Positions 1-64,000 of a stretch of 64,000 nucleotides of DNA are shown piece after piece. Below the pieces are notes generated by a model. The model was given only the letters and a program-made list of their open reading frames with translations, ran no database searches and had not been told where the DNA came from. The position numbers and the translations under genes are program-made. Numbering within the stretch: position 1 is the stretch's first letter; every line of letters begins with the position of its first letter. The stretch is from Planctomycetia bacterium (GTDB lineage Bacteria > Planctomycetota > Planctomycetia > Pirellulales > Thermoguttaceae): positions 44,215 to 108,214 of the forward strand of contig JAUNBK010000002.1 of assembly GCA_030527105.1 (NCBI GenBank), in the 5' to 3' direction.

Positions 1-2069
1 TCGACCTGGCTATAGTCTGCCGACACGAAAAACCACTCTTCCGGTCGCGCGACAAAGGCGCTGCGGATCAAACGCCCCGCCTCCGTGCGCACGGGAATAT
101 TTTGGAGGTTCGGCTCGCTCGAACTCAATCTCCCCGTTGCCGTCACGGCTTGGTTAAATTTTGTATGAATCCGTCCATCAATCGGACTCACGAGTTTCGG
201 AAGCGCGTCCACGTACGTGTTTTGAAGTTTGACGAGTTGGCGATACTCGAGCAATTTCCCAGGGAATGGGTGTTTCTCCGAAAGCTCCTCGAGTGTTTGG
301 GCGTCTGTGCTTGGACCGGTTTTCGTTTTGCGCAAAACCTCCAAGTGGAAGCGATCGTACAAAATATTCCGAAGTTGGATGGGAGAATTCAAATTCACGC
401 GCAGCGTCTCGGGCGAAACGTTCTCGCTCCCCTCGATCAATTGATACAACTCGGAGCGCAGCGCGTCTGTTTGAGCGTGGAACTCCTCCGAAATTTGTTT
501 TAGGCGGCTTTTATCGACGAAAATACCTGCCGTCTCCATGCGAGCGAGGACGCGAACGAGTGGGAACTCAAGCCGCGCAGCAATCGTTTCGAAGTGATTC
601 TCGCGCAATTCTTGTCGAAAAAGTCGGAAGAGCGCCTCGATCGCTTCGGCAGAATTCGCCTTTTCGTTCGAAAAAGAGGGCGCGAGCGAGGAATAAAGCG
701 TCACGATTTTCTCGAGGGACTCGATATCTTCGCCAGAATGAAGGAGGTATGCCGCGATGAGAATGTCAAAAAAGGGACCGGACGCGGCAATTCCCAACTT
801 GTCGAAAATTTTGTACGCGATCTTGAGATCAAAGCCCGTTTTGACGATGTTCGAATCTTCGATCTCCGCGCGATGTGTGTTCAAAAAAGACTCCAATTGC
901 GTGCGTCGGGACTCAAAAAGCGCAAGCGCCGGGGTTGCGTCCTCCAAAATCTCGTCACAAACGGTCGAACAAAAAAGGTCGGGAGGAAAAACCAAGATAT
1001 CCTCCGTTTCGAACGCCTCGAACGACACCCCAAACGGCGGGAGATTGGAGACGATTTCCTCGCGCGCAGCGGGGGAGGAAGCCACCTCGACATGCACGCT
1101 CTTCTCGGCAACGGCAGGCGCGGACGCTTGCGCGGGCTGCTCGAAAAGGAGATTTTGCGACCCCATTTTCTCCGCCTTTGAAATCATGCTTCGAAAATTG
1201 TATTGCTCGAAAAGCGGGATGAGAGCGAGATAGTCGAAGTGAGAAGGGCGACCCGACTCCCAATCGATTTCCAACGGAACGTCCGTCCGCAGCGTCGCTA
1301 ATTTTCGGCTCAGCTCGGCAACTTCGCGCCCCTCAAGCAAATTGGTCTTGCGTTTCGAAGGTTTCGTACCAAAATGCGCATCGAGATTCTCCGGCTTGAG
1401 AATTTCGTCGAGGGAGCCAAATTTTTGGAGCAACTCGCGCGCAATCTTCGGACCAATGAGAGCCACGCCCGGGATATTGTCGGAGGAATCCCCCACAAGC
1501 GCTTGATAATCAACCACCTGTTCCGGAGGAATTCCCCAATCTTCGAGGAGAAAATCACGATCCAGAAACAAATCGCGCCGAAGGCTATAGATCGAAACGG
1601 AGTCGTTGAGCAGCTGGCGCGCGTCCTTGTCGCTCGTGACGAGAACGCACTTCCCCCCCAAAGAGGCAGCCTTTTGCGCCAACGACGCCAAAATGTCGTC
1701 CGCCTCAAACCCCTCTTTTCCCAAAATAGGGACGCGCATTTTTTCGAGACACTCCCGAATGCGCGGAATCTGCTCGATGAGTTCCGCCGGCATTTTCTCA
1801 CGCTGAATTTTATACTCTGAATACATCTCCTGGCGAAACGTCGGGGCGTGGAGATCGAAAGCGCAAAAAAGACGATCCGGGTGGTGCTTCTCCAAAATGA
1901 GGAATATGTCGCGAAGAAATCCGAAGACCGCATTGACGTTTTCGCCATCGCGCCCCTTCATCTCCGGCAGCGCGTGGAAAACTTGATACACGAGACCATA
2001 GACGTCAATCGCAAAAATGCGTTCGTTTGGCGACAAAATAGCGGGCGTCGTCATTGCTTCTGCACTCAT
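1..2069 (-). CDS. polA: DNA polymerase I, N-terminal ~690 aa; the C-terminus runs off the left edge
   Basis: Absent from the ORF track because there is no in-window stop. Minus-strand translation from ATG 2069 reads MSAEAMTTPAILSPNERIFAIDVYGLVYQVFHALPEMKGRDGENVNAVFGF, followed by CVLVTSDKDARQLL and VGDSSDNIPGVA (5'-3' exonuclease motifs). Near position 1 it reads TATGRLSSSEPNLQNIPVRTEAGRLIRSAF...SADYSQV (family A polymerase motifs). Confidence 0.9.
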   Translation of the reverse strand, partial: MSAEAMTTPAILSPNERIFAIDVYGLVYQVFHALPEMKGRDGENVNAVFGFLRDIFLILEKHHPDRLFCAFDLHAPTFRQEMYSEYKIQREKMPAELIEQIPRIRECLEKMRVPILGKEGFEADDILASLAQKAASLGGKCVLVTSDKDARQLLNDSVSIYSLRRDLFLDRDFLLEDWGIPPEQVVDYQALVGDSSDNIPGVALIGPKIARELLQKFGSLDEILKPENLDAHFGTKPSKRKTNLLEGREVAELSRKLATLRTDVPLEIDWESGRPSHFDYLALIPLFEQYNFRSMISKAEKMGSQNLLFEQPAQASAPAVAEKSVHVEVASSPAAREEIVSNLPPFGVSFEAFETEDILVFPPDLFCSTVCDEILEDATPALALFESRRTQLESFLNTHRAEIEDSNIVKTGFDLKIAYKIFDKLGIAASGPFFDILIAAYLLHSGEDIESLEKIVTLYSSLAPSFSNEKANSAEAIEALFRLFRQELRENHFETIAARLEFPLVRVLARMETAGIFVDKSRLKQISEEFHAQTDALRSELYQLIEGSENVSPETLRVNLNSPIQLRNILYDRFHLEVLRKTKTGPSTDAQTLEELSEKHPFPGKLLEYRQLVKLQNTYVDALPKLVSPIDGRIHTKFNQAVTATGRLSSSEPNLQNIPVRTEAGRLIRSAFVARPEEWFFVSADYSQV

Positions 2070-2194
2070 CTTTCTTTGATATCGGATGTTGAAATTAATG
2101 CGTCGCGAGCCGTGGTGCGACTCGCTCTCTTTGGTATCGGAATTTCCACAATGAAGATGTATCTCTTTCGCGAAAAAACGACATTGGGGAAACT

Positions 2195-3622
2195 CTATTT
2201 TGAAGCGCTCTCGATCTGGCGCACTTCATACATCCGGGCGAGAGGCTGCGCGGCAGCGCGGACTGCGGTGGTTTGATGTGCAACTTTTTTCTCCCATTCA
2301 GCGTGGCTCGACCAAGTGTCAACGTAGTTCGGAATTTTCGTTTCGAAATATCCCGTTTTATTGGGGAGCGCCTCATAAAATGCGCGTACGCTCTCCAAAT
2401 CGTCTGGGTCAATGTGCCGCAATCTCAAAAACCAGCGTACTGCCGCCAAGTTGCGCAATTGTCGTTCGTCTACCGCCCGCGCGTTCGAAAGCGCCAATAC
2501 GCGCTGCGCCTGTTGGTACTGCGGCGTTTTCTCATTGAACGCAAGATCGATGCCCTCGTCAAACTGCTCGGAAGAATACTCGCCAACCGAAATTCCATCA
2601 ATTTTGAGCGCGTATTGCCCCGGTGGGAGGTGTCGAATACGCAAAATCTCTTGGTTCAAATCTTTCGCGAGCGGGACAAACTCCAACACGGCGCGCCCTC
2701 CCGACTCGATTGGCCAAGGGAGTGCGTTGGCGCAAAGGCAGAAGGAAAGGGCGCCATTCTCGTGCCGCAACTCAGAAACTTGCGCGTTCTCGACACTCGC
2801 AATGGTGGCGTCGTCTGCCGATATTTCGACACGCGAGACGAGACTGGGAGCGTTTTGCGCCCGGAGAAAAAGCCACGCCATCACGTAGTGCCCCGTTGCG
2901 CCCGGATGAACGCGGTCTGGTCCAATGAGCGTAAAATGCGGATTCGTTGCTTGTTTCGCGAGGTTGAGCGTTGTCATCTGATCGTGAAAATCAACCACAA
3001 GCGGCACACCTTGCGCCCCTCCCGACGTCGACTCTTGCGAATTCAACGCGTCCGCCAGGTTTTTCACGATTTCGGCACATCGTCCCAAGCCGCCGTTGCA
3101 CCCCGGTTGATTATTATTTCGATCGTTCTCTCCCGTGTCGTCAAATGGAGAAGGTGTCAAGAAAATGAGGGTGGGAGCGTTTTTCTCACACAGCGCGGAG
3201 ACGAGTTGCTTCATGTTTCGTTCGTACGCGAGAAGGGCATTTTCTTGGCGTTTCGACTGTTCCGGCGAGGGATCTGCCACATAATTTCCGCGCCCGACAT
3301 CGTTCATACCGAACATGAGAACGACGTGCGAGGGATTCTTCACGAAAATGTCCTCCTCAATGCGCGTCATGGCGGCACCCGCGTTGTCACCCGCAACACC
3401 AGCGTTCACGAAGGTGATATTTTTTTCGGGGAAGCGTGTGAGGTAGTAGTCATAGATATAGTAGTGGAATCGCCCTCCATGCGTGATGCTGTCGCCGTAG
3501 AAACACACGACGTCTCCATCGCCAAAGGTCTCCGCCCGAGCGAACGCGGCGAACGAGCACACGAGAACGACAAACCAAAAGAAGCGCGAAATCCGACTGC
3601 GAAATTGGGAGTATTTTTTCAT
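2195..3622 (-). CDS. Secreted SGNH/GDSL-family hydrolase
   Basis: 475-aa ORF with an N-terminal signal-like segment (FFWFVVLVCSFAAFARA), a GDSITHGG block I motif and a GMNDVG block. Upstream RBS-like AAGGAAA. Confidence 0.75.
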   Translation of the reverse strand: MKKYSQFRSRISRFFWFVVLVCSFAAFARAETFGDGDVVCFYGDSITHGGRFHYYIYDYYLTRFPEKNITFVNAGVAGDNAGAAMTRIEEDIFVKNPSHVVLMFGMNDVGRGNYVADPSPEQSKRQENALLAYERNMKQLVSALCEKNAPTLIFLTPSPFDDTGENDRNNNQPGCNGGLGRCAEIVKNLADALNSQESTSGGAQGVPLVVDFHDQMTTLNLAKQATNPHFTLIGPDRVHPGATGHYVMAWLFLRAQNAPSLVSRVEISADDATIASVENAQVSELRHENGALSFCLCANALPWPIESGGRAVLEFVPLAKDLNQEILRIRHLPPGQYALKIDGISVGEYSSEQFDEGIDLAFNEKTPQYQQAQRVLALSNARAVDERQLRNLAAVRWFLRLRHIDPDDLESVRAFYEALPNKTGYFETKIPNYVDTWSSHAEWEKKVAHQTTAVRAAAQPLARMYEVRQIESASK

Positions 3623-3814
3623 AAAATTTCCTTCGGTGGGATAAAATGGGGGTCAAAATCGCGCCCGGCTCCACATGGCGTTCATGTCGTGGAGGGGGCA
3701 CGAGGATTGGAAACAAAAATCGAACAGCCTCGAACGAACCCATTGAATCAGGAACCATCACGGCTCAATCCTGCATTATACCCCATGTGACGTATTACGC
3801 AAGCCCTCCCTAGG

Positions 3815-3923
3815 GCTGTGTCAAAAAAACAGGATTAGCCAACGTAGTGAGCGATCTATAGGTTCTTTGAAGGAGAGTTTGAGAGGAAACAAATTTTCAA
3901 AAATGTATCCTCTCAAAGGTTGG
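3815..3923 (-). repeat. Family-B repeat, left inverted arm flanking the WYL gene
   Basis: The reverse complement aligns with 5433-5556 at roughly 80% identity over about 100 bp (CCAACCT.T.AGAGGA...TTTTTGAAAATT...CTCAAACTCTCCTTCAAA.AAC.T.TAG...GCTCACT.CGTT.GCTA). It contains an internal hairpin GAGAGGA...TCCTCTC. Confidence 0.75.
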
Positions 3924-3952
3924 CGAATCGCGAGTCAGACCGATTGAGTTTG

Positions 3953-4060
3953 TATACTCATCGTCGTTTAAAATACCCGTTTTACGCGAGGTTTTGCGAG
4001 CCGTGGTGCGTAGCTCCAACGACGGGCGGAACGGGAAATTTCAACGCGAAGTATCATAAA
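3953..4060 (-). repeat. Family-A palindromic intergenic element
   Basis: TATACTCATCGTCGTTTAAAATACCCGTTTTACGCGAGGTTTTGCGAGCCGTGGTGCGTAGCTCCAACGACGGGCGGAACGGGAAATTTCAACGCGAAGTATCATAAA. Confidence 0.9.
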
Positions 4061-4094
4061 ACTGACACAACACCAGATGTCACTCACGCTCTCG

Positions 4095-5171
4095 TCAGTC
4101 TGGATTCTCGAACGTGGAATTTTGATTTTCGCCAATCCCATAAATCTTGGCGAGATTCCGAACTCGTCGTTTCATTTCGTCGCGGAGCGATTGCGGTTGA
4201 ATCACTTCGACCTCGTCGGCGTATCCAAAGACCCACCAGAGGATTTCTTTGATACCCGAGACCGTAACGCGATAGGCGAGGGTGCCGTTTGAATAAAAGT
4301 GTGCCTGTTCTGTTTCGTGCCATTGGACGCTTTTAATATTTTTAGCAACTTTCTTTGAAAACAACAACTCGACCTCAACATCTTCCTCGTCGCGAATCAT
4401 ATTCCACGCGTTTCCGCGATATTTCTCGTACGACCAGCCGAATGGGGGAACGAAAGTCGCATTCGGGTTGATTTTTAGATTTTGAATACGTTCCAGGTGA
4501 AAAGTGCGCACTTCATTATGAAACGTTGAATAACCTGTGACATACCATGCGTGACGATTAAAGTGAATATGATATGGACATATCGTTGTGCATATAGATG
4601 TATTTTCAAAAACACTGCCGTATTCGACACTAATTTTTATGCAATTCTGCCTCGCCCAGAGGATTTGAAAGAAAAAATCTCGACTGTGCGCTGGCGCTGT
4701 GGGAGCAATGTGGATATGCACGTTTCGAACCTGCTCCTCTGCGGCCTTTTGAATCTCATCTGGAAGTCCACTGGAAAATTTCTCGATCAACGGCACTGAT
4801 GCATTCAAATATGGTATGGATCCCGGCTTGCCAGAGCCGACCTGACCTAAAAGCAAGAGGGAGACTCCATCTTCAACCGCCACTTCAATAGAGTGCAAAA
4901 AAGGAAAGGAGGTTTTTGGAAAATGATACTCTCCTTTATGATTCTTGACCAATGGCTCACGCAAAAAATGCTGAATTTCCTCGATATCTCGATAGATTGT
5001 TCTCTCCTGCTTCTCGGGCGCCACGAGTTGATGAAGCTCCGAGGGCGTGTACCACCCCTGTTGAAGGAGACTGATGACCGTGAGAACCCGCCCCACGTGG
5101 GAGAGCGGTTCGTCCTGCATCTCCCTCATGTGCGAGTCTTTGTTTCCCCGATTATTCGCAAATTCCGACAT
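4095..5171 (-). CDS. WYL-domain transcriptional regulator (HTH + WYL + C-terminal extension; YafY/BrxR/CapW-like architecture)
   Basis: 358-aa ORF. N-terminal wHTH-like segment (LLQQGWYTPSELHQLV...RTIYRDIEEIQ). Central WYL-type block (CPYHIHFNRHAWYVTGYSTFHNEVRTFHLERIQNL). C-terminal block ending ADEVEVIQPQSLRDEM. Visibly more AT-rich than the flanking core genes. Confidence 0.75.
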   Translation of the reverse strand: MSEFANNRGNKDSHMREMQDEPLSHVGRVLTVISLLQQGWYTPSELHQLVAPEKQERTIYRDIEEIQHFLREPLVKNHKGEYHFPKTSFPFLHSIEVAVEDGVSLLLLGQVGSGKPGSIPYLNASVPLIEKFSSGLPDEIQKAAEEQVRNVHIHIAPTAPAHSRDFFFQILWARQNCIKISVEYGSVFENTSICTTICPYHIHFNRHAWYVTGYSTFHNEVRTFHLERIQNLKINPNATFVPPFGWSYEKYRGNAWNMIRDEEDVEVELLFSKKVAKNIKSVQWHETEQAHFYSNGTLAYRVTVSGIKEILWWVFGYADEVEVIQPQSLRDEMKRRVRNLAKIYGIGENQNSTFENPD

Positions 5172-5230
5172 GAATTCCGTTCCCCAACTTTGTTATGGTT
5201 ATCGCACCAAAAACCGTCTTTTATAACACT

Positions 5231-5326
5231 TTTCCCCTAAATTTCGGTTTTCACGAAGTTTCGGAAACCATCGCGCGTCGCTCCAACGGCAGGCAAAACC
5301 GAAAAATTCAATGCGAAACATCATAA
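5231..5326 (-). repeat. Family-A element, diverged copy
   Basis: ...AAATTTCGGTTTTCACGAAG...GCGTCGCTCCAACGGCAGGCAAAACCGAAAAATTCAATGCGAAACATCATAAG. Confidence 0.6.
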
Positions 5327-5432
5327 GACGCTTTCTTTTTACGCTCTCCGCCTACGCCCCCCACGAGCGTGGCGCACTATGATACAATTTTCACCTTAAA
5401 AAGTCAAGACCAAAAATCAAAAAGTTCGACCT

Positions 5433-5556
5433 TCCAACCTCTCAAGAGGAAATTTTTTGAAAATTATTTCTTCTCAAACTCTCCTTCAAAAAACTTGTAG
5501 CCTGCTCACTCCGTTTGCTAGGGAACCGCTGAACAATTCCCTGATTTTGTCAGGAA
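5433..5556 (+). repeat. Family-B repeat, right inverted arm flanking the WYL gene
   Basis: See 3815-3923. The outer tip CCCTGATTTTGTCAGGAAGG resembles the terminal IR of the adjacent IS5 remnant. Confidence 0.75.
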
Positions 5557-5678
5557 GGATTCCGCGAAAGTTGTTTTTTCAAAACAAATCTATATGTTGT
5601 AGTTTTGTGCAAAATCGTTGAAAAATGGGCGTATTATCCCTCGCAAAATCGAGTTTTTTGACCTGCGCGAACGCACAT

Positions 5679-5788
5679 TATACCTGTTCTCCTTTAAAAC
5701 TCCCGTTTTACGCGACGTTTTGCGAGCCGTGGTGCGCAAGCTCCAACGGCGGACGGAAACGAAAATTTCAACGCGAAGTATTATAAAA
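5679..5788 (-). repeat. Family-A element nested in the IS5 remnant
   Basis: Near-consensus copy that abuts the transposase C-terminal remnant. Confidence 0.9.
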
Positions 5789-6128
5789 GGTTCGCAAGAC
5801 CAAAAAGAACGTTGAATCGATTCATGTTTTTGACCAGACCTCGGTACACCACCTTGCTGCGAATCGACGATTTGCGACGCTCAATATCGCGTTCTCAGTC
5901 GATTCCGGTGTACGTTTTGTTCGATTTTCGACAGGCGTTCATCTTCCCGACCGAATCATGCACGTTCGCCGCCGTACCCGCGATGGTGTGAACGTACGGC
6001 TGAATCATCTGCACCCACGCAGCCCACGGAATAATTTCTTCCATTTTCCGCAGAAATTCTTCACGCCTCGTGCCCCGTTTTCTGAGGGAATATTCGTAGT
6101 CCGTGAAAGTCATCTGTTCGTTCGTCAT
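5789..6128 (-). pseudogene. IS5-family (DUF772/DDE) transposase remnant, internally deleted
   Basis: The N-terminus MTFTDYEYSLRKRGTRREEFLRKMEEIIPWAAWVQMIQPY is typical of IS5-family transposases. It jumps directly to a DDE fragment (HTIAGTAANVHDS), then a stop at 5895-5897. The same frame continues with a C-terminal remnant, IRSKVVYRGLVKNMNRFNVLFGLAN. Total length is far too short for an intact transposase. Confidence 0.7.
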
Positions 6129-6328
6129 GGTTCTGCCGTCTCCGCGTTACGTTAAATCGGCATCATCTCCATACTACCCCAGATTATAGCACTTCTTAAA
6201 TTTCTGACAAGACCTGGGATTATACTCGTTCTCCTTTTAAATTCCCGTTTTATGCGACGCTTTGCGAGCCGTGGTGCGTAGCTCCAACGGCGGACGGAAC
6301 AGAAATTTTAGCGCGAAGTATTATAAAG
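6123..6328. repeat. Direct repeat copy 1 flanking the R-M cassette (IS5 5' end + family-A copy)
   Basis: 6123-6195 matches 8399-8473 at about 90% (CGTCATG.TTCT.CCG.CTC.GCGTTACGTTAAATC.GCATCATCTCCATACTACCCCAG.ATTATAGCACTT). In both cases a family-A copy follows in the same orientation. Confidence 0.8.
6221..6328 (-). repeat. Family-A element
   Basis: Near-consensus copy located between the IS5 tip and the methyltransferase gene stop. Confidence 0.9.
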
Positions 6329-6350
6329 CACGAGGAGCATAAAAACAGGA

Positions 6351-7298
6351 TCACTTGAGAGCCGGGGCAAAATCCAGTGCAAGCTGAGCCGTACTCAAGC
6401 GATTTCTAGCGACTGCGACAAAGCTCTCGTTTATTTCGATACCAATATAGTGGCGACGGAGGTTTTTGGCAGCCAAACATGTCGTGCCTGACCCTGCGAA
6501 CGGGTCGATGATGATCGCGTCTTCTTGAGTTACAAGTGAGACGAGACATTCCATAAGCCGAAGCGGTTTCTGCGTTTCGTGCAGACCATGATCGGTTTTA
6601 TCGCAAGGTACGGACAAAATATTCGAGTTTGCGCCGCTCCCTGTAGAGGAACGTCGCGTACAATATGTTGAGAGCGCGGTCTCGTTCCACGCGCCGACGC
6701 CGTATTCGGCGACGTTGTCCGCGAGAGTTCCACCAATTTTGTAGGGTTTTTGAAACCACAATATTGGTTCAAAGAGGGGTCGCAAATTAGCAACCCGCCA
6801 GCCTTCCCACAGTTCGGCTTGTTCGTCGTCTCCACGACGTTTGTATATTTCTGAAATTCGTTGTGCGCGATGTGGGGCGGTTGTTTTTTCCCAAGCCAGC
6901 ATGTCTTTAAAGGTGAATCCAGAGTCTTCGAGAGCGACGATACACCTATGGGCAAAACGTCGTCCAGCAAAAATCAAACAAGACGCTCCAGGCTTCAACA
7001 CCCTGAGCCACTCTTCTGCCCAAGAGGAGCACCATTTTTGGTATTCAAGAGGAATTCTTTTGTCGGCACTACTCCACCCATTCAGAGGTTTTCCACGCCG
7101 TTTGAATATAGCTCCCGCGTTATTTTGCGCGGTCGACGTGCCGCCCAATGCCGAATTGGTGTTATTGTGCAGCACATCCCACTCATCGTAACCTATTCCA
7201 TAGGGGATGTCTGAAATAATCGCGTGCGAGTACTCACTTGGAAATGTTTTCATCAATTCCACCGAGTTTCCGCAAACAATCGTATCTAAGTCAATCAC
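6351..7298 (-). CDS. Type II DNA methyltransferase, N4/N6 beta-class (motif IV before motif I); M.HindIII-like by context
   Basis: 315 aa. SDIPYG (DPPY-type motif IV) lies near the N-terminus and IIDPFAGSGTT (FxGxG motif I) near the C-terminus. Its start overlaps the end of the upstream endonuclease pseudogene by 8 nt. Confidence 0.85.
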   Translation of the reverse strand: MIDLDTIVCGNSVELMKTFPSEYSHAIISDIPYGIGYDEWDVLHNNTNSALGGTSTAQNNAGAIFKRRGKPLNGWSSADKRIPLEYQKWCSSWAEEWLRVLKPGASCLIFAGRRFAHRCIVALEDSGFTFKDMLAWEKTTAPHRAQRISEIYKRRGDDEQAELWEGWRVANLRPLFEPILWFQKPYKIGGTLADNVAEYGVGAWNETALSTYCTRRSSTGSGANSNILSVPCDKTDHGLHETQKPLRLMECLVSLVTQEDAIIIDPFAGSGTTCLAAKNLRRHYIGIEINESFVAVARNRLSTAQLALDFAPALK

Positions 7299-8160
7299 GC
7301 TGGATTCCCCTTATATAAGCGTCAATTTGTTGGATTCTCTCATCAATCTTCCTGCTTTTTATCAGTTCAGAGATAGCCTGCTCGCGAGTGTAAGTGGTTA
7401 TTCTTTTGCGTTCATTTTCCCAATACGCTTTTTCAACCTCTCCACGGCGTGCTATATCTTTAACGCATAAGGCTAAAACTCGATCAAAATCCAACAGCGT
7501 CAGCCCGACGGAGGACGCCAAGAAGGCATCGAAATTGCGAATGAAACACTTTTTCTTCTCGGCAACAACCACTTTATGCGAAAGCGTTTCTCCAAAACCC
7601 CACAGCGAAGAAAGATTGATGTGCTCGTTTTCTTTTATGCCCCGAGAAAGTAGGGACAGCAAATGCTCCCAACTCAACAAACAGACGTTATTATCGACTG
7701 CTTGCGCGTATACCTGACTCTGCGAGCGTGGATATTGAAAGTATGGTGAGCACAATACGGCATAATCGTGGTCTTCGCGCCAAGCAGCCAAAGCTCAAAC
7801 CTTAAAATCTTTCTGATTCTTGGCGGTACGACTCATACGAAATGTCTTTGCGTCTGCAACAAGCGTATAGCCAAAGATGTGGGATTGCGCGATTACGTCT
7901 GCGGCATCTCCTCTTTCGGATAGCACCGTTGATTTTAGTCCTAACTCACGAAAAGCGCGCGACAGAACGGCGTCAGACGCTTTAGCAAATAGTTTTTCCC
8001 CGGTTGAATCGTGCGCAATACTTTCTGGGATCGTTCCAATTTGCAAAAGCAATTCTAAAAAATTGTCTGTTGTGGACACAAAAGCATTGATTTTTTCGAC
8101 GTTATCGAAAAACCTCTCGTGCTCTCCTTTCGTGATCAAAGTTAAAAGTTTATTAAACAT
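7291..8160 (-). pseudogene. HindIII-family type II restriction endonuclease interrupted by one in-frame TGA (7795-7797)
   Basis: ORFs 7795..8223 and 7291..7791 are in the same frame and read ...LVADAKTFRMSRTAKNQKDFKV*ALAAWREDHDYAVLCSPYFQYP...LLSWEHLL.... As I recall it, R.HindIII reads LVADAKSFRLSRTAKNQKDFKVKALSEWREDKDYAVLTAPFFQYP...LFSWEHLA. The likely start is MFNKLLTLI at 8160, preceded by AAGGAG. Confidence 0.8.
7795..7797 (-). other. In-frame TGA nonsense codon inside the HindIII-like endonuclease
   Basis: The minus strand reads AAG GTT TGA GCT TTG GCT GCT TGG (K V * A L A A W). The homologous HindIII position is Lys, by my recollection of the sequence. Confidence 0.85.
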
Positions 8161-8398
8161 TAGACTCCTTTTTTCGTGATCCGTTGTCTCGCGGATAGGA
8201 TTTGCGCGCATGAACAGACCCAAGTAGTAACATTATACAGCAACAATGTTGATTTGTCAAGGCTTGTCCATAAAAAACGGAACAATCAGGTGCCTTCAAA
8301 TTTTGGTGGCTAAAAGGCAAAAAGAGCATATTCATCTACCGGAGCCGAGAACGGTGCGTAGCGCAGTTCTGGATGAAGCGTCAAACGATCCTTCCGTC

Positions 8399-8581
8399 CG
8401 TCATGATTCTACCGCCTCTGCGTTACGTTAAATCTGCATCATCTCCATACTACCCCAGTATTATAGCACTTTCTATACTCATTCTCCTTTAAAATCCCGT
8501 TTTGTGTGACACTTTACGAGCCGTAGTGCGTAGCTCCGACGGCGGACGGAAGGGGAAATTCTAACGCAAGGCGTTATAAAA
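8399..8581. repeat. Direct repeat copy 2 flanking the R-M cassette
   Basis: See 6123-6328. This copy lacks the 25-bp IR tip (6196-6220) present in copy 1. Confidence 0.8.
8474..8581 (-). repeat. Family-A element
   Basis: Somewhat diverged copy (TTTGTGTGACACTTTACGAGCCGTAGTGCGTAGCTCCGACGGCGGACGG). Confidence 0.85.
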
Positions 8582-8596
8582 TTCAACTACACCATT

Positions 8597-9724
8597 CTAA
8601 AAAAGCATCTCTTTGTAGATTTTCTCATACGCAGCGAGCATCTGAATTTCCGTGAAACGTTCGCTATAAACCGCGCGGGCGTTTTGTGCGATTTCGTGAG
8701 ACACATCTTCATGAACGAGGAGCGTCCTCAGGTGTCCCGCAATTTCGTCTGGATTTTGAGGTGGAGCCAAAAGTCCGGTGGTTGGGGAAGAAATGATCTC
8801 CGGGATGCCGCCGGTGTGCGTTGCGACAATGGGAACTCGCGACGCCATCGCTTCAAGGAGCGTGAGGGGCGTCCCTTCGCTCACACTCGTCAAAAGAAAA
8901 ATGTCCGCAATTTGCAGAAGGTCGGCAGCGTCGTTTCGTTCCCCCAGAAGTCGAGCGCGATCCTTCAAACCAAGCTCGAGAATATATTCCTCCAACGCGC
9001 GGCGCTCCGGACCGTCGCCCGCCATGAGTAAAACGACTGGTGTCTCCAACGGCGTCTGCAAGAGTTTTTGGAACGCCAAAAGCGCGGTTCTGTGGTCTTT
9101 GATCGGATCGAGACGTGCCGTGAGAAGAATGACCTTCTCTTTCTCCGCAACGCCAAGCGACCGTCGCAGGTCTCCTTTTTCTTCAGGAGTCAGGCGATTG
9201 GGGAGGAAACGCTCTCCATCAATGCCGTTATAAATAAGGTCGATTCGCGACGCAGAGATTCCCTCGCACCTCTCGACGGCAAGCCGTACGGAATCGCTAA
9301 CGGCGGTGGCGCGATCTTGCGAGCCAATGAGAAGTCGGTTGAAAATTTTGTGCTTCCAATTCGGAATGTCGGGATAAAAACGACCGTGTTCCGTGAAAAG
9401 AAGCGGCGGCGTTCGTCTCAAACCACGCGAAGCGAGCGCGTAAAAAAAGGGAGTGTATTGGTGCGCATGAACGAGGTCGACACGATATTCGCGCAAAATC
9501 TCACGCAAGCGTTGGAGGCAGGCACGATCCAAACCCGGGCGTCGATCGAGCGTTTCGACGTGAAATCTTTCGTTTCGAAGCGACTCGGACCGGACGCCCA
9601 ACTCATCGAGGCAAACGAAAATAAAATCCCATTCCGACGATCGCAATTTTCTCGCGATGGCGGAGGCGAGAATCTCCGCGCCTCCCACGTGGAGAGAGTG
9701 AACCAGTTGGCAAACGACTTTCAT
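8597..9724 (-). CDS. Glycosyltransferase family 4 (GT-B, EX7E)
   Basis: 375 aa with an N-terminal GGAE motif and a C-terminal EGTPLTLLEAMASRVPIVAT motif. ATGA overlap with the upstream gene at 9721-9724. Confidence 0.8.
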   Translation of the reverse strand: MKVVCQLVHSLHVGGAEILASAIARKLRSSEWDFIFVCLDELGVRSESLRNERFHVETLDRRPGLDRACLQRLREILREYRVDLVHAHQYTPFFYALASRGLRRTPPLLFTEHGRFYPDIPNWKHKIFNRLLIGSQDRATAVSDSVRLAVERCEGISASRIDLIYNGIDGERFLPNRLTPEEKGDLRRSLGVAEKEKVILLTARLDPIKDHRTALLAFQKLLQTPLETPVVLLMAGDGPERRALEEYILELGLKDRARLLGERNDAADLLQIADIFLLTSVSEGTPLTLLEAMASRVPIVATHTGGIPEIISSPTTGLLAPPQNPDEIAGHLRTLLVHEDVSHEIAQNARAVYSERFTEIQMLAAYEKIYKEMLF

Positions 9725-11022
9725 CCCACGAGGCTTTCTTCGTCGATATAAAGGTTCGGCTCAAAAAAACGCGCTCCACGCAGCTTGCTCAAAAGCGTCG
9801 TTTCGTCCAAGGCGGCATCGGGCGCTATCTCGACACACGACGGCGTGAAATTATCGTCCAACGCGCCGCAACGTCGGAGCCACGCGGTGTAGAGCCGAGT
9901 TAAATGTTCCTGAACCGGCGGGACTTCCGCTTTGAGCGTTGCGAAAGCGTCCTCTCTCGCGACGCGCGCAACGACGGGATTCTGCGCGTGAGGGAGAATA
10001 TCAAAAATAAATCGCTCGGGTTTGATCGCCCATTTCGGACCTTCCGTCGTTGAAATTTTCTTCACTGGCAAGTGGTACGGGAGAAATTCAGGATCCGCCT
10101 TCACCCTCCCCGCCATTCTTTTGAGGAACGCAACGTCGATCAGGTGGACGCCAATACTCCCCGCATGATAAAGCAGCCGCCCTTCGGAATCCATCAGCTC
10201 CGCAATTTCCCGTGGAAAATCCATATATTCAATCACTCGAAGCTGCTCCCCATCGCGCACGACGTTCCCAACCGCCTCGAGTGCGGTCTGTTTTTCAATG
10301 ACGACGGAAGACATTTCGCTGCGCTTTTGGAGGTGGAAGGCGAGAAACTCCTCGTTCATGAGCGGAACCAGTGGATTGTCGACGTGAAACGTCTGGAGCG
10401 TTTCGATTCCACAACGCTCCATATCGCGAAACGCCCCCGAAGAATGCAGCGCGGAAATAAGCCCACCGTGTCCATCTGGACCAAAATAGATTTGCCCTGG
10501 CGCCGACCAACAACAGCTGCCGTCCTCAGGGCAAATCGCGGGCATCTCGTGTTGAGTAAAAATGAAAAGATTCTCAGGAGGAAAACCAAAATAGTCGTGT
10601 TGGCGCAAAAATCCTTCCGTCTCCTCGATCAGAGGAGTGCTCGTCATGAGGTACACTCGAATGGCAACGTCATAAATCTTCCGCAAAACGTTGATTTTTT
10701 CGAAGTGAACCTGAAAGAGAGACTTTTTCCTCACGGGCGTGACGCCGACGCACCCTTTGGGAGTGTCGGCACCCAGGCGTGAACCAATCCCACCCGCAAG
10801 AAGGACGAGACCAAGGTGGTTCTGGTGGATATAGTCGTGTGCGTAAGCGCTTCGTCCAACGACGTTGTTTAAGTCCAAAACGCACATTTCCTCTGCACGA
10901 AGCGGCGCGAGGTTCGACGTGAAAACCTCGGCGCTCTTTTGTGAAAGGTATCTCTCGTACAACGCGCGGATGAGTTGGGGATCTGGCTGCATGGTTCGTA
11001 TGGTCGTTATTCGATTCGCCAA
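9721..11022 (-). CDS. UDPGP-family UDP-sugar pyrophosphorylase (UAP1/AGX-like)
   Basis: 433 aa with LLAGGIGSRLG (nucleotide-binding loop), a GPDGHGG motif and VEYxD-like VIEYMDF. Confidence 0.7.
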   Translation of the reverse strand: MANRITTIRTMQPDPQLIRALYERYLSQKSAEVFTSNLAPLRAEEMCVLDLNNVVGRSAYAHDYIHQNHLGLVLLAGGIGSRLGADTPKGCVGVTPVRKKSLFQVHFEKINVLRKIYDVAIRVYLMTSTPLIEETEGFLRQHDYFGFPPENLFIFTQHEMPAICPEDGSCCWSAPGQIYFGPDGHGGLISALHSSGAFRDMERCGIETLQTFHVDNPLVPLMNEEFLAFHLQKRSEMSSVVIEKQTALEAVGNVVRDGEQLRVIEYMDFPREIAELMDSEGRLLYHAGSIGVHLIDVAFLKRMAGRVKADPEFLPYHLPVKKISTTEGPKWAIKPERFIFDILPHAQNPVVARVAREDAFATLKAEVPPVQEHLTRLYTAWLRRCGALDDNFTPSCVEIAPDAALDETTLLSKLRGARFFEPNLYIDEESLVG

Positions 11023-12578
11023 TTCTTCAATTCTTCGGTCTTTTGGGAAATAAACATCCCAAACTCTTTGTCCAGTTCCGAATACGACTTGCCCAAGTAT
11101 TTAGGAATCGTTTGGTCGTTGCTCTTCCCCGTATACACATCAAACAGGACGGCAACAAGCGCGTCGCGATACTTGCCATTGTCGTAATAAACCATAAAAT
11201 GCACAAGCGCAGCCGATTGGCTGTACAACTTCGAAACCTCTGGATGGTTTTGGAACGCCTTTATCTTCATTTTCGACATTTGCTCGAGAGGAATGTAGTA
11301 TTGTTGCAAATTATATCGATATCTGGCGATAATCATCCTCTGGTCGTCGTATCCACCGACCGTGTGAAAGCCGTCGGTATCCTTGAGCGACTCCATAAAA
11401 ACGGCAATTCCCTCGATGATCCAAAAATTGCTGTCGACGCCCGCTTTGGGGTCGGTTTTGCGCGTTTCGTCGAAGAGCTGGTGCGTCGCTTCGTGATACA
11501 TGGTGCGAATATCGAATTGCTCATCCGCGAAAAAGTAGGCAGTTCTGTATCGCGGAGAGTACATTCCCGCAGACGATGCGATGTTTGGATTTTGCGCCTG
11601 GAGGCACTCGATATAGTTTTGTCGCGTCTTAAAATAGCAAACTTTGTGCTTTTGCCCCGGAATGGCAGCGCTCCCTTTTCCTTCGAAGAGAAGATTGACT
11701 TGCAGCTCAGTAAAACAATATCTCATGAAAAGTTGTTTCCACACACGGTGGAGTTTCTCAAGCTCGTTGCCAATTTTCACGCCCGCCTCGATGCTATGAT
11801 TTGTGACGATAATATAATTCGGCGTCTCAACAATCCAACCATTTTCGATATTGGCGTGATATTGAGCATCCTCCTCGGCAGAAATCCACTTGCCATTGAA
11901 GAAACGCTCGCCATTTTCGTAGCGTTTCACTTGTCCTTTTGGGAGCCAGCCGAAGCGTTCGTGATAAACCTTGCCCGCTTTGTACTGCGATATTTCAAAA
12001 TCCGTGAGCCACTGATTTTTGAACTTTTTGTAACCGAGGATTTTTCGCGCAGCCAAATGATCAGGATTCTCCTGGAGCGCGCGCATGAGGAGGTCGAATC
12101 CGAAGCCCGCATACCCCATTTTGACGGCACGTTTTGCGAGAGTGAACAAGTAGCCTGCCGCTTCGTCCTTAAGGTCTTTGATTTTCGCTTCCCATTCCTC
12201 TTCCAAGTTCGCGACACCATCGAAGGAACTGGCGTCTTTTTCCGAGTCAGACGCACTTTCTTTCTTGCTGGAGGACTTCTTCTTTTTCGTGCTTTTCGAA
12301 CTTTTCGCAGAGGCGCGCGCAGGCGGGGTGTCGTCCAGAATCTCCTTAGGAAGCTCCGCGACGTAGATTTTGTCGCCAGAGAACGTTCCTCGCAAGAGAT
12401 CGCGCGTCTTTTGCGCTTGCGTCGGCATGTCGTTTTCTTCACACCACTTCGCGATGGATTCAACCCGTTTCTCGTACGTCTCTTGGAACTTCAAATAGCG
12501 CGTGAGGATTGGATTTTCGTTTCCGTTCGCAACGGTCGGGACACACACGAAGAGGAGCGATATAACGACCGCACTCAT
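11007..12578 (-). CDS. Secreted HExxH protein resembling the DUF1570 / MA-clan peptidase-like family
   Basis: The start was moved to MSAVVISLLFVCVPTVANG (signal peptide) from ORF 11007..12731. YHEATHQLF motif; a K/S-rich low-complexity tract (SAKSSKSTKKKKSSSKKES). Confidence 0.55.
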   Translation of the reverse strand: MSAVVISLLFVCVPTVANGNENPILTRYLKFQETYEKRVESIAKWCEENDMPTQAQKTRDLLRGTFSGDKIYVAELPKEILDDTPPARASAKSSKSTKKKKSSSKKESASDSEKDASSFDGVANLEEEWEAKIKDLKDEAAGYLFTLAKRAVKMGYAGFGFDLLMRALQENPDHLAARKILGYKKFKNQWLTDFEISQYKAGKVYHERFGWLPKGQVKRYENGERFFNGKWISAEEDAQYHANIENGWIVETPNYIIVTNHSIEAGVKIGNELEKLHRVWKQLFMRYCFTELQVNLLFEGKGSAAIPGQKHKVCYFKTRQNYIECLQAQNPNIASSAGMYSPRYRTAYFFADEQFDIRTMYHEATHQLFDETRKTDPKAGVDSNFWIIEGIAVFMESLKDTDGFHTVGGYDDQRMIIARYRYNLQQYYIPLEQMSKMKIKAFQNHPEVSKLYSQSAALVHFMVYYDNGKYRDALVAVLFDVYTGKSNDQTIPKYLGKSYSELDKEFGMFISQKTEELKNWRIE

Positions 12579-12785
12579 ACAAAAGCGCCCCCACGGAGTA
12601 TTCCTCTCCGAGCGAGTCCAAAAAGTTGTGGAGGACGGACTATTTAAACGCAACGGATATAAAATCGCTGGTATATTTTTCAACAACATTATCACTCTCT
12701 CCCAATAATACGGAAACAGGACACAAGACACGAATTACATTCTACCACAAAAGAGGAATAAATGGAAGTGATTTTGCCACCAAAA

Positions 12786-12826
12786 AGCAAGAAAAAAAGA
12801 AAAACTGCCCGAAAAAAGCAGTTTTT
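12786..12826 (-). terminator. Rho-independent terminator downstream of tRNA-Asn (stem also usable on the plus strand)
   Basis: AAAACTGC (12801-12808) pairs with GCAGTTTT (12818-12825). On the minus strand it is followed by CTTTTTTTCTTGCTTTTT. Confidence 0.5.
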
Positions 12827-12835
12827 CCTCAAAAG

Positions 12836-12908
12836 CGCCTCGACAAGGACTCGAACCTAGGACCCAGCGGTTAACAGCCGCTTGCTCTACCGACTGAGCT
12901 ATCGAGGC
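12836..12908 (-). tRNA. tRNA-Asn (GTT)
   Basis: The reverse complement reads GCCTCGATAGCTCAGTCGGTAGAGCAAGCGGCTGTTAACCGCTGGGTCCTAGGTTCGAGTCCTTGTCGAGGCG. It has a 7-bp acceptor stem, a D-loop AGCTCAGTCGGTAGAGC, an anticodon loop CTGTTAA and a T-arm GGTTCGAGTCC. No CCA is encoded. Confidence 0.95.
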
Positions 12909-13039
12909 AACGGTGAGTATTGTAGCACAAAGCGAAATTTCTTCAAGCCCCCCCCTAAAAATTTTTATCACTTTTTTGTCGTATTGTCGCCTCGAGCCCC
13001 CCCCATTACGGGTTCTCTCCTCCGCGACTCGCACACAAA

Positions 13040-14530
13040 TCAAAACACAACTTGGAACCGACTCATAAAGACGTCTTCGCGCCCCGTGCGTCCTGCGTTC
13101 GAGCCGGCGTATTCGGTCTCTGCGTGGCAATAGTTGAACATGATTCGGCAATTCTCGTTGAGATACCAATTCAACCCGATCGTGTGGGAGAAAGAGGTTC
13201 CGATGCCGCCGTTGTTGAAATCATAGCCGACGGCGAGATCGTCGAGATCAATCCACCCGAACATGTATGCTATTTCCCACGCGCCAGGACCGGAGAAAAT
13301 AGCCATCTCGTCTCGGCAGACACGAATGAAGGGGGAATTTGGCTTGACGCCGCCGTAGAACCCGCCCGACTTTTTATAGTTTCGGCTTTCCCCCGTGAGA
13401 AGCCACGACGTTTGAATGTATCCGCCTTGCACGGTCGCGCCGTCGCACAAGTTGTCGTCAATGTCGAGCAGCATATACTCGCAGTCGAGCGACCAAGGTC
13501 CGCGCACGATCGCGGTTTCGAAAGAGAACGCGTTCATTGACTCCATTCCTATGAGCGCGCCGGTCTTCATCGTTTCGGGGGCGATTTGAGAGCCGGGGCG
13601 AACATTGATGTTCGTTCCGTATTTTGAGGCGTTCTCCTCGTCATACACACGATACGAGTAGCCCAAACCAAGGTGCCAGAGGTACTTCCGTCCGTCCGAA
13701 GTCTCACAATAATAGGGGAGCCACGTGCCTCGAATCGTGAACGCAATGTTGCTCTCGTCGCCGAAGCAATCCAAACTATCCTCTTTCATGCTTGCGGCAA
13801 AAACCCCACACGCCCACGTGTAGCGATCCGCCTCGCGCCAATTGCTGAACATCAATCCATTGTTGCGCCCGCCAACGATGTTTTTCAGGTTGTTGACGTG
13901 CGATTTCTCGATGAAGGGCGTGGATTTATAGGTCGAAAGCTCTTCCATGCTCCACGGCTCCTTAAAGTGTCCAAGTCGGACATCCACACCGCAAGGGAGA
14001 TTGTAGAATCCGCCATAGACGTCTTTAAGATTGCCGGTTCCGATATCGTACGTCATTCGATATTCGATCATGTCGTACACGGTGCCTTGCATCCAAATCC
14101 ACGATTGGCGCAGCTTCGTGCCGGACGAGAACTCGCCGCGCAGGTCTTCGACAACGTCGTTCTCGGTTCCCGTTGCTGCGTCCCAAAAGAATTCCCCTCC
14201 AAACTTATTTTGAGGCTTTGAGAATTTCTTTTTCTCGTCTTCCTCCTTCTTTTTGGCAGCTTTTGCGGCATCGTCGGCGAGTTGTTTTTTCACGGCAGCA
14301 AGATCACTCTGCATCTGCTGCCACTCAGAGGCGGGGACGACGATTTGTTCTATATCTTGATCTTGTTCTGTATTTTGTTCGAGCGCGGAGTCTGCCATCG
14401 AAAAGCAACCACCAAACAAACAACAGACGCCAACCACAAACGATAAACTAGCGTGCCACAGCTTGATTTTTTGCGCAAACCCGAATTTTTTTGAGCGCCA
14501 GTACAAAATACCGTAAATTTTTTGTATCAT
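13040..14530 (-). CDS. Outer-membrane beta-barrel porin (OprO/OprP-like) with an N-terminal coiled-coil
   Basis: 496 aa with a signal/anchor segment, a charged coiled-coil (AAKKKEEDEKKK), alternating beta-strand pattern, and a C-terminal aromatic residue (RFQVVF). Confidence 0.6.
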   Translation of the reverse strand: MIQKIYGILYWRSKKFGFAQKIKLWHASLSFVVGVCCLFGGCFSMADSALEQNTEQDQDIEQIVVPASEWQQMQSDLAAVKKQLADDAAKAAKKKEEDEKKKFSKPQNKFGGEFFWDAATGTENDVVEDLRGEFSSGTKLRQSWIWMQGTVYDMIEYRMTYDIGTGNLKDVYGGFYNLPCGVDVRLGHFKEPWSMEELSTYKSTPFIEKSHVNNLKNIVGGRNNGLMFSNWREADRYTWACGVFAASMKEDSLDCFGDESNIAFTIRGTWLPYYCETSDGRKYLWHLGLGYSYRVYDEENASKYGTNINVRPGSQIAPETMKTGALIGMESMNAFSFETAIVRGPWSLDCEYMLLDIDDNLCDGATVQGGYIQTSWLLTGESRNYKKSGGFYGGVKPNSPFIRVCRDEMAIFSGPGAWEIAYMFGWIDLDDLAVGYDFNNGGIGTSFSHTIGLNWYLNENCRIMFNYCHAETEYAGSNAGRTGREDVFMSRFQVVF

Positions 14531-14549
14531 TTCCGTTTCCTCCGTGAAA

Positions 14550-14664
14550 TATACTCAGCTGCGTTAAAATTCCCGTTTTTCGCGACCTTTTTGCTCTTCT
14601 GTGGCGCGTAAGCTGCGACGGCAGCGGAACCGGCAATTTCAACGAGTCGTATTAGAAGTATAAT
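14550..14664 (-). repeat. Family-A element, diverged; it ends about 20 nt upstream of the porin start codon
   Basis: TATACTCAGCTGCGTTAAAATTCCCGTTTTTCGCGACC...GCGACGGCAGCGGAACCGGCAATTTCAACGAG...TATAAT. Confidence 0.7.
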
Positions 14665-14901
14665 AAATTACAATGAAAAAATCCCTAGATACATCGGAAC
14701 ACACAATCGAAAAAAATAGACAAATTCCCACCGAGGCGCACAAACTCCCCAGATTCGCCATTTTGTGCGCAAGGGGAGAGAATCAAGGGTGCCCTGCTCC
14801 ACTCTTTTTGCAAACCAAAATCATATCCCACACAATCAGTACGAGCAGAAGCTGTTTTTCAGAATTTTCTCTTCTTTGCCATAATTTATTAAAGAAGGTC
14901 T

Positions 14902-14930
14902 TTGACAAATCGTTTTTTATGGTGTATTAT
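14902..14930 (+). promoter_or_regulatory. Sigma70-like promoter upstream of the S41 peptidase gene
   Basis: TTGACA (14902-14907), a 17-nt spacer, then TATTAT (14925-14930). Confidence 0.45.
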
Positions 14931-14977
14931 GTGATTATAGACGAAGGATTCGATCTGTCAAAATTGAGGGATTTATT

Positions 14978-16612
14978 ATGCGCCACTTTTATATTGCACT
15001 TGTCCTGGTGTTTCTCGTGCCCTGCGCTGTGGGGATTTCGGCGCAGCAAGACCTTGCACCGGAAGCTCAAGCACTTTTGGAAGAGGGAAAGGCGTGTGAA
15101 CTCAGACATCAATACTCAAAGGCACAGCAGCTCTACGAGAAAGCGCTTCGGCGCACGCCGCGATCAACGGAACTGCAGAGTCGATTCAGTCGCGTGAAAA
15201 TTCTGTGCGATACGGAACGTAGATTCTTGCATCCAGAGTATACCTCGCGCGTCTCGGGAATGAAAAACACCGACCTCCGATTCTGCGTGGCAGAGGTGCT
15301 CCACTTGCTTGAGGACCACTACGTCTTTCGACTTTCGTATGAGGACATTTATTATCGCGAAATTCGCGCACTCGACGTTTCTCTCTCAAGTCCGATGTTT
15401 TGCGATAAGGTGCTGGCGCACGTTCCTCCCTCGGAAATTGTGAAATTCCAGAAGGAACTCCGGAACCCGATATCTCGCACTTTTGCGTCGCTTGAGGAGC
15501 TTGTGAGCGCAACGTGTGCATTGGGTGAAGAGTGTGAAAATCGTTTTCATTCCGCAGGTGCTTTTTTCGTGATGGAGGCATTGTGCGGACTCGTCTCGAG
15601 CCTCGATCCGTACTCTACCGTCCTTTTGCTCTCCCAGTATGATGACCTCATGCGCGAGCTTTCTGGTTCGCTTGTGGGAATTGGGGTGGAAATCAGCATC
15701 CGAAATGACCAAATTTTCGTCCAGAGAACAGTTCCCAACAGCCCTGCGCGACTCGCTGGTATTCGAGACGGAGAGGAAATTTTGAGCGTGAACGGCATAT
15801 CCACGGTAGGAATGTCTCTCGACCAAATCTCGGCGCTGCTTCAGGGAGAGTCGGGCACAAAAGTTGAACTGCATTTGCGTTCCCCGGGTGAGATGCCGCG
15901 GATGGTCTCTGCCGTACGACGCCGTGTCGCACTCCCTTGCATTGAAGAGGCGCGAATTATTCGGGATTCCGACGGCGTTGCCTATGTGCGTCTCCTCTCT
16001 TTTCAACATCAAACAGCAAAGGAACTCCATCGTGTCCTCACTCAGCTGCGCGAGCAAGGGATGAAGCGCCTCGTCCTTGACATTCGAGGCAACGGTGGGG
16101 GCGTCATGCTTTCTGCTGTCGAAACAGCCAACCTTTTTTTGGATGGCGGCGCGATTGTCCTTACGAAAGATGCGCGACGCAGACACCAATACAATGCCGA
16201 CCCCGACGCGCCATGGAGGCTGCCTGTTGCTGTTCTGATCGACGAACGCAGCGCGAGTGCGGCGGAAATTTTAGCGGGCGCGCTTTTGGAACGAAAACGA
16301 GGCAACGTCATTGGCGCTCGGAGCTATGGGAAAGGTTCCGTTCAGGGTATTTATCGCTTGGCGCAAGCGGATTTCGCGCTAAAAATCACTACCTCGCGCT
16401 TTTATTCTCCTTCAGGGAAACTGTACAACGGAGTGGGAGTAATGCCGAATTACGAGATTCATCAAGCCGCGCGTCCGAGCATTGCCTCGACCGCCCCTCC
16501 ATTTCAAGAGACTCCCATCTCGCCACGCGTCGGGGAGTCTGTGGAGAAAAGAATTCAGGAGAACGATCCTGTTTTGAGCGCCGCGATTCGCCTCTTCAGC
16601 TCGCAGTTGTGA
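14978..16612 (+). CDS. S41 family C-terminal processing peptidase with a PDZ domain
   Basis: 544 aa with a signal peptide, a PDZ-like segment (GIGVEISIRNDQIFVQRTVPNSPA...GDEILSVNG), DIRGNGGG and ERSASAAEILAGAL motifs. Confidence 0.85.
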   Translation: MRHFYIALVLVFLVPCAVGISAQQDLAPEAQALLEEGKACELRHQYSKAQQLYEKALRRTPRSTELQSRFSRVKILCDTERRFLHPEYTSRVSGMKNTDLRFCVAEVLHLLEDHYVFRLSYEDIYYREIRALDVSLSSPMFCDKVLAHVPPSEIVKFQKELRNPISRTFASLEELVSATCALGEECENRFHSAGAFFVMEALCGLVSSLDPYSTVLLLSQYDDLMRELSGSLVGIGVEISIRNDQIFVQRTVPNSPARLAGIRDGEEILSVNGISTVGMSLDQISALLQGESGTKVELHLRSPGEMPRMVSAVRRRVALPCIEEARIIRDSDGVAYVRLLSFQHQTAKELHRVLTQLREQGMKRLVLDIRGNGGGVMLSAVETANLFLDGGAIVLTKDARRRHQYNADPDAPWRLPVAVLIDERSASAAEILAGALLERKRGNVIGARSYGKGSVQGIYRLAQADFALKITTSRFYSPSGKLYNGVGVMPNYEIHQAARPSIASTAPPFQETPISPRVGESVEKRIQENDPVLSAAIRLFSSQL

Positions 16613-16630
16613 TGCGGTGAGAGCACCCAA

Positions 16631-16730
16631 CTTCTGTTGCCTCTTTGGGAGAAATGCGGCGTTTTGCGAGTCGCGGTGCGTCGCTCCAACGCTGAACAGC
16701 AACGGAATTTTTAATGAGACGCATTATAAT
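16631..16730 (-). repeat. Family-A element, diverged; it lies head-to-head with the tandem array
   Basis: ...GCGGCGTTTTGCGAGTCGCGGTGCGTCGCTCCAACGCTGAACAGCAACGGAATTTTTAATGAGACGCATTATAA. Confidence 0.7.
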
Positions 16731-17033
16731 ACTTCGCGTTGAAATTTCCGGTTCCGTCCGCCGTCGGAGCTACGCACCACGGCTCGCAAAGCGTCGCGCA
16801 AAACGGAATTTTAAAGGAGAACGAGTATAATACTTCGCGTTGAAATTTCCGGTTCCGTCCGCCGTCGGAACTACGCACCACGGCTCGCAAAGCGTCGCGC
16901 AAAACGGAATTTTAAAGGAGAACGAGTATAATACTTCGCGTTGAAATTTCCGGTTCCGTCCGCCGTCGGAACTACGCACCACGGCTCGCAAAGCGTCGCG
17001 CAAAACGGAATTTTAAAGGAGAACGAGTATAAA
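16725..17033 (+). repeat. Family-A element, three tandem copies (period 101 bp)
   Basis: TATAAT starts at 16725, 16826 and 16927. Copies 2 and 3 appear identical on my reading, and copy 1 differs from them at one base (GGAGC vs GGAAC). Confidence 0.95.
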
Positions 17034-17195
17034 ATTACTCGTAGCTGCGCCGCCCTACTGTCTTGCGTGGGGCGTTCTTTCTTGATTTTGAGCGTAAAAT
17101 AAAACAGTGTGCTTTATACTCTTCGCATTGCGCAGATCATTTGCCGAGGCGAAAAGTGGAAGTGGTAGTGGATTGAAATCTGTAAGGAGAAAAAA

Positions 17196-17420
17196 ATGAG
17201 ACATTTCGATAGCAAAAACATCCTCGCGGCGGTCGCGTCGCTCATTGTCCCTGGTTTGGGGCAATTGTTCCAAAAGCGTTTTTTTAGCGCGATTTTTTGG
17301 TTTTTGCTCCATCTTGGGCTGGGGATTTTTTCCCTCGGCGTCAATGCGGCAGGGACGTTATTTTGGATCGCCGCTTGGCTCATCTGCGTGTGGAATGCAG
17401 CAACGTACAACCCGGAGTGA
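17196..17420 (+). CDS. Small two-TM membrane protein (TM2-like, PGLGQ motif)
   Basis: 74 aa with a strong RBS (TAAGGAGA) 7 nt upstream and two hydrophobic helices. Confidence 0.6.
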   Translation: MRHFDSKNILAAVASLIVPGLGQLFQKRFFSAIFWFLLHLGLGIFSLGVNAAGTLFWIAAWLICVWNAATYNPE

Positions 17421-17579
17421 GAGTCGACCGCGACGCGGCAAAAACGCGATTTTCGTCGCAGTTCCTACAAACCAACGACAAATACAAGGTTTATTCGCTT
17501 TCCCCTGCATTTTTCGTTTGACTTCCAGAAAAAATGTGTTTTAATACATATGGAAGGTTTTTTTCAGGGAGGAATTGCC

Positions 17580-19025
17580 ATGCGTTTTGATTTTTGCATT
17601 CGCGCACTCATCTTGTCGGTTTTGTCGTTTGGTTTGCTCTGCTCGAACTACGTTTATTCTCAGGGCACGCTCGTTGTGCCCTTTGGTCCATCGCGAGAGT
17701 TGGACCCGGCGCACGCGCCAAAGAATTTCCCCTATAAGGAGAACTACGTGATGCTTCCGCTCACGTCTGGGACCGTGATTCAGGGGGGCGGAGGGCAGCG
17801 AATTATCGTGAATAAGCCCGTGCAGCTGCATTCGCGCCGACCGACCGTGATTCCGCTCAACAATGGAGGTCTCACGGTTTCTCCCACCCCGGTTGTGCCT
17901 CGAGGATTTAACGGAGGGCAGCCGTCCGCTTATGGTGCCCCGTGTGGAACCACCCCGTGTGCCCCCCACTCGAGCAGGGTTTATGCCGCGCCACGGACGT
18001 TCGCGCCCTCCGTATCCTCTGCGCCACGAGCGACACAACCATCAACCATGCACTCCGGCGCGCCTTCCGTGCCTTCGCCCGCGCCAACGACGGCGTCTCC
18101 CTACGCACGTCAAATGGAGGGGACTCAGCAGCCACAAAATCCCTACACGACCTCGCCACTCCCCGCGCCAACGCAAGTCCCTACGGATGCCGTCCCGCCG
18201 GGATATGCCCCGACTCCTGCGCCAAGTGTGGTTCCGCCCTCTTCGTACACTCCCGTACCAAGTTCGGATTATTCGGAGACGCCAGACACACTATCCCACA
18301 GCGTTGTGCAAAATTCTCCCTCGCCATCAATTGATCCGCCGGTCGCCCCCCCAACAACCGAGACTCCAGCAGATAGTCCAGAAGCCAGCGCGTGGCTGCC
18401 TGGTGAGCAAATAGTCGAGAGCGGTGGTGCCCCCCCACGTGCGGCAATTCTGCCAGAGCAGTCGCGGATGCTCCCATCAAATGGCGATTCATATTCCAAC
18501 GAACCCTACCCTTATGTTGTAGAGCCGAATCCTCTCGAAACGGCAGACCCTTCCCGTGAGAATGAGCCGCAGGACATGCAGTACCCACAGGACACACACG
18601 ACGCCTCCGGGTCGCCCATGATTGGAAGCAAAACGAGAAGGACGGCGCGAGTTTCTGAGGCACCCATCGAAAATAAAAGGGGCGGCACGTCTCTCCCCAC
18701 TCAAACGGAGGGCGAGTTGTTGTCGCCCGATTCCTCCCAACAAGTGCAAGAAAGTGGCGCAGAGACACCCGGATCGACCGAGGTGCAGAGGTCGTCGCCC
18801 CCTAAAAGCAGGTGGGAAGCGTATCGGAACCAAGATTTGCTCGAGGTGGAAATTCCCTCGTCGCGCAGCTCGACAACCCGCAGGAGGCAAGGCGTTTCTA
18901 CTCCGCCCGCCTCCCGCACGCAGGGTCTTCCCGCGTCGCAGCCACGACGTTCATACCCCAGCCAACTCCCTGCCCCGGAGGAGGCGTTCCGAGGCAGAAC
19001 GAGCGCCCCGGGTTTGTCGATTTGA
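17580..19025 (+). CDS. Secreted Pro/Ser/Thr-rich low-complexity protein
   Basis: The start was moved to MRFDFCIRALILSVLSFGLLCSNYVYSQG (RBS GGGAGG). The remainder is P/S/T/A-rich and I recognise no domain. Confidence 0.55.
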   Translation: MRFDFCIRALILSVLSFGLLCSNYVYSQGTLVVPFGPSRELDPAHAPKNFPYKENYVMLPLTSGTVIQGGGGQRIIVNKPVQLHSRRPTVIPLNNGGLTVSPTPVVPRGFNGGQPSAYGAPCGTTPCAPHSSRVYAAPRTFAPSVSSAPRATQPSTMHSGAPSVPSPAPTTASPYARQMEGTQQPQNPYTTSPLPAPTQVPTDAVPPGYAPTPAPSVVPPSSYTPVPSSDYSETPDTLSHSVVQNSPSPSIDPPVAPPTTETPADSPEASAWLPGEQIVESGGAPPRAAILPEQSRMLPSNGDSYSNEPYPYVVEPNPLETADPSRENEPQDMQYPQDTHDASGSPMIGSKTRRTARVSEAPIENKRGGTSLPTQTEGELLSPDSSQQVQESGAETPGSTEVQRSSPPKSRWEAYRNQDLLEVEIPSSRSSTTRRRQGVSTPPASRTQGLPASQPRRSYPSQLPAPEEAFRGRTSAPGLSI

Positions 19026-19043
19026 GTTGTGCCGACTCGAATT

Positions 19044-22000
19044 TTACTCCGTGAGCGTTAGAATTCCGAACGACGTTGGACTCCAAGCGGGGTACAATCC
19101 CTCGCCCCAGAGCACAAACGCCTCAGGTGTCGCGGACGGCGTCGTGTCGTCGCAATCAGCAAGCCTCAACGAAAGACCAATTTTGGTTCCCACAAGACCC
19201 TTCAAATCGCCCAACTCGCTCCACGGAATCGCGACTTCGTACGTCGTTCGGCTCCCTTCGCGCTTCACGACGATATCGTACACGGACGAATCCTTCGCGA
19301 GCGACCCACTCTTCAACCCGCCAGAGTATTGGTCGGGTCGATAAATCGTATGCTTCCCACTGCCGCCGGGGGGAGTGGAACTCAGGTCGAGGCAAAACGC
19401 GCGTGCGTCCTCCCCAGGGAGTCGATTCATCGGATGAATCGCGATGCGCACCGAGTCGTTGAGCGCGCACTCCGCCTCCCGCCGCGTCGCGACGTGCCGA
19501 TCGTCGAGCACCTCCATCGCGAAGTAGAGATTCTCTTCATCGTAATTTATCCAAGCGACCGCACTGCAATTTTTCGGCGACCAAATGTAGGAATCCTTCT
19601 GCGCGCGAACTTGATCACGCCCAATGAGAGGAATCGGAGCGGATTGTTTGAAGTCGTCGACCACGCCGTCGATTTTGATTTTCTCCGCCTTCGGCGCGAA
19701 CGCCGCGAACTCCGTTCCCTCGTAGGGCACAAGCTGCGCGTTGTCGATCATAGTCCAACCTTTTCCCTGGCAGACTGGCGCCGCCGTCACGCTTTTCGTC
19801 CCGGGCGGAAGCTCCAGCCGCTTGCGAAACACTTGCCACGTCGGCTGCGTCGCGGGAGCTTGAAAAACCTGGAGCCAGTGCCGATTCCATGAGGTTCCGT
19901 CTTCCGTGGAGCCGCCGAAATTGGAGCCGGTCGCCAAATCGTCGGAACGAATCCAGAAACTATAAACGTACTCTCCGCCAGAAGTTGGGAGTTTCGGGAC
20001 ATTTTGGAAGATACTGAAGTATTTTCCCCCCGTATTTTCGAAACGATAGACGAAATTCTCGTGTCCGAGCGCGTCTGCGTCGTTGAAGGGGACGCGTTTT
20101 CCCTGACGTCCGGAGCCGCCCCACTGCGCCGCAGCGTCTGGCGATCGGTCGTCAAGCTCGAAACCCGCATTGTGGAGCAAATTGCCAATCTCGCCCGACT
20201 CCACGGCGCGGAGGACGATTTTGCGAGAAAGCGTCGGCAGGGTCGAGTCCTCAAATTGCAGCGTGAGTGTCGTCGTTGCGGTTCCGACACGAATATTTTC
20301 GACCTTCATGACGACAGAACGCTCTTCCCCCGGCGCGAGATTTTTGAACGCGAGCGCGGCGGTCTCGCCCGGCACGCTTTTGGCGTCGAGCCGCACCACA
20401 CCACTCAGAGGACGCGCGAGGCGATTCACGAGGCGCAGCGGAATGTCGAGCGTCTGCCCCTTCACGCCAGAAAAAGTCGGCGTCCCGGATGCGGAACCCG
20501 AAAAAGAGAGCGCAAGATACGCCTTCAAAATGTTGGAGTCTCCTCCTTCGATGAGCGCGGCGTTCTCGTTGAGTGCGAGCGAAATAGTTCCTTTGTGAGG
20601 AATCTCCGTCCGATTCCCTTGCTGGTCGATTTGGAACACTTTCTTGTTCCCTACAGCAAGACGAATCGTCTCGCCCCCCTTCTCGATCGTGGAGACGACC
20701 ATAATCGGCGGGCGTCCGGGGCGTTCGAAGAGCTTAATCGCGCCATTTTTCCCGATCGAAAATTCTCCCACCGGCGTTGCGTCACACAACGCGTGGACGA
20801 GCACCGCAAGCGTCGCGGCAGAAGGACGCGGACTCATGTCGCTCCAAAAATGGCTCCAATCCCCCGCCGGACTTGCTTCTCCGCCGAAAAGGACGATTTT
20901 TTTGCAGCCCGCCATGAGTTCATCCGGGAATCGACTGAGGAAATAATCGCTTTGCGCCGTTTCTCTCATTGCCTCCTCGAGCGGCATCCCCCACGTGGAG
21001 GTTCCGAGAGCGGTCTCATTGTCCCAAATTTCGATTCGCTTGTCGGCACCAACGGTCGCAATGTCGCGCAACGCGCCTCGAACCGCGCCAGCAGTACCAT
21101 AGTGGATCGACAAAATATCGTTCGAATCCAACACACCCGCCGCGATCAAACTCTGGCGGAACGATTGTGGCCAAAGTCCTCCTGCGATTTGATTTTTGAA
21201 CTTGGGATTAATCTTTTTCGAGGCGGCATCCGCGACGCGACAAAAGCGAACATAATCCTCAACCGGATTCTCGCAGACGCTCCCGGGAACGATTTCGTTC
21301 TGCCACTCAAATCCAATGATGTCGTTTTTGAATTCGCGGGCGAGGCGAGTGACGATTCGCGCCACGTCCTCATCGCGGAGGGGGAGCGCCGTGAATTGCC
21401 CACCGTAGCTATCGTCCTTCGTGATCGCCCACGCCGGGGCGCCATCGAACAAAATCCACGGACGGATTTGGTTTTGATTGAGGGAATCAATCTGCCTTCT
21501 CAATTCTTGCCACGCACTTTTTGGATAAACGCCAGGCGCAGGCTCCAAATTCTTCCAATTCACCCAAACGCGGCAGACGCTCATTCCCAAGAGACGCGCA
21601 GCCTGCGCCGCTTCCTCGTTGCCTGCGAATTTTTGTCCACCAAAAGGCGTGGGGCCATTCCCCACAATCGCTTTGATGTTCGGAATGCGGGCAAACGTAA
21701 TTTCGCGCGTCTCTTTCCCCGGCAGCTCGACGCGAAGCAAAAAGGTGCCATTTTCACCAATATCCATCGGCAACTTCAAAACGCCACCCTTTTTCGGCGG
21801 AAAGAGAGCTTCTCCCGACAAAACGACTTTCCCCTGCGTGTTGGAGACGCGCCACCGAAGCGCGGCAGGGTCGAGAGATTTCGACTTTTCGCCAGGAATC
21901 ACCAACATTTCGACCTTTTGATCGTAGGTGAAAAGATTTCCGGGCGTGGGGGCGTCCAACTCAAAAAAACCACCATCACGCGAAAAGTTGGGGAGCGACT

Positions 22001-22868
22001 TCCGCATTTGCCACGGCCAGAATTTTTTGTCCAACCCCTTAAATTGTGCAATCAAAAGGAGACTGTCGCCCATTTTCCCCTTCTCGGGAGCCGCATCCGT
22101 ATACGCTTTGGGAAGCGTGAACGTCCAACTCGTTTCGACTCTCTTGCCAATTTCGCATTCGATATCCGGCACGCCGCAGCGAGAGGGCTTGTGCTCGCGT
22201 TTTTTCGTGTACTTCCCATCTGGGCAATCGACCCAAGGTCCCACAATCCAGAGGGAGAGTTTCGTTCCGCCCCAGTCGTCCGTCGGATCGACATAATACG
22301 CAACCGGGACGACGATTTTCTCGCCGCTCTTCCACACAGGCGCGCCGCCCTCGGCATTTCGTGGAGTTCCGTAGCTGATCCAGCTTTTCTTGAAAGAGAC
22401 CGATTCAGGTCGAATCGTTTTGCGCACCTCATCCGTCATTAAAGGGAGAATCACGGGACCAAACGCCTTTTTTTCGGCTTCATTCCACCCCTTTTTCGTC
22501 AAAAAATAGATTGGCTGCACACCACGATCGTCCGCGATATAATCCGGCATCCGATACTTAAAAACGAGCGTTTCGCCATTTTTCGCAGGTTTGAGTTCCC
22601 CTCCCCACGCCGCGAAGCCCAAATAGGTACCAACTTTTGCGTGATGAAGGTCGCCGCCGATTTTCAATCCGTTGCTGACGTCCTTGAGCGTGACTTTCAC
22701 TTCGAATCTTTCGCCCGGAATCGCACGCTCGGGGTACGAGATCGAACACCAGTCGCAATCGAGGTTTTTCTCCTGCGCGTGAGACGCCAAGCACGTCAAA
22801 AGCGCAAGAAGGAGCGTCAACCCAAATACGCTTCGTTTTTTGAGAATTATTTTCTTTTTCATGTTCAT
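19044..22868 (-). CDS. Large secreted glycoside-hydrolase-like protein (TIM-barrel GH-like core plus CBM4/9-type and CBM9/DOMON-like C-terminal modules)
   Basis: 1274 aa with a signal peptide. VWVNWKNLEPAPGVY and FEWQNE blocks are typical of clan GH-A enzymes. C-terminal DGVVDDF...AWINYDEENLYFAMEVLDD is CBM9-like. Confidence 0.6.
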   Translation of the reverse strand: MNMKKKIILKKRSVFGLTLLLALLTCLASHAQEKNLDCDWCSISYPERAIPGERFEVKVTLKDVSNGLKIGGDLHHAKVGTYLGFAAWGGELKPAKNGETLVFKYRMPDYIADDRGVQPIYFLTKKGWNEAEKKAFGPVILPLMTDEVRKTIRPESVSFKKSWISYGTPRNAEGGAPVWKSGEKIVVPVAYYVDPTDDWGGTKLSLWIVGPWVDCPDGKYTKKREHKPSRCGVPDIECEIGKRVETSWTFTLPKAYTDAAPEKGKMGDSLLLIAQFKGLDKKFWPWQMRKSLPNFSRDGGFFELDAPTPGNLFTYDQKVEMLVIPGEKSKSLDPAALRWRVSNTQGKVVLSGEALFPPKKGGVLKLPMDIGENGTFLLRVELPGKETREITFARIPNIKAIVGNGPTPFGGQKFAGNEEAAQAARLLGMSVCRVWVNWKNLEPAPGVYPKSAWQELRRQIDSLNQNQIRPWILFDGAPAWAITKDDSYGGQFTALPLRDEDVARIVTRLAREFKNDIIGFEWQNEIVPGSVCENPVEDYVRFCRVADAASKKINPKFKNQIAGGLWPQSFRQSLIAAGVLDSNDILSIHYGTAGAVRGALRDIATVGADKRIEIWDNETALGTSTWGMPLEEAMRETAQSDYFLSRFPDELMAGCKKIVLFGGEASPAGDWSHFWSDMSPRPSAATLAVLVHALCDATPVGEFSIGKNGAIKLFERPGRPPIMVVSTIEKGGETIRLAVGNKKVFQIDQQGNRTEIPHKGTISLALNENAALIEGGDSNILKAYLALSFSGSASGTPTFSGVKGQTLDIPLRLVNRLARPLSGVVRLDAKSVPGETAALAFKNLAPGEERSVVMKVENIRVGTATTTLTLQFEDSTLPTLSRKIVLRAVESGEIGNLLHNAGFELDDRSPDAAAQWGGSGRQGKRVPFNDADALGHENFVYRFENTGGKYFSIFQNVPKLPTSGGEYVYSFWIRSDDLATGSNFGGSTEDGTSWNRHWLQVFQAPATQPTWQVFRKRLELPPGTKSVTAAPVCQGKGWTMIDNAQLVPYEGTEFAAFAPKAEKIKIDGVVDDFKQSAPIPLIGRDQVRAQKDSYIWSPKNCSAVAWINYDEENLYFAMEVLDDRHVATRREAECALNDSVRIAIHPMNRLPGEDARAFCLDLSSTPPGGSGKHTIYRPDQYSGGLKSGSLAKDSSVYDIVVKREGSRTTYEVAIPWSELGDLKGLVGTKIGLSLRLADCDDTTPSATPEAFVLWGEGLYPAWSPTSFGILTLTE

Positions 22869-23059
22869 TTTTCCTTGGATCGTTCCATTTTCTACTCAAC
22901 AACAAAACTCAGTTTTTTTCTCATCAAGAGTCTATGCTCAAATATACCTCTTTCGGCATGCGATAACAAGGGGTGGAACCGAAACATGTTGTCATTTTTT
23001 GCGAAATTTTATTGTGCCGCCTGATATTGTGTGGTATGATGTTCCCTTTTGGCTTTATA

Positions 23060-23120
23060 GGAGCGATGCACCAGCGTTCGCAAAGCGTTTCGAAAACGAG
23101 AATTTTAACGTGTTATGGGA
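23060..23120 (+). repeat. Family-A element, partial/degenerate copy
   Basis: GGAGCGATGCACCAGCGTTCGCAAAGCGTTTCGAAAACGAGAATTTTAACG matches the right half of the family-A consensus. Confidence 0.5.
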
Positions 23121-23399
23121 TAAAATGGGGAGTTTCTGCCTTGCGTACATTCGATAATCTTTCCAATCCACTTTGTATGCGGAAATTGCTATTTGCAAGT
23201 CTGCAAAAGATATAGAAACTTTTCGGGATGATAGTCGAAACAAAAAATATATTTATTCTTAAATTTTCGTTTTTTTGCGAAAAAAGCGCTCTTTCACCAT
23301 AGACGAAAACGGGATAACGTGGTATATTACGGGAGAACATGTCTTTGGACAATCCATAGCGACAAGGAGAAGTCTTTCATCCTGAAGACGACGTATATC

Positions 23400-26162
23400 A
23401 TGAAAAAAACATTTTACGAAAAGTACGCATTAATCATTTTGATGGTGATGACGTTCCTTCTTCCGATTATCGGAGTAGGGGTGAAACGGACGCTCGAAAG
23501 CGTGCGGAACAACATCAAAGAGTGGCTACCCGACGGCACGCCGGACACGGATTTGCATCGCTGGTTCCAATCGAATTTTCCGATGGAACAGTTCGTTCTC
23601 ATGAGTTGGGAAGATTGCGTCTTGGACGATCCGCGTTTGGACGTTATGAAGCATCGACTCATCCCTGAGCGCGATCCGCAGACGCAGAAGGTCTCCACAG
23701 CAGATTGGAATTTGCGCTATTTTGAGAAATTCCGTTCCGGGACGGACCTTGTGGACGAGCTTGTGGAGCAATACGATTCCGTGCCGGAGGAACTTCAACT
23801 CACACGCGAAGATGCAATCGATCGGCTCAAAGGTTCGCTCATAGGAATGAACAAACGCCAGACGAGCGCCATGATCTATCTAATTCCGGGAAGCGAGGGA
23901 GAGAACCTGCGTGGATCGATTGGAGAAATCTATCGCTTGGCACGAAAACCGTTCATCTTCAAGAAGTCCGAACTGACGGAAGCGCAGAAACAGGTGTGCG
24001 AAACCGTCCTTGCCAAGCAAGCGGAACTTCCACCAAACACGCAGCCGGAGCCGCCTAATTTTCTGGAGAAAAAACTTGCTGGACTTCCGATGCCGGAACA
24101 TTTGACACCCGCCGAGAAAGAGTATCAAGCGCCGAATGCGAACAAGGAGGATTTCTACGTCTTGCCGGGGCTTCAACCCTCGCAGCTTCATCTCGGTGGT
24201 CCGCCTGTCGACAATGTGGCGATTGACGTCGAGGGGAATCGCACCCTCATTCGGCTTGCGTGGCTTGCCGCGATCGTTGGTTTTGTCGTTGCGAGTCTTT
24301 GTTTACGGAGTGTTCGACTCGTCCTCATTGTTTTTTGCTCAGCACTGTTTTCCACCGGGCTGGCGACTGCCTTCGTCAATCTAACGGGGTCGGAAGCCGA
24401 CGCGATCATGCTCTCGATGCCGCCGCTTGTCTACGTGCTCACGATGTCGAGCGCGATCCACTTCATCAATTATTATCACGATGCGCTCGAGGAAGAGGGT
24501 GGCGTCCGTGGCGCACCAGAACGTGCCGTGAAACACGCGTTCGTTCCCGTTTTGGTCTCCGCGACCACCACCGCGCTGGGGTTGCTCTCGCTCATGACAA
24601 GCAACCTTGGCCCGATCTACAATTTCGGGTTGTATTCCGCGATTGGGGTACTCGTCTCCGTTTTGATAGTGCTTTTGTATATTCCATCCGTGCTTCAATT
24701 ATTCCCGTCGCACCGCTACGCAGACAAATTGGCGGAGGAGGACATTGGCGTCAAACTGGAGCGCAAAGACGTTATTGGCAAACAATGGCAGACGCTTGGT
24801 TCCTTTATTATTTATCATCCGTATTTGGTTCTCGTCACGTGTTCTGCCATTTTGTTCCTTGGTTTTGCTGGTCTTCCTCGGCTGGTTCCGTCCGTGAAAT
24901 TGATGAAATTTTTCAAAGAAGACACGACTATCATTCGAGATTACACTTGGCTTGAGCAAAACTTGGGGCAACTGGTTCCCATGGAGGTGCTTATTGAGTT
25001 CGATAACGAGGTCAATCAGGAATCCTTTGTGGATCGAATGCGGCTGATTCAAAAGGTTGCCGACGCGTCGCGAGAATTGAAAGAGGTGGGAGGAGTGCTC
25101 TCCATTGCCACGATTGCTCCAAAGTTGGATGCGATTGAGGACAAAGGGACGGCGGCGCGCACCATCATGCAGCAGCTCACGAAAAACTACGGCAGCATGA
25201 GTGAGTTCGTCACGCAAGACATTGCCGCAGCGGGAAAGAAATTCCAAGCGCGTGCCAAAGAGAACGGAACGTACGAAAGTCCCAAACTGGAGGATATGGG
25301 TTTGGAGGGAGACCTCGTGAAACACCTCCATTCTTGCGGAATAAACAACCTCGAAACGCTCGACGCGAAACTTCCCCGGGCGATTGAGGAGGGAAAAGTC
25401 TCCAAGGAGCAGGAGCAGACCATTTATGATGTCGTTCACAAGTGGCAGATCGACCACGGCAACGAGTTGTTCCGCGTGACGAGTCGAGTCGAAGCGCTTT
25501 CGGACGTGGATTATGGCGATTTCGTGGAGGATTTGCGCCGATCGATTGATCCCGTCATTGAGGAGCACATCAAGCAGCCTGGCTGCGCGGGCGTGAAGGC
25601 GATTTATACCGGTTCCGTCCCGCTCGTCTACAAAACGCAGCACGAGCTTATGCACAGCCTGTATTGGAGCATTCTCATGGCGTTCGTCACGATTTCTATC
25701 GTCATGATGATCATGCTGAGGAACTTCGTCGGCGGTCTGTTTTCGATGATTCCGAACATTTTCCCCATTGCGGTGGTCTTCGGCGCGATGGGGTGGTTGG
25801 GTATCAAATGCGACTTGGGCGCAATGATGACGGCGAGTGTTGCGCTAGGTATCGCCACTGACGACACGATCCACTACCTGACGTGGTATCGTCGTGCGCT
25901 CGACGAGGGTCTGCACCACCACAAGGCGGCGCTTTCGGCGTATCGGCGTTGCGCAACCGCTATGACTCAAACGACGTTCATTTCTGCGTTGGGACTCTCC
26001 GTCTTTTCCTTTAGCACTTTCACTCCCACGCTTGCTTTTGGGTTGATGATGTTGGTTTTGATGTTCATGGCCCTCTTTGGTGATATGATTTTCCTGCCCG
26101 CAATTCTTATCGCGAGTGGAGGACGTGTTTTCTCCAAGGGACAAACCGTGACGCAAGATTAG
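23400..26162 (+). CDS. RND-superfamily (MMPL/HpnN-like) membrane exporter
   Basis: About 920 aa from MKKTFYEKYALIILMV. It has two blocks of about 5-6 TM helices, each preceded by a large soluble loop, and a duplicated GxxxD-type TM motif (GIATDDTIHY). Confidence 0.7.
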   Translation: MKKTFYEKYALIILMVMTFLLPIIGVGVKRTLESVRNNIKEWLPDGTPDTDLHRWFQSNFPMEQFVLMSWEDCVLDDPRLDVMKHRLIPERDPQTQKVSTADWNLRYFEKFRSGTDLVDELVEQYDSVPEELQLTREDAIDRLKGSLIGMNKRQTSAMIYLIPGSEGENLRGSIGEIYRLARKPFIFKKSELTEAQKQVCETVLAKQAELPPNTQPEPPNFLEKKLAGLPMPEHLTPAEKEYQAPNANKEDFYVLPGLQPSQLHLGGPPVDNVAIDVEGNRTLIRLAWLAAIVGFVVASLCLRSVRLVLIVFCSALFSTGLATAFVNLTGSEADAIMLSMPPLVYVLTMSSAIHFINYYHDALEEEGGVRGAPERAVKHAFVPVLVSATTTALGLLSLMTSNLGPIYNFGLYSAIGVLVSVLIVLLYIPSVLQLFPSHRYADKLAEEDIGVKLERKDVIGKQWQTLGSFIIYHPYLVLVTCSAILFLGFAGLPRLVPSVKLMKFFKEDTTIIRDYTWLEQNLGQLVPMEVLIEFDNEVNQESFVDRMRLIQKVADASRELKEVGGVLSIATIAPKLDAIEDKGTAARTIMQQLTKNYGSMSEFVTQDIAAAGKKFQARAKENGTYESPKLEDMGLEGDLVKHLHSCGINNLETLDAKLPRAIEEGKVSKEQEQTIYDVVHKWQIDHGNELFRVTSRVEALSDVDYGDFVEDLRRSIDPVIEEHIKQPGCAGVKAIYTGSVPLVYKTQHELMHSLYWSILMAFVTISIVMMIMLRNFVGGLFSMIPNIFPIAVVFGAMGWLGIKCDLGAMMTASVALGIATDDTIHYLTWYRRALDEGLHHHKAALSAYRRCATAMTQTTFISALGLSVFSFSTFTPTLAFGLMMLVLMFMALFGDMIFLPAILIASGGRVFSKGQTVTQD

Positions 26163-26359
26163 AGCGTCAAAGCGAAAAGACGCAGATTCTTCAAAAAAGA
26201 GCTACTGCCATCCTTTGGACTCCCTATAAGTTGGAGTCCGAGGGTGGTAGCTCGCGCAAAATGCCACCAAATCTCGCCTTTTATCCACCCTCTTCCTCTC
26301 TTTCTCAATCGCGCAGTACAAACGGGTGAGCCTCTGCGCACGTCCCTCTGGGGTGTTTT

Positions 26360-26456
26360 TATACGCGTTCTCATTTGAATTTCCGTTTTGTGCGGTTCTG
26401 ATGCAGGCATTTTCAGCGAAGCAAAAATGCCGGTGAAGCGGAATTTTATAGTGCAT
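26360..26456 (-). repeat. Family-A element, diverged, with a replaced core (hairpin GGCATTTT...AAAATGCC)
   Basis: The ends match the family (TATACGCGTTCTCATTTGAATTTCCGTTTTGTGCGG ... GGAATTTTATAGTGCAT). Confidence 0.55.
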
Positions 26457-26464
26457 CGGGTATA

Positions 26465-26572
26465 TATAATACTTCGCGTTGAAATTTCCCGTTCCGTCCG
26501 CTGTTGGAGCTACGCACCACGGCTCGCGAAGCATCGCGTAAAATGGGAATTTTAAGGGAGAACGAGTATATA
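26465..26572 (+). repeat. Family-A element
   Basis: Near-consensus copy, head-to-head with 26360-26456. Confidence 0.9.
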
Positions 26573-26590
26573 CACTTTTCTTGTGTACCC

Positions 26591-26650
26591 GTACTCATTC
26601 TCCATTCAATTTCGGTTTTTACGAAGTCCCGCGCAGGGGTCGGGCAAGAA
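26591..26650 (-). repeat. Family-A element, partial
   Basis: GTACTCATTCTCCATTCAATTTCGGTTTTTACGAAGTCCCGCGCAGG matches the left part only. Confidence 0.5.
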
Positions 26651-26782
26651 TCTTCTGTTTTTTTGGAAAAATCGTTAAATTTGCCCAATTCGTGTTAATG
26701 ATTACACTCAAACTGGTCGATATAACTAGTACTTGCGATATAGCTCATGGTTAGGAGCAACGTTCAAGGAGGAGTATTTGAA

Positions 26783-27001
26783 ATGCGCAAAGTATTGATT
26801 GCTATCGTTTTATCATTGTTTGTTTTTCAGTCGACGGGCTGTCTTATTCCGCTTTATGATGGGGATACGACGCGACGCACTCAGCAGCAGCTGAACACAT
26901 CCGAAAACCTTCGATTAATTCGCGACGACTGGGAGCGTTTTTGGTTTTTGGATCAGCCGAGTCATGGTACGCCGTGGCGAAATCATGGTGGAATGATTTA
27001 A
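26783..27001 (+). CDS. Small lipoprotein (lipobox STGC)
   Basis: The start was moved to MRKVLIAIVLSLFVFQSTGC, which has a strong AGGAGG RBS. 72 aa. Confidence 0.55.
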   Translation: MRKVLIAIVLSLFVFQSTGCLIPLYDGDTTRRTQQQLNTSENLRLIRDDWERFWFLDQPSHGTPWRNHGGMI

Positions 27002-27531
27002 AGCAAACGGTGGTTATTTTGTCACCACATTGTGTGAGAGTTCATCGAATCGTTCGTTGTTGAAGTCTCACTCCTTGGCTCGCGGGAAGCCTTCGTGCCA
27101 AGGTTTTGGGGGATGATGAGTGTATACTGCTGCACAAGTAGTGTGAATCGACGGGAAGATCGTTCTTATCCACGGATGGAGGGCGAGCGTTTGCGAGTGT
27201 GTTTTCGTGAGAAGCGGAGCGTTGCGAAGGGATTATCGCGCCTCTCATTTCTGGCGGGGACATGTGAGCGTTCGAAATGGAATGGTTTTTCTAGTTCCGG
27301 TCGAAGCGTGCTGCGATATGAGCCAGCGTATGCTCCGGGGTAATGTAGTGGAGTTCGTGGACAACACAGAGTGAGGATGTTGTGCATTGCTCCTCCTATG
27401 CGCGAATTTTCTCGCCGGGGTCCATTGAAACACAGAATAATCCGGAGTAAAATTAGGGGGGCATGTCTGCTGGCGTGCTCTCCTTTTTTGTTTTTTGCCC
27501 GCGTATTTTTACGCAGTCCTAGGATCAACTT

Positions 27532-28461
27532 ATGAACGATATCTCACTTTTGGTGACGATTGGGAAAACGACCTTTGCGAATCCCGTTTTCGTCGCCTCT
27601 GGAACATTTGGTTACGCCAAAAACGTCGAAAATATTGTCTCGGAATCCACCAATTATTCTCTCTCTGAGTTGGGCGGAATCCTCCCCAAAACCATCACCA
27701 TGCTTCCGCGCGAAGGGAATCCGCCGCCACGCACTTGCGAGACCCCCGCGGGGCTTCTCAACGCGATCGGGCTGGACAACGATGGTTTGGAAGAATTCAT
27801 CGCCGAAAAAATGCCCTACCTAAAAACGACCGGAACGAAAATCATCGTTTCTATCGCGGGAAGATCTTCCGAGGAGTACGCCGAGATGGCGCGCCGTCTG
27901 AGCGATGTGGAGGGTGTTGATGCCTTGGAGCTTAATATTTCGTGTCCCAACGTCGCGCATGGCACCGATTTCGGGAAGAACCCTGAGGCGTGCGAGAATC
28001 TCGTCCGAGGCGTGCGAAACGCGACTCCCCTCACGATGTTCGTCAAATTGACGCCCAACGTCGGCGACATTGTTTCCATTGCCAAGGCGGCGGAGCAGGG
28101 TGGGGCGGATGCCGTCTCGCTTATCAATACCCTCTTGGGAATGGCGGTTGATTGGCGTCGGCGCGCTCCTCGACTCGGAAATCGAATGGGAGGATTGAGC
28201 GGTCCCGCCATTAAACCCGTGGCGCTGCGCATGGTGTATCAAGTCGCGAACGCGGTGGAAATTCCGGTCGTGGGAATCGGTGGAATCGAAACCATCGACG
28301 ACTGCATGGAGTTTCTCGTGAGTGGCGCGACTGCCGTTCAGGTCGGGACGGCAAGTTTTTATCACCCCGCAGCCGCGCAAAAAATTGTCCGCGCGCTCCC
28401 CGACGCGATTCGATCCTTGGGCGCTCCGGACGTGCGACAAATCATCCGATCGCTCCAATAA
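27532..28461 (+). CDS. pyrD: Dihydroorotate dehydrogenase, class 1 catalytic subunit
   Basis: 309 aa with ASGTFGY, ELNISCPN, GGLSG and IGVGGI motifs. Confidence 0.9.
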   Translation: MNDISLLVTIGKTTFANPVFVASGTFGYAKNVENIVSESTNYSLSELGGILPKTITMLPREGNPPPRTCETPAGLLNAIGLDNDGLEEFIAEKMPYLKTTGTKIIVSIAGRSSEEYAEMARRLSDVEGVDALELNISCPNVAHGTDFGKNPEACENLVRGVRNATPLTMFVKLTPNVGDIVSIAKAAEQGGADAVSLINTLLGMAVDWRRRAPRLGNRMGGLSGPAIKPVALRMVYQVANAVEIPVVGIGGIETIDDCMEFLVSGATAVQVGTASFYHPAAAQKIVRALPDAIRSLGAPDVRQIIRSLQ

Positions 28462-28591
28462 GTCCAAGATTCCACCATAATCGTTCCGCAATTCGTTCAA
28501 CGATTCGGGTCAAAAAAGCTAACGGAATTGCAAAATTGGAACGATATACCAAAGAAATATAAAAAAAAGCACAAAGCACGGGGTGTTAATA

Positions 28592-28620
28592 TTGACGTAT
28601 CCTGCGCATTGTGTTAAAAT
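28592..28620 (+). promoter_or_regulatory. Sigma70-like promoter upstream of etfB
   Basis: TTGACG (28592-28597), a 17-nt spacer, then TAAAAT (28615-28620). Confidence 0.4.
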
Positions 28621-28697
28621 TGCGTATCGTGTTGTGTGAGAATAGAGTCCATAGAAGGGATTCTGCTGAAAGAAAAAAAGAAATGGAGTGAAATTCC

Positions 28698-29564
28698 GTG
28701 GGTTTAAACTGTATTGTGTGTGTGAAACAGGTTCCTGACACGGCTAACGTTACGTCTGACGCTATGACGCCAGAAGGGACCGTGAATCGAAGCGCGCTTC
28801 CGACGATTTTTAATCCGGAGGACCTTCACGCGCTTGAGACGGCATTGGAAATTCGAGATCGTTGGGGCGGAAGCGTCACGGTTGTTTCGATGGGGCCTCC
28901 CAAAGCGGCGGATGTTCTGCGCGCTTGTTTGTTCCGTGGGGCGGATCGTGCGATTCTTCTCACCGACAGACGTGCGGCGGCGAGCGACACCCTCGCGACA
29001 AGCTACATTCTCGCTCAGGCAGTGAAAACTATCGGAAATTACGATCTCGTCTTGTGTGGGCGTCAGGCGATTGATGGCGACACGGCGCAGACCGGTCCTC
29101 AAATCGCCGAGAAACTTGCGTTGCCCCAAGTCACGTATCTCGAGGCGATCGAAAGTGTGAAAGACACGAACGGCGAAAAATCCGCACGAATCAAAAGAAA
29201 TGTCGGCAACGGCTGGGAGCTTGTGGACGTTTCGCTTCCCGCTCTCGCGACCGTTTTGGACACGGCGAACGAGCCTCGCCCTCTTGCGGCAAAAAAGGTG
29301 ATGCGTTTCAAGCACGCCGCGATTCCGGCGGAAGTCGACGAGGCAAAAGCGGAGGAACTTCGAGAGGAGAATCTCCTTATCGAGCAATGGACGCTTGACG
29401 ACATCAATGCCGACCTCGATCGTTGCGGCTTGGCGGGTTCTCCCACCAAAGTTTATCGGGTGGAATCCATCGTCCTCACGAAAGAAGGCTTCACGCCCGT
29501 CGAACCTACGGAAGAGGGAATCAGCAAGTTGATTCAGGAACTCGTTTCCGAACGAACGCTTTAG
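28698..29564 (+). CDS. etfB: Electron transfer flavoprotein, beta subunit
   Basis: 288 aa (GTG start). N-terminal IVCVKQVPD and DLVLCGRQAIDGDT motifs. Confidence 0.9.
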   Translation: MGLNCIVCVKQVPDTANVTSDAMTPEGTVNRSALPTIFNPEDLHALETALEIRDRWGGSVTVVSMGPPKAADVLRACLFRGADRAILLTDRRAAASDTLATSYILAQAVKTIGNYDLVLCGRQAIDGDTAQTGPQIAEKLALPQVTYLEAIESVKDTNGEKSARIKRNVGNGWELVDVSLPALATVLDTANEPRPLAAKKVMRFKHAAIPAEVDEAKAEELREENLLIEQWTLDDINADLDRCGLAGSPTKVYRVESIVLTKEGFTPVEPTEEGISKLIQELVSERTL

Positions 29565-29624
29565 GCTCAATGTGAGTACATTTTTTATCCTAATAGAACG
29601 AAACAAGAAATAAGAAATAAAAAA

Positions 29625-30662
29625 ATGGTTGAACCGAATCGACAAGGAGAAGTTTGGGTATTTGCGGAACAGCAGGACGGCATCCTGCATGACGTTTCGT
29701 TGGAATTGTGCGGCAAAGCGCGTGAATTGGCGGATCGGCTTAATGTTTCGGTCGGAGCCGTCCTCCCGGGCTACAACGTCGCGCACCTTGGGAAGACCCT
29801 CATCGCGCACGGCGTCGACAATGTGTACATCGTGGATGAGCCGTCGTTAAAGAACTACACCACCAGCCCTTATGCGCAATGTGTGGTGTCGCTCATCGAA
29901 AAACACCACCCGCAAATCGTGCTTTATGGCGCGACGCCGTTGGGGCGAGACCTTGCCCCGCGCATTGCGAGCACCACGCGATCTGGACTCACGGCGGATT
30001 GTACCGACCTCGACATTAGCAATGTCACGGATGGTCGAACGAAAATCGAACACGAAAATTTGCTCCTCCAAATTCGACCCGCTTTTGGTGGAAACATCAT
30101 CGCGACAATTGTCAATTACGACAGCTGGCCTCAAATGGCGACCGTCCGAGAGGGCGTAATGTCGATGAGGGAGCCGGACCAAAATCGACAGGGACAGATC
30201 ATTCACGAAAACGTCGAGGGGCTGAGCGCATTGGCGGAACTCGTTCAGGTGATTGAGAGGCACGTCGAGGAGAGAAAGATCAATCTCAAGGCGGCGAGAA
30301 TCATCGTCGCGGGCGGTGGTGGCGTCGGAAGTCGTGAAAATTTCGAGTTGATTCGCGAGCTCGCGGGCGCTATTGGCGGCGTCGTGGGTGCGAGTCGTGC
30401 GGCAGTCGATAGCGGATTTATCGGAAAAGAATACCAAATCGGGCAAACCGGCACGACCGTGCGACCTGCCCTCTATATCGCCGTCGGAATCAGCGGAGCG
30501 GTACAGCATCGCGCCGGCATGGAGGATTCCGCAAAAATCATCGCCATCAATACCGATCCGCAGGCGCCCATCTTTGGCATTGCGCATTATGGAATTGTCG
30601 GGGACTTGAACAAAGTCGTTCCTATGCTGACCAAGGCGCTCAGGAATCGTCGTCGTGAGTAG
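29625..30662 (+). CDS. etfA: Electron transfer flavoprotein, alpha subunit
   Basis: 345 aa. C-terminal FAD-binding block GASRAAVDSGF...QIGQTGTTVRPALYIAVGISGAVQH. Confidence 0.9.
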   Translation: MVEPNRQGEVWVFAEQQDGILHDVSLELCGKARELADRLNVSVGAVLPGYNVAHLGKTLIAHGVDNVYIVDEPSLKNYTTSPYAQCVVSLIEKHHPQIVLYGATPLGRDLAPRIASTTRSGLTADCTDLDISNVTDGRTKIEHENLLLQIRPAFGGNIIATIVNYDSWPQMATVREGVMSMREPDQNRQGQIIHENVEGLSALAELVQVIERHVEERKINLKAARIIVAGGGGVGSRENFELIRELAGAIGGVVGASRAAVDSGFIGKEYQIGQTGTTVRPALYIAVGISGAVQHRAGMEDSAKIIAINTDPQAPIFGIAHYGIVGDLNKVVPMLTKALRNRRRE

Positions 30663-30769
30663 AATTCCTGCGCAGATTGGCTGTGCGAGTTGGCAAAAAG
30701 ACGGGCGCGCCTCGGGGTGCGTGGTTTTTCAAAAAATGTGTAACAATTCAATTATTTATATAAAAAATC

Positions 30770-32515
30770 ATGGGAAACTATTATCTCGATAACGAAGATA
30801 TCCAGTTCTATTTCGACGTTTTAGACGTTAAAAAGCTGGCTGAGATTCAGGAAGATTATGCCGACAATGGCGAGGCGGACTATGTGCCGCGCGATTTGGA
30901 TGATTGTGTCGATAATTATCGCCGCATCCTCGAAATCGCTGGGGCGATCGCTGCCGACACGCTCGCAAAAAATGCCGAGCAGGTCGACGAGGAGGGGAAC
31001 ACCCTCAATCCCGACGGAACCGTCACGCTTCATCCTCTCGTGCGCGAGAATCTCAGGAAAATGGCGCAGGCCGACTTGATGGGATTCACGCTCCCGAGGC
31101 GTTATGGTGGGCTGAATTGTCCCACGCTCGTCTATACAATGGCGACGGAAATTGTCGCGCGGGGCGACGTCTCGTTCATGAATATGTTCGGGCTGCAGGG
31201 CATTGCCGAGACGATCAATGCGTTTGCGAATCAAGAAATTAAGGACGAAACCCTCCCAAGGTTTTGCTCCGGAGAAGTGACGGGGGCGATGGTTCTCACC
31301 GAGCCGGACGCGGGAAGCGACCTCCAAGCCGTCCGACTGCGCGCCGATTATGACGAAGCGACCGGGCAGTGGCTCCTCAACGGCGTCAAACGTTTCATCA
31401 CAAACGGCTGCGGTGAAATCCTTCTCACCCTTGCGAGAAGTGAGCATCATATCGACGACGGGCGTGGTTTGAGCCTATTTATCTCGGAGAGAAACGAGTG
31501 CGTCAAAGTCCGCCACCTCGAGCACAAGTTGGGAATCCACGGCTCCCCCACTTGCGAGTTGGTTTTCACCAATTGCCCCGCAAAATTGATCGGAGACCGC
31601 CAGCGTGGTTTGATCACGTACGTGATGGCGCTCATGAACGGCGCGCGTTTGGGTATTGCCGCTCAATCCTTGGGCGTGGCGGAAGCTGCGTTTCGATTGG
31701 CGAGGGTGTATGCGAATTCGCGCTGCCAATTTGGCGGACCTATTGAGAATCTGCCTCCCGTGGCGGAAATGCTCACGGATTCGAAGGTCTCGATCGAAGC
31801 CGCGCGCGCATTGGCGTACGAAACCGCTGCCGTCTGCGACCAGGAAAACAACGCTCTTCGTCTGACGGAGACGATTGAAGACTTGCCGAAAGAGCGCTCG
31901 AAGGAGCTTAAGCAGGTGACGCGAAAGCTGAAGCGCCTGAACGCAATGCTCACGCCAATGTCCAAATTGTATGCCTCAGAGATGTGCAATAAGGTGGCGT
32001 ACGACGCGATCCAAGTCCTCGGCGGCTCCGGCTACATGAAAGATTACGCAGCAGAGCGCTACGCACGCGACGCGAGAATCACGAATATTTACGAAGGAAC
32101 GAGCCAACTCCAAGTCGTGGCGGCAATCAAAGGAATCACGAGCGGAATTTTCAAAGATTACGTTGAAGAGATGGAGAAAGTCGTTTACGAGGATGCCGAG
32201 TTGGAGGAGTTGAAGGCGCAGCTGGTGGATGCGAAAGCGAAAATTCAAGAGTGCGTCGACTTCGTGAAAGGGTGTTCCGTTACGTATACGGACCTCAACT
32301 CACGCAGACTCGTCGAGATGGGCATGAGTGTCATTATTGGACATTATTTGCTCAAACAAGCCGCAAAATGCGATCGAAAAAAGACAATTCTCAAGTACTT
32401 CCTGGCGCGAGAGATTCCGATGATCGATCGTTATCGACAGCGCATTTTCAACGGCAATCAACTTGCGGTGGATGCGTATCTTGAGATCGTGGGAGAGGTT
32501 CCTCAGGCGGAATAA
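30770..32515 (+). CDS. Acyl-CoA dehydrogenase (long form, about 580 aa)
   Basis: LTEPDAGSD, GSPTCEL and IYEGTSQLQ motifs. It lies immediately downstream of etfBA. Confidence 0.85.
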   Translation: MGNYYLDNEDIQFYFDVLDVKKLAEIQEDYADNGEADYVPRDLDDCVDNYRRILEIAGAIAADTLAKNAEQVDEEGNTLNPDGTVTLHPLVRENLRKMAQADLMGFTLPRRYGGLNCPTLVYTMATEIVARGDVSFMNMFGLQGIAETINAFANQEIKDETLPRFCSGEVTGAMVLTEPDAGSDLQAVRLRADYDEATGQWLLNGVKRFITNGCGEILLTLARSEHHIDDGRGLSLFISERNECVKVRHLEHKLGIHGSPTCELVFTNCPAKLIGDRQRGLITYVMALMNGARLGIAAQSLGVAEAAFRLARVYANSRCQFGGPIENLPPVAEMLTDSKVSIEAARALAYETAAVCDQENNALRLTETIEDLPKERSKELKQVTRKLKRLNAMLTPMSKLYASEMCNKVAYDAIQVLGGSGYMKDYAAERYARDARITNIYEGTSQLQVVAAIKGITSGIFKDYVEEMEKVVYEDAELEELKAQLVDAKAKIQECVDFVKGCSVTYTDLNSRRLVEMGMSVIIGHYLLKQAAKCDRKKTILKYFLAREIPMIDRYRQRIFNGNQLAVDAYLEIVGEVPQAE

Positions 32516-32631
32516 CGAAGCGAGTCGGACGGCAATTTGGGACTCCAACTTGTCGTCCGATTTTGTTTTTTGTCCATCAAGGAGGAATCGCAAGGCGAGA
32601 AGCGGAAGTCGCGGAGGCAACGGAGGTAGTC

Positions 32632-34836
32632 GTGCTCTTTCTTCATCCTTTTTTTCTCGGGGCACTCGTGTGCGCAGGGATACCCATTCTGCTTCATTTT
32701 TTGACGAAACCGAAGCCGAAACGGGTCGTTTTTCCTGCGTTGCGCTTTCTCCAAGAGAATCGCCAGTCGCGCGCTCAATCGCTCAAAATTCGGCACATCC
32801 TTCTCATGCTGCTTCGGGTGGCGCTTATCGTTCTTATTGTTTTGGTTTTTGCACGCCCTCAAACCTCGGGAGGAGATGCGGCGGGGGAAAACGCGCCGAC
32901 TGCCGCTATCTTCGTGTTCGACAATCTTCCGAGAATGGATTATATGCAAAAAAACAAGTCTCGTTTGGACGAGGCGAAGGATCGAGCGCGTGGGTTTTTG
33001 CGGCGTCTGCCTGCCGGGAGTGTTGCGGCGGTCGCGACGCCTCAAACGACTCCCACTGCGTTTTTGCCCGATCGAGAGGAGGCGCTTCGGCAAATTGAGC
33101 GTTTGGAGACCGTCCCTTCGCTCAAGGATTTAACGCGAGTGTGTGCGGAATCGTTGAAACTCTTTGATAATTGCGACTTGCCGAGAAAAGAAATTTTTAT
33201 TTTCACGGACGGAAGCGAGGAAGCGTGGAGTGTCGACTCGAATGCCCTGAAACAAGCGCTCGAACACCACCCCTCGACACGCGTGACACTGGTCGACGTG
33301 AGTGCGACGGAGGTCGCCAACTCCTGTTTGGAGATTCCTCTCGCGGACAATTTCCAAGTCCTTCGTGGCGGAAACGTTCGAATTCAGGCGCGAATATTTC
33401 GAACGGGCGTCGTTTCGCACGTTCAAAGGGCGGCATTGTTCCTCGTGGACGAGAATGGAGTCCCGCAAAAACGAGGCGAGAAGGAGATTCGCGACGTACA
33501 AAATGCCGAGTCCGTTTTCGAGTTTGAGATCGGGGGCTTGAGCAATGGGACGCACCAAGGGTGGATCGAGCTGACGCCGTCGGACGCGCTTGAGTGCGAC
33601 AATCGGCGTTTTTTCACGATCTACCTTCCGCCTCCCGCGCCGATTTTGCTCGTGGCAGACGCGCCTGCCGAAAAAAGCGCCTTTCTCGTGAAACAAGCAT
33701 TGGCGCCCGCTCTCCTTCAGAAGGAGAATAGAGCCAAATTTGAGTGCGACGTCGTGTCCCACGAGGAGTTCAAGCGCCGTTTAGAAAATAGCACCGAAAG
33801 CGGCTCCCTCCAAAATTATCGCTCCATTTTCGTCTTGAATCCAAAATCCTTCTCGCCGCGCCAGTGGAACACCATGGCGCAATTCGTTCATGATGGTGGC
33901 GGGATTGGTTTCTTCTTGGGCGACGCAATTGAAAAAGGTGCCGATTTTTCGACTCTCGAGGCGCGGCTGATTTTGCCCGCGACGGTTGAATTCCAAGCGC
34001 GTTGGTCGGACGGAGTCGCTCTCGCGATGCCGAGGGGCGTCACTCATCCGATCGCTCAGACGTTTGTCGATTTGGAGGTTCCGATCCCGTGGTCTGCGTT
34101 CCCCATTTTTCGCGCATGGCAGACTGGCACGTTAGAAAAAGGGGCGCAAACGGCGTTGTTTTTCGAGAATGGCACTCCCGCCGTCCTCGAGAAAGCGTAT
34201 GGACGCGGCAAAGCGCTTTTAATGACCACGCCTATCCATGTTGAGACCGGCGGCTCCGAGCGACAGTGGAACCTCCTCCCGCTCGGGGAATCGTGGATTT
34301 TCGTGGTGCTTATGAATTCGATTGCCGATTATTTATCCCATGGCGAGGATGTGTCGTACAACGTGACGAACTTCCAAACGCTTCGCCTTGTGCCGCCAGA
34401 GGAAGCGGGTGAGCGTTTTTGGCTCGCACCGCGCGAAATCGTCGAAACGAACCCCACAGCCGCGCCCAACACAGCGCTTTCGACTCGCGAAGGCGTTGTG
34501 TCGCTTGTTGCGGATAGAAAAGCGCGCAGCCTCGACGTCCCGGCGCTCGAACGCTCGGGGAATTATGTACTACGCAGCGAGGAGTCCGATTTTTGGCGCG
34601 GAATCAGCGTGAATATGCCCCGTTTTTGTACGCACATTCAACCGTTGCCGACGGAAGAGCTTCGCGAGGTTTTTGTGCCACTCAACGTGTCGATTTTGAA
34701 AAACGCGCAGGGAAATTTGCGCGAAGAGACGCGATTTTGGTCGAGTGTCGACTGGTTCGCGATTCTTGCGCTTCTCACGATTTCGCTTTTCATTGTGGAA
34801 AATTGGCTTGCGGGTCGATTCTACAAAATTTTATAA
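32632..34836 (+). CDS. BatA-type N-terminal double-TM protein (aerotolerance-operon-like) with a VWA-like region
   Basis: GTG start at 32632 after GGAGG. N-terminus LFLHPFFLGALVCAGIPILLHFLTKPKPKRVVFPALRFL is the canonical BatA N-terminal domain. There is a C-terminal TM helix. Confidence 0.7.
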   Translation: MLFLHPFFLGALVCAGIPILLHFLTKPKPKRVVFPALRFLQENRQSRAQSLKIRHILLMLLRVALIVLIVLVFARPQTSGGDAAGENAPTAAIFVFDNLPRMDYMQKNKSRLDEAKDRARGFLRRLPAGSVAAVATPQTTPTAFLPDREEALRQIERLETVPSLKDLTRVCAESLKLFDNCDLPRKEIFIFTDGSEEAWSVDSNALKQALEHHPSTRVTLVDVSATEVANSCLEIPLADNFQVLRGGNVRIQARIFRTGVVSHVQRAALFLVDENGVPQKRGEKEIRDVQNAESVFEFEIGGLSNGTHQGWIELTPSDALECDNRRFFTIYLPPPAPILLVADAPAEKSAFLVKQALAPALLQKENRAKFECDVVSHEEFKRRLENSTESGSLQNYRSIFVLNPKSFSPRQWNTMAQFVHDGGGIGFFLGDAIEKGADFSTLEARLILPATVEFQARWSDGVALAMPRGVTHPIAQTFVDLEVPIPWSAFPIFRAWQTGTLEKGAQTALFFENGTPAVLEKAYGRGKALLMTTPIHVETGGSERQWNLLPLGESWIFVVLMNSIADYLSHGEDVSYNVTNFQTLRLVPPEEAGERFWLAPREIVETNPTAAPNTALSTREGVVSLVADRKARSLDVPALERSGNYVLRSEESDFWRGISVNMPRFCTHIQPLPTEELREVFVPLNVSILKNAQGNLREETRFWSSVDWFAILALLTISLFIVENWLAGRFYKIL

Positions 34837-34925
34837 TGCTTCGCATTGAAATTTCCCGTTCCGTCCACCGTCGGAGCTACGCACCACGTCACGCAAAACG
34901 GGAATTTTAAAGGACGATCAGTATA
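34832..34925 (+). repeat. Family-A element with an internal deletion, between two co-oriented genes
   Basis: Its TATAAT contains the TAA stop (34834-34836) of the BatA-like gene. It ends 17 nt before the ATG at 34943. Confidence 0.85.
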
Positions 34926-34942
34926 GGAAATGAGAACGAAAA

Positions 34943-37234
34943 ATGCTCAATCCAATTTTCCACAACATTTGGATTCCGACCGCAACGATCCTCGTCGCGT
35001 GCCTCCTTGCGCTCTGGTTTGCGCCGCAAAAAGAGGGTCGGCGTGTGTGGAGAATTGCCGCGATTCGGTGTTTTGCGATACTTTTATTCGCGCTGGCGCT
35101 CTTTCGCCCTGCTTTTTTGGAGGTCGAAACGGAGTATTTTTCTGGAACCGTTTTGATTCTCCTCGACGTCTCGCAAAGTATGAGCGTCCGCGATGTGGAA
35201 GTCGGAGGCGCGAGGCAGCTTGAGAACGAGTCGCGCTTCGAGTCCGCACGTCGCGCGCTTGAGGCGTCCGCGCCGCAGTTGGACGCGCTCACGAAAAAGG
35301 TTCGCGCTCGAGTTTGGACGTTCGACGACACGACATTTCCCACGACATTGGAGGACGGCAGCGTCGCACTCCCGGACGAACCCACAGGGCGCGCGAGCGC
35401 AATCGGGGCGGCGTTGGAGGACTCATTGAACGAGGCGGCGGGGGAGAAAATCCTGGGCGTTGTCCTTTTTAGCGACGGCGCGCAGAGGGCGACTGGCGCG
35501 AGAACCACTCTCCCGCAGAACGCTGCCGCGCGTTTGAAGCGTATGGGCGTGCCGCTTTATCCCGTCTGCTTCGGGTCGTCGGCTGAGGACAATCGAGTGA
35601 AAGAAGCCGTCGTGGAAGACTTCCAAACGCCGCAGCGTGTGTTTGTGGACACGGAACTCCCCGTTTCGGGATCCGTGCGTTTGGAGGGATTGGAGGGGGC
35701 GGAAGTCCCGCTCGTGCTCGAGGTGGAGTATGCCGATGGGGTGCGTGAGCGCGTGGGAGAAACGACGCTCCGCCCCTCGCGCGCAAGCGAAACGTTCCCC
35801 ATTTTATTGACGTGGCTCCCCAAGCGCAAGGGCGAAGTGAAAATGACGCTCCGCCTCCCTCCCGTGGAGGGGGAAACCTCGTTGGAAAATAACGAATTGA
35901 GCGCGTTCGTCAATATTGTGGAGGGGAATCTCCCCGTCCTTTATCTTGAGGGGGCGCATCGTCCCGAGACGGGTTTTTTGCGACGCGCGCTCCTCTCCGC
36001 AAGAGAGATTCAACTGGACGTTTTTCATATTTCCGCGTGGGATGCCGAGGGGCGTCCATCAATGAGGGAGTTGTTGCGCAAGCCGTACGCATTGGTGATT
36101 TTGGGAGACGTGGACGCCTCGTCGTTCAGCGTGGCGGACTGGACGCTTCTTCGTGAAAAGATAGCCAACGGTACCGGGCTTCTGACGCTTGGCGGCGTGC
36201 AAAACTACGGATCTGGCGGCTTTTTTGGCTCTCCTATGGCGGAAGTTTTCCCCATTGAGATGGATCGATTGGAGCGTCGACGACCAGAAGATCCCGTTTC
36301 GCCAAGTGCGCAGTGGGATCGTCCTCTCAAAATGACTCCCACACCAGCGGGGAGGCGGCACTTTGCGTTGGCGCTCGACGCGAACTCGCAAACTTCGGCG
36401 TCTTTGTGGGACACGCTCCCGCTTTTAGACGGCGCGAATCGATTTGTGGGGATCAAGCCCGGGGCGACGACGCTCGCTCATTGCGCAACGGACGAGGGGG
36501 AAATTCCCCTCCTTCTCGAGACGATCTACGGACGTGGGCGCGTAATGACGCTCCCCATTGATTCGACGTGGCGTTGGGTCTTGGCGGGGCACGAATCCGC
36601 ACACGCCCGATTTTGGACGCAACTCGTTTTTTGGCTCGCGCAAAAAGAGAATTCCATGGAGGGCATGGTCGATATTTTGATGCCCCAGCGTCGTTTTTCG
36701 CAACAGCAGCCAATCTCCTTTCAAATCACGGCGAAATTATCGACCGGGGAAAATCTCGTCGAACGTATCGCGCTCTCGACCAACCCCAATTGGGAGGATT
36801 GGGACGCTTTTTTGGAGCTCCCCGACGGAACGCGCGAGCAGATTGCTCTCCAGCCCGAGTCGGAGGCGCTCCGTGGCACGATCTCGCGAGCCTTGCCGCC
36901 GGGGGATTATTCGATCCACGCATCTGTCTCGCACGCGGGTGAGAAAATCGGCGACGCGCAATGTCGTTTCTCCGTTTTCCACTACGATTTGGAGATGGAC
37001 AGCGTGAAAGCGGATCCTCAAATGATGGCGGCGCTTGCCGAGATTTCTGGGGGCGAAGTCGTATCTGGCGCAGCTCTTGGTGGGCTGTGGGAAAAACTCG
37101 CCGAAAAACAAAACGATTTGAAAATCGAGCGCGAAATGATCATCTCCGTGTGGGATCGGTGGTATTGGATGCTTCTTTTGATTTGTGTCCTCTCGTTGGA
37201 GTGGTATTTGCGTCGCCGAATAGGTTTGGTTTGA
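34943..37234 (+). CDS. Membrane-anchored VWA-domain protein (partner of the BatA-like gene)
   Basis: 763 aa with N-terminal TM helices, the MIDAS-like motif VLILLDVSQSMS, and a C-terminal TM helix. Confidence 0.65.
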   Translation: MLNPIFHNIWIPTATILVACLLALWFAPQKEGRRVWRIAAIRCFAILLFALALFRPAFLEVETEYFSGTVLILLDVSQSMSVRDVEVGGARQLENESRFESARRALEASAPQLDALTKKVRARVWTFDDTTFPTTLEDGSVALPDEPTGRASAIGAALEDSLNEAAGEKILGVVLFSDGAQRATGARTTLPQNAAARLKRMGVPLYPVCFGSSAEDNRVKEAVVEDFQTPQRVFVDTELPVSGSVRLEGLEGAEVPLVLEVEYADGVRERVGETTLRPSRASETFPILLTWLPKRKGEVKMTLRLPPVEGETSLENNELSAFVNIVEGNLPVLYLEGAHRPETGFLRRALLSAREIQLDVFHISAWDAEGRPSMRELLRKPYALVILGDVDASSFSVADWTLLREKIANGTGLLTLGGVQNYGSGGFFGSPMAEVFPIEMDRLERRRPEDPVSPSAQWDRPLKMTPTPAGRRHFALALDANSQTSASLWDTLPLLDGANRFVGIKPGATTLAHCATDEGEIPLLLETIYGRGRVMTLPIDSTWRWVLAGHESAHARFWTQLVFWLAQKENSMEGMVDILMPQRRFSQQQPISFQITAKLSTGENLVERIALSTNPNWEDWDAFLELPDGTREQIALQPESEALRGTISRALPPGDYSIHASVSHAGEKIGDAQCRFSVFHYDLEMDSVKADPQMMAALAEISGGEVVSGAALGGLWEKLAEKQNDLKIEREMIISVWDRWYWMLLLICVLSLEWYLRRRIGLV

Positions 37235-37414
37235 AATTCAATCCATCTACATTTTGTGGAGTGGCATTCCGTATAACACCATATTTTCCCAAAGACTATG
37301 AAAGATTCAAAAGTTGGCGCAGGTTGAAATTTTTTATTAAAAATTCCCCTTGTCCACTTGCATCCCGCCCCAATTTAAGGTATAATGATCCCAGTGGTGG
37401 GTCGTTTTGTGGTA

Positions 37415-37513
37415 CATTGCGTTGAAATTTCCGGTTTTGCCTGCGTTGGAGCGACGCACCTCGGCTCGCAAAACGTTGCGAAAAACGGAAATTTTAGAGC
37501 ACAACAAGTATAA
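37415..37513 (+). repeat. Family-A element ending about 14 nt before the FGE-family gene start
   Basis: GCGTTGAAATTTCCGGTTTTGCCTGCGTTGGAGCGACGCACCTCGGCTCGCAAAACGTTGCGAAAAACGGAAATTTTAGAGCACAACAAGTATAA, followed by AGGAGG and the ATG. Confidence 0.85.
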
Positions 37514-37527
37514 AGGAGGACGTGTAT

Positions 37528-38610
37528 ATGAAAAAAGCGTTAATATTGTTGTTTTTGCTCACGCTCCCAACGTTGATTTTTGCCGAAGAGACGCTTCGGA
37601 CGTGGAGGTCAAAAACAGGCGTGGCGATTATCGAGGCAGCGTGGGATTCGACGAACGATCCGAGTGAGGAATTCGTCTTTCTGCTCAAAGGAGAACGGCG
37701 GTATCGAATACCGCTCGAAAATCTATCTGAGGAAGACAAAAAATACGTTTCCGACGGGCGAATGAGGAAATTGGCGGAGTTTGGTTTGGTTGACGTGACG
37801 AACGAGACGCCGAAAGATGTGAGACCACAAGAAGTGGCGTCGCCTCCCGTTTCGGATGGTCGCTCGGCAGGCGAGCGGATGGTGCGGACGATATGGGGCG
37901 TGGAGTACGCATTTCGTTGGTGCCCAGCTGGGAGTTTTATGATGGGTAGTCCTCCAGGAGGGGGGCAGCCATCCGAGAACCCACAACACCTTGTGACGCT
38001 CACAAAGGGCTTCTGGATGCTGGAAACGGAAGTCACACAAGCGATGTGGGAGAGAGTGATGGGGAGTAATCCGAGTCATTTTAAGCGTTCAAATCTGCCA
38101 GTGGAGAGCGTGAATTGGCTCGATTGCACGAGGTTTTGCGAGAAAATATCAGAACTGTCCGGGTTAAAAATCCAACTCCCGACTGAGGCGCAATGGGAGT
38201 ACGCATGTCGAGCAGGGACGACGACGGCTTTTTCGTTCGGCAACACATTGTTCGGCGGCAAGGCGAATTGCGATGGAAATTCTCCAGATGACGCGAACTC
38301 GCTGGACAGTACGAAAATCATTATCAATATAAAGAGGACGACCCCCGTGGGGAGCTACTCGCCGAACGCTTGGGGGTTGTACGACATGCACGGCAACGTG
38401 TGGGAGTGGTGTTCGGATTGGTATGGCAGTGGTTATTATGCGACGTCGCCAACGAGCGACCCGAATGGCCCCGAGAGCGGCTCGCAGCGCGTATTTCGTG
38501 GCGGCAGCTGGGGCAACTCCGCCGAGTTCTGCCGGTCCGCGCTTCGACGCTGCGATGATCCAACGTACTCGTGCGACCACGTTGGCTTCCGCCTCATCTT
38601 TGTTCCCTAG
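37528..38610 (+). CDS. SHD1-domain + formylglycine-generating-enzyme (SUMF1/FGE-sulfatase) family protein
   Basis: Signal peptide. SHD1-like block RTWRSKTGVAIIEAAWD...RYRIPLENLSEEDKKYV. FGE-family motifs VTQAMWERVMG, NAWGLYDMHGNVWEWC and RVFRGGSW. Confidence 0.8.
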   Translation: MKKALILLFLLTLPTLIFAEETLRTWRSKTGVAIIEAAWDSTNDPSEEFVFLLKGERRYRIPLENLSEEDKKYVSDGRMRKLAEFGLVDVTNETPKDVRPQEVASPPVSDGRSAGERMVRTIWGVEYAFRWCPAGSFMMGSPPGGGQPSENPQHLVTLTKGFWMLETEVTQAMWERVMGSNPSHFKRSNLPVESVNWLDCTRFCEKISELSGLKIQLPTEAQWEYACRAGTTTAFSFGNTLFGGKANCDGNSPDDANSLDSTKIIINIKRTTPVGSYSPNAWGLYDMHGNVWEWCSDWYGSGYYATSPTSDPNGPESGSQRVFRGGSWGNSAEFCRSALRRCDDPTYSCDHVGFRLIFVP

Positions 38611-38624
38611 CGGGAGGGCGATTT

Positions 38625-38729
38625 TATAATACTTCTCGTTGAAATATCCGTTTCCGTCCGCCGTCGGAGCTACGCACCACGGCTCGCAAAGCGTCGCGTA
38701 AAACGGGTTTTAAAGGAGAAAGAGTATAA
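38625..38729 (+). repeat. Family-A element
   Basis: Near-consensus copy directly after the FGE-family gene stop. Confidence 0.9.
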
Positions 38730-38732
38730 GAT

Positions 38733-38778
38733 GCTCACTCCGTTCGCGAATGCTGTTTATCTTTTTGACGCAGCACTA
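38733..38778 (+). repeat. Family-B fragment (distal part only)
   Basis: GCTCACTCCGTTCGCGAATGCTGTTTATCTTTTTGACGCAGCAC matches the reverse complement of 3815-3860 (GCTCACTACGTTGGCTAATCCTGTTTTTTTGACACAGCC). Confidence 0.5.
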
Positions 38779-39476
38779 CCCCCCGAAGCCGAGAACGAAG
38801 CGAAGCGGAGTTCAGGAGCAATTCCTCTCTTTCAGAGGGGTGGCAGTTGGAGGCTGACGGGGTGTTGCACCGGGGGGAACGCATTTCCCACTTCAAAACT
38901 ACCCCCCGCCCTACGGACGTATCCCTTCAAAGAAGAGGGATTGATTGGTTTTTGTGCAATATCTCAAAAATCAAAGATATACGGTACTTTTTCAGAGTGT
39001 TTTACGATATGTCGATTTTTACGAGGCTGTATGATTATGGATTTTTTCAAAATGTTTTAGTCCGCTATTCGTAAAAAATACGATGTTGCGTAGAAATGGG
39101 AGTCTAACGAGTTTCGCACTTTTGTGTTTTTTGATTCTTTTTGGTGAAAAATGCGTTTTTGGGGTGTTTTTTGCGATTGGATGTTTTTCGCAAAAGTGGG
39201 TTTTAGCGCTGAAATTCCACAGTAAAATTGATATTCGTCAATTTAATTGTTTTTGAGGTTGTTTTGTGGTGTGTTTCACACTTGTTTTTGCACACTCAAA
39301 CGGAATTGTATGGAACGCGGACTAAAACTTCGACCTTCTCGGACAACAATCTTTAGAACCCGTGTTTCATGCGCTCGATGGCGAAAGGTAACGTTTTTTC
39401 TCTGGGAAAAAGCGCAACATGGGCACCCGTTTGAATTCGACATTTTTGAGAAGGGGAAGTTGGACGTTCCCCTCGC

Positions 39477-42293
39477 TCAAAGAGTAGCCGCGTGGTCGAC
39501 GTCGAGCATTTCTCGGGTGCCAGAGGGGTCCGCACGCTCGCACGTTAGCGTGAGCAGGTCGATCATGCTTTGCAGGTCGTTTCTCCACTCTTCGGAGTTG
39601 CCGCACGGAAGGTCTAGCTCCAGAAACTCGCCCAAGAGCAAAATGAGGCGCAGCGTGTGCCGAAAAATCATCCCCTCCTGCTTTTGCAACCCCTTCGAGG
39701 TGATGTAGCTGTTGAAATTCCCATTGAACTTGAGCAGTTCCCCGGCAGCCCACACAGGGAAAATGCGAGCGTCCGAAACGAGCGGGTACTCGAATTGGAA
39801 CAGTCGGAACATCTTCTCCGCAAACGGAATCGTATAAATCGGCTCCAACAGCGCATCTCGCCTTTTTCTCCTCTCTTCGGGTGTCTGCGCGATCAGCTCT
39901 TCCGGCAACGCCAGCCCCAACTCGAGCAGCCGTTGGTCGAGGAACCCTTTTGCTAGCCGACCTCTCGGCAAGTCGTCCTGATTAGGCACTCGCACCGGCG
40001 CGCCTAGAGAGTAGGGCAGCTCCAAGAGACTCTCGAAAACCTGAATCCTCTCCTCGCGATCCGCAAAAGGAAGGTACTGCAGGAGGAAAGTCCCATAGAT
40101 GGGGTGGATGCTTCGCATTTGCGCCGCGCGCGTCAGATCCTCGGTGGGGTACGCTTTGAGTGGGACGTATCGTGGTTTTTCCTCTGGCGCTTCGTTGAGT
40201 TCAGAATTCAACACCGCGATTCCGTTCACGAAAGTATACGCTTTCTTCGGCTCTCTTTTTTGAGGTGGGACCTCGTCTTTTTGGTTGCGGGAATTCAGCG
40301 TCAGACTCTCATTGCGAGGTGTGATTATCTGCGTCTTTTCCACCAGATTATCCACAGGCGTTGCCGTCTCTTGGGCGTTTGCTCCTTGCGGCGTCTCCTC
40401 AACGGGGGCGTTCGGAAGGTCGGCAGACGCCTCATCCTGAATAAGCAGCGGCTTTTCCACATCATCAGATTGTGGAGAAACACCCCACTGCGACTCGGGG
40501 ATACTCAACGTCGATAACTCTTCCGCGTCGTCGAAAATTCCCGCACCGAACGCCGAGGCTTTCGACACGTTTTCCACATGCTCTTCCACATCATTTTCCA
40601 CGAACGCAGCATCACTCTTTTCCACCAGATTGGATGCCGCGTTATCCACATCCGTCGTCGAAATGTCACTTTTTGCGTCGGGCAAGCTCGGTGCGTTCAA
40701 ACTCGGCGCAGCCAAACTCGGCACGACCATCGGCACATCCGGGCGACGCAAACGCGGGTACCAATCCGCCGGTGGCAACGGCTCTAAATTCACGAATCCC
40801 CCGCTCCATAGCGTGGCGATCATACGCTCCAGGTCGTCCTGCGCGTGGTCCAAACGCTTTCCAAAAAGGAGCCTTTTCTTGACCAACGTGCGCAAGAGTT
40901 CCACGTCGGGCGAGGCGTTGAGCATATAAGCCAACAAGCGCCAAGGCGTGACGCCCCGACTCTCCAAATTGCTCGCTGCCGCGTGCCGCAACTTGTTGAA
41001 CTGCGCCTCGTTCCAATATTGAAGATTCGGATTCCGCTTCGGCTGCTTCTTCTTGAGCGACTTTTTCTCCGCCAGCACCTTCGGGTCCTTCGAGTCGGCA
41101 GGGAGCTTATCAAATTTCTCCTGCCAGCGCGCGATTCGAACGTCGTCCTCGTGCGCCAAGACAAAGACGTGCCCCCTCGTGTCAAATTGAGGTCTGCCCG
41201 CGCGCCCGAAGATTTGGTGCGCACTCCCGGGGTCGATCATCGTTTGTCGACCAGCAGGTCCCTTCATCAAACTGGGCAAAACGACCGAACGCGCGGGGAG
41301 ATTGATCCCTGCCGAGAGTGTCTCGGTACAAGTGCAAATCGCGAGCAGCTTCTGTTGGAACAAATACTCCACGATCCTCCGATACCTTGGCAAAATGCCT
41401 GCATGATGCACCCCGACGCCGCGCTGCAGGAGTGCCTTGAGTTTTGGTCCCGCCCCTTGCGACCAATCGAATCGCGCCAACTCCCCGACCAAAGCCGATT
41501 TGGCAGCGGGCATGATCAATTCCTTTCCCTTGATCTCCTCCGCGACGCTCCAGCACTCCTCACGATTGAAGCAAAAGACCAACGCGGGCGTGCAACGCTC
41601 CTCCTCTTTGCCCAGCGCCATCCACTGAATTTGCTCCACGAGCGTCATGTCTCCCACCCATTGAAAGACCAGGGGCACCTTTCGCTCGTCACTTTGTACC
41701 AGCTCCAACTTCCGCCCGTGCTCGTGCTCCAGCCAGTTCGAAAACTGCATCGCATTCCCCACCGTGGCGGACAAAAGCATGAGCCGCACGTGCGTCGGCA
41801 ACAGTGCTAAAGAGAACTCCCACACGATGCCACGCTCTGGATCGTTGAAATTGTGGAACTCGTCCATCACCACGGAGTGCACGTCGGCAAAATCGAATTG
41901 CTCGGGATGCAACAATCGATTGAAGAGAATCTCCGCGACGACAACCAAAATGGGCGCGTTCGGATTGACCTTGTGATTCCCCGTGACCAAGCCAACGTCG
42001 TCCGGCGAGAATCCCCACTCCTCGACCTTTTTCTGCAAGTCGCGAAACTTCTGATCCGTGAGCGCAATCAGGGGCGTGGTGTAATACATCCTCTTCTTTG
42101 AGTGGAGCGCCTCGAAAACGGCAGCCTCTGCAATGAGCGTTTTGCCTGTCCCTGTCGGCGCGCAAACCAACACTCCCTGCTCGCACGAAAACCACGCAAG
42201 CAACGCCTCCTCCTGCACGGGATAAAGCGCATAAGGAATCGCGTCCAGAAACTTCTCAGCAATCGCGTCTCGCGTCATATAATTGATCTCCAT
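39477..42293 (-). CDS. DEAD/DEAH-box (Ski2/Lhr-like, DUF3516-type) helicase
   Basis: 938 aa with APTGTGKT (Walker A), DEFH (DExH) and SATVGN motifs and a helicase C block (HHAGILP). An acidic low-complexity insert lies at about 40330-40800. Confidence 0.8.
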   Translation of the reverse strand: MEINYMTRDAIAEKFLDAIPYALYPVQEEALLAWFSCEQGVLVCAPTGTGKTLIAEAAVFEALHSKKRMYYTTPLIALTDQKFRDLQKKVEEWGFSPDDVGLVTGNHKVNPNAPILVVVAEILFNRLLHPEQFDFADVHSVVMDEFHNFNDPERGIVWEFSLALLPTHVRLMLLSATVGNAMQFSNWLEHEHGRKLELVQSDERKVPLVFQWVGDMTLVEQIQWMALGKEEERCTPALVFCFNREECWSVAEEIKGKELIMPAAKSALVGELARFDWSQGAGPKLKALLQRGVGVHHAGILPRYRRIVEYLFQQKLLAICTCTETLSAGINLPARSVVLPSLMKGPAGRQTMIDPGSAHQIFGRAGRPQFDTRGHVFVLAHEDDVRIARWQEKFDKLPADSKDPKVLAEKKSLKKKQPKRNPNLQYWNEAQFNKLRHAAASNLESRGVTPWRLLAYMLNASPDVELLRTLVKKRLLFGKRLDHAQDDLERMIATLWSGGFVNLEPLPPADWYPRLRRPDVPMVVPSLAAPSLNAPSLPDAKSDISTTDVDNAASNLVEKSDAAFVENDVEEHVENVSKASAFGAGIFDDAEELSTLSIPESQWGVSPQSDDVEKPLLIQDEASADLPNAPVEETPQGANAQETATPVDNLVEKTQIITPRNESLTLNSRNQKDEVPPQKREPKKAYTFVNGIAVLNSELNEAPEEKPRYVPLKAYPTEDLTRAAQMRSIHPIYGTFLLQYLPFADREERIQVFESLLELPYSLGAPVRVPNQDDLPRGRLAKGFLDQRLLELGLALPEELIAQTPEERRKRRDALLEPIYTIPFAEKMFRLFQFEYPLVSDARIFPVWAAGELLKFNGNFNSYITSKGLQKQEGMIFRHTLRLILLLGEFLELDLPCGNSEEWRNDLQSMIDLLTLTCERADPSGTREMLDVDHAATL

Positions 42294-42346
42294 TTCCCAG
42301 CCATTGTTGGAACACCCTCACATTCAAACGAGATGAGACGGGGTTT

Positions 42347-42450
42347 TATAATAGTTCGCGTTGAAATATCCCATTCCGTCTGCGGTCGGAGCTACGTACC
42401 ACGGCTCGCAAAACGTCGTGCAAAACGGGAAATTAAAGGACAATGAGTCT
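42347..42450 (+). repeat. Family-A element
   Basis: TATAATAGTTCGCGTTGAAATATCCCATTCCGTCTGCGGTCGGAGCTACGTACCACGGCTCGCAAAACGTCGTGCAAAACGGGAAATTAAAGGACAATGAG. Confidence 0.9.
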
Positions 42451-42571
42451 AGAAGGCGTCGGCAAGAAAAAATCGCCGTCCGACGCGGGATACGCATCGG
42501 ACGTTCCGTCCCTGGCGCGATTTTCGCCCCACTCAAGGAGCAGCGTCAACCTTGACAAAAGGCGATTGCCG

Positions 42572-43324
42572 CTACGCGACCAGAGAAAACTCGTACGGCA
42601 CACCCCCCAACGCTTCGACAAACTCTTCGAAGATGCGCAGGTCGAGAGCGGTTGCCGCTGCACTTTCGGGGTGGAATTGAACCCCGATGGCAAACCAATC
42701 ATCCATGAAGCTCTCGATCGCCTCAATTACGCCGTCCGGCGACGTGGCAGAGACGCAGAATCCAGGAGCGACTTCGTTCAAAGCCATATGATGGCGACTA
42801 CAGACACGAATTTCCGAATCGCCATAGACTTTTTCCATGAGCGTTCCAGGGGTCACCTCGAGAGTGTGACGATGCAAAGGTGAGTGAAGATCAAAGTGAG
42901 GCAAGGCTTTCGGCAAGTCCACCGGAATATGGAAGAAAAGAGTCCCCCCCATCGTGACGTTCAGAAGCTGCATTCCGGAACCAATGGCGAGAACCGGGAT
43001 TTTTTGCTCCGCAACGATTCGAACGAGCATACGGTCGAAATCCTCTCTGCGTGCCGGCATGGGACGAACGGTCGAATGAAGCTCGTAGCCGTCGCGACGA
43101 GAGTCTAAGTCACCGCCGCCAGACAAAACGATACCATCCAACGTATCGAGCGCAGTGCGAAGATCTTCTTCTGAAAGAGAAGGCGGAAGGATAAAGGGAA
43201 TCCCGCCAGCTCGCGAGATAGACTCATAATAACCCGCCCAGACGTAGCTAAAAGCTTCTTTGCCATTTTTGGCGTTAGAAAAATCAGCGTTCAATCCGAT
43301 GCGCGGTTTCTTCCCAAATTGCAT
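42572..43324 (-). CDS. Class I glutamine amidotransferase, peptidase C26 / PuuD-like gamma-glutamyl hydrolase
   Basis: 250 aa with LSGGGD, GSGMQLLN (catalytic Cys replaced in the G-x-G-x-Q context; not checked further) and VQFHPE motifs. Confidence 0.7.
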   Translation of the reverse strand: MQFGKKPRIGLNADFSNAKNGKEAFSYVWAGYYESISRAGGIPFILPPSLSEEDLRTALDTLDGIVLSGGGDLDSRRDGYELHSTVRPMPARREDFDRMLVRIVAEQKIPVLAIGSGMQLLNVTMGGTLFFHIPVDLPKALPHFDLHSPLHRHTLEVTPGTLMEKVYGDSEIRVCSRHHMALNEVAPGFCVSATSPDGVIEAIESFMDDWFAIGVQFHPESAAATALDLRIFEEFVEALGGVPYEFSLVA

Positions 43325-44185
43325 TTATTTTCCTCCTGAAAAAAGTTCATGCAAGATCAAGCGACACGTTTTTGGCGTGCATTTTGAAGTCCCCCTGACG
43401 TCGAAATCGAAAAAAATACTCCACAAATCTGCATCCTTGCATTTTCACGTGAATTTTTTCTCATTCGAAGGTCCCCATGCTGTCAGAATCCCCAGTATAA
43501 ATTCTGGCGACATTGCAGTGTGTTCAGTTCATCAAAATTTTATCGCTATAATCCCACCCAATCCTTTCTAACGGCAAAACTTGCCGCCCAGAAGTGCAAA
43601 TCAGGGTTAAGTATAGAGGCTTTTTATTTTTTTGCAAGCCCATGCACGCATATAGGCAAGGAACTTTCTTCCCGCACAATATGTGGTACAAAAGGCGCTT
43701 TGCAAGATGTGGTTTTCCGAAAGTGGCGAGAGCCAAATCTTCCTCAGTTAGAATTTGCAACAAAGCCAAAACAATCGTCATATCCCGAAAAATCCGCATT
43801 CAAACGAAACTTCACCAATTCCGACGGAATTTCACGCTCTTTCGGGATTCTTTTCGCTTTTCTTTAAATTTTTTCTTCTTTCACAAAAATTTTCCAAGGA
43901 TTTTTTCTCGAAGTACACCATACCTCTGTATACGTACAACACGATGATTTTGCTCACACTTTCTTTTCGTCATTATAAAAACATATCAATAAAAGGTTTC
44001 TACTGTATTTTTGTTCTTTTTTGCCTTGAAATGTTCTTTTTTTGGAAAAATCCCCTGCCCATCCCTTGAAAATTTCGCGCAGCCGGGTACAAATAGATTA
44101 TGTAGAGGTCGTTTTGCACGAGGTTGCTTTGTGACTCCGTGTAGAATTTCCACGACTGCCTGCCGTTGCAACTGCGTGCCGATAG

Positions 44186-44292
44186 ATACTCGCTTCCGTT
44201 TAAAATTCCGGTTTTACGCAACGTTTCGCGAACCGAGGTGCGTAGATCCGGCAGCGGACGGAGCCGGGAATTTCAACGAGAAGCATTATAAT
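44186..44292 (-). repeat. Family-A element
   Basis: ATACTCGCTTCCGTTTAAAATTCCGGTTTTACGCAACGTTTCGCGAACCGAGGTGCGTAGATCCGGCAGCGGACGGAGCCGGGAATTTCAACGAGAAGCATTATAAT. Confidence 0.85.
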
Positions 44293-44394
44293 ACACTGGT
44301 GCCGGAGAGCGTTGGTGTGTCTGAGGCGAGAGGCGTTTCGATTGGCAGAGGGCGCGAAGTGCTTCGCTTTTTCAAAGAAGATAAGGAGTTTTTT

Positions 44395-44991
44395 ATGACA
44401 ACGATCATAGTCATTGCTGTTCTTGTGGGGCTGCTGCTCATTGTGGTGCTCTACGCTATTGGTGTGTATAACTCGTTGGTGTCGCTGCGGAACCGTTTTA
44501 AGAATGCGTTTGCGCAGGTGGACGTTCAACTCAAGCGTCGTTACGATTTGATTCCGAATCTCGTCGAAACGGCAAAAGGATACATGCGTCACGAGGCGCA
44601 GACGCTCCAAGCCGTCACGGCTGCCAGAAACGAAGCGCTGGCGGCGAGCCAATCTGCGGCGGCACGTCTGGACGATGCGGAGGCGATGGGGTCTTTGGGG
44701 CGCGCGGAGGGTATGCTCACGGGGGCGCTGTCGCGTTTCAACGCCGTGATGGAAGCGTATCCCGACCTCAAGGCGAATCAGAATATGATGCTTCTTCAGG
44801 AGGAACTTACCTCGACGGAGAACAAAATTGCGTTTGCGCGTCAGGGATACAACGACTCCGTGATGACGTACAATACGCGTCGAGAGCAATTCCCCGCGAA
44901 TATCTTTGCGGGCTTTTTCAATTTCCGCGATGCGGCGCTCTTCCAAGTGGACGCTCCCGAGGAGCGCGAGGCGCCGCAGGTCAGTTTTTGA
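44395..44991 (+). CDS. lemA: LemA family protein
   Basis: Start at MTTIIVIAVLVG after AAGGAG. YNSLVSLRNRFKNAFAQVDVQLKRRYDLIPNLVE is the LemA signature region. Confidence 0.85.
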   Translation: MTTIIVIAVLVGLLLIVVLYAIGVYNSLVSLRNRFKNAFAQVDVQLKRRYDLIPNLVETAKGYMRHEAQTLQAVTAARNEALAASQSAAARLDDAEAMGSLGRAEGMLTGALSRFNAVMEAYPDLKANQNMMLLQEELTSTENKIAFARQGYNDSVMTYNTRREQFPANIFAGFFNFRDAALFQVDAPEEREAPQVSF

Positions 44992-45183
44992 TTTGGGTTT
45001 GAACTCCGGCTCGAAATATCGCTTGCGAGAGCTTTTGGTGTATTTGTCAAGGCTTTTTGTCCAACGCACGAAAGTGTCCGACAAGCGATTTTTCACGGCA
45101 CTTTGCGTTGGAATTTCCACTCTGAGGTCAACGTTGGAGCAAATACGGGTGTTTCCCAAAAATCCTTTGTGTGAGATTGATAT

Positions 45184-47208
45184 ATGATTGATTTTTTCCA
45201 ACAACAGGAAAATGCGCGCAAACGAACGCGGTGGATGATTGGCGCGTTCATTTTGGCAACCATTGCGGTCGTTGCTGCGGTGGATGTCGTCATTCTCTGG
45301 CTTGTGTGCGTTGCGGAGCCGTCTTTTGCCGAGGCTCCCATAGGCGAAATGTGGCTGGATCCTGAGTTTCTCTCGATCCTTGGCTTCACGTCTCTCATCA
45401 CGCTGGCGATCATTCTGTTGGGAACGTTTTTTAAAACAATTCAACTCTCTGGAGGGGGGGAAACGCTTGCGCTCCAGCTGGGCGGGAGGCGCGTCGAGCC
45501 TTCGACGACGGATTTTAAGGAACGCAGGCTGATCAATATCGTTCAAGAGATGTCGCTAGCAAGTGGCGTCCCGGCTCCGCCCGTCTTTGTGATGGATGGG
45601 GAGGGCGGCATCAACGCTTTTGCGGCAGGGCTTTCGCCGGAGGATGCCGTGATTGGCGTGACGCGTGGGGCGCTTGATTTGCTCAAACGCGACGAATTGC
45701 AGGGTGTGATTGCGCACGAATTTAGCCACATTCTCAACGGCGACATGCGCATCAACTTCCGACTTATTGGGCTTCTCCATGGGATTTTAGCTATCTACTT
45801 CACCGGGCTGCTCCTCATTCGGATTATTTTCGAGTTTTCTCCCCACGCGGCATCGAGCACGATCTCCGTTGGCGACGATGATGACGACAACAAGGGGAGT
45901 GGATTGGCAATCATCCTCGTCATGCTTCTCCTCGGCTTGGTGCTCATGGTCATTGGGTACGTCGGCTATTTGTGCGGGGAGATCATCAAGGCGGCGGTTT
46001 CGCGTCAGCGCGAATTTTTGGCGGACGCTTCGGCAGTCCAATTCACGCGATTCGCTCCCGGTTTGGCGTCGGCGCTCAAAAAGATCGGCGGAATGGAGCC
46101 TGATTCGCGAACGTTCCACGCCCCAGCAGCGGCAGAGGCGAGCCACTTGTTTTTTGCGAACAAACCTTCGTTTTGGGATATCCTTTTCGCCACGCACCCG
46201 CCGCTTCGAGAGAGAATTTCGAGGCTCGAACCCCATTTCGACGGCACGTTTCCCTCGCTTTCTCTGGACTCGGTCGAGTACGAAGTTCAAAGAGAGGTAC
46301 GCCAAGAGCAACCCCAACCCACTCGGCTATCCAATTCCGATTTCTCGTCTGATCGTGAGAATGACGCGAGCCGAGACAATGACGCAAATCAGGACAACAG
46401 CGCTCCAATTTCCGCGTCGCGCATGGCGTTTCTTGCGTCGTTGTTCGCGTCGTCGTCTCTTGAGACTCGAGAGTCGGCACAAAGTCCATACGGGGCGCAG
46501 CTTATGATTTATGCTATCCTGCTGGACGACAAACGAGAAGACATGGCGCAGCGGCAGAAGGGGATTCTGTTTCGAGAATTGCCTCCGCCCGTCTATCGGG
46601 ATTTTGAGCAAATCGCGTCGGAGATTGCTGCGCAGCCTCTCGCGCAGCGTCTTGCGTTGGCGGATGCGACAATTCCCGTGTTGAAGATGCTCTCGCTTGA
46701 GCAATACAAAGTTTTTCGCGCGTGTGCGAAGCGTCTTATGGAGGCGGACGGGGAGATTGCGTGGCACGAGTATCTCGTCCAAATGCTCGTTATTCGGACG
46801 CTCGATATCCATTTTCGACTTCAAAAACCCGCCCAGGTCGCGTACTACGCCTGGGGAGCGAAGTTGCGAGAGAGCGCGAGTGTCGTTTTGGCAAGGCTCG
46901 CCTATGCTGCGTCGAACGAAGAGTTGGTGGTGTTGGAGGCTTATTCCAAAGCGCGCAAGGTGCTACCCTTCGTGCCAGAGCAGATTCTCTCACGTGATGA
47001 GTGTTTGCTCCCTGATTTCAACGCTTCGCTTCTCATGCTCGACCGCACGTCGCCTCAGATGAAAAAAAGGTTCCTCAATGCGTGTGTTCAATGCGTTTTG
47101 GCGGACAAACAACTCTCTCCAGACGAGTTTTGCACGCTCTATGTCGTGTCGGCAGCGCTGGGTGTCCCCGCGTCTTCGCTCGATTTGGACGGAGCGTCGG
47201 TGGAATAA
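45184..47208 (+). CDS. M48-family (HtpX-like) membrane metallopeptidase with a long C-terminal extension
   Basis: 674 aa with TM helices flanking the HEFSHILNGD (HExxH) motif. The LemA-M48 adjacency is a common pairing. Confidence 0.8.
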   Translation: MIDFFQQQENARKRTRWMIGAFILATIAVVAAVDVVILWLVCVAEPSFAEAPIGEMWLDPEFLSILGFTSLITLAIILLGTFFKTIQLSGGGETLALQLGGRRVEPSTTDFKERRLINIVQEMSLASGVPAPPVFVMDGEGGINAFAAGLSPEDAVIGVTRGALDLLKRDELQGVIAHEFSHILNGDMRINFRLIGLLHGILAIYFTGLLLIRIIFEFSPHAASSTISVGDDDDDNKGSGLAIILVMLLLGLVLMVIGYVGYLCGEIIKAAVSRQREFLADASAVQFTRFAPGLASALKKIGGMEPDSRTFHAPAAAEASHLFFANKPSFWDILFATHPPLRERISRLEPHFDGTFPSLSLDSVEYEVQREVRQEQPQPTRLSNSDFSSDRENDASRDNDANQDNSAPISASRMAFLASLFASSSLETRESAQSPYGAQLMIYAILLDDKREDMAQRQKGILFRELPPPVYRDFEQIASEIAAQPLAQRLALADATIPVLKMLSLEQYKVFRACAKRLMEADGEIAWHEYLVQMLVIRTLDIHFRLQKPAQVAYYAWGAKLRESASVVLARLAYAASNEELVVLEAYSKARKVLPFVPEQILSRDECLLPDFNASLLMLDRTSPQMKKRFLNACVQCVLADKQLSPDEFCTLYVVSAALGVPASSLDLDGASVE

Positions 47209-47281
47209 CATTCCATATGGATTGACTTTGAATGATTGTTATATTTTTGGTTTTTACGTTTAATAAGAAGGAGAATTTACG

Positions 47282-48655
47282 ATGAAACAAATTTTTTCTG
47301 CGTGTTTGGCCGCTTCGTTTGTGTTGATCGCAAGTTGCGTCCCGCCGACGGTTGAAAAAGAAGAGGAGGCGGTGTCTGCCGTCGAGGTGCACAAAGTAGA
47401 CATCACGCCGGATCCGCAATTCAAACCTCGGCTGCATATCACGCTGCCCGACTCGTGCCCCGTGCCGGACGGAATGACGATAGAGGAAACGACTGGCAAG
47501 ATTTATCTCAACGTCCCCAACTTCGCTCCTCGAGGGGAGGATGGCAAAAAAACGACCCCCGCTCTCCTGTGCGTGTTCGACAAGGAGAAGAATTTCGAAG
47601 TGCTTTTGGAGTATCCCGTCCATGAGAAGTCCGGCGAAATTGGTCCGATGGGACTTGATTTCGGTCCTGATGGGAATTTGTATGTTTGCGACAATCAATT
47701 TTTCACGCCGCCGAACGCAACTTGGGCGTCTCGCATTTTGCGCGTCGAGATGAAAGATGGGAAGCCTACTGGCAAAGTGGAGACCGTTGTTGAGGGGCTG
47801 CGTCTTGCGAACGCGATCTTGTTCCACGATGGCTATGTCTACGTGAGCGACACGAATCTTGCCGCGCCAGAGGATTGTTTTGGGTGTGGGTGTATTTGGC
47901 GTTTCACGCAGGATGAGCTTGTCGGCGCAACGGAGACGATCAAGGTCGATCCAACGATCAAAGACAAAAAACCAGTCGATTCGCACGTGTGGGTTGTTGG
48001 TATCACGAAGAAAATCGGGCGCGGAGACAACTCCGGTTTCGATGGTATCGCGTGGGCGTGGGGCGCGCTTTATACGGGTAATTTTGGCGACGGCGTGATG
48101 TATCGCGTGGAGCCTGCCGAGGCGGGCAGCGGCGCGATTTGCGACGGTATTTTGTTTGCTGCTGACGACGCGAAGGTGCAGAAAGTCCTCGACGACGAGA
48201 CGCTCCACTGCTGCGACGGTATTTTCTACGATTCTGCCACCGACAAAATTTATATCAACGACTCCCAAGCGAATGCGATTCGAACGCTAAACAAAAACCA
48301 CGTCGCCAACTGGCTTTGGGTGAACGACGACACGAATGGAGACGAGGGGTTGCTCGACCAGCCGGCAGAGTGCGTGGCGTACGATGGCGTTTTGTATATC
48401 GCGAATTTCGATTGGGCGTTCCCTGGTTTGAAAAACACCACCAGTGTCGACAAGCCCTACACGATCTCGGCGATTGAGATTGGCGTCAAATCGGACGACG
48501 AGTTGGTCGAAAGCGTGCGTCCCGAAACGCAGACCGTGGACACTCCGGCTGAGGCACCTGCTGTTGAGGTCCCCGCAGAAGTTCCTTCCGAAGCGCCCGC
48601 AGAAACTCCTGAGGAAGTGCCCGCTGAAGTGCCCGCCGAAGCTCCTGCGGAATAA
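47282..48655 (+). CDS. Lipoprotein with a beta-propeller (SMP-30/gluconolactonase/NHL-like) core and a C-terminal PAE-repeat tail
   Basis: Lipobox LIASC. Repeated blade-like motifs (DGNLYVCDN, GYVYVSDTN, DKIYINDSQ, GVLYIANF). The tail reads PAEAPAVEVPAEVPSEAPAETPEEVPAEVPAEAPAE. Confidence 0.55.
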   Translation: MKQIFSACLAASFVLIASCVPPTVEKEEEAVSAVEVHKVDITPDPQFKPRLHITLPDSCPVPDGMTIEETTGKIYLNVPNFAPRGEDGKKTTPALLCVFDKEKNFEVLLEYPVHEKSGEIGPMGLDFGPDGNLYVCDNQFFTPPNATWASRILRVEMKDGKPTGKVETVVEGLRLANAILFHDGYVYVSDTNLAAPEDCFGCGCIWRFTQDELVGATETIKVDPTIKDKKPVDSHVWVVGITKKIGRGDNSGFDGIAWAWGALYTGNFGDGVMYRVEPAEAGSGAICDGILFAADDAKVQKVLDDETLHCCDGIFYDSATDKIYINDSQANAIRTLNKNHVANWLWVNDDTNGDEGLLDQPAECVAYDGVLYIANFDWAFPGLKNTTSVDKPYTISAIEIGVKSDDELVESVRPETQTVDTPAEAPAVEVPAEVPSEAPAETPEEVPAEVPAEAPAE

Positions 48656-48682
48656 TCCCTAATAATGTTTCACTTTTACCCA

Positions 48683-48720
48683 TGCCGCCGGCTTTTGGCT
48701 TGCGGCATCGTTTTTGTTTC
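48683..48720 (+). terminator. Rho-independent terminator
   Basis: ATGCCGC (48683-48689) pairs with GCGGCAT (48703-48709), followed by CGTTTTTGTTT. Confidence 0.6.
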
Positions 48721-48771
48721 CACTTGAGTTTCCGAGAAATTCAACGTGGAACTATTCTTATAGAGGTTTTT

Positions 48772-51700
48772 ATGCGCAGAAAAATATTTATCATCGCTCT
48801 TTTATTTCTCTTGTGTCATGCTGCGGAATCCCCCGCCGACACACCCGCCAACACACCCGCCGAGGCGCTCTCCATTGGGACGCCGGAAAAAATGCAGCTT
48901 CGCTTCGACACGCAAACGGGGTTGATCCTCGAAATTCTCGCGCACAACGAGATTTTGACGTCTAGTGGAAAGTATATGCCGTTTGATATCCACGAGCAAA
49001 AATCGACATGGGATGCGCCTACCTACATCGTGGGACACGGAGGCGTCTCGACGAAATTCGAGAAGATCGAGAAAACGGACGATTCCACCGTCGTCGTCAC
49101 GTATCGCGTGGGGGATTGGTTCGTGCATTTGAAATATGCCGTGGATTCTGAGTGGTCGATGTTTTCGCAAAGTGTGAAAATCGAGTGGCAGGGGACGGAA
49201 GAGACGAAACTCAAGGGCTTTTGGCAACGCCACCCCATTTGGAAGACGACCGAGGGGGCGTTTTGCTTCTGCCCGGGACACTACCCGCCGCACAAAATGT
49301 CTCTCGCATCTTCCGAATCGGCACGGAAAAATAGCGGGCAAGCTCCTTTGATTTTCGAGCAGTCGAAAGATTTGAGCATTGTTTTTCTCACGGACTATCT
49401 CTCGCCGATCTCCGACAACGGCGGATCGGAACTTCGCTCTCACGCACTCGGCGCGCAAAGCACGCTTGCCTTTCAAATCGCCTCACGAATGCCCCCCGGC
49501 GCGATGCAAGAACTCGGAACGTCCTACGTTTGGGTGCAAAAAAACGACAGCGAGACGGCATTGAAGCGTATTCATGATTGGTACGTGCGGATTGGAGCCG
49601 TGGTTCCAGCGGATCGTCCGAAGGAATTTGAAAAATCGATCGTTTATTCGTTTCATCCCGGCGGCACGATTGGGAGCAATTGCAAGGATTTGGGTGGATT
49701 TATCCCCGCGAAAACGTGGGCGAAGCGCATCGCTCACACTGGCGCAACGGCAGTGTGGATTATGCCAATCGAGGACAAAAGCATTTATTGGCCGCGCGAT
49801 TATTATAAATTCCAAGAGGGACTAGGCTCCGGGGACGATTATCGTGCTCTCGTGAAGCAGCTACACGAATTGGGTTTGTACGTCATGCAAGATTGCGTGC
49901 CGCACGGAGGAAGCGACACATACGACCGCGCAAAGCAGCATCCCGAATGGCTCGCCTACAAGGAGGACGGATCCACATTCAACTATTGGTGCTTCGATTT
50001 TAATTGGCCGGCGTGGCGCGAGTATATGAAAAACGTCGCTATCTTTTATATGACGCAATACGACGTGGATGGCTATCGTGTCGATGCCGTCGGCGGATCG
50101 AAAACGGAGAATTGGAACCCAAATATCCCATACGGACGCGCGAGTTTCGCCAAGTTGCAAGGCGGTTTGAATATGCTTCGCTCTCTTCGCGAAGGCGTGA
50201 AGGAGATCAAACCCGAGAAAGGTGGGCTTCTTGCGGAGGTGGGGAACGCGACTTATGGTGCCGTGAGCGACGCGACGTACGATTTCGCGGGGTGCTACAG
50301 CGTTTATCATGATTTAAGGAGGCTTCCTCCCGAACAATTCGTCTCGAACGTACGACGCTGGCTCCACGAATCGCAATACGGAGAAATCAAAGGTCTCTTG
50401 AAACTTCGGCACATCGAGAGCCACGACAGCCTTCGTTCTCAAGCGTGGTACGGCACACGACCTGCGCGCGCACTTATGGCGCTCACGACGTTCATTCATG
50501 GGATGCCGCTCGTGTATCAAGAGCAGGAGGTGGGAAATTTGGAGGAGTACAAACGACTTTTCGCCGTCCGACGCGCGCTCCCCGAGCTGCAGGGGGGCGA
50601 GTGCGATTTTGAGGCGATTCAAACGCCCCCGGGCGTCTTTGGAGTGTTGCGTTCGAGGGATAAAAATCGTGCAATTGCACTCATCAATTTCAACCCGGAG
50701 CCGATCGAGGTGCGTCTTGAGTGTGCCGACGCGCCGACGGTCGTCGATATGTTCCAAATGGAGGAAGTCCCACTTCTCGAGGGGCAGCGCGTCCTGTCTC
50801 TGGAGGGGTTTGGCTATACGGTTCTTGCGTTGAGGGAACAAGGCGCCTCTCTGGAGAATTTCACCCTGCCAAGCCTCGAGCCGGGTGAGTTGTCGAGTGA
50901 GTTGCCGAGCGAGTTGGGAGAGACTCCTGAGAGGGAATTTGCGCCAACGGAGCGCCTCAAACAAATCGTGGGAATTCATGGAGAAACGTGGACGGCGGAG
51001 ATTGATCGACAATCGGGCTTGCTCCTTACTCTGCGCGACGCGAAAGGGAAGAAAATCGTGTCGGACGCTCAACTTACGCTCCCACCGGAGGTTGCTGCAC
51101 TTGGCGCACCTGCCGAATTGAACGAGGAGGGGGAGCGTTTCGTCTTTACGCGCGCGTTTGGCTCCGCAACGTTGGTGCTCGAATACACACCCACGCCCGA
51201 TCGACTAAATATCCGCGCACAATGGCGGGGGGAAGTCCCAAGCAACCTCCAACTCCTTTTCCCTTGCCCGCGCGCCGACGTGTGGAGCGTTGCGACGGCG
51301 GAGGGCGTGTTGCGAGACAATATTTTCTTCCGCAAGGACGACATTGATCTTGCCTCGCGACACTCGATTTATTGGAGACCGCTCGACACGCAGACGCTGT
51401 ACGATTCGCTCATGCAGCCGATTTATCCAGAGGGTACCCTTTGCGCGGAGAGTTTCGACACGTCGGTCTCTTTTTCGTTCTCCGCTAGGGCAGGTGCGCT
51501 CCCTGCGCGACTTCAGTGGAAAAATCGGTGTGCGAAAAAGCGAGGTTTGGTTGCTGTCGTTTCGCTCGCAACACCAGCGTTCACTCCTGCGCTTCAGGGC
51601 GAAATCGCTCCCTGCGCCTCGTTTTCGATCGGCTCCGACGCACCACCTGAGGAGAAGACCAACTCGCCCCAACTCACTCCCGTTGCTGGCGGCTGGCGCT

Positions 51701-52407
51701 TCGAGAACGATTTCTACCGCTTGACTCTCGCGCGCAACGGAGCAATCGTGCGCCTCGAATCGAAAAATCGACGCGAAAAGGGAGAAGCAGCGGAGTTCAC
51801 GCCTCTCTTCGTGAACGGGACTTTGTACACCGATTATGGGTTTGGCGAGAAGGGGCGCCGCTACGCGTCCGAGAATGATGTGGAGGCGTACTCGCGATTC
51901 GTCCAGACGCCCGAGGGAAAATTGCGTCTCCATTTTGAGGGACGACTTCGGGATCGCGACCGCTTCGGGCTGCTTCATAATCCCGTCCATTTCGTTTTGG
52001 AGTACACGCTTGACGAGTCGAGTAGAATTCAGATGGGAATGCGGGTGCGCACCCCGGATCTTTCGCAAGACGGTTCCGCGTTTTTGTCGTGGATGATGGG
52101 GAGCCAGACGCTGGACTCTCACCACTATTTCACGAAGGAGCGCCAAATTGCGGAAGGAAATCATCGCGAGGTGTCTCATCGTTCGTGGGAAAGTGGCAAA
52201 GAAGGCACTCTTCCCGATCGGCTTGAATTCCGTCGCGGCGGCACGACTTGTGTAAAAATTCACGATTGGGTCGGTTCCGCGCCATCGAACGTTTTTTGGG
52301 ACAAGTCAAACTTTTTCATCGCTCTTTGCGACGGGAAAATTTCGCCCCAAACTCCGAAAGATCAAACCGTGGGCTGGACTTTGGAGGTCGTGCCTGGCGA
52401 AGATTGA
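48772..52407 (+). CDS. Large GH13 (alpha-amylase family) glycoside hydrolase with extra N- and C-terminal domains
   Basis: Start at MRRKIFIIALLFLLCHA (signal). GH13 conserved regions: MQDCVPHGGS (I), DGYRVDAVGG (II), LLAEVGN (III) and RHIESHDS (IV). Confidence 0.8.
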   Translation: MRRKIFIIALLFLLCHAAESPADTPANTPAEALSIGTPEKMQLRFDTQTGLILEILAHNEILTSSGKYMPFDIHEQKSTWDAPTYIVGHGGVSTKFEKIEKTDDSTVVVTYRVGDWFVHLKYAVDSEWSMFSQSVKIEWQGTEETKLKGFWQRHPIWKTTEGAFCFCPGHYPPHKMSLASSESARKNSGQAPLIFEQSKDLSIVFLTDYLSPISDNGGSELRSHALGAQSTLAFQIASRMPPGAMQELGTSYVWVQKNDSETALKRIHDWYVRIGAVVPADRPKEFEKSIVYSFHPGGTIGSNCKDLGGFIPAKTWAKRIAHTGATAVWIMPIEDKSIYWPRDYYKFQEGLGSGDDYRALVKQLHELGLYVMQDCVPHGGSDTYDRAKQHPEWLAYKEDGSTFNYWCFDFNWPAWREYMKNVAIFYMTQYDVDGYRVDAVGGSKTENWNPNIPYGRASFAKLQGGLNMLRSLREGVKEIKPEKGGLLAEVGNATYGAVSDATYDFAGCYSVYHDLRRLPPEQFVSNVRRWLHESQYGEIKGLLKLRHIESHDSLRSQAWYGTRPARALMALTTFIHGMPLVYQEQEVGNLEEYKRLFAVRRALPELQGGECDFEAIQTPPGVFGVLRSRDKNRAIALINFNPEPIEVRLECADAPTVVDMFQMEEVPLLEGQRVLSLEGFGYTVLALREQGASLENFTLPSLEPGELSSELPSELGETPEREFAPTERLKQIVGIHGETWTAEIDRQSGLLLTLRDAKGKKIVSDAQLTLPPEVAALGAPAELNEEGERFVFTRAFGSATLVLEYTPTPDRLNIRAQWRGEVPSNLQLLFPCPRADVWSVATAEGVLRDNIFFRKDDIDLASRHSIYWRPLDTQTLYDSLMQPIYPEGTLCAESFDTSVSFSFSARAGALPARLQWKNRCAKKRGLVAVVSLATPAFTPALQGEIAPCASFSIGSDAPPEEKTNSPQLTPVAGGWRFENDFYRLTLARNGAIVRLESKNRREKGEAAEFTPLFVNGTLYTDYGFGEKGRRYASENDVEAYSRFVQTPEGKLRLHFEGRLRDRDRFGLLHNPVHFVLEYTLDESSRIQMGMRVRTPDLSQDGSAFLSWMMGSQTLDSHHYFTKERQIAEGNHREVSHRSWESGKEGTLPDRLEFRRGGTTCVKIHDWVGSAPSNVFWDKSNFFIALCDGKISPQTPKDQTVGWTLEVVPGED

Positions 52408-52469
52408 TTTTTGCTTTATTATATTTTTAAAACCGAGGGCGGGTGTCCCCCAAAATACAGGAGGTAGAT

Positions 52470-53147
52470 ATGTGTGATAAGAAAATCGTGCTTGCGATCA
52501 CGGGTGCGAGCGGGGTGGCGTATGCCGTGCGGCTCTTGGAAGTTCTGACGGCGAGCGAGTGCGACGTGCATCTCGTGATTAGTCCGGTGGCGTATCGAAT
52601 TTTGGCGGAGGAGATGGGGATTTATCTTTCTGCGGAAAATTTCGATCCGTGTGCCTTTGGATTGTCTCAGAATTGCGTGTCGAAAATATTCCCCTCCGGA
52701 CAAATCCACTTTCATCCGCACGACGACTTCTCGGCACCAATCGCGAGTGGCTCGTATCAAACGGACGGCATGGTGGTTTGTCCCTGCACGACCGGGACGC
52801 TCGGTGGGATTGCGGCGGGGCTTTGCTCCAACCTCATCCAACGGGCTGCCGACGTGCACTTGAAGGAGGGGCGAAAACTCATTCTCGTCCCGCGCGAAAC
52901 GCCTTTTTCGCTCATTCATCTGGAGAACATGACGCGCCTCGCTCGTGCTGGTGGAGTGATTCTCCCCGCCTCGCCCGCTTTTTATCATGGGGTGCGCGAC
53001 ATGAGGGACATCGTGAACTTTATTGTCTCGCGCATTTGCGACCAATTGGGAATCCAAAATCGTCTCATCAAACGGTGGAAGTCGCCCGAGGAACAAGAGG
53101 AGGAAGCCGATTTCGACCCCGAGCGTTTCGTCGAAATGGCGGGTTGA
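52470..53147 (+). CDS. ubiX: Flavin prenyltransferase UbiX
   Basis: Start at MCDKKIVLAITGASG after AGGAGG. MVVCPCTTGTLGGIAAG motif. Confidence 0.9.
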   Translation: MCDKKIVLAITGASGVAYAVRLLEVLTASECDVHLVISPVAYRILAEEMGIYLSAENFDPCAFGLSQNCVSKIFPSGQIHFHPHDDFSAPIASGSYQTDGMVVCPCTTGTLGGIAAGLCSNLIQRAADVHLKEGRKLILVPRETPFSLIHLENMTRLARAGGVILPASPAFYHGVRDMRDIVNFIVSRICDQLGIQNRLIKRWKSPEEQEEEADFDPERFVEMAG

Positions 53148-53164
53148 GCGCCAAACAATTCTCC

Positions 53165-53335
53165 TATCCGCCTGGAACTACGGGTTGCTCCCGGTCGTAC
53201 TGGGTGGGAGCGTTGTGATGGCAAGGGAGGTCAGAAGCGTAAGCGCCTGCCTCCCGACGGTGCAGCAGCCGGCGAAAAGCCGTGGTCGCTCCCGGTCTCG
53301 TATCAGGTGGGTTGCGCCCTTCGTTCTCGGTTCCT
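53165..53335 (+). ncRNA. Candidate structured RNA of unknown family
   Basis: Hairpin 53225-53255: GGGAGG-U-CAG-AA-GCG[UAAG]CGC-CUG-CCUCCC, 12 bp. Second hairpin 53269-53285 with a GAAAA loop. Both are enclosed by the 7-bp stem GGGAGCG (53206-53212) / CGCUCCC (53287-53293). An alternative partner GCUCCC lies at 53187-53192. Direct repeat GCTCCCGGTC..GTA..GGTGGG occurs at 53187-53208 and 53288-53311. No credible ORF. Strand is tentative, resting on one G-U pair in CCGCCUG/CAGGUGG. Confidence 0.3.
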
Positions 53336-53349
53336 GAGATTCTTGAACG

Positions 53350-53425
53350 CGAAATTTAATGATTTTGAGCGTCTCCACCCTCTCAAACTCTCCCTCAAGC
53401 AACTTTTGACGCACTCGCGACCGTC
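53350..53425 (+). repeat. Family-B-like diverged copy
   Basis: GAAATTTAATGATTTTGAG...CTCTCAAACTCTCCCTCAAGCAACTTTTGACGCACTCGC compares with 5450-5510, GAAATTTTTTGAAAATT...TCTCAAACTCTCCTTCAAAAAACTTGTAGCCTGCTCAC. Confidence 0.4.
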
Positions 53426-53639
53426 GATGGGCTGGCGATGGGCTAGCAAGATGTGCAGGAAACGAAAAACTTTTATCCCTGAATGGACGCCCACAAAAAT
53501 TGAAGGCACCCCAATGGGTAGGGATGGGGCCCCCCCTCCTTTTTCTTTAACGAAAATAAGATATCATATAGGTGACGTATGGTTTGCGAGTTTCTATGTC
53601 GGAGTCGGCATACTTCCCTAAAAACAACGGAGTTTTCAA

Positions 53640-56540
53640 ATGGGAACCAGTGGAAAAATCATTTTGAGAGGTGTCGAAGTCCACAACCTCAAAGGAATCA
53701 ATCTCGACATCCCCCATCGAAAGCTCGTTGTTATTTGCGGCGTGAGTGGGAGTGGGAAAAGCTCGCTTGCCCTCGATACGCTCTATGCGGAAGGGCAGAG
53801 ACGATATATCGAGAGCTTTTCCCCCTACACGCGCCAGTTTCTCGACCAGTTGGAGAAACCCGACGCGGAGTTGATTGATGGTATCCCACCAGCGATTGCC
53901 GTGGCGGGGAGCGTTCCGACAAAATCAAGCAGAACAACCGTCGGAACTGTCACGGAAGCATACGACTTTCTGAGGCTTTTGTATGCCAAAATCGGTACGA
54001 CCTACTGTATTTCATGTGGGCACGAAGTGCATCGCGACACGTCCGAGACCGTCGCCAGATTTCTTGGGATTCTCCCCATCCGCACGAAATTCCTCATTTT
54101 GTGGAAGCTCGATATTCCGAAGGAGACAAGTCCTCGCGATTTTTTGACCGCTTTGCGTGAGGAGGGGTTCATTCGAATCGTCTTTCGGAATAAAATTTGC
54201 GACTTGTCGAGTGAAATTCCCGAGTTCGAGGATATTCGTGACGCCGAGAATGAGATTTTTGGTGTCGTCGATCGTCTGGCGGTGGGGGTGCCAGAGTCCA
54301 GAATTCGCGAGTCCCTCGAGGTTGGGTTTCAAAGAGGGAATGGTAAATGTTCGATTGCGATCCTTTTGTCAAAACCCGAAATGGAGCTTCTCGATTCCAC
54401 CGAGCTTTGGGATGCCTACGAGATTAATGGGCGCGAGTGTGTCCTGAGAACGTACAGCACCAAGCTCTCTTGCGAACGCTGCCAAATTGACTACTCGGTG
54501 CCAGAGCCGAGGTTGTTTAGCTTCAATAGTCCCTTGGGGGCGTGTCCGGTGTGCGAAGGCTTCGGAAATACGATTGCGCTCGACATGGATTTAGTCGTTC
54601 CGGATCCGAAAAAAACGATTGCGGAGGGCGCCATCGCGCCGTGGAATTCGCCCGCCTATCGTTATGAGTTGGAGAAAGTCCTTCAATACGGTCCATCGAG
54701 TGGGCTGCCGACGAATGTGCCGTATTGCGATTTGAGTCCGGCGGCGAAAGAGTTGCTCAGAAAGGGTATCCCCGGCACGGACTTCAGCGGCTTAGACGGC
54801 TTCATTTCGTGGCTCGAAAGGCGGAAGTATAAGATGCCGATTCGCGTCTTTTTGAGTCGATGGCGAAGTATGCGCCCCTGCGAGGCGTGCGGGGGAAAGA
54901 GGCTTAATCCGCTTGCGCTCGCGACCATGATCGGAAAAACGCAGCTTGTCGACGACGAGACGGTGGACGTTCCGTTTGGGGGGCGAAATATCGCGGAATT
55001 GTGCGAAATGAAAATCTCGGAACTGCGTGCGTTTCTCGAGAACCTCATCCCACAGCTTTCTGATTGGGAGACGCAAGTGGGCCTGCCCATTTTGAAACGC
55101 GTCCTCTCGAGGCTAAATTTTTTGGAGTTGGTTGGGCTAGACTATCTCACGCTCGACAGAACGCTCCGCACCCTCAGCTCGGGCGAGGCGCGACGAGTCT
55201 CGCTTGCGGCGGCGCTTGGCGCGAGTCTCGTCAATATGCTCTACGTTTTGGACGAACCCTCCATCGGGCTGCATCCCGCGAACTCACTCCAACTTCTCGA
55301 GGCGATTAAAGCGCTGCGCGACCGCGATAATACCGTTGTGGTGGTAGAACACGATGAGGCGATCATTCTCGCGGCAGACCAAGCGATTGAGATTGGTCCG
55401 AGTGCTGGGGAGCGTGGTGGCGAGGTCGTTTTTCAAGGAACGCCCGCAGAAATGTTGGTTTCGTCCGAAAGTCTCACGGGACAATACCTCTCCGGCACGC
55501 GTGGGCACGTGTCGATTGAGCGGCGGAAGCCCGACTCGGGGAAGATTCGACTCGTCGGCGCGCGTGGCAACAATCTCAAAAATCTCACGGTCGATTTCCC
55601 ACTTGGCTGCCTCTGCATCATCTCGGGCGTGAGCGGCGCGGGGAAAAGTACGTTGGTCGAAAAGACACTCTACCCCGCTTTGTGTCGGCGTCTGCGTCGG
55701 GATTCGTCAAGCAAGCCCCTTCCGTACGATGAGATTCTTGGCACGGGGCAAATCGACGATGTGATCCATGTTGATCAATCTCCCATTGGGCGATCGCCGC
55801 GAAGCAACCCCGTCACGTATATCAAAGCATTTGACGAAATTCGCGCGCTTTTCGCGGACACGAAAGAAGCGAAGAAGCGCAATTATACCGCGGGGAATTT
55901 TAGTTTCAATTCCGACGAAGGACGCTGTCCCTTGTGTGGCGGGGATGGATATATTGCCATCGACATGCAATTTCTTGCCGACGTCTACATGCGCTGCAGC
56001 CAGTGTCATGGAAAACGATACAAAACGCAGATTCTCGATATCACATACCGAAATCGAAATATCGCGGAAGTGCTCGAAATGACGGTTCAAGAAGCGTTCA
56101 CGTTTTTCCGTGGCTCGCGAGGAATTCAGGACAAACTCAAACGATTGAAGGACGTTGGACTCGACTATGTTCGACTTGGGCAGCCCGCAAACACCCTCTC
56201 AGGGGGCGAGGCGCAGCGGCTGAAGCTCGCCTCGTTTATGTCCTCCTCGAAAAAAGACCGGTGTCTTTTTATCTTAGACGAACCGACGACCGGGCTACAT
56301 TTTTCCGATGTCGTCCAGTTGCTCGACTGCTTCGACACGCTCCTTTCCGTGGGGCACTCGCTCATTATCGTGGAGCACAATCTACAGCTCATGAAGTCTG
56401 CCGACTATATTATTGATTTGGGACCCGGCGCGGCAGACTGCGGAGGTCGAATCGTTGCGATGGGGACTCCAGAAGAAATCGCCCGCAACGAGGCGTCCTC
56501 AACGGGGCGTTTTTTGAAAGAGGTTCTTGCAAGAGCGTAG
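53640..56540 (+). CDS. uvrA: Excinuclease ABC subunit A
   Basis: 966 aa with two ABC modules (GVSGSGKSSL, GVSGAGKST), LSGGE signatures and zinc-finger CxxC pairs. Confidence 0.95.
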   Translation: MGTSGKIILRGVEVHNLKGINLDIPHRKLVVICGVSGSGKSSLALDTLYAEGQRRYIESFSPYTRQFLDQLEKPDAELIDGIPPAIAVAGSVPTKSSRTTVGTVTEAYDFLRLLYAKIGTTYCISCGHEVHRDTSETVARFLGILPIRTKFLILWKLDIPKETSPRDFLTALREEGFIRIVFRNKICDLSSEIPEFEDIRDAENEIFGVVDRLAVGVPESRIRESLEVGFQRGNGKCSIAILLSKPEMELLDSTELWDAYEINGRECVLRTYSTKLSCERCQIDYSVPEPRLFSFNSPLGACPVCEGFGNTIALDMDLVVPDPKKTIAEGAIAPWNSPAYRYELEKVLQYGPSSGLPTNVPYCDLSPAAKELLRKGIPGTDFSGLDGFISWLERRKYKMPIRVFLSRWRSMRPCEACGGKRLNPLALATMIGKTQLVDDETVDVPFGGRNIAELCEMKISELRAFLENLIPQLSDWETQVGLPILKRVLSRLNFLELVGLDYLTLDRTLRTLSSGEARRVSLAAALGASLVNMLYVLDEPSIGLHPANSLQLLEAIKALRDRDNTVVVVEHDEAIILAADQAIEIGPSAGERGGEVVFQGTPAEMLVSSESLTGQYLSGTRGHVSIERRKPDSGKIRLVGARGNNLKNLTVDFPLGCLCIISGVSGAGKSTLVEKTLYPALCRRLRRDSSSKPLPYDEILGTGQIDDVIHVDQSPIGRSPRSNPVTYIKAFDEIRALFADTKEAKKRNYTAGNFSFNSDEGRCPLCGGDGYIAIDMQFLADVYMRCSQCHGKRYKTQILDITYRNRNIAEVLEMTVQEAFTFFRGSRGIQDKLKRLKDVGLDYVRLGQPANTLSGGEAQRLKLASFMSSSKKDRCLFILDEPTTGLHFSDVVQLLDCFDTLLSVGHSLIIVEHNLQLMKSADYIIDLGPGAADCGGRIVAMGTPEEIARNEASSTGRFLKEVLARA

Positions 56541-56596
56541 ACGGTATAATCGATATAGTACGGGGTGCAACTCGGCATTGTGACGAAAGGGGAAAC

Positions 56597-57493
56597 GTGT
56601 TCGACTATGGAATTTATCTGCTGGTTCGGATTATTATTTCGATTTTGCAAGCGCTTTCTCTCGAGCAGGCGCGGGGGTTTGCGTTGTTTATGGCGTGGCT
56701 TTGCGCCGACGTGCTTCATGTTCGTGCGAAACTCGTACGGGAGAATATTGCGCACGCGTTTCCGACGCTTTCTCCTGAACAAGTCCACGAGGTGGAACGC
56801 GGAATGTGGCGGCATCTCTTTTTTATGCTAATGGAAGCCGCTTTTGCCGAGCGAAAAATCCACCTGTCGAATTGGAAGCAATACGTGTCGCTTGAGAACG
56901 AAGCCGCCCCACTTCAGGCGATGTACGAAGGGAGACCCTTAATTTATGCCCTCGGGCACCTCGGCAACTTTGAATTCGCGGGCTATATCCTCGGACTCAT
57001 CGGCATCCCGCCTTATACCGTGGCGCGGACGCTCGACAATCCGCACTTGAATCAATATCTTTTGAATTTTCGCAATTCGACGGGGCAGTACATCATTCCC
57101 AAGGACGCTGCCGCGCCGATGTTGGAGGAGGCGATGGAGCGAGGGCATTCTGCCGCCATTTTGATGGATCAGCACGCGGGACCAAAAGGTTTTTGGGTCA
57201 CGTATTTTGGGAGAGAAGCCTCCACACACAAGGTGATTCCGCTTCTTGCGCGGTCGTTTCATGCGTCCGTTGCGGTTTCGGCGCCTTTTCGAAAAGATGA
57301 AAAACTGTTTCATTTTCACATCGTCACGGCGAATTTTTTCACGCCCGAAGCGCTTATGGAGGGGAATTCACCCAAGGAGGCTGCGCAAATCCTCAACACC
57401 ACGTTGGAGAATCTCGTTCGTCGTGAGCCTCATCAATATTGGTGGCTCCACAATCGTTGGAAGCCAAGGAAAAAGAGTGCCACGAAGTCATGA
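56597..57493 (+). CDS. LpxL/HtrB-family lipid A (Kdo2-lipid IVA) late acyltransferase-like protein
   Basis: 298 aa (GTG start) with an N-terminal TM helix and a GHLGNFE (HX4D/E) motif. Confidence 0.7.
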   Translation: MFDYGIYLLVRIIISILQALSLEQARGFALFMAWLCADVLHVRAKLVRENIAHAFPTLSPEQVHEVERGMWRHLFFMLMEAAFAERKIHLSNWKQYVSLENEAAPLQAMYEGRPLIYALGHLGNFEFAGYILGLIGIPPYTVARTLDNPHLNQYLLNFRNSTGQYIIPKDAAAPMLEEAMERGHSAAILMDQHAGPKGFWVTYFGREASTHKVIPLLARSFHASVAVSAPFRKDEKLFHFHIVTANFFTPEALMEGNSPKEAAQILNTTLENLVRREPHQYWWLHNRWKPRKKSATKS

Positions 57494-58632
57494 ATGTTTT
57501 TGACGATATCCAGTGGAGCCATGGTGGTGCGAGGCGACTACAAACGCAGGGTGTCAAATATGCGGGATCGAAACGCCCGCTTCTGCCGCAGATTCTCGAC
57601 TTGGTTCGAGAAACGGGCGCGAGGTCGGTGTGGGACGCGTTCTCTGGGGCGACGCACGTGGCGCAGGCGCTGGCGCAGCAGGGGCAAAGAGTGATTGCAA
57701 GCGACATTTCGTTCCTCTCGCAAGTTTTCGCGACGTGCTACTTGAAATCGAAGCGTCCGATCGATGAAATTCGGCAGATGATCGAGGAGTTGAATGCGCT
57801 CCCGCCCGAGGATGGGTGGTTTTCGGAGCACTACGGTGGCGAGGTGCGGGAAAATTCGCCGCTTTCGCTCCAAAAAGATGGACTCAAAAAACCGTTCCAA
57901 AAGAAAAATACGCAGAAACTCGACGCCATTCGACGCACCATTGATGGGTGGGAGTTGGACGAGGAGACGCGCTGCGTGTTGCTCGTGAGTTTGATCCTGG
58001 CGCTCAACGAGGTGGACAACACGTTGGGGCATTTCACGTCGTATTTGCGCGAATGGTCGCCACGATCGTACAGGACGCTGGAGCTTCGCGTCCCGCAGCT
58101 TTTTCCCCACGGCGGCGGACACGAAGTGTATCGCGCGGACGTCTTCGATCTTGCGGAGGGGATTCGCGCAGATTTTGCCTATTTTGACCCTCCGTATGGG
58201 TCGAACAACGAGAAAATGCCCTCCTCACGCGTGCGTTATGCGGCATACTACCATTTTTGGACGACCGTGATTTTGAACGACCGACCTGCGCTTTTTGGCA
58301 AGGCTGCGCGACGTATGGACTCGTCCGACCTGCTTGCCCACTCCCCATTTGAGGAGTTTCGGAAGAATGCATCGGGACGATTCGTCGCGGTCGAGGCGAT
58401 CCAGAGGCTGTTGAAAATCACGCCGGTCGAGTGGATCCTTCTGTCGTATAGTTCTGGGGGGCGCGCCACGGCGGAGGAGTTACTCGACGTCATTCACGAA
58501 GCGGGAAAACTCGTCAAAATGCTCAAAATCGACTATCGCCAAAACGTGATGGCCAGAATGACGTGGACAAGCCAATGGCTTCGCGAGCTAGAAACCAAAA
58601 ATCAGGAGTTTCTATTTCTCATCCAAAAATAG
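57490..58632 (+). CDS. D12-class N6-adenine DNA methyltransferase, with no obvious cognate endonuclease
   Basis: ATG at 57490 overlaps the upstream TGA (ATGA). YAGSKRPLLPQI (D12 N-terminal motif), DAFSGATHV (motif I) and AYFDPPYG (motif IV). Confidence 0.75.
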   Translation: MNVFDDIQWSHGGARRLQTQGVKYAGSKRPLLPQILDLVRETGARSVWDAFSGATHVAQALAQQGQRVIASDISFLSQVFATCYLKSKRPIDEIRQMIEELNALPPEDGWFSEHYGGEVRENSPLSLQKDGLKKPFQKKNTQKLDAIRRTIDGWELDEETRCVLLVSLILALNEVDNTLGHFTSYLREWSPRSYRTLELRVPQLFPHGGGHEVYRADVFDLAEGIRADFAYFDPPYGSNNEKMPSSRVRYAAYYHFWTTVILNDRPALFGKAARRMDSSDLLAHSPFEEFRKNASGRFVAVEAIQRLLKITPVEWILLSYSSGGRATAEELLDVIHEAGKLVKMLKIDYRQNVMARMTWTSQWLRELETKNQEFLFLIQK

Positions 58633-58655
58633 AAAAAACATCAGGAGAAAAATTT

Positions 58656-58979
58656 ATGTTGCGTTCGCCATTTCGATTGCACACCGCGTTGGTTTCGCAA
58701 GTGGTCTATTTCGCGCGAACCGACTCCTCCTTTCTGGACGAGGGATTCAAGGACCACGCGATTTATCTCGATGACGCCACGGAGCCTGCCGCGAGGGGGA
58801 GTTTCGAGGCGAAACACGGTCCCCAAGCGGTTTCAGCCAGCAAAAAACCGATTTTCGATTCGAAACAGAATCCCGATTACATGACGATTTTTGTGGGAGA
58901 TGATCCGATGTGGAATTTTGCCCCCAGACGCGACCCCAACGCCTCGTATGCCCCCTGCAAATTGGACCAGATGTATTGA
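58656..58979 (+). CDS. Hypothetical protein, 107 aa
   Basis: Good RBS (AGGAG, 8-nt spacer). I recognise no family. It contains a D...ExK-like string (IYLDDATEPAARGSFEAKH). Confidence 0.45.
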   Translation: MLRSPFRLHTALVSQVVYFARTDSSFLDEGFKDHAIYLDDATEPAARGSFEAKHGPQAVSASKKPIFDSKQNPDYMTIFVGDDPMWNFAPRRDPNASYAPCKLDQMY

Positions 58980-59207
58980 ATTGTTGTGGCATAAAAGCGG
59001 AAAATAATCTGCGTACGCCCTCCGAAGCCCACCCCGCCCTGCCCTTGCCAGAGAGACGGGGGGGGTGGACTCATTGTGCTTTATATCGTCCTCCCTTATT
59101 TTTGCGCGCCGAGAAATAACGTTTCTAATGGTGGGACAATGGGAAGACTTTGCCGGAAAGAATTGGATAAATTTGGAATTTCCCATCAAAAACGAGGGAT
59201 GTCCCCC

Positions 59208-59235
59208 TTGTCTTTTTTCTATTTCTCGTTATAAT
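59208..59235 (+). promoter_or_regulatory. Sigma70-like promoter of tRNA-Lys
   Basis: TTGTCT (59208-59213), a 16-nt spacer, then TATAAT (59230-59235), about 15 nt before the tRNA 5' end. Confidence 0.5.
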
Positions 59236-59250
59236 TCCGCCTAACGTTTT

Positions 59251-59323
59251 GAGATCGTAGCTCAGTCGGTAGAGCATCGCACTTTTAATGCGAGGGTCAT
59301 GGGTTCGAGCCCCATCGATCTCA
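59251..59323 (+). tRNA. tRNA-Lys (TTT)
   Basis: GAGATCGTAGCTCAGTCGGTAGAGCATCGCACTTTTAATGCGAGGGTCATGGGTTCGAGCCCCATCGATCTCA. Anticodon loop CTTTTAA; canonical D and T arms. Confidence 0.95.
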
Positions 59324-59409
59324 TTTTTCTTTGCTTCATCTGCCATTTGTTGTATTTCGTTCTTGTTTCTTGTGTGTTTTTGAGGTTTTTTTCTAAAAAG
59401 GAATTTTTG

Positions 59410-59442
59410 ACACTTGACAAGTGTGATTTGTTATGCTAGAAT
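59410..59442 (+). promoter_or_regulatory. Near-consensus sigma70 promoter overlapped by a perfect 7-1-7 palindrome (candidate operator)
   Basis: TTGACA (59414-59419), a 17-nt spacer, then TAGAAT (59437-59442). ACACTTG-A-CAAGTGT (59410-59424) is a perfect inverted repeat covering the -35 element. Confidence 0.55.
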
Positions 59443-59506
59443 GAAGTTGTGCTTAATTTCTGAGGAAATTTTGTTTTTTCACGATGGATAACCGAGGAGC
59501 GTTGTA

Positions 59507-60774
59507 ATGAAGAATAGTATAATTGTGTTTTTGGGAGCGGCAACCCTGTTTTTGGGATGCATGTTAGCATATTTGATGCTTTGTAATGACGATCGTGCGC
59601 CCCTACAATCCCCCCCCCTCCCGCAAGCATAACACTTGGCAATTCCGACACAGCCAGCACAGCCGACGCGGTCGAAGAAATTTCTAAACCTCCCGTAAGT
59701 GTCGAGGATGCCGAGCGCGTGCGGTCGCGCACCCTGAGGGGAGAATTCTGCGCAACGGGTCGCGGAGAAGACGCAAAATGGGGCGTCGCTCGAACGTTGA
59801 ATTTCCAATATTCCGTCTATCTCATTGCGGAATCGAAAATTCTCAGCAAAAAAACTCTACCAAGCGGATACATTAAGATCGAGGAGAAAAGGACGTTTAA
59901 AAACGTCTCGGATTCTCTTTGTGTTTCGGATGTCGATTTTCAATTGAATTTGGAAACACTCCCTGTCGACAAATTTTCCTGCGCGATTGATATCCTGGCA
60001 ACGGCGTATGCTGGAATCTCTGGCGATCTGGTGACTGCGGGAACAATCGTCGCTGAAAAAAATTATTGGACTCGATCGTTGAAAGCGGTCGACGGAATCT
60101 CCCTCCGCGCACTTTTGGGGCTGGGCGGAATTGAAGTTCCACAATCTGTTGAGGAGTATCTCAATAAGTTTGGAGAATCCGATGTCGAACGCGCGCTGGG
60201 TGGCGTGAGGAGCATTTCTGGCAAATCGTATATCATCACGTGGTACCAAAAAGAGGCGGGACTCCCTATGGGCGTCACGTTCACGAACGAGGATGGGTCT
60301 GCCGTCGTCGAGGAAGAAGAGTTGTTGGTGCTGAGGAGGGTGAACACGTTCATTGATTCCCACATTGTACCCAATATGGATTGCGAGTCGGGCGACTCGT
60401 GGAAGGTTTCCGTTGGGAATATCCAAGAGGTTTTGGATCCTTATGTGGAAGGAATCTACACGGGAGAACTTGAATTCAAGCGTACAAGCGACGACCAAAA
60501 TGGCGCGTGGAACATTGAACTTCAACCTGGCAGACTTCAGGTGCAAAATGACGAAAATGCTGTGACGGGGCGTCTGACGATGAAAAAAGGCTACGCAAAA
60601 GTCTCGCCGAAAAATCTGGCTCTGGAGGAATTATTCGTCGAAGGAACTGCAAAACTTGAGAAACTCACGCCTCACCACTGGCTTTTCACGGCGAGAATTT
60701 TAGGGGATTGCGCATTCCAAGGGCGCATTCTCTCTGCGGAGATGGAGGAGAGCAGCTCGGAAATCAAAGAATAA
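59507..60774 (+). pseudogene. Membrane-anchored/secreted protein of unknown function, split by a frameshift at a C9 tract
   Basis: The ATG at 59507 (RBS GAGGAG) encodes MKNSIIVFLGAATLFLGCMLAYLMLCNDDRAPLQSPP... and stops at 59630. The frame of ORF 59719..60774 is open back to 59590. One extra C in the tract 59610-59618 would join the two frames into about 422 aa. Confidence 0.6.
59610..59618 (+). repeat. Homopolymeric C9 tract at the frame junction
   Basis: The sequence reads ...CAATCCCCCCCCCTCCCGC..., with nine consecutive C residues. Confidence 0.9.
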
Positions 60775-60806
60775 AGGCACCTGGAATCTATTCTGGAGTA
60801 TGTATC

Positions 60807-63296
60807 ATGGAACTGGTTTGTCCATTTTGTCAGCACGGTTTGAGCGAGGAAAATAGGCACTGTCAAAGTTGCGGTGGCGCCTTTTCGCCCGATGACTGGC
60901 CGGAGGAAGCAATTTCCTCGAAGGGGTTGGCTCCAACCCTCTCGCTAAAATTCGAAGGAGACGTCTGGCAGGCGGCGAGGGATGATTTCACCATCGGGCG
61001 CAATGTGGGAATCGGCGGGATGCAGATCAAACACCCCTCCGTCTCGAGTGAGCATGTGCGCATTTATCGAAGGGGAAACGCTTGGATCGCAGAGCGCCTC
61101 AAGGGTGTGCTCCTGTGGAACGGAGAGGAGAGAGAGTCGATCGATTTGGCGTCCGGCGGAATCCTTTCTCTTGGCGCGTGCGCCCTCGGGGTCGAAATTC
61201 TTTACAAGAGGGTTTCACCCCCGACGGATGTGGAGGGTGTGCTCAAGTCCGAGACTTTCCTCGATTGGAGAAACAAAAATCAAATCCGAATCGGAAGCGA
61301 CGGCGCAAGGTGCAATATCGTGATTTCGGATATTGATCCGATTCACGCGATTATTTATCGTCACGCAAGGACGGGCGACTGGTGGATTGTCGATTGTGCG
61401 TCGCGATCGGGCACGCAGCTCAACAAACAACAGATTCAAAACTCGCGTCTCTATCCCGGGGACGTGGTGCGCGTCGCGTCGGTGCCGATCGTGGTTTCCG
61501 AGGGAGGGTTGAGCATTGGCAACACATCTGGCAACGGCTTTTTGATGTCCGTCGATCGGCTGAGCGCGTCGATAGGGAAAAACCAGATTCTGAACGACGT
61601 GAGTTTTTTGATCAAACCTGGCGAATTTCTGGGCGTCCTTGGTCCGAGCGGCTGTGGAAAGAGCAGCTTGATCCAAAGGCTTGTAGGATTAGGTCGCGTG
61701 TCGGGGGGGACGATTTTGGTCGACCGATTAGAAGTGCAATCCGCCCGAACGAATTTCCTTCGCAAGACGGCGTATCTTCCGCAGCAGACGGCACTACACC
61801 CCGCCCTCACTCTCGAGCAGGAGTGCGACAGTTTTTGTCGAATCCACTGCGCGTCATTCAACGAGGGCAAGAGAAAAATCCTCCCCTCCTTGAGACTCGT
61901 TGGGCTGGAGAGCGAGGGCAAAAAAAGAATCAGAAGTTTGAGCGGTGGGCAAAAACGTCGCGCAGGAATCGCGCTCGAGCTGCTTCGTTCTCCGAGGCTT
62001 TTGCTCCTCGACGAGCCAACCTCTGGGCTGGACCCCGCGACGGAAGCGGACGTTATGAATTATCTCAGGCGCATTGCGGATCAGGGGAAAAGTGTCGTGT
62101 GTTCGACGCACATGATGGAAAATGTCGATATGTTCGACAAGATTCTGCTTCTTTCTCGTGGCTGCGCGGTGTTTTTTGGCAAGCCGAGCGACGTGTTGCG
62201 GTATTTTGGGGCAAAATCCCTCCCAGAAGTGTTTCGGATGCTCGCGGAGGGAAGTGCAGACGATCAGACGCAAAGGGCAAAGGAACTGTCACAAAAGCTG
62301 CGCCATTCGCCCTATTTTCCCCAGATTCATTCGACTCACGACGCGAGTCTGAGTGCGCTGGACGCGAAGAAGGCGCCTTCCGTGCCGATTTCGCAAGAGA
62401 TTTTGGGCTATCTGCATCGATACGTTCAGGAGACATTCAGCTTTGCGCACTCTCCGACGCCGTGGCGAAGTTTTTGGCAGTCCCCGATTTTCGTGTGGAT
62501 GATTCTCCAACCTTTTTTGATTTCGCAAGCGATTAAACTCTCTTGCGCAACGAAATTTTTTGGGTTTGGAGAGGATACGAAAGCGCTCTTTTTCTTCGCG
62601 CTTCTTTCGATGTTTTGGCTCGGCATGAATCATTCCATTCGCGAGTTGGTTGCGGAACGGGTTCCTCATCGATGCTTGGAACGGCTCCGTCAAGTTTCGT
62701 TTTCGGGTTACATATGGAGCAAACTTGCGGTGTCGTTTGTCCTTTGTGCAGTGCAAACGGCACTGTTTTCGATTTTTTTCTTTGCTCTGCCGTATTATCA
62801 CGTCCACGGGCTTTCGGAACTGGACGCGCCGAACGCGATCATTTGGACGTGGGGACTTTCGGCAACGCTCTTTTTTGCGTGTCTCATGGGTTCTTGGATT
62901 GCGTTGGCGCTCTCGGCATTTTCGACCAACGAGAATGCCGCAGTAGGCGCTCTTCCTCTCGTTCTTATCCCCGTGCTCCTTTTTAGCTCGCCTGTTATTA
63001 ATCATGAGGAGACGTTTGATAAATATTTCAACGCAGAAACGGGTGGCAAATACTCCAAACCGGCGATTTATTTGGAGTGGCTCTCCCCCTGCCACCAACC
63101 TTTAGTACTCATGTCGGCGCTCAATGATCGGCAGCACGCGCTTCTGGAGTCGCAAGAGAGAATTGACAACAACCACAAAAAAGTGCGCCGCAGCCTCGCT
63201 TCGATGTGTATCAACACCTACTGTTGGCTGCTTTTTTCCTTTATTGCTTTGATTTATTTTCAATATCAACGTGAACAATCTTGGGAGGGACGCTAA
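60807..63296 (+). CDS. Zinc-ribbon + tandem FHA + ABC transporter (NBD fused to an ABC-2 type permease; ABCG-like, Rv1747-like architecture)
   Basis: Start at MELVCPFCQHGLSEENRHCQSCGG. Two FHA-like segments (FTIGRN...SSEHVRIYRRGNAWI; IRIGSDG...HAIIYRHARTGDWWIVD...GTQLN). Walker A GPSGCGKSS, signature LSGGQKRR, Walker B LLLLDEPTSGLD, then about 6 TM helices. Confidence 0.8.
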   Translation: MELVCPFCQHGLSEENRHCQSCGGAFSPDDWPEEAISSKGLAPTLSLKFEGDVWQAARDDFTIGRNVGIGGMQIKHPSVSSEHVRIYRRGNAWIAERLKGVLLWNGEERESIDLASGGILSLGACALGVEILYKRVSPPTDVEGVLKSETFLDWRNKNQIRIGSDGARCNIVISDIDPIHAIIYRHARTGDWWIVDCASRSGTQLNKQQIQNSRLYPGDVVRVASVPIVVSEGGLSIGNTSGNGFLMSVDRLSASIGKNQILNDVSFLIKPGEFLGVLGPSGCGKSSLIQRLVGLGRVSGGTILVDRLEVQSARTNFLRKTAYLPQQTALHPALTLEQECDSFCRIHCASFNEGKRKILPSLRLVGLESEGKKRIRSLSGGQKRRAGIALELLRSPRLLLLDEPTSGLDPATEADVMNYLRRIADQGKSVVCSTHMMENVDMFDKILLLSRGCAVFFGKPSDVLRYFGAKSLPEVFRMLAEGSADDQTQRAKELSQKLRHSPYFPQIHSTHDASLSALDAKKAPSVPISQEILGYLHRYVQETFSFAHSPTPWRSFWQSPIFVWMILQPFLISQAIKLSCATKFFGFGEDTKALFFFALLSMFWLGMNHSIRELVAERVPHRCLERLRQVSFSGYIWSKLAVSFVLCAVQTALFSIFFFALPYYHVHGLSELDAPNAIIWTWGLSATLFFACLMGSWIALALSAFSTNENAAVGALPLVLIPVLLFSSPVINHEETFDKYFNAETGGKYSKPAIYLEWLSPCHQPLVLMSALNDRQHALLESQERIDNNHKKVRRSLASMCINTYCWLLFSFIALIYFQYQREQSWEGR

Positions 63297-63298
63297 AA

Positions 63299-64000
63299 AT
63301 GCTGTTTCAAGAAAACCTATGCCTGACGCGGAAGATTGCGCAGAACCAACCGGGACGCTCCACTTGGGAAGCAGAGCACGATGGCAAGAAATGTGTCGTT
63401 AAAATGATAGAGACGGAGAATCCGCACCAGAAACAAAAACTGGTCGAGATTTTGAGTCGTCAAGTTCAGTATCACGAAAAGATTGCGCTGGAGGATCGAG
63501 CGCGAATTGTGCTTTTTAACGAGATGATCGAGTCGGAATCCTCCCTCGCGTTCGTTCGCAACTGGGTCGAGGGGGAGTCGCTTGAAGACCACCTCTCGCC
63601 GGACCCCATGCCGTGGGAGAAAGCCGCCACGTTGGTGGGGAAAATCGCGGACATTGTGGAGTTGGCGCACACGCAATACGCTATTTTCCACGGAGATTTG
63701 AAGCCCGCAAATATCATCATTTCTCAAGAGGAGATGAGCATTATTGATTGGGACTCCATGCGAATCGCGTACGAAATGGACGATATGGCGACCAAAACCC
63801 TCTCGTTGGAAGCGCTTGGGACGCCCTACTACATGGCCCCGGAGCAGTGTCGCGGACGCAACATCAACGCGCAAAGCGACGTTTATGCGCTCGGTGCCAT
63901 TTTCTATCGGCTTCTCACGGGAGTTTTGCCCTTTGGAGACACGCCCGTCCTGCAGCTCTGGACGCTCAAGCAGAGCGAGGAACTACCGCCCATTTTGACT
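63299..64000 (+). CDS. Ser/Thr protein kinase (Hanks type), N-terminal 234 aa; it runs off the right edge
   Basis: Not in the ORF track because there is no in-window stop. ATG at 63299 lies 8 nt after GGGAGGG. It reads KCVVKM (catalytic Lys region), HGDLKPANIII (catalytic loop, non-RD), IIDWDS (DFG position) and GTPYYMAPEQ (activation segment). The frame is open to position 64000. Confidence 0.85.
   Translation, partial: MLFQENLCLTRKIAQNQPGRSTWEAEHDGKKCVVKMIETENPHQKQKLVEILSRQVQYHEKIALEDRARIVLFNEMIESESSLAFVRNWVEGESLEDHLSPDPMPWEKAATLVGKIADIVELAHTQYAIFHGDLKPANIIISQEEMSIIDWDSMRIAYEMDDMATKTLSLEALGTPYYMAPEQCRGRNINAQSDVYALGAIFYRLLTGVLPFGDTPVLQLWTLKQSEELPPILT

Follow-up and report, generated by a model that had tools for sequence, protein, structure and literature searches.

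A dense intergenic repeat family in an uncultured Planctomycetia genome is probably a TA-inserting MITE

Introduction

Bacterial spacers that carry many copies of one short palindromic repeat raise the question of whether the repeat is a mobile element or a part of the host's regulatory equipment. We examined this question in a 64-kb stretch of DNA (hereafter the window), which is part of a 115-kb contig from a Planctomycetia metagenome-assembled genome (MAG). A first-pass annotation of the window had described a dense repeat of about 101-108 bp that occurs at least 19 times, always between genes, and had favored a functional role (promoter or 5'-UTR donor, stabilizing hairpin or terminator) over inert debris.

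Results

Using a profile built from the copies (nhmmer), we identified 16 full or near-full elements and five fragments between positions 3953 and 45141, belonging to two families, A and B, and together making up 3% of the window; the dense repeat was thus borne out. A 20-mer of the unit matched the window 12 times at three or fewer mismatches, against 0.04 matches expected by chance. The element measures 101-103 bp between TA duplications, and the limits given below include the flanking TA on each side.

3953..4058, minus: family A copy, 106 nt with both TA (nhmmer E=2e-34); between a GDSL-lipase gene (2195-3622, minus) and a WYL/WCX gene (4095-5171, minus), co-oriented
5222..5325, minus: family A copy, diverged (nhmmer E=8e-15, alignment); 51 nt upstream of the WYL-gene ATG (5171)
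5518..6195, minus: decayed IS5/IS1182-like element, outside the repeat family; comprises a 77-aa N-terminal ORF, a C-terminal piece and the non-coding 3' end, with internal deletions
5679..5785, minus: family A copy in the 3' end of the decayed IS5-like transposase gene; filled site AACCTTT-TA-[TAATAC...CAGGTA]-TA-ATGTGCG
6221..6325, minus: family A copy (profile); between a DNA methyltransferase gene (6351-7298, minus) and the IS5-like remnant
8388..8470, minus: second IS5-like 5' remnant (sequence comparison)
8474..8578, minus: family A copy (profile); between a GT4 glycosyltransferase gene (stop 8597) and the second IS5-like 5' remnant plus a split HindIII-like gene
14550..14657, minus: family A copy, diverged; 19 nt upstream of the porin ATG (14530), with a native GGAGGA between copy and ATG
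16655..16730, minus: family A copy, truncated to its 5' two-thirds (nhmmer E=1.5e-12); faces the tandem array head-to-head, in antisense to the plus-strand genes on either side
16725..16829, 16826..16930 and 16927..17031, plus: three tandem family A copies, period 101, joined via shared TATA; the array (16725..17031) lies 3' of an S41 peptidase gene (stop 16612) and 5' of a terminator-like hairpin (17051-17074)
23045..23120, plus: family A fragment, decayed (nhmmer E=3e-7, repeat search); in a divergent spacer upstream of an RND/MMPL transporter gene (23319)
26360..26464, minus: family B copy (family B profile E=4.5e-34, alignments), antisense to the flanking plus-strand genes; on the right it adjoins the T-run of a terminator-like hairpin (26340-26356), on the left the copy at 26465
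26465..26570, plus: family A copy (profile)
26588..26630, minus: right-end fragment of a decayed copy (repeat search and weak nhmmer match)
34832..34925, plus: family A copy with a 14-nt internal deletion (profile, alignment), occupying the entire spacer between BatA-like and GATase1-like genes; TA+TAA forms the BatA-like stop codon, and the copy ends 17 nt before ATG 34943
37408..37512, plus: family A copy (profile); 15 nt upstream of ATG 37528, with a native AAGGAGG in between
38625..38728, plus: family A copy (profile); directly 3' of an FGE-sulfatase-like gene (stop 38610)
42347..42451, plus: family A copy (profile), antisense to both flanking minus-strand genes; between a strong minus-strand terminator-like hairpin (42503->42477) and a Hel308-like helicase ATG (42293)
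44138..44180, plus: decayed 5' fragment (nhmmer) beside the copy at 44185-44290, in the peptidase C26/LemA divergent spacer
44185..44290, minus: family A copy (profile); divergent spacer of the peptidase C26 and LemA genes
45099..45141, plus: 5'-end fragment, weak (nhmmer E=0.03); upstream of an M48 peptidase gene

Tandem Repeats Finder (TRF) reported the array as 3.3 copies with 97% matches at a period of 101. Two short-read contigs from the same sample (L005 and L029) end exactly within copies, which is consistent with a true multi-copy repeat. Family A was found in the MAG S1R_St_26. Family B, represented once in the window, was found in the MAG S1R_St_60, where it accounts for about 10% of an unbiased 16-kb locus (L010). 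No intact gene of the window holds a copy, in agreement with the first-pass annotation: the copy at 34832 supplies a stop codon, and that at 5679 lies in a transposase pseudogene, with two further copies sitting within 13-36 nt of IS remnants. The sense strand of the element opens with TA-TAA, and the transposase frame stops on entering copy 5679-5785, the one copy that we translated. The element is small (<300 bp) and apparently non-coding, as a MITE is. The annotation had proposed an Rfam search with the repeat, which gave no match: the window yielded two tRNAs only, no covariance model reached its gathering score on the repeat, and at E<=1 there were spurious miRNA-hairpin matches on a head-to-head pair and nothing else. 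Plasmids and phages contained no match to the element.

Both families have imperfect terminal inverted repeats of about 30 bp, with 19 of 30 positions identical in family A (63%), whose left end is especially imperfect, and 20 of 31 in family B. The inverted repeats share a conserved subterminal block, (T/A)AAATTTCCG, and a terminal TAC. The right ends of families A and B are identical at 25 of 31 positions, and their interiors differ. TA flanks both ends of 14 of the 16 copies, confirming the TA/TATA ends noted earlier.

The copy at 5679-5785 provided a filled site, since it interrupts the 3' end of the decayed IS5-like transposase gene. Deleting 105 nt (the element plus one TA) restored the reading frame (...FGLANLLMCVRAGQKTRFCEG, then stop), and the restored C-terminus (...NRFNVLFGLANLLMCVRAGQKTRFCEG, then stop) aligned by BLASTP to the last residue of the protein P0108, with 44 identities over 65 alignment columns, of which one internal deletion takes up 16. 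When the window DNA minus the 105 nt was aligned with the uninterrupted IS end of another MAG (L032; about 370 columns, with three larger indels away from the junction), there was no gap at the junction. The 2-nt TA is all that recurs at the two junctions of the copy. Because removal of 105 nt restores the frame and leaves a gap-free junction with an empty homologous IS, we conclude from this one filled/empty pair that the element duplicates its TA target; strictly, the sequence would look identical if the element carried a terminal TA of its own and had inserted 3' of a TA with no duplication. Terminal inverted repeats and a TA target duplication at a filled/empty site are thus both present, and the exact TA duplication expected of a MITE mobilized by an IS630/Tc1-mariner enzyme (RUP type) was observed at one site. 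These comparisons indicate that the element is mobile.

Occupancy of homologous sites also differed between genomes. The spacer between the BatA-like and GATase1-like genes is empty (22 nt) in L006. In the window it is occupied by one family A copy in sense orientation, in L010 by two family B copies in antisense orientation, and in L009 by A-like and B-like copies. The family therefore combines many dispersed copies with variable occupancy, as expected of a MITE. The presence/absence polymorphism with TA duplication that the first-pass annotation had suggested looking for was found as one filled/empty pair with a 2-bp TA, and its idea of a TA-targeting MITE (Correia-like, IS630/Tc1-type) gained support from this site, from the terminal inverted repeats and from the sister family that shares the right end.

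IS630/Tc1-mariner-type enzymes are the usual agents of TA duplications, and it is only from the TA duplication that we infer the mobilizing enzyme here. The annotation had also proposed a search for an IS630/Tc1-like or RAYT transposase with matching ends. In roughly 190 kb of Planctomycetia DNA, there was no autonomous partner or IS630-type transposase; the transposases in the window and about 125 kb of related loci are IS5-like remnants only, with ends that do not match the element, and the ORFs of the window that were scanned include no Y1 transposase.

At 13 of 16 loci, the right end of the element is directed at the 5' end of the adjacent gene (binomial p=0.02), which upholds the bias that the annotation had counted at 11 of 15 for the ..GAGTATA end; among intact family A copies, 11 of 12 are oriented in this way. 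Read on the sense strand, spacers contain TTTA and TAAA at 35:17, about 2:1, an excess that may partly explain the bias, as 13 of 16 is not significantly above the roughly 2:1 co-orientation given by target availability alone (p=0.17). The orientation bias is real but modest. Antisense pieces are mostly truncated, decayed or family B (16655, 26360 and 26588), with the exception of the intact family A copy at 42347, and in the homologous operon of a sister genome (L010) both family B copies are antisense. The flanks are mildly asymmetric, with T at -1 on the left in 13 of 15 copies, A at +1 on the right in 10 of 19, TT on the left in 9 of 15 and AA on the right in 4 of 19 (p=0.03).

We considered whether the repeat could be a single-strand HUH/Y1 element (REP/REPIN or IS200/IS605-derived) that inserts 3' of TTTA without duplication and whose orientation follows the replication fork. 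A left flank of TT(T)TA that is conserved, with a right flank that is much less so, would fit, as would the orientation bias itself, a helix that, in both families, G-T pairs can lengthen on the minus strand but not on the plus strand, and the report of REP families in Planctomycetes (PMC3733652). We nevertheless regard this origin as very unlikely. The ends are long-range inverted repeats and not separate subterminal hairpins, they contain no 20-40-bp palindrome headed by GTAG/CGTC, and TA, which occurs once in the empty site, stands at each junction. Head-to-head neighbors have ATTA or TATA as left flank, not TTTA. The window ORFs scanned lack a Y1 transposase, as noted above. GC skew tracks the coding strand, also across the minus-strand gene block at 40-44 kb, with no independent sign of a replication switch. 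A palindromic element derived from IS200/IS605 was rejected because the ends are inverted repeats, a single central hairpin is predicted per element, and ATTA and TATA occur as left flanks as well as TTTA.

Further analysis addressed signals for expression. We found no sigma-70-type promoter or intrinsic terminator within the copies, and strong canonical ones outside them. Perfect promoter-like sites (TTGACA-16/17-TATAAT) occur elsewhere in the genome at 14961->14934 (16-nt spacer) and 8260->8232; the copy at 14550-14657 probably lies inside the porin 5' UTR, judging from its position downstream of the first of these. Some Correia insertions have been described as portable promoters, and the element ends here do create -10-like hexamers (TATAAT where the left end joins its flank, TATACT on the opposite strand at the right-hand junction) that could drive a neighboring gene. 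A flanking -35-like hexamer is correctly spaced at 42323-42352 (plus), 8586->8558 (minus) and 37534->37507 (minus). However, these 3 of 16 copies each match at 9-10 of 12 positions with the -35 taken from the flank, no -35 lies within the element at the right spacing, perfect sites exist elsewhere, and copies are also found in 3' UTRs and inside an operon. A portable promoter is, on this evidence, extremely improbable.

A role in the transcript is a different proposal: the repeat could be a domesticated former MITE whose sense copies are kept as a UTR module, stabilizing or destabilizing adjacent segments of mRNA, or supplying a translation-initiation context (AAGGAG plus TATA) to the next gene. 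The orientation counts, the mostly decayed or family B character of the antisense pieces (42347 excepted), promoter and terminator positions that put copies within transcription units, and the orientation-dependent effect of ERIC on mRNA stability (PMC2229807) all speak for it, as do the several copies that end 15-19 nt from a start codon; the right end stops 19 nt short of the ATG at 14530, 17 nt short of that at 34943 and 15 nt short of that at 37528, much as the annotation had reported (14-20 nt). The AAGGAG-like string that it had noted as start-codon context, however, is kept in only about half of family A and is not kept in family B, and a native GGAGG-type Shine-Dalgarno sequence persists between element and ATG at the three start-proximal copies.

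Folding and covariation also failed to support such a role. The annotation had described the two halves as imperfect reverse complements able to form a long hairpin; the complementarity stands, as terminal inverted repeats, but the hairpin is weak, with a minimum free energy for a single family A copy of z=+0.3 relative to dinucleotide shuffles on both strands. Arms said to change together came down to one variable pair. In family A, pairing was 87.5% versus 86.7% in shuffled alignments, with 4 double-change pairs versus 3.2 in shuffles (180/500); in family B, pairing was 78.8% versus 77.6%, with 9 double-change pairs versus 7.7 (145/500). G-U outnumbered A-C by 32 to 21, which is no clear excess. 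We detected no selection for structure, and the hairpin potential is that of the inverted-repeat architecture only. A generic structured cis-regulatory RNA was accordingly rejected, as compensatory changes in families A and B do not exceed what column composition gives. Taking the folding results together with the antisense family B pair in the L010 operon spacer and an orientation count not significantly above what target availability would give, we judge a domesticated UTR module unlikely. No test supported the functional role favored by the first-pass annotation, the promoter and terminator signals lying outside the copies and covariation remaining at shuffle level.

Discussion

The repeat is, in our assessment, quite likely a previously undescribed TA-inserting MITE of uncultured Planctomycetia, a non-autonomous DNA transposon of the RUP/Correia-like kind. 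The element would target TA within AT-rich surroundings (consensus about TT-TA-aa), duplicating it, and would presumably be moved in trans by a transposase whose gene lies elsewhere in the genome. Copies would accumulate in spacers because it is there that TA-rich targets cluster (T-runs of terminators, the regions upstream of ribosome-binding sites and the ends of resident copies) and insertions in genes would be purged by selection. The duplicated TA next to the element's terminal TA would form the TATA junctions, from which head-to-head neighbors would arise, and unequal exchange between two TATAs would yield the 101-bp tandem array. Most copies would be co-transcribed in 5' UTRs, 3' UTRs and intra-operon spacers, and expression effects, if any, would be a by-product. 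We take the element to be ordinary selfish DNA; nothing here shows a regulatory job.

Several observations sit less easily with a MITE. The orientation counts (13/16 and 11/12) are higher than expected of a symmetric cut-and-paste element, the two flanks show a mild asymmetry, the family A terminal repeats are poor, the TA duplication comes from one filled/empty pair, and the roughly 190 kb searched contains no autonomous partner. A bolder, rather improbable proposal is that a MITE superfamily comprising A and B, which have one conserved end in common, has expanded to 3-10% of the DNA in an uncultured Planctomycetia clade, with sense copies preferentially kept since the transcribed element acts on its own mRNA by way of stability, processing or translation context. 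If true, the few antisense copies could pair with hundreds of sense copies, linking many transcripts into an RNA-RNA network.

Among known systems, REP families have been reported in Planctomycetes (PMC3733652). REP/REPIN sequences, mobilized by RAYT tyrosine transposases, resemble the present repeat as abundant extragenic palindromes that often form dimers or arrays, but they are 20-40-bp units with a GTAG/CGTC head and no target duplication, whereas this element has 101-103 bp, long-range inverted ends and a TA duplication. Membership was rejected given the 101-103-bp unit with TA-TAC ends, a GTAG that is internal only and on the minus strand, and the TA duplication. ERIC/IRU elements of enterobacteria, which lie in transcribed spacers, are imperfectly palindromic, about 127 bp long and end in TA; in Yersinia they affect mRNA stability in a way that depends on their orientation (PMC2229807). 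Their RNA hairpins are stable and their function was shown experimentally, whereas family A folds no better than shuffles.

Correia/NEMIS elements of Neisseria share the TA duplication, TATA-type termini that can make -10 boxes at junctions, a length of about 105-155 bp, very high density and co-transcription (PMC2229807). Their inverted repeats of about 24 bp are near-perfect, in contrast to the 19 of 30 identical positions of family A. We excluded membership by host (a Planctomycetia MAG) and by the lack of any DUS variant of the Neisseria uptake sequences in the 64-kb window.

A further close parallel is RUP (repeat unit of pneumococcus), a non-coding element of about 107 bp with terminal inverted repeats, a TA target and more than 100 intergenic copies, often inside IS (PMC2229807). 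RUP is a MITE thought to be mobilized by IS630-Spn1, and the present element resembles it in length (101-103 bp plus TA) and in having one copy inside an IS5-like remnant. The two differ in host phylum, with no known sequence relationship; RUP has a resident IS with matching ends, whereas none was found here, and orientation bias is not among the described features of RUP. What is new is thus the family in Planctomycetia, and what was already known is the RUP/Correia-like MITE as a kind.

A dense and clustered repeat family

The first-pass annotation had described a dense family of palindromic repeats, and our searches bore this out for the repeat of approximately 101–103 bp at 3953-45141 (family A). 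We found 12 matches to the 20-nt unit core in the window at three or fewer mismatches, versus 0.04 expected, and a profile built from the copies recovered 16 full or nearly full members together with several fragments. Tandem Repeats Finder identified an array of period 101 with 3.3 copies at 16701-17032. The summed copies amounted to approximately 1.95 kb, or 3.0% of the window and 4.7% of the interval 3953-45141. Copies were clustered, with none in 1-3900, none in the last 19 kb (45200-64000) and none in the 6.6 kb past the left edge of the window covered by contig L029. Same-sample short-read contigs break inside copies, as expected of a true multi-copy repeat: L005 corresponds to window 26494-34916, and L029 stops at copy 3953. 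A genome-collection scan with a 21-mer also detected family A in two other Planctomycetia metagenome-assembled genomes (MAGs), S1R_St_26 and S1R_St_60. Intact genes in the window contained no copies, in agreement with the earlier statement that all copies are intergenic; two copies touch coding sequence (coordinates of copies include the flanking TA on each side).

Copies touching coding sequence
34832-34925: provides the stop codon of a BatA-like gene
5679-5785: sits in a transposase pseudogene

The window belongs to a contig of 115 kb from a MAG labelled "Planctomycetia bacterium" (locus tags Q4D38_), a source with which its gene content agrees (DUF1570, BatA/double-transmembrane proteins, phosphate-selective porin, ETF/acyl-CoA dehydrogenase and a Hel308-like helicase). 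A low-GC stretch (0.46–0.48) holds a restriction-modification pair at 6351-8223(-), adjoined by a WYL/WCX regulator gene (4095-5171). The DNA methyltransferase gene (6351-7298) appears intact; the reading frame of the HindIII-like endonuclease is broken into an ORF at 7291-7791 and another at 7795-8223, and the enzyme has therefore probably been inactivated. At 26747-27001(+), in a 1-kb "spacer" shared with copies and fragments, an 84-aa ORF bears the lipoprotein-like signal MRKVLIAIVLSLFVFQSTGC and probably represents a genuine small gene. In-frame short tandem repeats of periods 24 and 12 (48572-48642, 48832-48863 and 50880-50916), within and just upstream of the gene for a 1241-aa alpha-amylase-domain protein (48682-52407), are unrelated to the family.

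Insertion with duplication of TA

A decayed IS5/IS1182-like element lies between copies 5679-5785 and 6221-6325. Its C-terminal coding piece enters the left end of copy 5679-5785 and continues past the right end (the end facing the downstream gene start at most loci). Removing 105 nt (the element plus one TA) gives back a C-terminus, ...NRFNVLFGLANLLMCVRAGQKTRFCEG followed by a stop, that aligns through the last residue of P0108, a Planctomycetia IS5/IS1182 transposase encoded on contig L032 (65 columns and 44 identities, 16 columns being a single internal deletion in the window copy). L032 carries the IS end without interruption. When window DNA minus the 105 nt was aligned with L032, there was no gap at the junction across approximately 370 columns; this alignment covers part of the non-coding 3' end of the IS as well and has three larger indels elsewhere. 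The sequence is AACCTTT-TA-[TAATAC...CAGGTA]-TA-ATGTGCG at the filled site and AACCTTT-TA-ATGTGCG once restored, with TA alone repeated. Judged by this alignment, copy 5679-5785 and L032 supply the filled and empty states of one site, with the 2 bp TA duplicated (n = 1 pair). The pair, the inverted ends and the existence of a sister family sharing the right end (family B) substantiate the earlier suggestion of a TA-targeting MITE, a non-autonomous inverted-repeat transposon.

Independent support for insertion comes from the variable occupancy of a conserved operon spacer between BatA-like and GATase1-like genes. This spacer is 22 nt long and empty in L006, is wholly one sense family A copy in the window and holds two antisense family B copies in L010, a locus of S1R_St_60; in L009, A-like and B-like copies lie upstream of the same gene. 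We also tried S1R_St_26 synteny for further empty sites, where the alignable stretch was only 490 nt. The BatA-like stop codon (34834-34836) consists of the TA duplication and the element's first bases; the gene's final codons were therefore replaced on insertion, and its reading frame probably used to reach or overlap the next start.

What survives of the IS5/IS1182-like element at 5518-6195(-) is a 77-aa ORF in which the N-terminus is fused to a DDE piece, along with a C-terminal piece and the IS 3' end. Another IS 5' remnant, at 8388-8470(-), has 71 nt in common with the first at 87% identity. Both remnants begin 13–36 nt past the right end of a repeat copy.

The element begins and ends with TA, and TATA therefore borders every insertion. 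Head-to-head neighbours abut or share TAs, as GTATTA-TAATAC in the window and L004 and as GTATTA-TA-TAATAC in L001. The tandem period of 101 is the exact spacing of two TATAs in one insertion. Unequal exchange between two TATAs would be expected to yield this period and re-insertion a period of 103, so the array would have arisen by the former. The target context is AT-rich: position -1 is T in 13 of 15 independent left flanks, and position +1 is A in 10 of 19 right flanks. TT on the left (9/15) was more frequent than right-hand AA (4/19), the asymmetry being borderline (p = 0.03).

A sister family with the same right end

We traced family B from weak profile matches in S1R_St_60 and obtained the consensus TA-TACCCGATGCACTATAAATTTCCGCTTCACCGGCATTTTTGCTTCGCTGAAAATGCCTGCTTTCAGAGCCGCACAAAACGGAAATTTAAAnGAGAACCAGTA-TA. 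It makes up approximately 1.7 of the 16.3 kb of L010 (~10%), a locus retrieved via a gene and not via the repeat. The window has one copy:

26360-26464(-): family B copy

Diverged members are present in two more MAGs (L009 and L030), and the profile search found none in L006–L008, L029 or L032. The interiors of the two families differ, and their right ends are identical at 25 of 31 positions; between the inverted ends of one element, identity is 19/30 in family A and 20/31 in family B. The shared end consensus is TA-TAC(T/C)(C/G)G...(T/A)AAATTTCCG. Some family B copies in L010 (1139-1272, 5283-5408 and 5455-5618) have an additional internal block past the left arm, CTGTCCGCCGAC...CC (~13–20 nt in the alignment), which may mark a subfamily or a nested micro-insertion.

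No sign of selection on the hairpin

The copies had been read as long hairpins whose arms change together; in family A the hairpin proved weak. Against dinucleotide shuffles, a single family A copy showed no folding advantage on either strand (z = +0.30 and +0.25); relative to mononucleotide shuffles, consensus folds gave z of -1 to -1.7 for family A and -2.3 to -3.7 for family B. The structure retained by RNAalifold was limited to a central hairpin of 9 bp that lacks compensatory changes. With a 30-pair model and 20 copies of family A, 87.5% of cells paired versus 86.7% in column shuffles (17/500), and double-change pairs numbered 4 versus 3.2 expected (180/500). For family B (24 pairs, 20 copies), the corresponding values were 78.8% versus 77.6% and 9 versus 7.7. 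The example given for concerted change, CCGG/CGGA versus CCCG/CGGGA, is one variable pair. G-U cells (32) were not in clear excess over A-C cells (21), which gives no preference for either strand as RNA. Thus, we saw no sign of selection on the hairpin.

Orientation toward downstream genes

As had been proposed, most copies point their right end at the 5' end of the following gene: 13 of 16 loci did so (p = 0.02), as did 11 of 12 when only intact family A copies were counted (p = 0.006). On the sense strand of co-directional spacers with copies masked, TTTA occurred 35 times versus 17 for TAAA; were the left end to favour the T side, target availability would by itself give about two-thirds co-orientation. 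Against that expectation, 13/16 was not significantly higher (p = 0.17) and 11/12 was marginal (p = 0.057). Family B in L010 had approximately eight co-oriented versus four antisense copies, two of the latter within an operon spacer. Gene direction and possible replication direction are confounded, and GC skew tracks the coding strand, including the (-) block at 40–44 kb. The TTTA excess, the antisense family B copies and this confounding temper a functional reading of the orientation. Were the bias to exceed what target availability explains, these elements would offer a good means of studying the selective filtering of MITE insertions within transcription units.

Five DnaA-box-like 9-mers, two of them perfect (TTATCCACA), fall within 300 bp (40348-40650) inside the Hel308-like helicase gene, away from the cumulative GC-skew turn (~24 kb); the whole window has 21 such matches at one or fewer mismatches versus 7 expected.

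Predicted expression signals lie outside the copies

Promoter-like and terminator-like signals in the window
14961->14934: perfect promoter-like site, TTGACA-16/17-TATAAT
8260->8232: perfect promoter-like site, TTGACA-16/17-TATAAT
17051-17074: good terminator-like hairpin
26340-26356: good terminator-like hairpin
42503->42477: good terminator-like hairpin

None of these signals is within a copy, and we found no sigma-54 promoters, internal sigma-70 promoters or internal terminators in the copies, which lends no support to the idea that the element donates promoters or terminators. From the predicted signal positions, copy 14550 would be part of the porin 5' UTR, the tandem array would belong to a 3' UTR, and copy 34832 would sit within an operon. 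The spacer from which the S41 peptidase and porin genes diverge has back-to-back near-perfect sigma-70-type promoter-like sites at 14902-14961, TTGACA-17-TATTAT (+) and TTGACA-16-TATAAT (-). The predicted sites suggest that the organism uses canonical -35/-10 promoters.

Three copies do end close to start codons, as first described, stopping 19, 17 and 15 nt short of ATG. The AAGGAG-like string attributed to the element is retained by approximately half of family A and is absent from family B, and native GGAGGA, GGAAATGAG or AAGGAGG intervenes between those three copies and the ATG. At 3 of 16 copies, the element end could form a -10 hexamer that goes with a chance -35 in the flank; these putative junction hexamers are a parallel to Correia elements, not a general property. 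We rejected an ECF-sigma-like TGAAAT-N16-CGTC inside the element, as its CGTC shifts in position (CGTT, TGCC) and so large a regulon would be implausible.

Identity and comparison with known elements

Rfam gathering thresholds returned only tRNAs, and a permissive search added just spurious hits to miRNA hairpins, located on the head-to-head pair. Plasmid and phage collections and an IMG/VR pattern scan had zero matches; in JGI metagenomes, the exact 21-mer had none, and the gapped superfamily pattern hit only unrelated AT-rich coding sequences. Full-text searches on Planctomycetes and the source MAGs yielded no description of this family, and literature searches on small repeats yielded, for the phylum, only REP-type elements, to which TA-duplicating MITEs are now added.

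Several identities were rejected. The IS5-like remnants are not the parent, their left end (AAGTGCTATAATCTGGGGTAG...) being unlike the MITE ends. The ORFs flanked by family B copies in contig L002 were considered as candidate transposases, but a PEP-CTERM motif is all that was recognised in the 770-aa ORF, and no family match was obtained for the rest. Integron attC sites lack support, as core sites are absent and neighbouring genes are housekeeping. A Neisseria-type origin, prompted by GC content and the "Correia-like" hint, was dismissed: the window contains no DUS/USS variant, the Neisseria/Pasteurellaceae uptake sequences.

On comparative sequence grounds, families A and B are a new superfamily of TA-duplicating MITEs from uncultured Planctomycetia, with mobility, target and architecture established; the mobilising transposase is probably of the IS630/Tc1-mariner type. 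The MITE is responsible for broken short-read assemblies of these Planctomycetia, as Logan contigs stop inside copies. A model of both families would aid binning, scaffolding and annotation, and fragments would no longer be miscalled as genes.

The family matches bacterial MITEs in being of their size, duplicating TA, having inverted ends, abounding between genes and tending to land in or beside IS elements. Its closest known counterparts are RUP (107 bp, TA, IS630-Spn1), whose habit of landing in and beside IS remnants it shares, and Correia/NEMIS. Orientation-dependent mRNA effects are known for ERIC (PMC2229807). REP/REPIN elements are reported from Planctomycetes (PMC3733652) but have another head motif and a unit of another size, and they make no duplication. 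Only the high load, reaching 3% of the window and ~10% of the 16-kb sister-MAG locus, and the orientation bias go beyond what is ordinary for such elements.

Follow-up and report, generated by a model that had tools for sequence, protein, structure and literature searches.

Many endonuclease genes of Helicobacter pylori are inactive and lie beside active methylases, and the phase-variable R-M systems of Haemophilus, Neisseria, and Helicobacter switch through repeat tracts. In the HindIII system of Haemophilus influenzae Rd (R.HindIII, PDB 2E52/3A4K), the endonuclease gene is followed head to tail by the methylase gene with overlapping stop and start, and M.HindIII is a beta-class N6-adenine methylase with a DIPY motif (PMC12294265). 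Characterized enzymes with AAGCTT specificity have been found to differ widely, with mutual identity down to 18–57% (PMC12294265). The loss of type II R-M systems has been modeled as a stepwise process that begins with the endonuclease and leaves solitary methylases (PMC6471742), and for this endonuclease-first model that article cites Seshasayee et al. (2012).

The window, which is the whole 64,000-nt stretch of DNA that was analyzed, comes from a metagenome-assembled genome of a Thermoguttaceae-like planctomycete (210 contigs, 94% complete). On its minus strand it carries a cassette that shares with the HindIII system the order of its genes, endonuclease first and methylase second, their head-to-tail arrangement with overlapping stop and start, and a beta-class N6-adenine methylase with the DIPY motif. 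The endonuclease is 42–43% identical to R.HindIII over its full length. Unlike in the HindIII system, however, the planctomycete endonuclease gene has an in-frame TGA at codon 122. With a probability of about 0.8, the locus is best read as a type II cassette of the HindIII kind in which the endonuclease has recently been knocked out by one nonsense substitution and the methylase is undamaged.

The endonuclease gene (7291–8160, minus strand) is one frame of 289 codons with one internal stop, the TGA at 7795–7797, which is its sole lesion. The 5′ part (7798–8160, minus strand) starts with the ATG at 8160, runs for 121 codons, and matches the Pfam RE_HindIII profile (PF09518) with 117.9 bits, whereas the 3′ part (7291–7794, minus strand), fully open downstream of the TGA when 7291–8160 is translated, comprises 167 sense codons and the natural TGA stop at 7293–7291 and matches the same profile with 85.6 bits. 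The first-pass annotation had taken the two listed open reading frames, 7795–8223 (142 aa) and 7291–7791 (166 aa), both on the minus strand, as a single HindIII-family endonuclease gene. This is borne out by their common frame and by the adjoining profile positions that the two pieces match (18–122 and 125–281 of 285), and for the joined protein the match over profile positions 18–281 reaches 217.7 bits (cut-off 25.3). The alignment with R.HindIII that the annotation had given also proved correct, as a phmmer search of the PDB aligns residues 3–287 with residues 7–293 of R.HindIII (E 3.8e-69) and sets the stop on the lysine of KDFKVKALSEWRED.

The AlphaFold model of the joined protein (pLDDT 91.2) superposes on 2e52_A with a TM score of 0.93 and an rmsd of 2.1 Å at 42% identity. 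Asp88, Asp103, and Lys105 are invariant in an alignment of 33 sequences and occupy neighboring strands of the model; they are probably the retained PD-(D/E)XK core residues, with a presumed catalytic role. The catalytic residues of R.HindIII itself may be Asp108, Asp123, and Lys125. In the model, the first three core beta-strands, including Asp88 and Asp103-Ala-Lys105, are encoded by the 5′ part of the gene, and the other core strands and the helical C-terminal half by the 3′ part. The endonuclease gene is thus a family member by descent and, to judge from its sequence, a pseudogene.

The methylase gene (6351–7298, minus strand) begins with a GTG and encodes a 315-aa protein of the M.HindIII type in an uninterrupted frame, which matches PF01555 with 152.9 bits (cut-off 26.7). 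Motif IV, DIPY (SDIPYG), and motif I, FxGxG (DPFAGSGTT), named as in PMC12294265, are conserved in an alignment with 10 homologues. The gene has its own Shine-Dalgarno-like sequence, and its GTG (7298) overlaps the endonuclease stop (7293–7291) by 8 nt at GTGATTGA, so the earlier description of an intact methylase with an 8-nt overlap was accurate. Both genes of the cassette end in TGA.

Upstream of the cassette, a putative sigma-70-type consensus promoter (8232–8260, minus strand; TTGACA, 17 nt, TATAAT) lies about 70 nt from the endonuclease start and matches the consensus perfectly (12/12 in the promoter scan), and AAGGAG at 8170–8165 precedes the ATG. A genome search with 8161–8288 returns only the self-match, so this segment is unique to the locus. 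The cassette is bracketed by a composite direct repeat of about 200 bp, in which an IS5-end-like piece is joined to a miniature repeat of about 108 bp, with the upstream copy at 8388–8580 and the downstream copy at 6112–6327 (repeat families D1–D3). The unit of about 108 bp has hundreds of BLAST matches across the genome.

At the junction, the translation of 7291–8160 (minus strand) reads NQKDFKV, stop, ALAAWRED, with one internal stop and no frameshift. The TGA aligns to a lysine in R.HindIII and to a glycine (GGG) in the closest homologues, and its column is hypervariable, with at least 10 residues (V, T, G, A, S, P, N, K, M, E) across the homologues. The knock-out would most simply be a change of glycine GGA to TGA. 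An origin from lysine AAA, which would create an intragenic AAGCTT, was dropped because the closest homologues have glycine GGG. The sequence at the stop, AAG GTT TGA GCT TTG, has no repeat tract. The cassette resembles phase-variable R-M systems in that the endonuclease is off through a small and in principle reversible lesion, and two broken relatives have their lesions within short C or A runs. However, the present gene is interrupted through a base substitution and the runs of the relatives are just 4–6 bases long, and membership in the phase-variable class was rejected because no simple-sequence repeat tract surrounds the stop.

No second lesion was found in the endonuclease gene, which bounds neutral divergence after the knock-out to about 0.014–0.036 substitutions per site, and 78 of the 81 columns conserved at 95% or more are retained. 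By these two measures the stop is young. The dN/dS of the gene itself is uninformative, since, at the 74% nucleotide identity of the nearest relative, synonymous sites are saturated. The endonuclease length and the 8-nt overlap match those of the intact closest homologues (74% identity). The first-pass annotation had described a frame undamaged except at 7795–7797 and had offered recent inactivation as one explanation; the single TGA in 289 codons agrees with the former, and the retained columns and lack of a second lesion fit the latter.

Translation of the gene would end after 121 residues, giving a product with the first three PD-(D/E)XK strands but without two of the other core strands or any of the helical C-terminal half. 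Because these are missing, the truncated endonuclease should not cut DNA, and on the model its cutting activity would be lost. The methylase would be expected to go on methylating its target site, and the cell would be endonuclease-minus and methylase-plus, the usual and only safe first step in shedding an addictive R-M system. The stop is presumably fixed in the population. The cassette is thus an ordinary case of endonuclease-first decay of a type II R-M system, a kind already known. It shares with other decaying systems a broken endonuclease that adjoins an intact methylase, but differs from them in being caught very early, at a single substitution.

The target site can be approached through the composition of the genome. 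AAGCTT occurs 163 times genome-wide where 911 are expected (O/E 0.18, about five-fold depleted) and ranks second among the avoided 6-bp palindromes; the 64-kb window contains one site and the cassette none. This depletion points to a long past exposure of the genome to HindIII-type cutting. The specificity of the cassette is most likely AAGCTT, and AAGCTT would accordingly be the site at which methylation may continue.

The closest relatives of the cassette are found in bins of anaerobic Firmicutes and Synergistota (Syntrophomonadaceae, Defluviitaleaceae, Oscillospiraceae, and Synergistaceae), with endonucleases 66–74% and methylases about 75–76% identical. These HindIII-family systems have, as here, an endonuclease of 289 aa and an 8-nt overlap; they are intact and uncharacterized, and their flanking DNA is unrelated to the planctomycete locus. 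Such close homologues with unrelated flanks imply that the cassette has probably been transferred horizontally, with the planctomycete lineage as recipient or donor. The congeners do not allow an empty insertion site to be defined, as the region downstream of the neighboring glycosyltransferase gene is non-syntenic in 8/8 congeners, and the congener species are too far diverged, with 55–58% protein identity.

Within the host family, the endonuclease gene is carried by 18 of 261 genomes, with 10 copies intact, 6 broken, and 2 truncated at contig ends. Each of the six broken copies has its own lesion or lesions in a different place, five of them a single lesion, and all four carriers in the genus are broken, each by a different single lesion. 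The partner methylase is broken in none of the family carriers where it could be assessed. In the sister family, one further genome has an independently broken HindIII-family endonuclease gene. An early count, in which 5/6 endonuclease genes were broken in the order, is softened by this census (6 broken, 10 intact, 2 undetermined). Between two genus carriers, which represent two species, the endonuclease dN/dS is 0.09 at a dS of 1.2–1.5, indicating strong purifying selection.

The first-pass annotation had seen here an R-M system in transition to an orphan methylase. The broken endonuclease and intact methylase agree with this view, but an orphan methylase is one outcome only. Within the genus the methylase is confined to the four genomes that have an endonuclease remnant and was not found in the other 10; this absence from 10/14 genus genomes also sets it apart from conserved orphan methylases. 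Because the methylase is never found in the genus without an endonuclease remnant, decay is no less likely to end in removal of the entire cassette.

Among the alternatives to a fixed knock-out, the one that survives best is that the stop is a variant within the population, such that intact and stop alleles coexist, the assembly reported the null, and the species retains working restriction. The genome is a bin of 210 contigs from a metagenome, and the presence in 4/4 genus carriers of young and different single lesions despite a dN/dS of 0.09 is the pattern expected from null alleles that arise constantly and are short-lived. However, the TGA is present in the output of two assemblers, neither of which yields an alternative contig; this is weak evidence since contigs drop rare variants. 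Likewise, no near-identical intact allele was found either in a search of 5.8 billion proteins, where the best is 74% identical, or in exact-pattern scans of JGI metagenome contigs in which the stop codon was replaced by NNN, although this too weighs little. The uninterrupted alleles in relatives, which the first-pass annotation had proposed to check for, are the intact homologues at 74% identity and the 10 intact carriers in the family. On balance, coexisting alleles are rather improbable.

A much less likely alternative is that restriction has been weakened and not abolished, either because a near-cognate tRNA occasionally reads through the UGA or because termination is followed by re-initiation at a TTG, which gives two fragments that reassemble. 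The stop column accepts any of the residues listed above, which would make the read-through product a plausible full-length enzyme, and the putative promoter and the AAGGAG are still perfect. A TTG also follows the stop at 7791, two codons past it and with AAGG 7 nt upstream, and the 167 downstream codons are open. On the other hand, a stop at codon 122 occurs in 0 of about 117 full-length homologues and is therefore no conserved design, more stops in the genome stand in the context TGAG than in any other, and no stable structure or hairpin that might promote read-through was found 3′ of the TGA (folding z = +1.38). In the model, the break falls within helix 118–128, in the middle of the catalytic core, where a viable split is unlikely.

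Still less credible is an error of sequencing or assembly, with both genes intact in the organism, a possibility that naturally arises when one base differs in a draft bin from a metagenome and that the first-pass annotation had listed. Logan contig SRR24915838_11239, from an independent assembly of run SRR24915838 that may share that run with the genome bin, is 100% identical over 6521 bp and has the same base at the TGA. The other restriction genes in the genome are uninterrupted, and contig C149 has an intact XcyI-type endonuclease gene, so the genome shows no general defect of this sort. Moreover, endonuclease genes of the HindIII family have broken independently in five other members of the host family and in one genome of the sister family, which argues that real breakage is common.

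Recoding of UGA, either as selenocysteine or in the manner of code 4, was rejected, as the first-pass annotation had anticipated: TGA is the commonest stop in the genome and terminates 1107 of 2621 long open frames (42%), no tRNA-Sec, suppressor, or TCA-anticodon tRNA is among the 42 tRNAs found in this genome, whose 94% completeness leaves a small chance of a missed tRNA (the tRNA-Trp anticodon is CCA), and no hairpin follows the stop. The example of a terminating TGA given in support of that view, at 17421–17423, was misplaced; the actual site is 17418–17420 and ends merely a 74-aa open reading frame.

The recent knock-out of the endonuclease by a single nonsense substitution has direct consequences for how the locus is to be read. 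In annotation, the two open reading frames are best given as one pseudogene and the methylase as functionally solitary. A methylome of the organism would be expected to show m6A at AAGCTT without restriction activity. Taken alone, the locus is routine, a restriction gene one mutation into decay beside a whole methylase. It is also a clean natural example of endonuclease-first loss, in a family that has six broken endonuclease genes and no broken methylase genes.

More tentatively, the knock-out may exemplify a process that recurs in populations of this planctomycete group, a standing polymorphism of restriction on and off without phase-variation repeats, which we consider unlikely but with a real chance of being true. 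This reading rests on the purifying selection on the endonuclease (dN/dS 0.09) and yet the young single-lesion nulls in every genus carrier and in about one third of the family carriers. If it is correct, endonuclease-off alleles would arise and spread continually and would be evolutionary dead ends; alternatively, the alleles would be leaky and selected for lowered restriction. The independent young knock-outs within the genus could serve to examine at what rate, and for what reasons, restriction is switched off in bacteria.

Two minus-strand reading frames in the ORF listing, 7795..8223 (142 aa) and 7291..7791 (166 aa), share a frame and are the two pieces of a single HindIII-family endonuclease gene, as the first-pass annotation had proposed. 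Translated as one, the minus strand of 7291-8160 gives 289 codons with a single internal stop (...NQKDFKV*ALAAWRED...), and the pieces are separated by that TGA alone, at 7797-7795 (codon 122). The 5′ piece matches positions 18-122 of the Pfam RE_HindIII profile (PF09518) and the 3′ piece the adjoining positions 125-281; read through the TGA, the whole protein reaches 217.7 bits (cut-off 25.3). The alignment with R.HindIII across the junction that the first-pass annotation gave is borne out by a search of PDB sequences: it runs end to end (residues 3-287 against 7-293, E 3.8e-69, 42-43% identical) and places the TGA opposite the Lys of R.HindIII in ...KDFKVKALSEWRED.... An AlphaFold model built from an alignment of 33 sequences (pLDDT 91.2, pTM 0.88) superposes on 2e52 with a TM of 0.93.

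Downstream of the endonuclease gene, the minus-strand frame 6351..7298 (315 aa) encodes a PF01555 N6/N4 methylase (152.9 bits) that is indeed intact. Its conserved blocks align without gaps to ten homologues, and it retains motif IV as SDIPYG and motif I as DPFAGSGTT; DIPY is given as the motif IV sequence of this methylase family in a study of PsaI, a HindIII isoschizomer (PMC12294265). The GTG start at 7298 precedes the endonuclease stop at 7293-7291, giving an overlap of 8 nt, GTGATTGA. This resembles the HindIII prototype, in which the endonuclease and methylase genes follow one another head-to-tail, with the methylase start just ahead of the stop (PMC12294265). The structural details first reported for this broken-endonuclease, intact-methylase cassette are therefore all confirmed. 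A predicted promoter matching the sigma-70 consensus at 12/12 positions (TTGACA-17-TATAAT, 8260-8232, minus strand) lies upstream of the endonuclease gene in sequence unique to the locus, and a second promoter-like site (11/12, 6210-6183, minus strand) falls within the downstream repeat block. AAGGAG stands upstream of the endonuclease ATG at 8160, and AAGGGG 8 nt upstream of the methylase GTG. Because the endonuclease frame now ends 500 nt short, the methylase would lose its translational coupling to it and might also be subject to transcriptional polarity.

The preferred reading, at a probability of roughly 0.8, is that the endonuclease gene is a genuine nonsense pseudogene beside a still-functional methylase. 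The genome bin comprises 210 contigs and 4.10 Mb (94% complete), and an independent Logan contig, SRR24915838_11239 (6592 bp), agrees with positions 6271-12791 of the window at 100% identity, TGA included; the Logan gene caller likewise splits the endonuclease gene in two. Such identity is compatible with a minority intact allele, although we consider it distinctly unlikely that the stop is just one allele of a mixed population. That the gene is leaky, or split but still active, is highly improbable. In the model the stop lies inside helix 118-128, with strands 76-79, 89-92 and 99-104, bearing the invariant Asp88 and Asp103-Ala-Lys105, on its 5′ side and strands 133-138 and 159-163, plus every C-terminal helix, on its 3′ side. 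The 121-residue product would thus comprise less than half of the protein, with some of the core sheet missing, and has probably lost cutting activity. A sequence error is scarcely credible, and an assembler artefact unlikely, because the independent contig shows the identical TGA.

Recoding of UGA, judged unlikely from the outset, is rejected. TGA is an ordinary terminator that closes 1107 of the 2621 long open frames of the genome, most commonly in the four-base context TGAG, and both cassette genes end in it. ARAGORN found 42 tRNAs in the 94%-complete genome, among them no tRNA-Sec and no TCA-anticodon tRNA (the anticodon of tRNA-Trp is CCA), and the 96-nt segment spanning the stop folds more weakly than shuffled controls (z = +1.38). 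The terminator first cited as an example, at 17421-17423, was misplaced by three bases; it lies at 17418-17420 and closes merely a 74-aa ORF of uncertain reality.

The nonsense mutation appears recent, in line with the initial suggestion. A scan of the endonuclease gene for a second stop or frameshift found none, and of the 81 alignment columns with conservation of 95% or higher across 117 full-length homologues, the gene keeps 78; intact homologues lack a mean of 1.0 such columns, with 15% lacking three or more. Its 289-codon length and the 8-nt methylase overlap match those of the intact closest homologues. Stop-creating changes make up 4.7% of possible substitutions in the gene, and since there is no second lesion, neutral divergence since the knock-out is at most ~0.014-0.036 substitutions per site (95% bound, taking 0.05-0.2 indels per substitution). 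Homologues are hypervariable in the column that holds the stop (V 37, T 23, G 19, A 13, S 13, followed by P, N, K, M and E). In the five closest it is Gly, encoded by GGG in the two whose DNA was read, which makes Gly GGA to TGA the simplest path. Three codons past the stop, residue 125 (7783-7785) is Ala, whereas Ser is found in R.HindIII and in every one of the 117 full-length homologues; the substitution may have been a further, missense blow to activity, or may have weakened the enzyme before the stop arose.

A complete census found PF09518 in 18 of the 261 genomes of the family. With the state of each locus judged by tblastn with endonuclease and methylase, 10 endonuclease genes are intact, 6 are broken and 2 are cut by contig ends. 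Outside the family, a further two copies from the phylum are intact, as are six from genomes of Clostridia or Synergistota. None of the four carriers in the genus has an intact gene, and no two share a lesion site: besides the codon-122 TGA, there is a CGA to TGA change near codon 240 (congener G012), a 1-nt frameshift near codon 225 (G013) and a C-run frameshift at codon 144 (G006). Two other carriers in the family, G1298 and G1386, have a frameshift near codon 100, and in G1298 the region where the two frames overlap also shows two apparent extra stops; a sister-family genome (G048) has a frameshift in an A-run. No interruption is seen in the partner methylase at any locus with enough sequence to judge, and the family tally is six damaged endonuclease genes and zero damaged methylase genes.

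Between G012 and G006, dN/dS is 0.09 for the endonuclease (dS 1.2-1.5), 0.065 for the methylase (dS 0.81) and 0.036-0.038 for flanking genes (dS 0.64-0.77). The low endonuclease ratio shows purifying selection for nearly all of the divergence time, with late and independent knock-outs. Nor is the broken endonuclease part of a general decay of its genome, because an XcyI-family endonuclease (371.9 bits, full length), taken as an internal control, is uninterrupted next to its intact methylase (G000:C149:21859-23830, equivalent to L038:2860-4831, where G000 is the source genome). The same genome also encodes an Mrr-like protein beside another methylase. Outside the window, a PF01555 match at G000:C69:32832-33839 lies in a 657-aa open frame with one in-frame TGA, and may be another broken restriction-modification gene.

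Specificity for AAGCTT has indirect support. Under a maximal-order Markov model the genome has 163 sites against 911 expected (observed/expected 0.18), a degree of avoidance exceeded by just one other of the 64 six-base palindromes; one site occurs in the 64-kb window and none in 6101-8600. By a cruder measure, the ratio of AAGCTT to the reversed word TTCGAA, avoidance peaks in the window genome (0.08) yet is common to the genus, both in congeners with a system (G013 0.09, G006 0.14, G012 0.32) and in those without (G009 0.21, G005 0.30); genomes from other genera of the family (G229, G017, G061, G024) and sister-family G048 span 0.37-0.68. This genus-wide avoidance suggests that AAGCTT-specific cutting has acted on the lineage for a long time rather than having arrived very recently. 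Characterized AAGCTT enzymes share merely 18-57% identity with one another (PMC12294265), against the 42-43% between the window endonuclease and R.HindIII. Other six-base palindromes strongly avoided in the genome are GAGCTC (observed/expected 0.11), CCGCGG (0.23), GCATGC (0.25) and GTTAAC (0.26). Methylase matches in the genome, some ten to PF01555 and at most three of the C5 type, point to a rich restriction history.

The closest relatives of the endonuclease (66-74% identity) and methylase (~75%) belong to anaerobic Firmicutes and Synergistota bins, and their flanks are unrelated to those in the window. The best named relatives of a neighboring housekeeping gene come from Planctomycetia, Thermoguttaceae and Pirellulales bins. 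These relatives with unrelated flanks indicate that the cassette is horizontally mobile. Composite direct repeats of ~200 bp (6112-6327 and 8388-8580), each a ~108-bp miniature repeat plus an IS-end-like piece, bracket it. The miniature repeat gave 585-724 BLAST hits for two flank queries in the 4.1-Mb genome, with many sites on contig C102, an unusually heavy load for one small element. G012, G013 and G006 share one locus with a different HindIII-type cassette (45-63% identical), between two genes that adjoin in the window genome, where the site is empty (C102:11168-11230). The genus has thus gained HindIII-type systems at least twice.

In a published model of restriction-modification decay, the endonuclease is inactivated as a safe first step and the methylase is then kept or lost (PMC6471742). 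Textbook decay of this kind is the simplest account of the cassette. As a type II cassette would act as an addiction module, losing it whole at once would be risky, and inactivating the endonuclease first would be safe, with the methylase afterwards retained or lost; the window would capture this first step, one substitution deep. The interpretation in the first-pass annotation is thus supported. The transition that it proposed, to an orphan methylase, may occur but has no edge over loss of the whole cassette, because the methylase is never found without an endonuclease remnant in the genus. The independent, young, single-lesion knock-outs in an otherwise strongly conserved gene might mean that alleles with restriction switched off keep arising and soon vanish, or that weaker restriction is selected for, a reading we hold only tentatively and think rather doubtful, since the sample is small and its genomes related. 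The broken HindIII-type cassette is a new example of an already known kind of system.

Follow-up and report, generated by a model that had tools for sequence, protein, structure and literature searches.

Why is the gene at the head of an operon encoding an FHA-ABC exporter and a Ser/Thr kinase divided between two reading frames that meet in a run of nine C residues? The question was raised by a preliminary description of a 64,000-nucleotide stretch of planctomycete DNA (here called the window), which offered two answers, a phase-variation switch or a frameshift error. The source genome is a metagenome-assembled genome (MAG) of 210 contigs and 4.1 Mb, 94% complete. Planctomycetes of animal and human gut communities have been little studied and are for the most part uncultured, and for Planctomycetes our literature search turned up no report of SSR phase variation. 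We analyzed the gene and its frames, its homologues and operon, the length of the tract in assemblies and relatives, and the G/C tracts of the whole genome. The reading that we favor, with a probability of roughly 0.5, is that the C9 run is a genuine slipped-strand phase-variation tract that is OFF as assembled.

Two reading frames meet in a run of nine C residues

The C run ends at a T (59619), and the two frames on either side of it are listed with the other features in Table 1. The upstream frame is terminated by a TAA codon at 59630-59632; its 41-aa product carries a 21-residue hydrophobic core (approximately residues 5 to 25), with a maximum mean Kyte-Doolittle hydropathy of 2.36 in a 19-residue window. 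The downstream frame is closed on its 5' side by a TGA codon (59587-59589), and the earliest ATG, GTG, or TTG within it is GTG 59719, at which the 351-aa open reading frame (ORF) had been called. The preliminary description had placed the ATG, its ribosome-binding site (RBS), the stop codon, the open downstream frame, and the meeting of the frames in the C run just as we find them in the sequence. It was slightly wrong in assigning no RBS to the GTG, since GAGGA is present at 59705-59709, 9 bases upstream, though as part of conserved coding sequence (VEDAERV).

Table 1. Positions of the split gene, of its operon, and of G/C tracts in other genes. Coordinates without a prefix are window positions; L numbers denote fetched loci.
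Feature	Position	Strand	Remarks
tRNA-Lys	59250-59324		Bounds the unit on the upstream side
Sigma-70-like promoter, TTGACA-17-TAGAAT with extended TG	59414..59442	+	11/12 matches
Shine-Dalgarno GAGGAG	59494..59499	+	7 bases 5' of ATG 59507; read from sequence
Upstream frame, 41 codons	59507..59632	+	N-terminal membrane anchor and start of Pro-rich linker
Downstream frame, 394 open codons	59590..60774	+	Remaining linker and conserved extracytoplasmic domain from ~59680
C9 homopolymer	59610..59618	+	Junction of the two frames; putative slipped-strand tract
Zinc-ribbon/FHA/ABC ATPase fused to ABC-2 membrane domain, 829 aa	60807..63296	+	Pfam
Ser/Thr protein kinase gene	63281..64000	+	Pfam Pkinase, 2.1e-29
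Leader tract G14	L022:6070-6083		
Leader tract C13	L023:5131-5143	-	
Leader tract C13	L024:3890-3902	-	
Leader tract C12	L025:6045-6056	-	
Leader tract G10	L026:6023-6032		
Leader tracts, G11 each	L027:564-574 and 3608-3618		
hsdS (Methylase_S) G12 tracts	L029:6003-6014, 7314-7325 (G000:C27:6902-6913, 8213-8224)		Both in frame

Frame shift aside, no further in-frame stop is present in the 394 downstream or the 41 upstream codons. Lengths of C10, C7, or C13 at this site put the two frames in register. As assembled, C9 gives 41 aa, while virtual translation of a C10 allele gives a 422-aa protein reading ...APLQSPPPPASITLGNSD... and that of a C7 allele gives 421 aa; both virtual products are collinear with all homologues, which bears out the earlier proposal that one C more or two fewer would create an anchored protein of about 422 aa. 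The frames overlap by 43 bases, and from the 54 G/C runs of at least 9 bases in the 4.1-Mb genome, only ~7e-4 such runs would be expected there. Because chance placement within the overlap is this improbable, we regard the C tract as the cause of the frame break. Nine bases also exceed the length at which G/C homopolymers are considered hypermutable (approximately 7 to 8 bases or more), and at this position in the coding region, changes of ±1 would toggle between full-length and truncated products.

The two frames belong to one gene

A search of 5.8 billion proteins returned 21 homologues of 400 to 484 aa, originating from MAGs labelled Planctomycetia, Thermoguttaceae, and Victivallis and from metagenome proteins. 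All 21 combine a hydrophobic anchor, a variable and often Pro-rich linker, and the conserved domain in a single frame; a length of 351 aa is limited to the window's own gene call. The 41-aa frame aligns with the N termini of all homologues and is identical to the nearest of them, P0004, at 14 of the first 23 residues. Orthologues devoid of the upstream signal-peptide frame, which the preliminary description had named, together with a uniformly C9 tract, as refuting evidence, did not turn up: the frame is present in every one. Within the genus, the gene was detected in 2 of 14 genomes, the window's own included. The orthologue in the other, G001 (L002 1399-2637; 58% identity), is unbroken and lacks a homopolymer.

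In an AlphaFold (AF2) model of the 59590-60774 translation, the pLDDT was 77 overall and ~90 from residue 31 onward, and a strand and a helix at residues 31 to 43 were confidently modelled (pLDDT of ~90). Residue R43 (stop-to-stop numbering) is invariant in alignment A1 and lies one codon before GTG 59719. Since R43 and the modelled strand and helix precede this GTG, the product of a GTG start would be truncated and anchorless, and because the downstream frame has no earlier start, the R43-containing stretch can be made only from ATG 59507 with a change of frame. We conclude that positions 59507 to 60774 are almost certainly one ancestral gene split at the C tract. On this point, the preliminary description is fully supported by the 21 contiguous homologues and by the virtual C10 and C7 products. 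Annotation of this locus should reject the GTG-started 351-aa ORF and record one frameshifted or phase-variable gene.

The product is not a classical adhesin or antigen. Its conserved domain matched no Pfam family in the 59590-60774 translation, and a Foldseek search with the AlphaFold model gave weak matches (TM of ~0.3) to CD36/LIMP-2 ectodomains and to the lipid-binding beta structures of lipovitellin, MTP, and ApoB. From these model-based matches, one might guess that the domain handles hydrophobic cargo.

The split gene heads a transporter/kinase operon

The split gene opens its transcription unit, because a tRNA-Lys gene lies just upstream. A sigma-70-like promoter is located ~65 bases before the ATG and probably drives the operon; the region contained 8 promoter-like sites, compared with 1.7 expected from shuffles. 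On the downstream side, a gap of 32 bases separates the split gene from the 829-aa FHA-ABC gene (Pfam ABC_tran, 2.4e-27; FHA, 2.8e-16; ABC2_membrane), the end of which is overlapped by the kinase gene; the latter extends beyond the window. The order split gene/FHA-ABC/kinase is kept in loci L002, L003, and L004.

Several other features of these loci were observed. In L003, which is the locus of a relative carrying a C11 tract (see below), the FHA-ABC gene (2469-3731) is called at just 420 aa and lacks the membrane domain, and the kinase gene (3706-6430) overlaps it; the short call reflects either another architecture or an additional break in the frame. In the window, a gene for a D12-class N6-adenine DNA methyltransferase is located at 57439-58632, ~600 bases 5' of the tRNA-Lys gene and the operon. 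Between the methyltransferase region and the tRNA-Lys gene is an apparently noncoding G8 run (59058-59065), identical in the Logan contig (L004 1045-1052).

The length of the tract in two assemblies and in relatives

A Logan contig of SRR24915838, the product of another assembler, matches the window without a difference over 5,761 bases, the C9 run included, and products of 41 and 351 aa were called on it as well. SRR24915838 is possibly the MAG's own source, which makes this contig a second assembly and not necessarily a second sample or independent data. No variant contig and no second copy of the locus were found in the MAG. In exact look-ups of the 351-aa, 41-aa, and 829-aa proteins, SRR24915838 was the sole run carrying the locus, and a gapped pattern of the tract flanks had no match in JGI metagenome contigs. 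A similar comparison of the MAG with Logan contigs at a C13 tract ended with a Logan contig that stops 257 bases short, and two neighbor look-ups intended for other tracts gave no match. We infer that C9 is the true dominant allele.

The preliminary description had suggested that tract length be compared among related genomes, and this comparison gave C11 in the nearest homologue and no tract in distant ones. The nearest homologue, P0004 (65% identity), belongs to another species and is encoded on a Logan contig of SRR22588136. At the aligned site (L003 1259-1269), it reads ACT ACC CCC CCC CCC GAT, in frame and right after the same CAA codon, and the linker around the tract has diverged from that of the window. 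No run was present at the aligned site in the other fetched loci (L002, L006-L011, L040-L043); one distant homologue encodes nine consecutive prolines through mixed CCG and CCT codons. Judged from the aligned sequences, an uninterrupted C run at this site characterizes the two closest species and differs in length between them. The difference in length between relatives, C9 versus C11, rests on one relative of another species, for which a look-up of further samples gave that one contig alone.

G/C tracts are in excess in the genome and favor surface and restriction-modification genes

Long G/C runs are more frequent in the source genome than composition predicts. There are 30 runs of at least 10 bases, the longest being G14, while an iid model predicts ~9; short G/C runs fall below the iid expectation. 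A/T runs drop steeply beyond 8 bases, and those of at least 9 are rare. Within gene bodies, pure C9 encoding PPP was found 2 times (5.1 expected from codon usage) and pure G9 encoding GGG was found 6 times (8.4 expected); CCC makes up 32% of the proline codons.

We initially scored "OFF-like" genes by ORF length, a heuristic that was abandoned at a background of 12 to 15% in control runs, and used a test of position within the ORF instead. Among ORFs of at least 300 aa, 13 of 27 runs of at least 9 bases lay within the first 70 codons, compared with 123 of 781 runs of 6 to 7 bases (Fisher P = 1.2e-4); with as-assembled frames alone, the counts were 9 of 19 and 107 of 704 (P = 1.2e-3). The tract carriers include PEP-CTERM, PATR, LamG, and LRR proteins and two adjacent type I hsdS genes, with a mixture of frame states, so the genome-wide excess of tracts is biased toward genes for the cell surface, restriction-modification, and interaction with the niche. 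Of the genes broken in midgene by a tract, one is a likely PEP-CTERM gene, its match falling just below the Pfam cutoff, and the others matched no Pfam family. Among the tracts checked, no frame-breaking tract was found in a recognizable housekeeping gene; the single tract checked in a gene of housekeeping type, a G11 run in the gene of an AMP-binding enzyme, leaves the frame intact.

In the PEP-CTERM/PATR/LamG family of surface proteins, the poly-G tract is inside the leader, which reads ...(R)VKI(A/R)-GGGG(G)-IGRK followed by the hydrophobic core. The leaders share a DNA motif, GTTAARATA-NN-G10-14, which was present in 5 of 14 genus genomes (the window's own included) and never in the reversed control. 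As assembled, leader tracts of G14, G13, and G13 are out of frame, and those of G10, G11, G11, and G9 are in frame. A motif of the form TGTTAAAATAC-G9-10 is also present at ~1501-1520 of L021 (minus strand; G000:C122:31520-31539), where no leader ORF is evident, and likewise without an evident leader ORF in loci L014, L016, and L019 of relatives. The element TGnTAAAAT preceding a G tract resembles an extended -10 element, and by this resemblance some tracts may act on the start of transcription and not on translation. In the adjacent hsdS genes, the G12 tracts are in midgene, between the two target-recognition domains of each gene; the pair is possibly a phase-variable methylation specificity system (phasevarion).

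Runs of at least 11 G/C bases are unevenly distributed within the genus: 91 in G008, 26 in G001, 19 in G013, and 16 each in the source genome (G000) and G009, but 0 to 3 in most other members, of similar genome size. The uneven counts reflect either lineage-specific gain of tracts or differences in assembly. Genes for MutS (two copies) and MutL are present in the source genome, and we therefore rejected loss of mismatch repair as a source of tract instability.

Alternative explanations of the frame break

If the tract had been miscounted in sequencing or assembly, its real length would be C10 or another in-frame length, and the gene would be intact, possibly still mutable. In favor of a miscount, indel errors classically arise at homopolymers, the assembly is a MAG of 210 contigs, and the gene shows no other defect. 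On the other hand, C9 was obtained by two assemblers, the agreement of the two assemblies at every base over 5.7 kb speaks for accurate reads, a run of nine bases is usually resolved correctly in Illumina-type consensus, and housekeeping genes among those checked had no tract-linked break; we consider a miscount unlikely. Alternatively, the tract could be a mutational hot spot that suffered a one-off, effectively irreversible frameshift, leaving a young pseudogene without selected switching. This explanation would accommodate an out-of-frame gene seen in the window's genome only, a same-genus orthologue without any tract, and the apparent dispensability of a gene carried by 2 of 14 genus genomes. 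It fits less well with more than 420 codons free of any other disabling lesion, with an intact promoter, RBS, and ATG, with retention of the tract at another length in the nearest homologue, and with a genome-wide tract pattern that suits contingency-type genes; moreover, C9 is mechanistically still reversible, so a one-off frameshift would differ from a switch mainly in whether selection maintains the tract. We regard it as rather unlikely, if the foremost of the alternatives. A decayed pseudogene was excluded, as the gene has a single frame break and retains its promoter, RBS, ATG, and 394 open codons.

Two further explanations take the C9 sequence as it stands. A full-length protein could be made from C9 by recoding, that is, by -1 ribosomal slippage or by RNA polymerase slippage that adds one C. 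The sequence C_CCC_CCC at 59611-59617 (zero-frame CCC CCC) fits the X_XXY_YYZ pattern in the upstream frame, a -1 slip there yields exactly the C10 product, and consecutive proline codons are known sites of ribosome stalling. Programmed recoding is nevertheless very improbable, because no stimulatory structure is present downstream (the fold of 59600-59720 has a z score of -0.77, and folds as good or better were obtained for 44 of 200 shuffles) and the two-frame layout occurs in 0 of 21 homologues, the tract-bearing relative being in frame; at most, -1 slippage may make the OFF state slightly leaky. Finally, the locus could hold two separate genes, one for a 41-aa membrane micropeptide and the other for a soluble 351-aa protein starting at GTG 59719. 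The gene caller made both calls on the Logan contig, and GAGGA is present 9 bases 5' of the GTG. Every homologue, however, is a single fused protein, a GTG start would remove the invariant R43 together with confidently modelled structure, and the GAGGA falls within the conserved VEDAERV codons, where both the GTG and a Shine-Dalgarno sequence are missing from the nearest homologue. An arrangement of two genes is, in our view, scarcely credible.

The slipped-strand switch has its own difficulties. The tract is shared with one relative only, and the same-genus orthologue has none. With the given share of CCC among proline codons, an unbroken C run might arise in a Pro-rich linker by chance alone, and instability would not be boosted by loss of mismatch repair in a genome that encodes MutS and MutL. 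The locus of this species is carried by one sample, the second assembly being perhaps from the same data. The protein also differs from the adhesins and antigens classically subject to switching, with no Pfam match and weak fold matches. Indirect support for the phase-variation answer of the preliminary description comes from the C11 tract at the homologous site of the nearest homologue, from the surplus of long G/C tracts near the 5' ends of surface-protein genes and in hsdS genes, and from the C9 reading of a second assembler. Weighing these points against the evidence above, we place the slipped-strand switch at the probability given at the outset and infer that the tract switches in the source population.

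Comparison with known contingency loci

The putative switch, proposed here from sequence alone, resembles that of pilC in Neisseria gonorrhoeae and N. meningitidis, in which a G/C tract in the 5' export/anchor coding segment toggles expression on and off by its length, and the planctomycete, like Neisseria, has mismatch repair genes. Unlike the poly-G tract of pilC, the planctomycete tract encodes prolines, with the C residues on the coding strand, just past an apparently uncleaved anchor, and its product heads a transporter/kinase operon, whereas PilC is a pilus adhesin.

Campylobacter and Helicobacter are devoid of MutS/MutL-type mismatch repair, in contrast to the planctomycete, which also differs in phylum (Planctomycetota) and in carrying tracts in PEP-CTERM families. 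As in the poly-G/C contingency loci of Campylobacter jejuni and Helicobacter (PMC8355987, PMC2823697), G/C tracts of ~8 to 14 bases are in excess in genes for surface structures and restriction-modification. In-frame and out-of-frame tracts are likewise mixed within one assembly.

In the pmp genes of Chlamydia, homopolymer tracts in envelope-protein genes give rise to frame-shifted and intact versions among strains. The planctomycete belongs to the same PVC superphylum; it differs in the protein family concerned and in being free-living and gut associated, not an obligate intracellular pathogen. In the PmpG group of these polymorphic membrane proteins, the tracts are poly-G (10.1101/506121). 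With respect to gene context, the locus is similar to that of the FHA-ABC exporter Rv1747 and PknF of Mycobacterium tuberculosis, where an ABC transporter with FHA domains adjoins a Ser/Thr kinase. The likeness is limited to the genes downstream of the split gene, and Rv1747/PknF is not known to be accompanied by a gene for an anchored partner that a homopolymer switches. Two features set the planctomycete locus apart: its tract is poly-C (proline) and follows an apparently uncleaved anchor, and the gene is the first of a transporter/kinase operon.

A model for switching and its implications

In the slipped-strand model that we favor, the gene would encode a type II anchored (N-in) extracytoplasmic protein of ~422 aa with a hypermutable poly-C tract in the linker just past the membrane anchor, C9 being one C short. 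In the OFF state (C9), translation from ATG 59507 would halt at 41 residues, and the conserved domain would be absent. Slipped-strand mispairing at replication could add one C or remove two, restoring the frame. In the resulting ON state (C10, C7, or C13), the ~350-residue domain would face the periplasm or the surface, where it would probably work with the adjacent FHA-ABC exporter and Ser/Thr kinase. The tract would thus be a stochastic, reversible switch of translation, like the homopolymer contingency loci of other bacteria. As a speculation, the ~1.1 kb of mRNA left untranslated in the OFF state might lower expression of the transporter and the kinase by polarity.

A broader and more tentative proposal, which we put somewhat short of an even chance, is a poly-G/C contingency system that would span the genome in this lineage and comprise the shared ...VKI-GGGG-IGRK leaders of PEP-CTERM proteins, the hsdS pair, and the C tract switching the extracytoplasmic partner of the FHA-ABC exporter and kinase and perhaps, by polarity, the entire operon. 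If this proposal is correct, what varies in phase would be a signalling-transport unit and not an adhesin. For MAG pipelines, frame breaks at G/C tracts in this lineage should be treated as biological. If the switching is real, slippage at homopolymers would serve bet-hedging in Planctomycetota as it does in other phyla, and the head gene of a transporter/kinase signalling operon would be controllable in this way, beyond the classical surface antigens.
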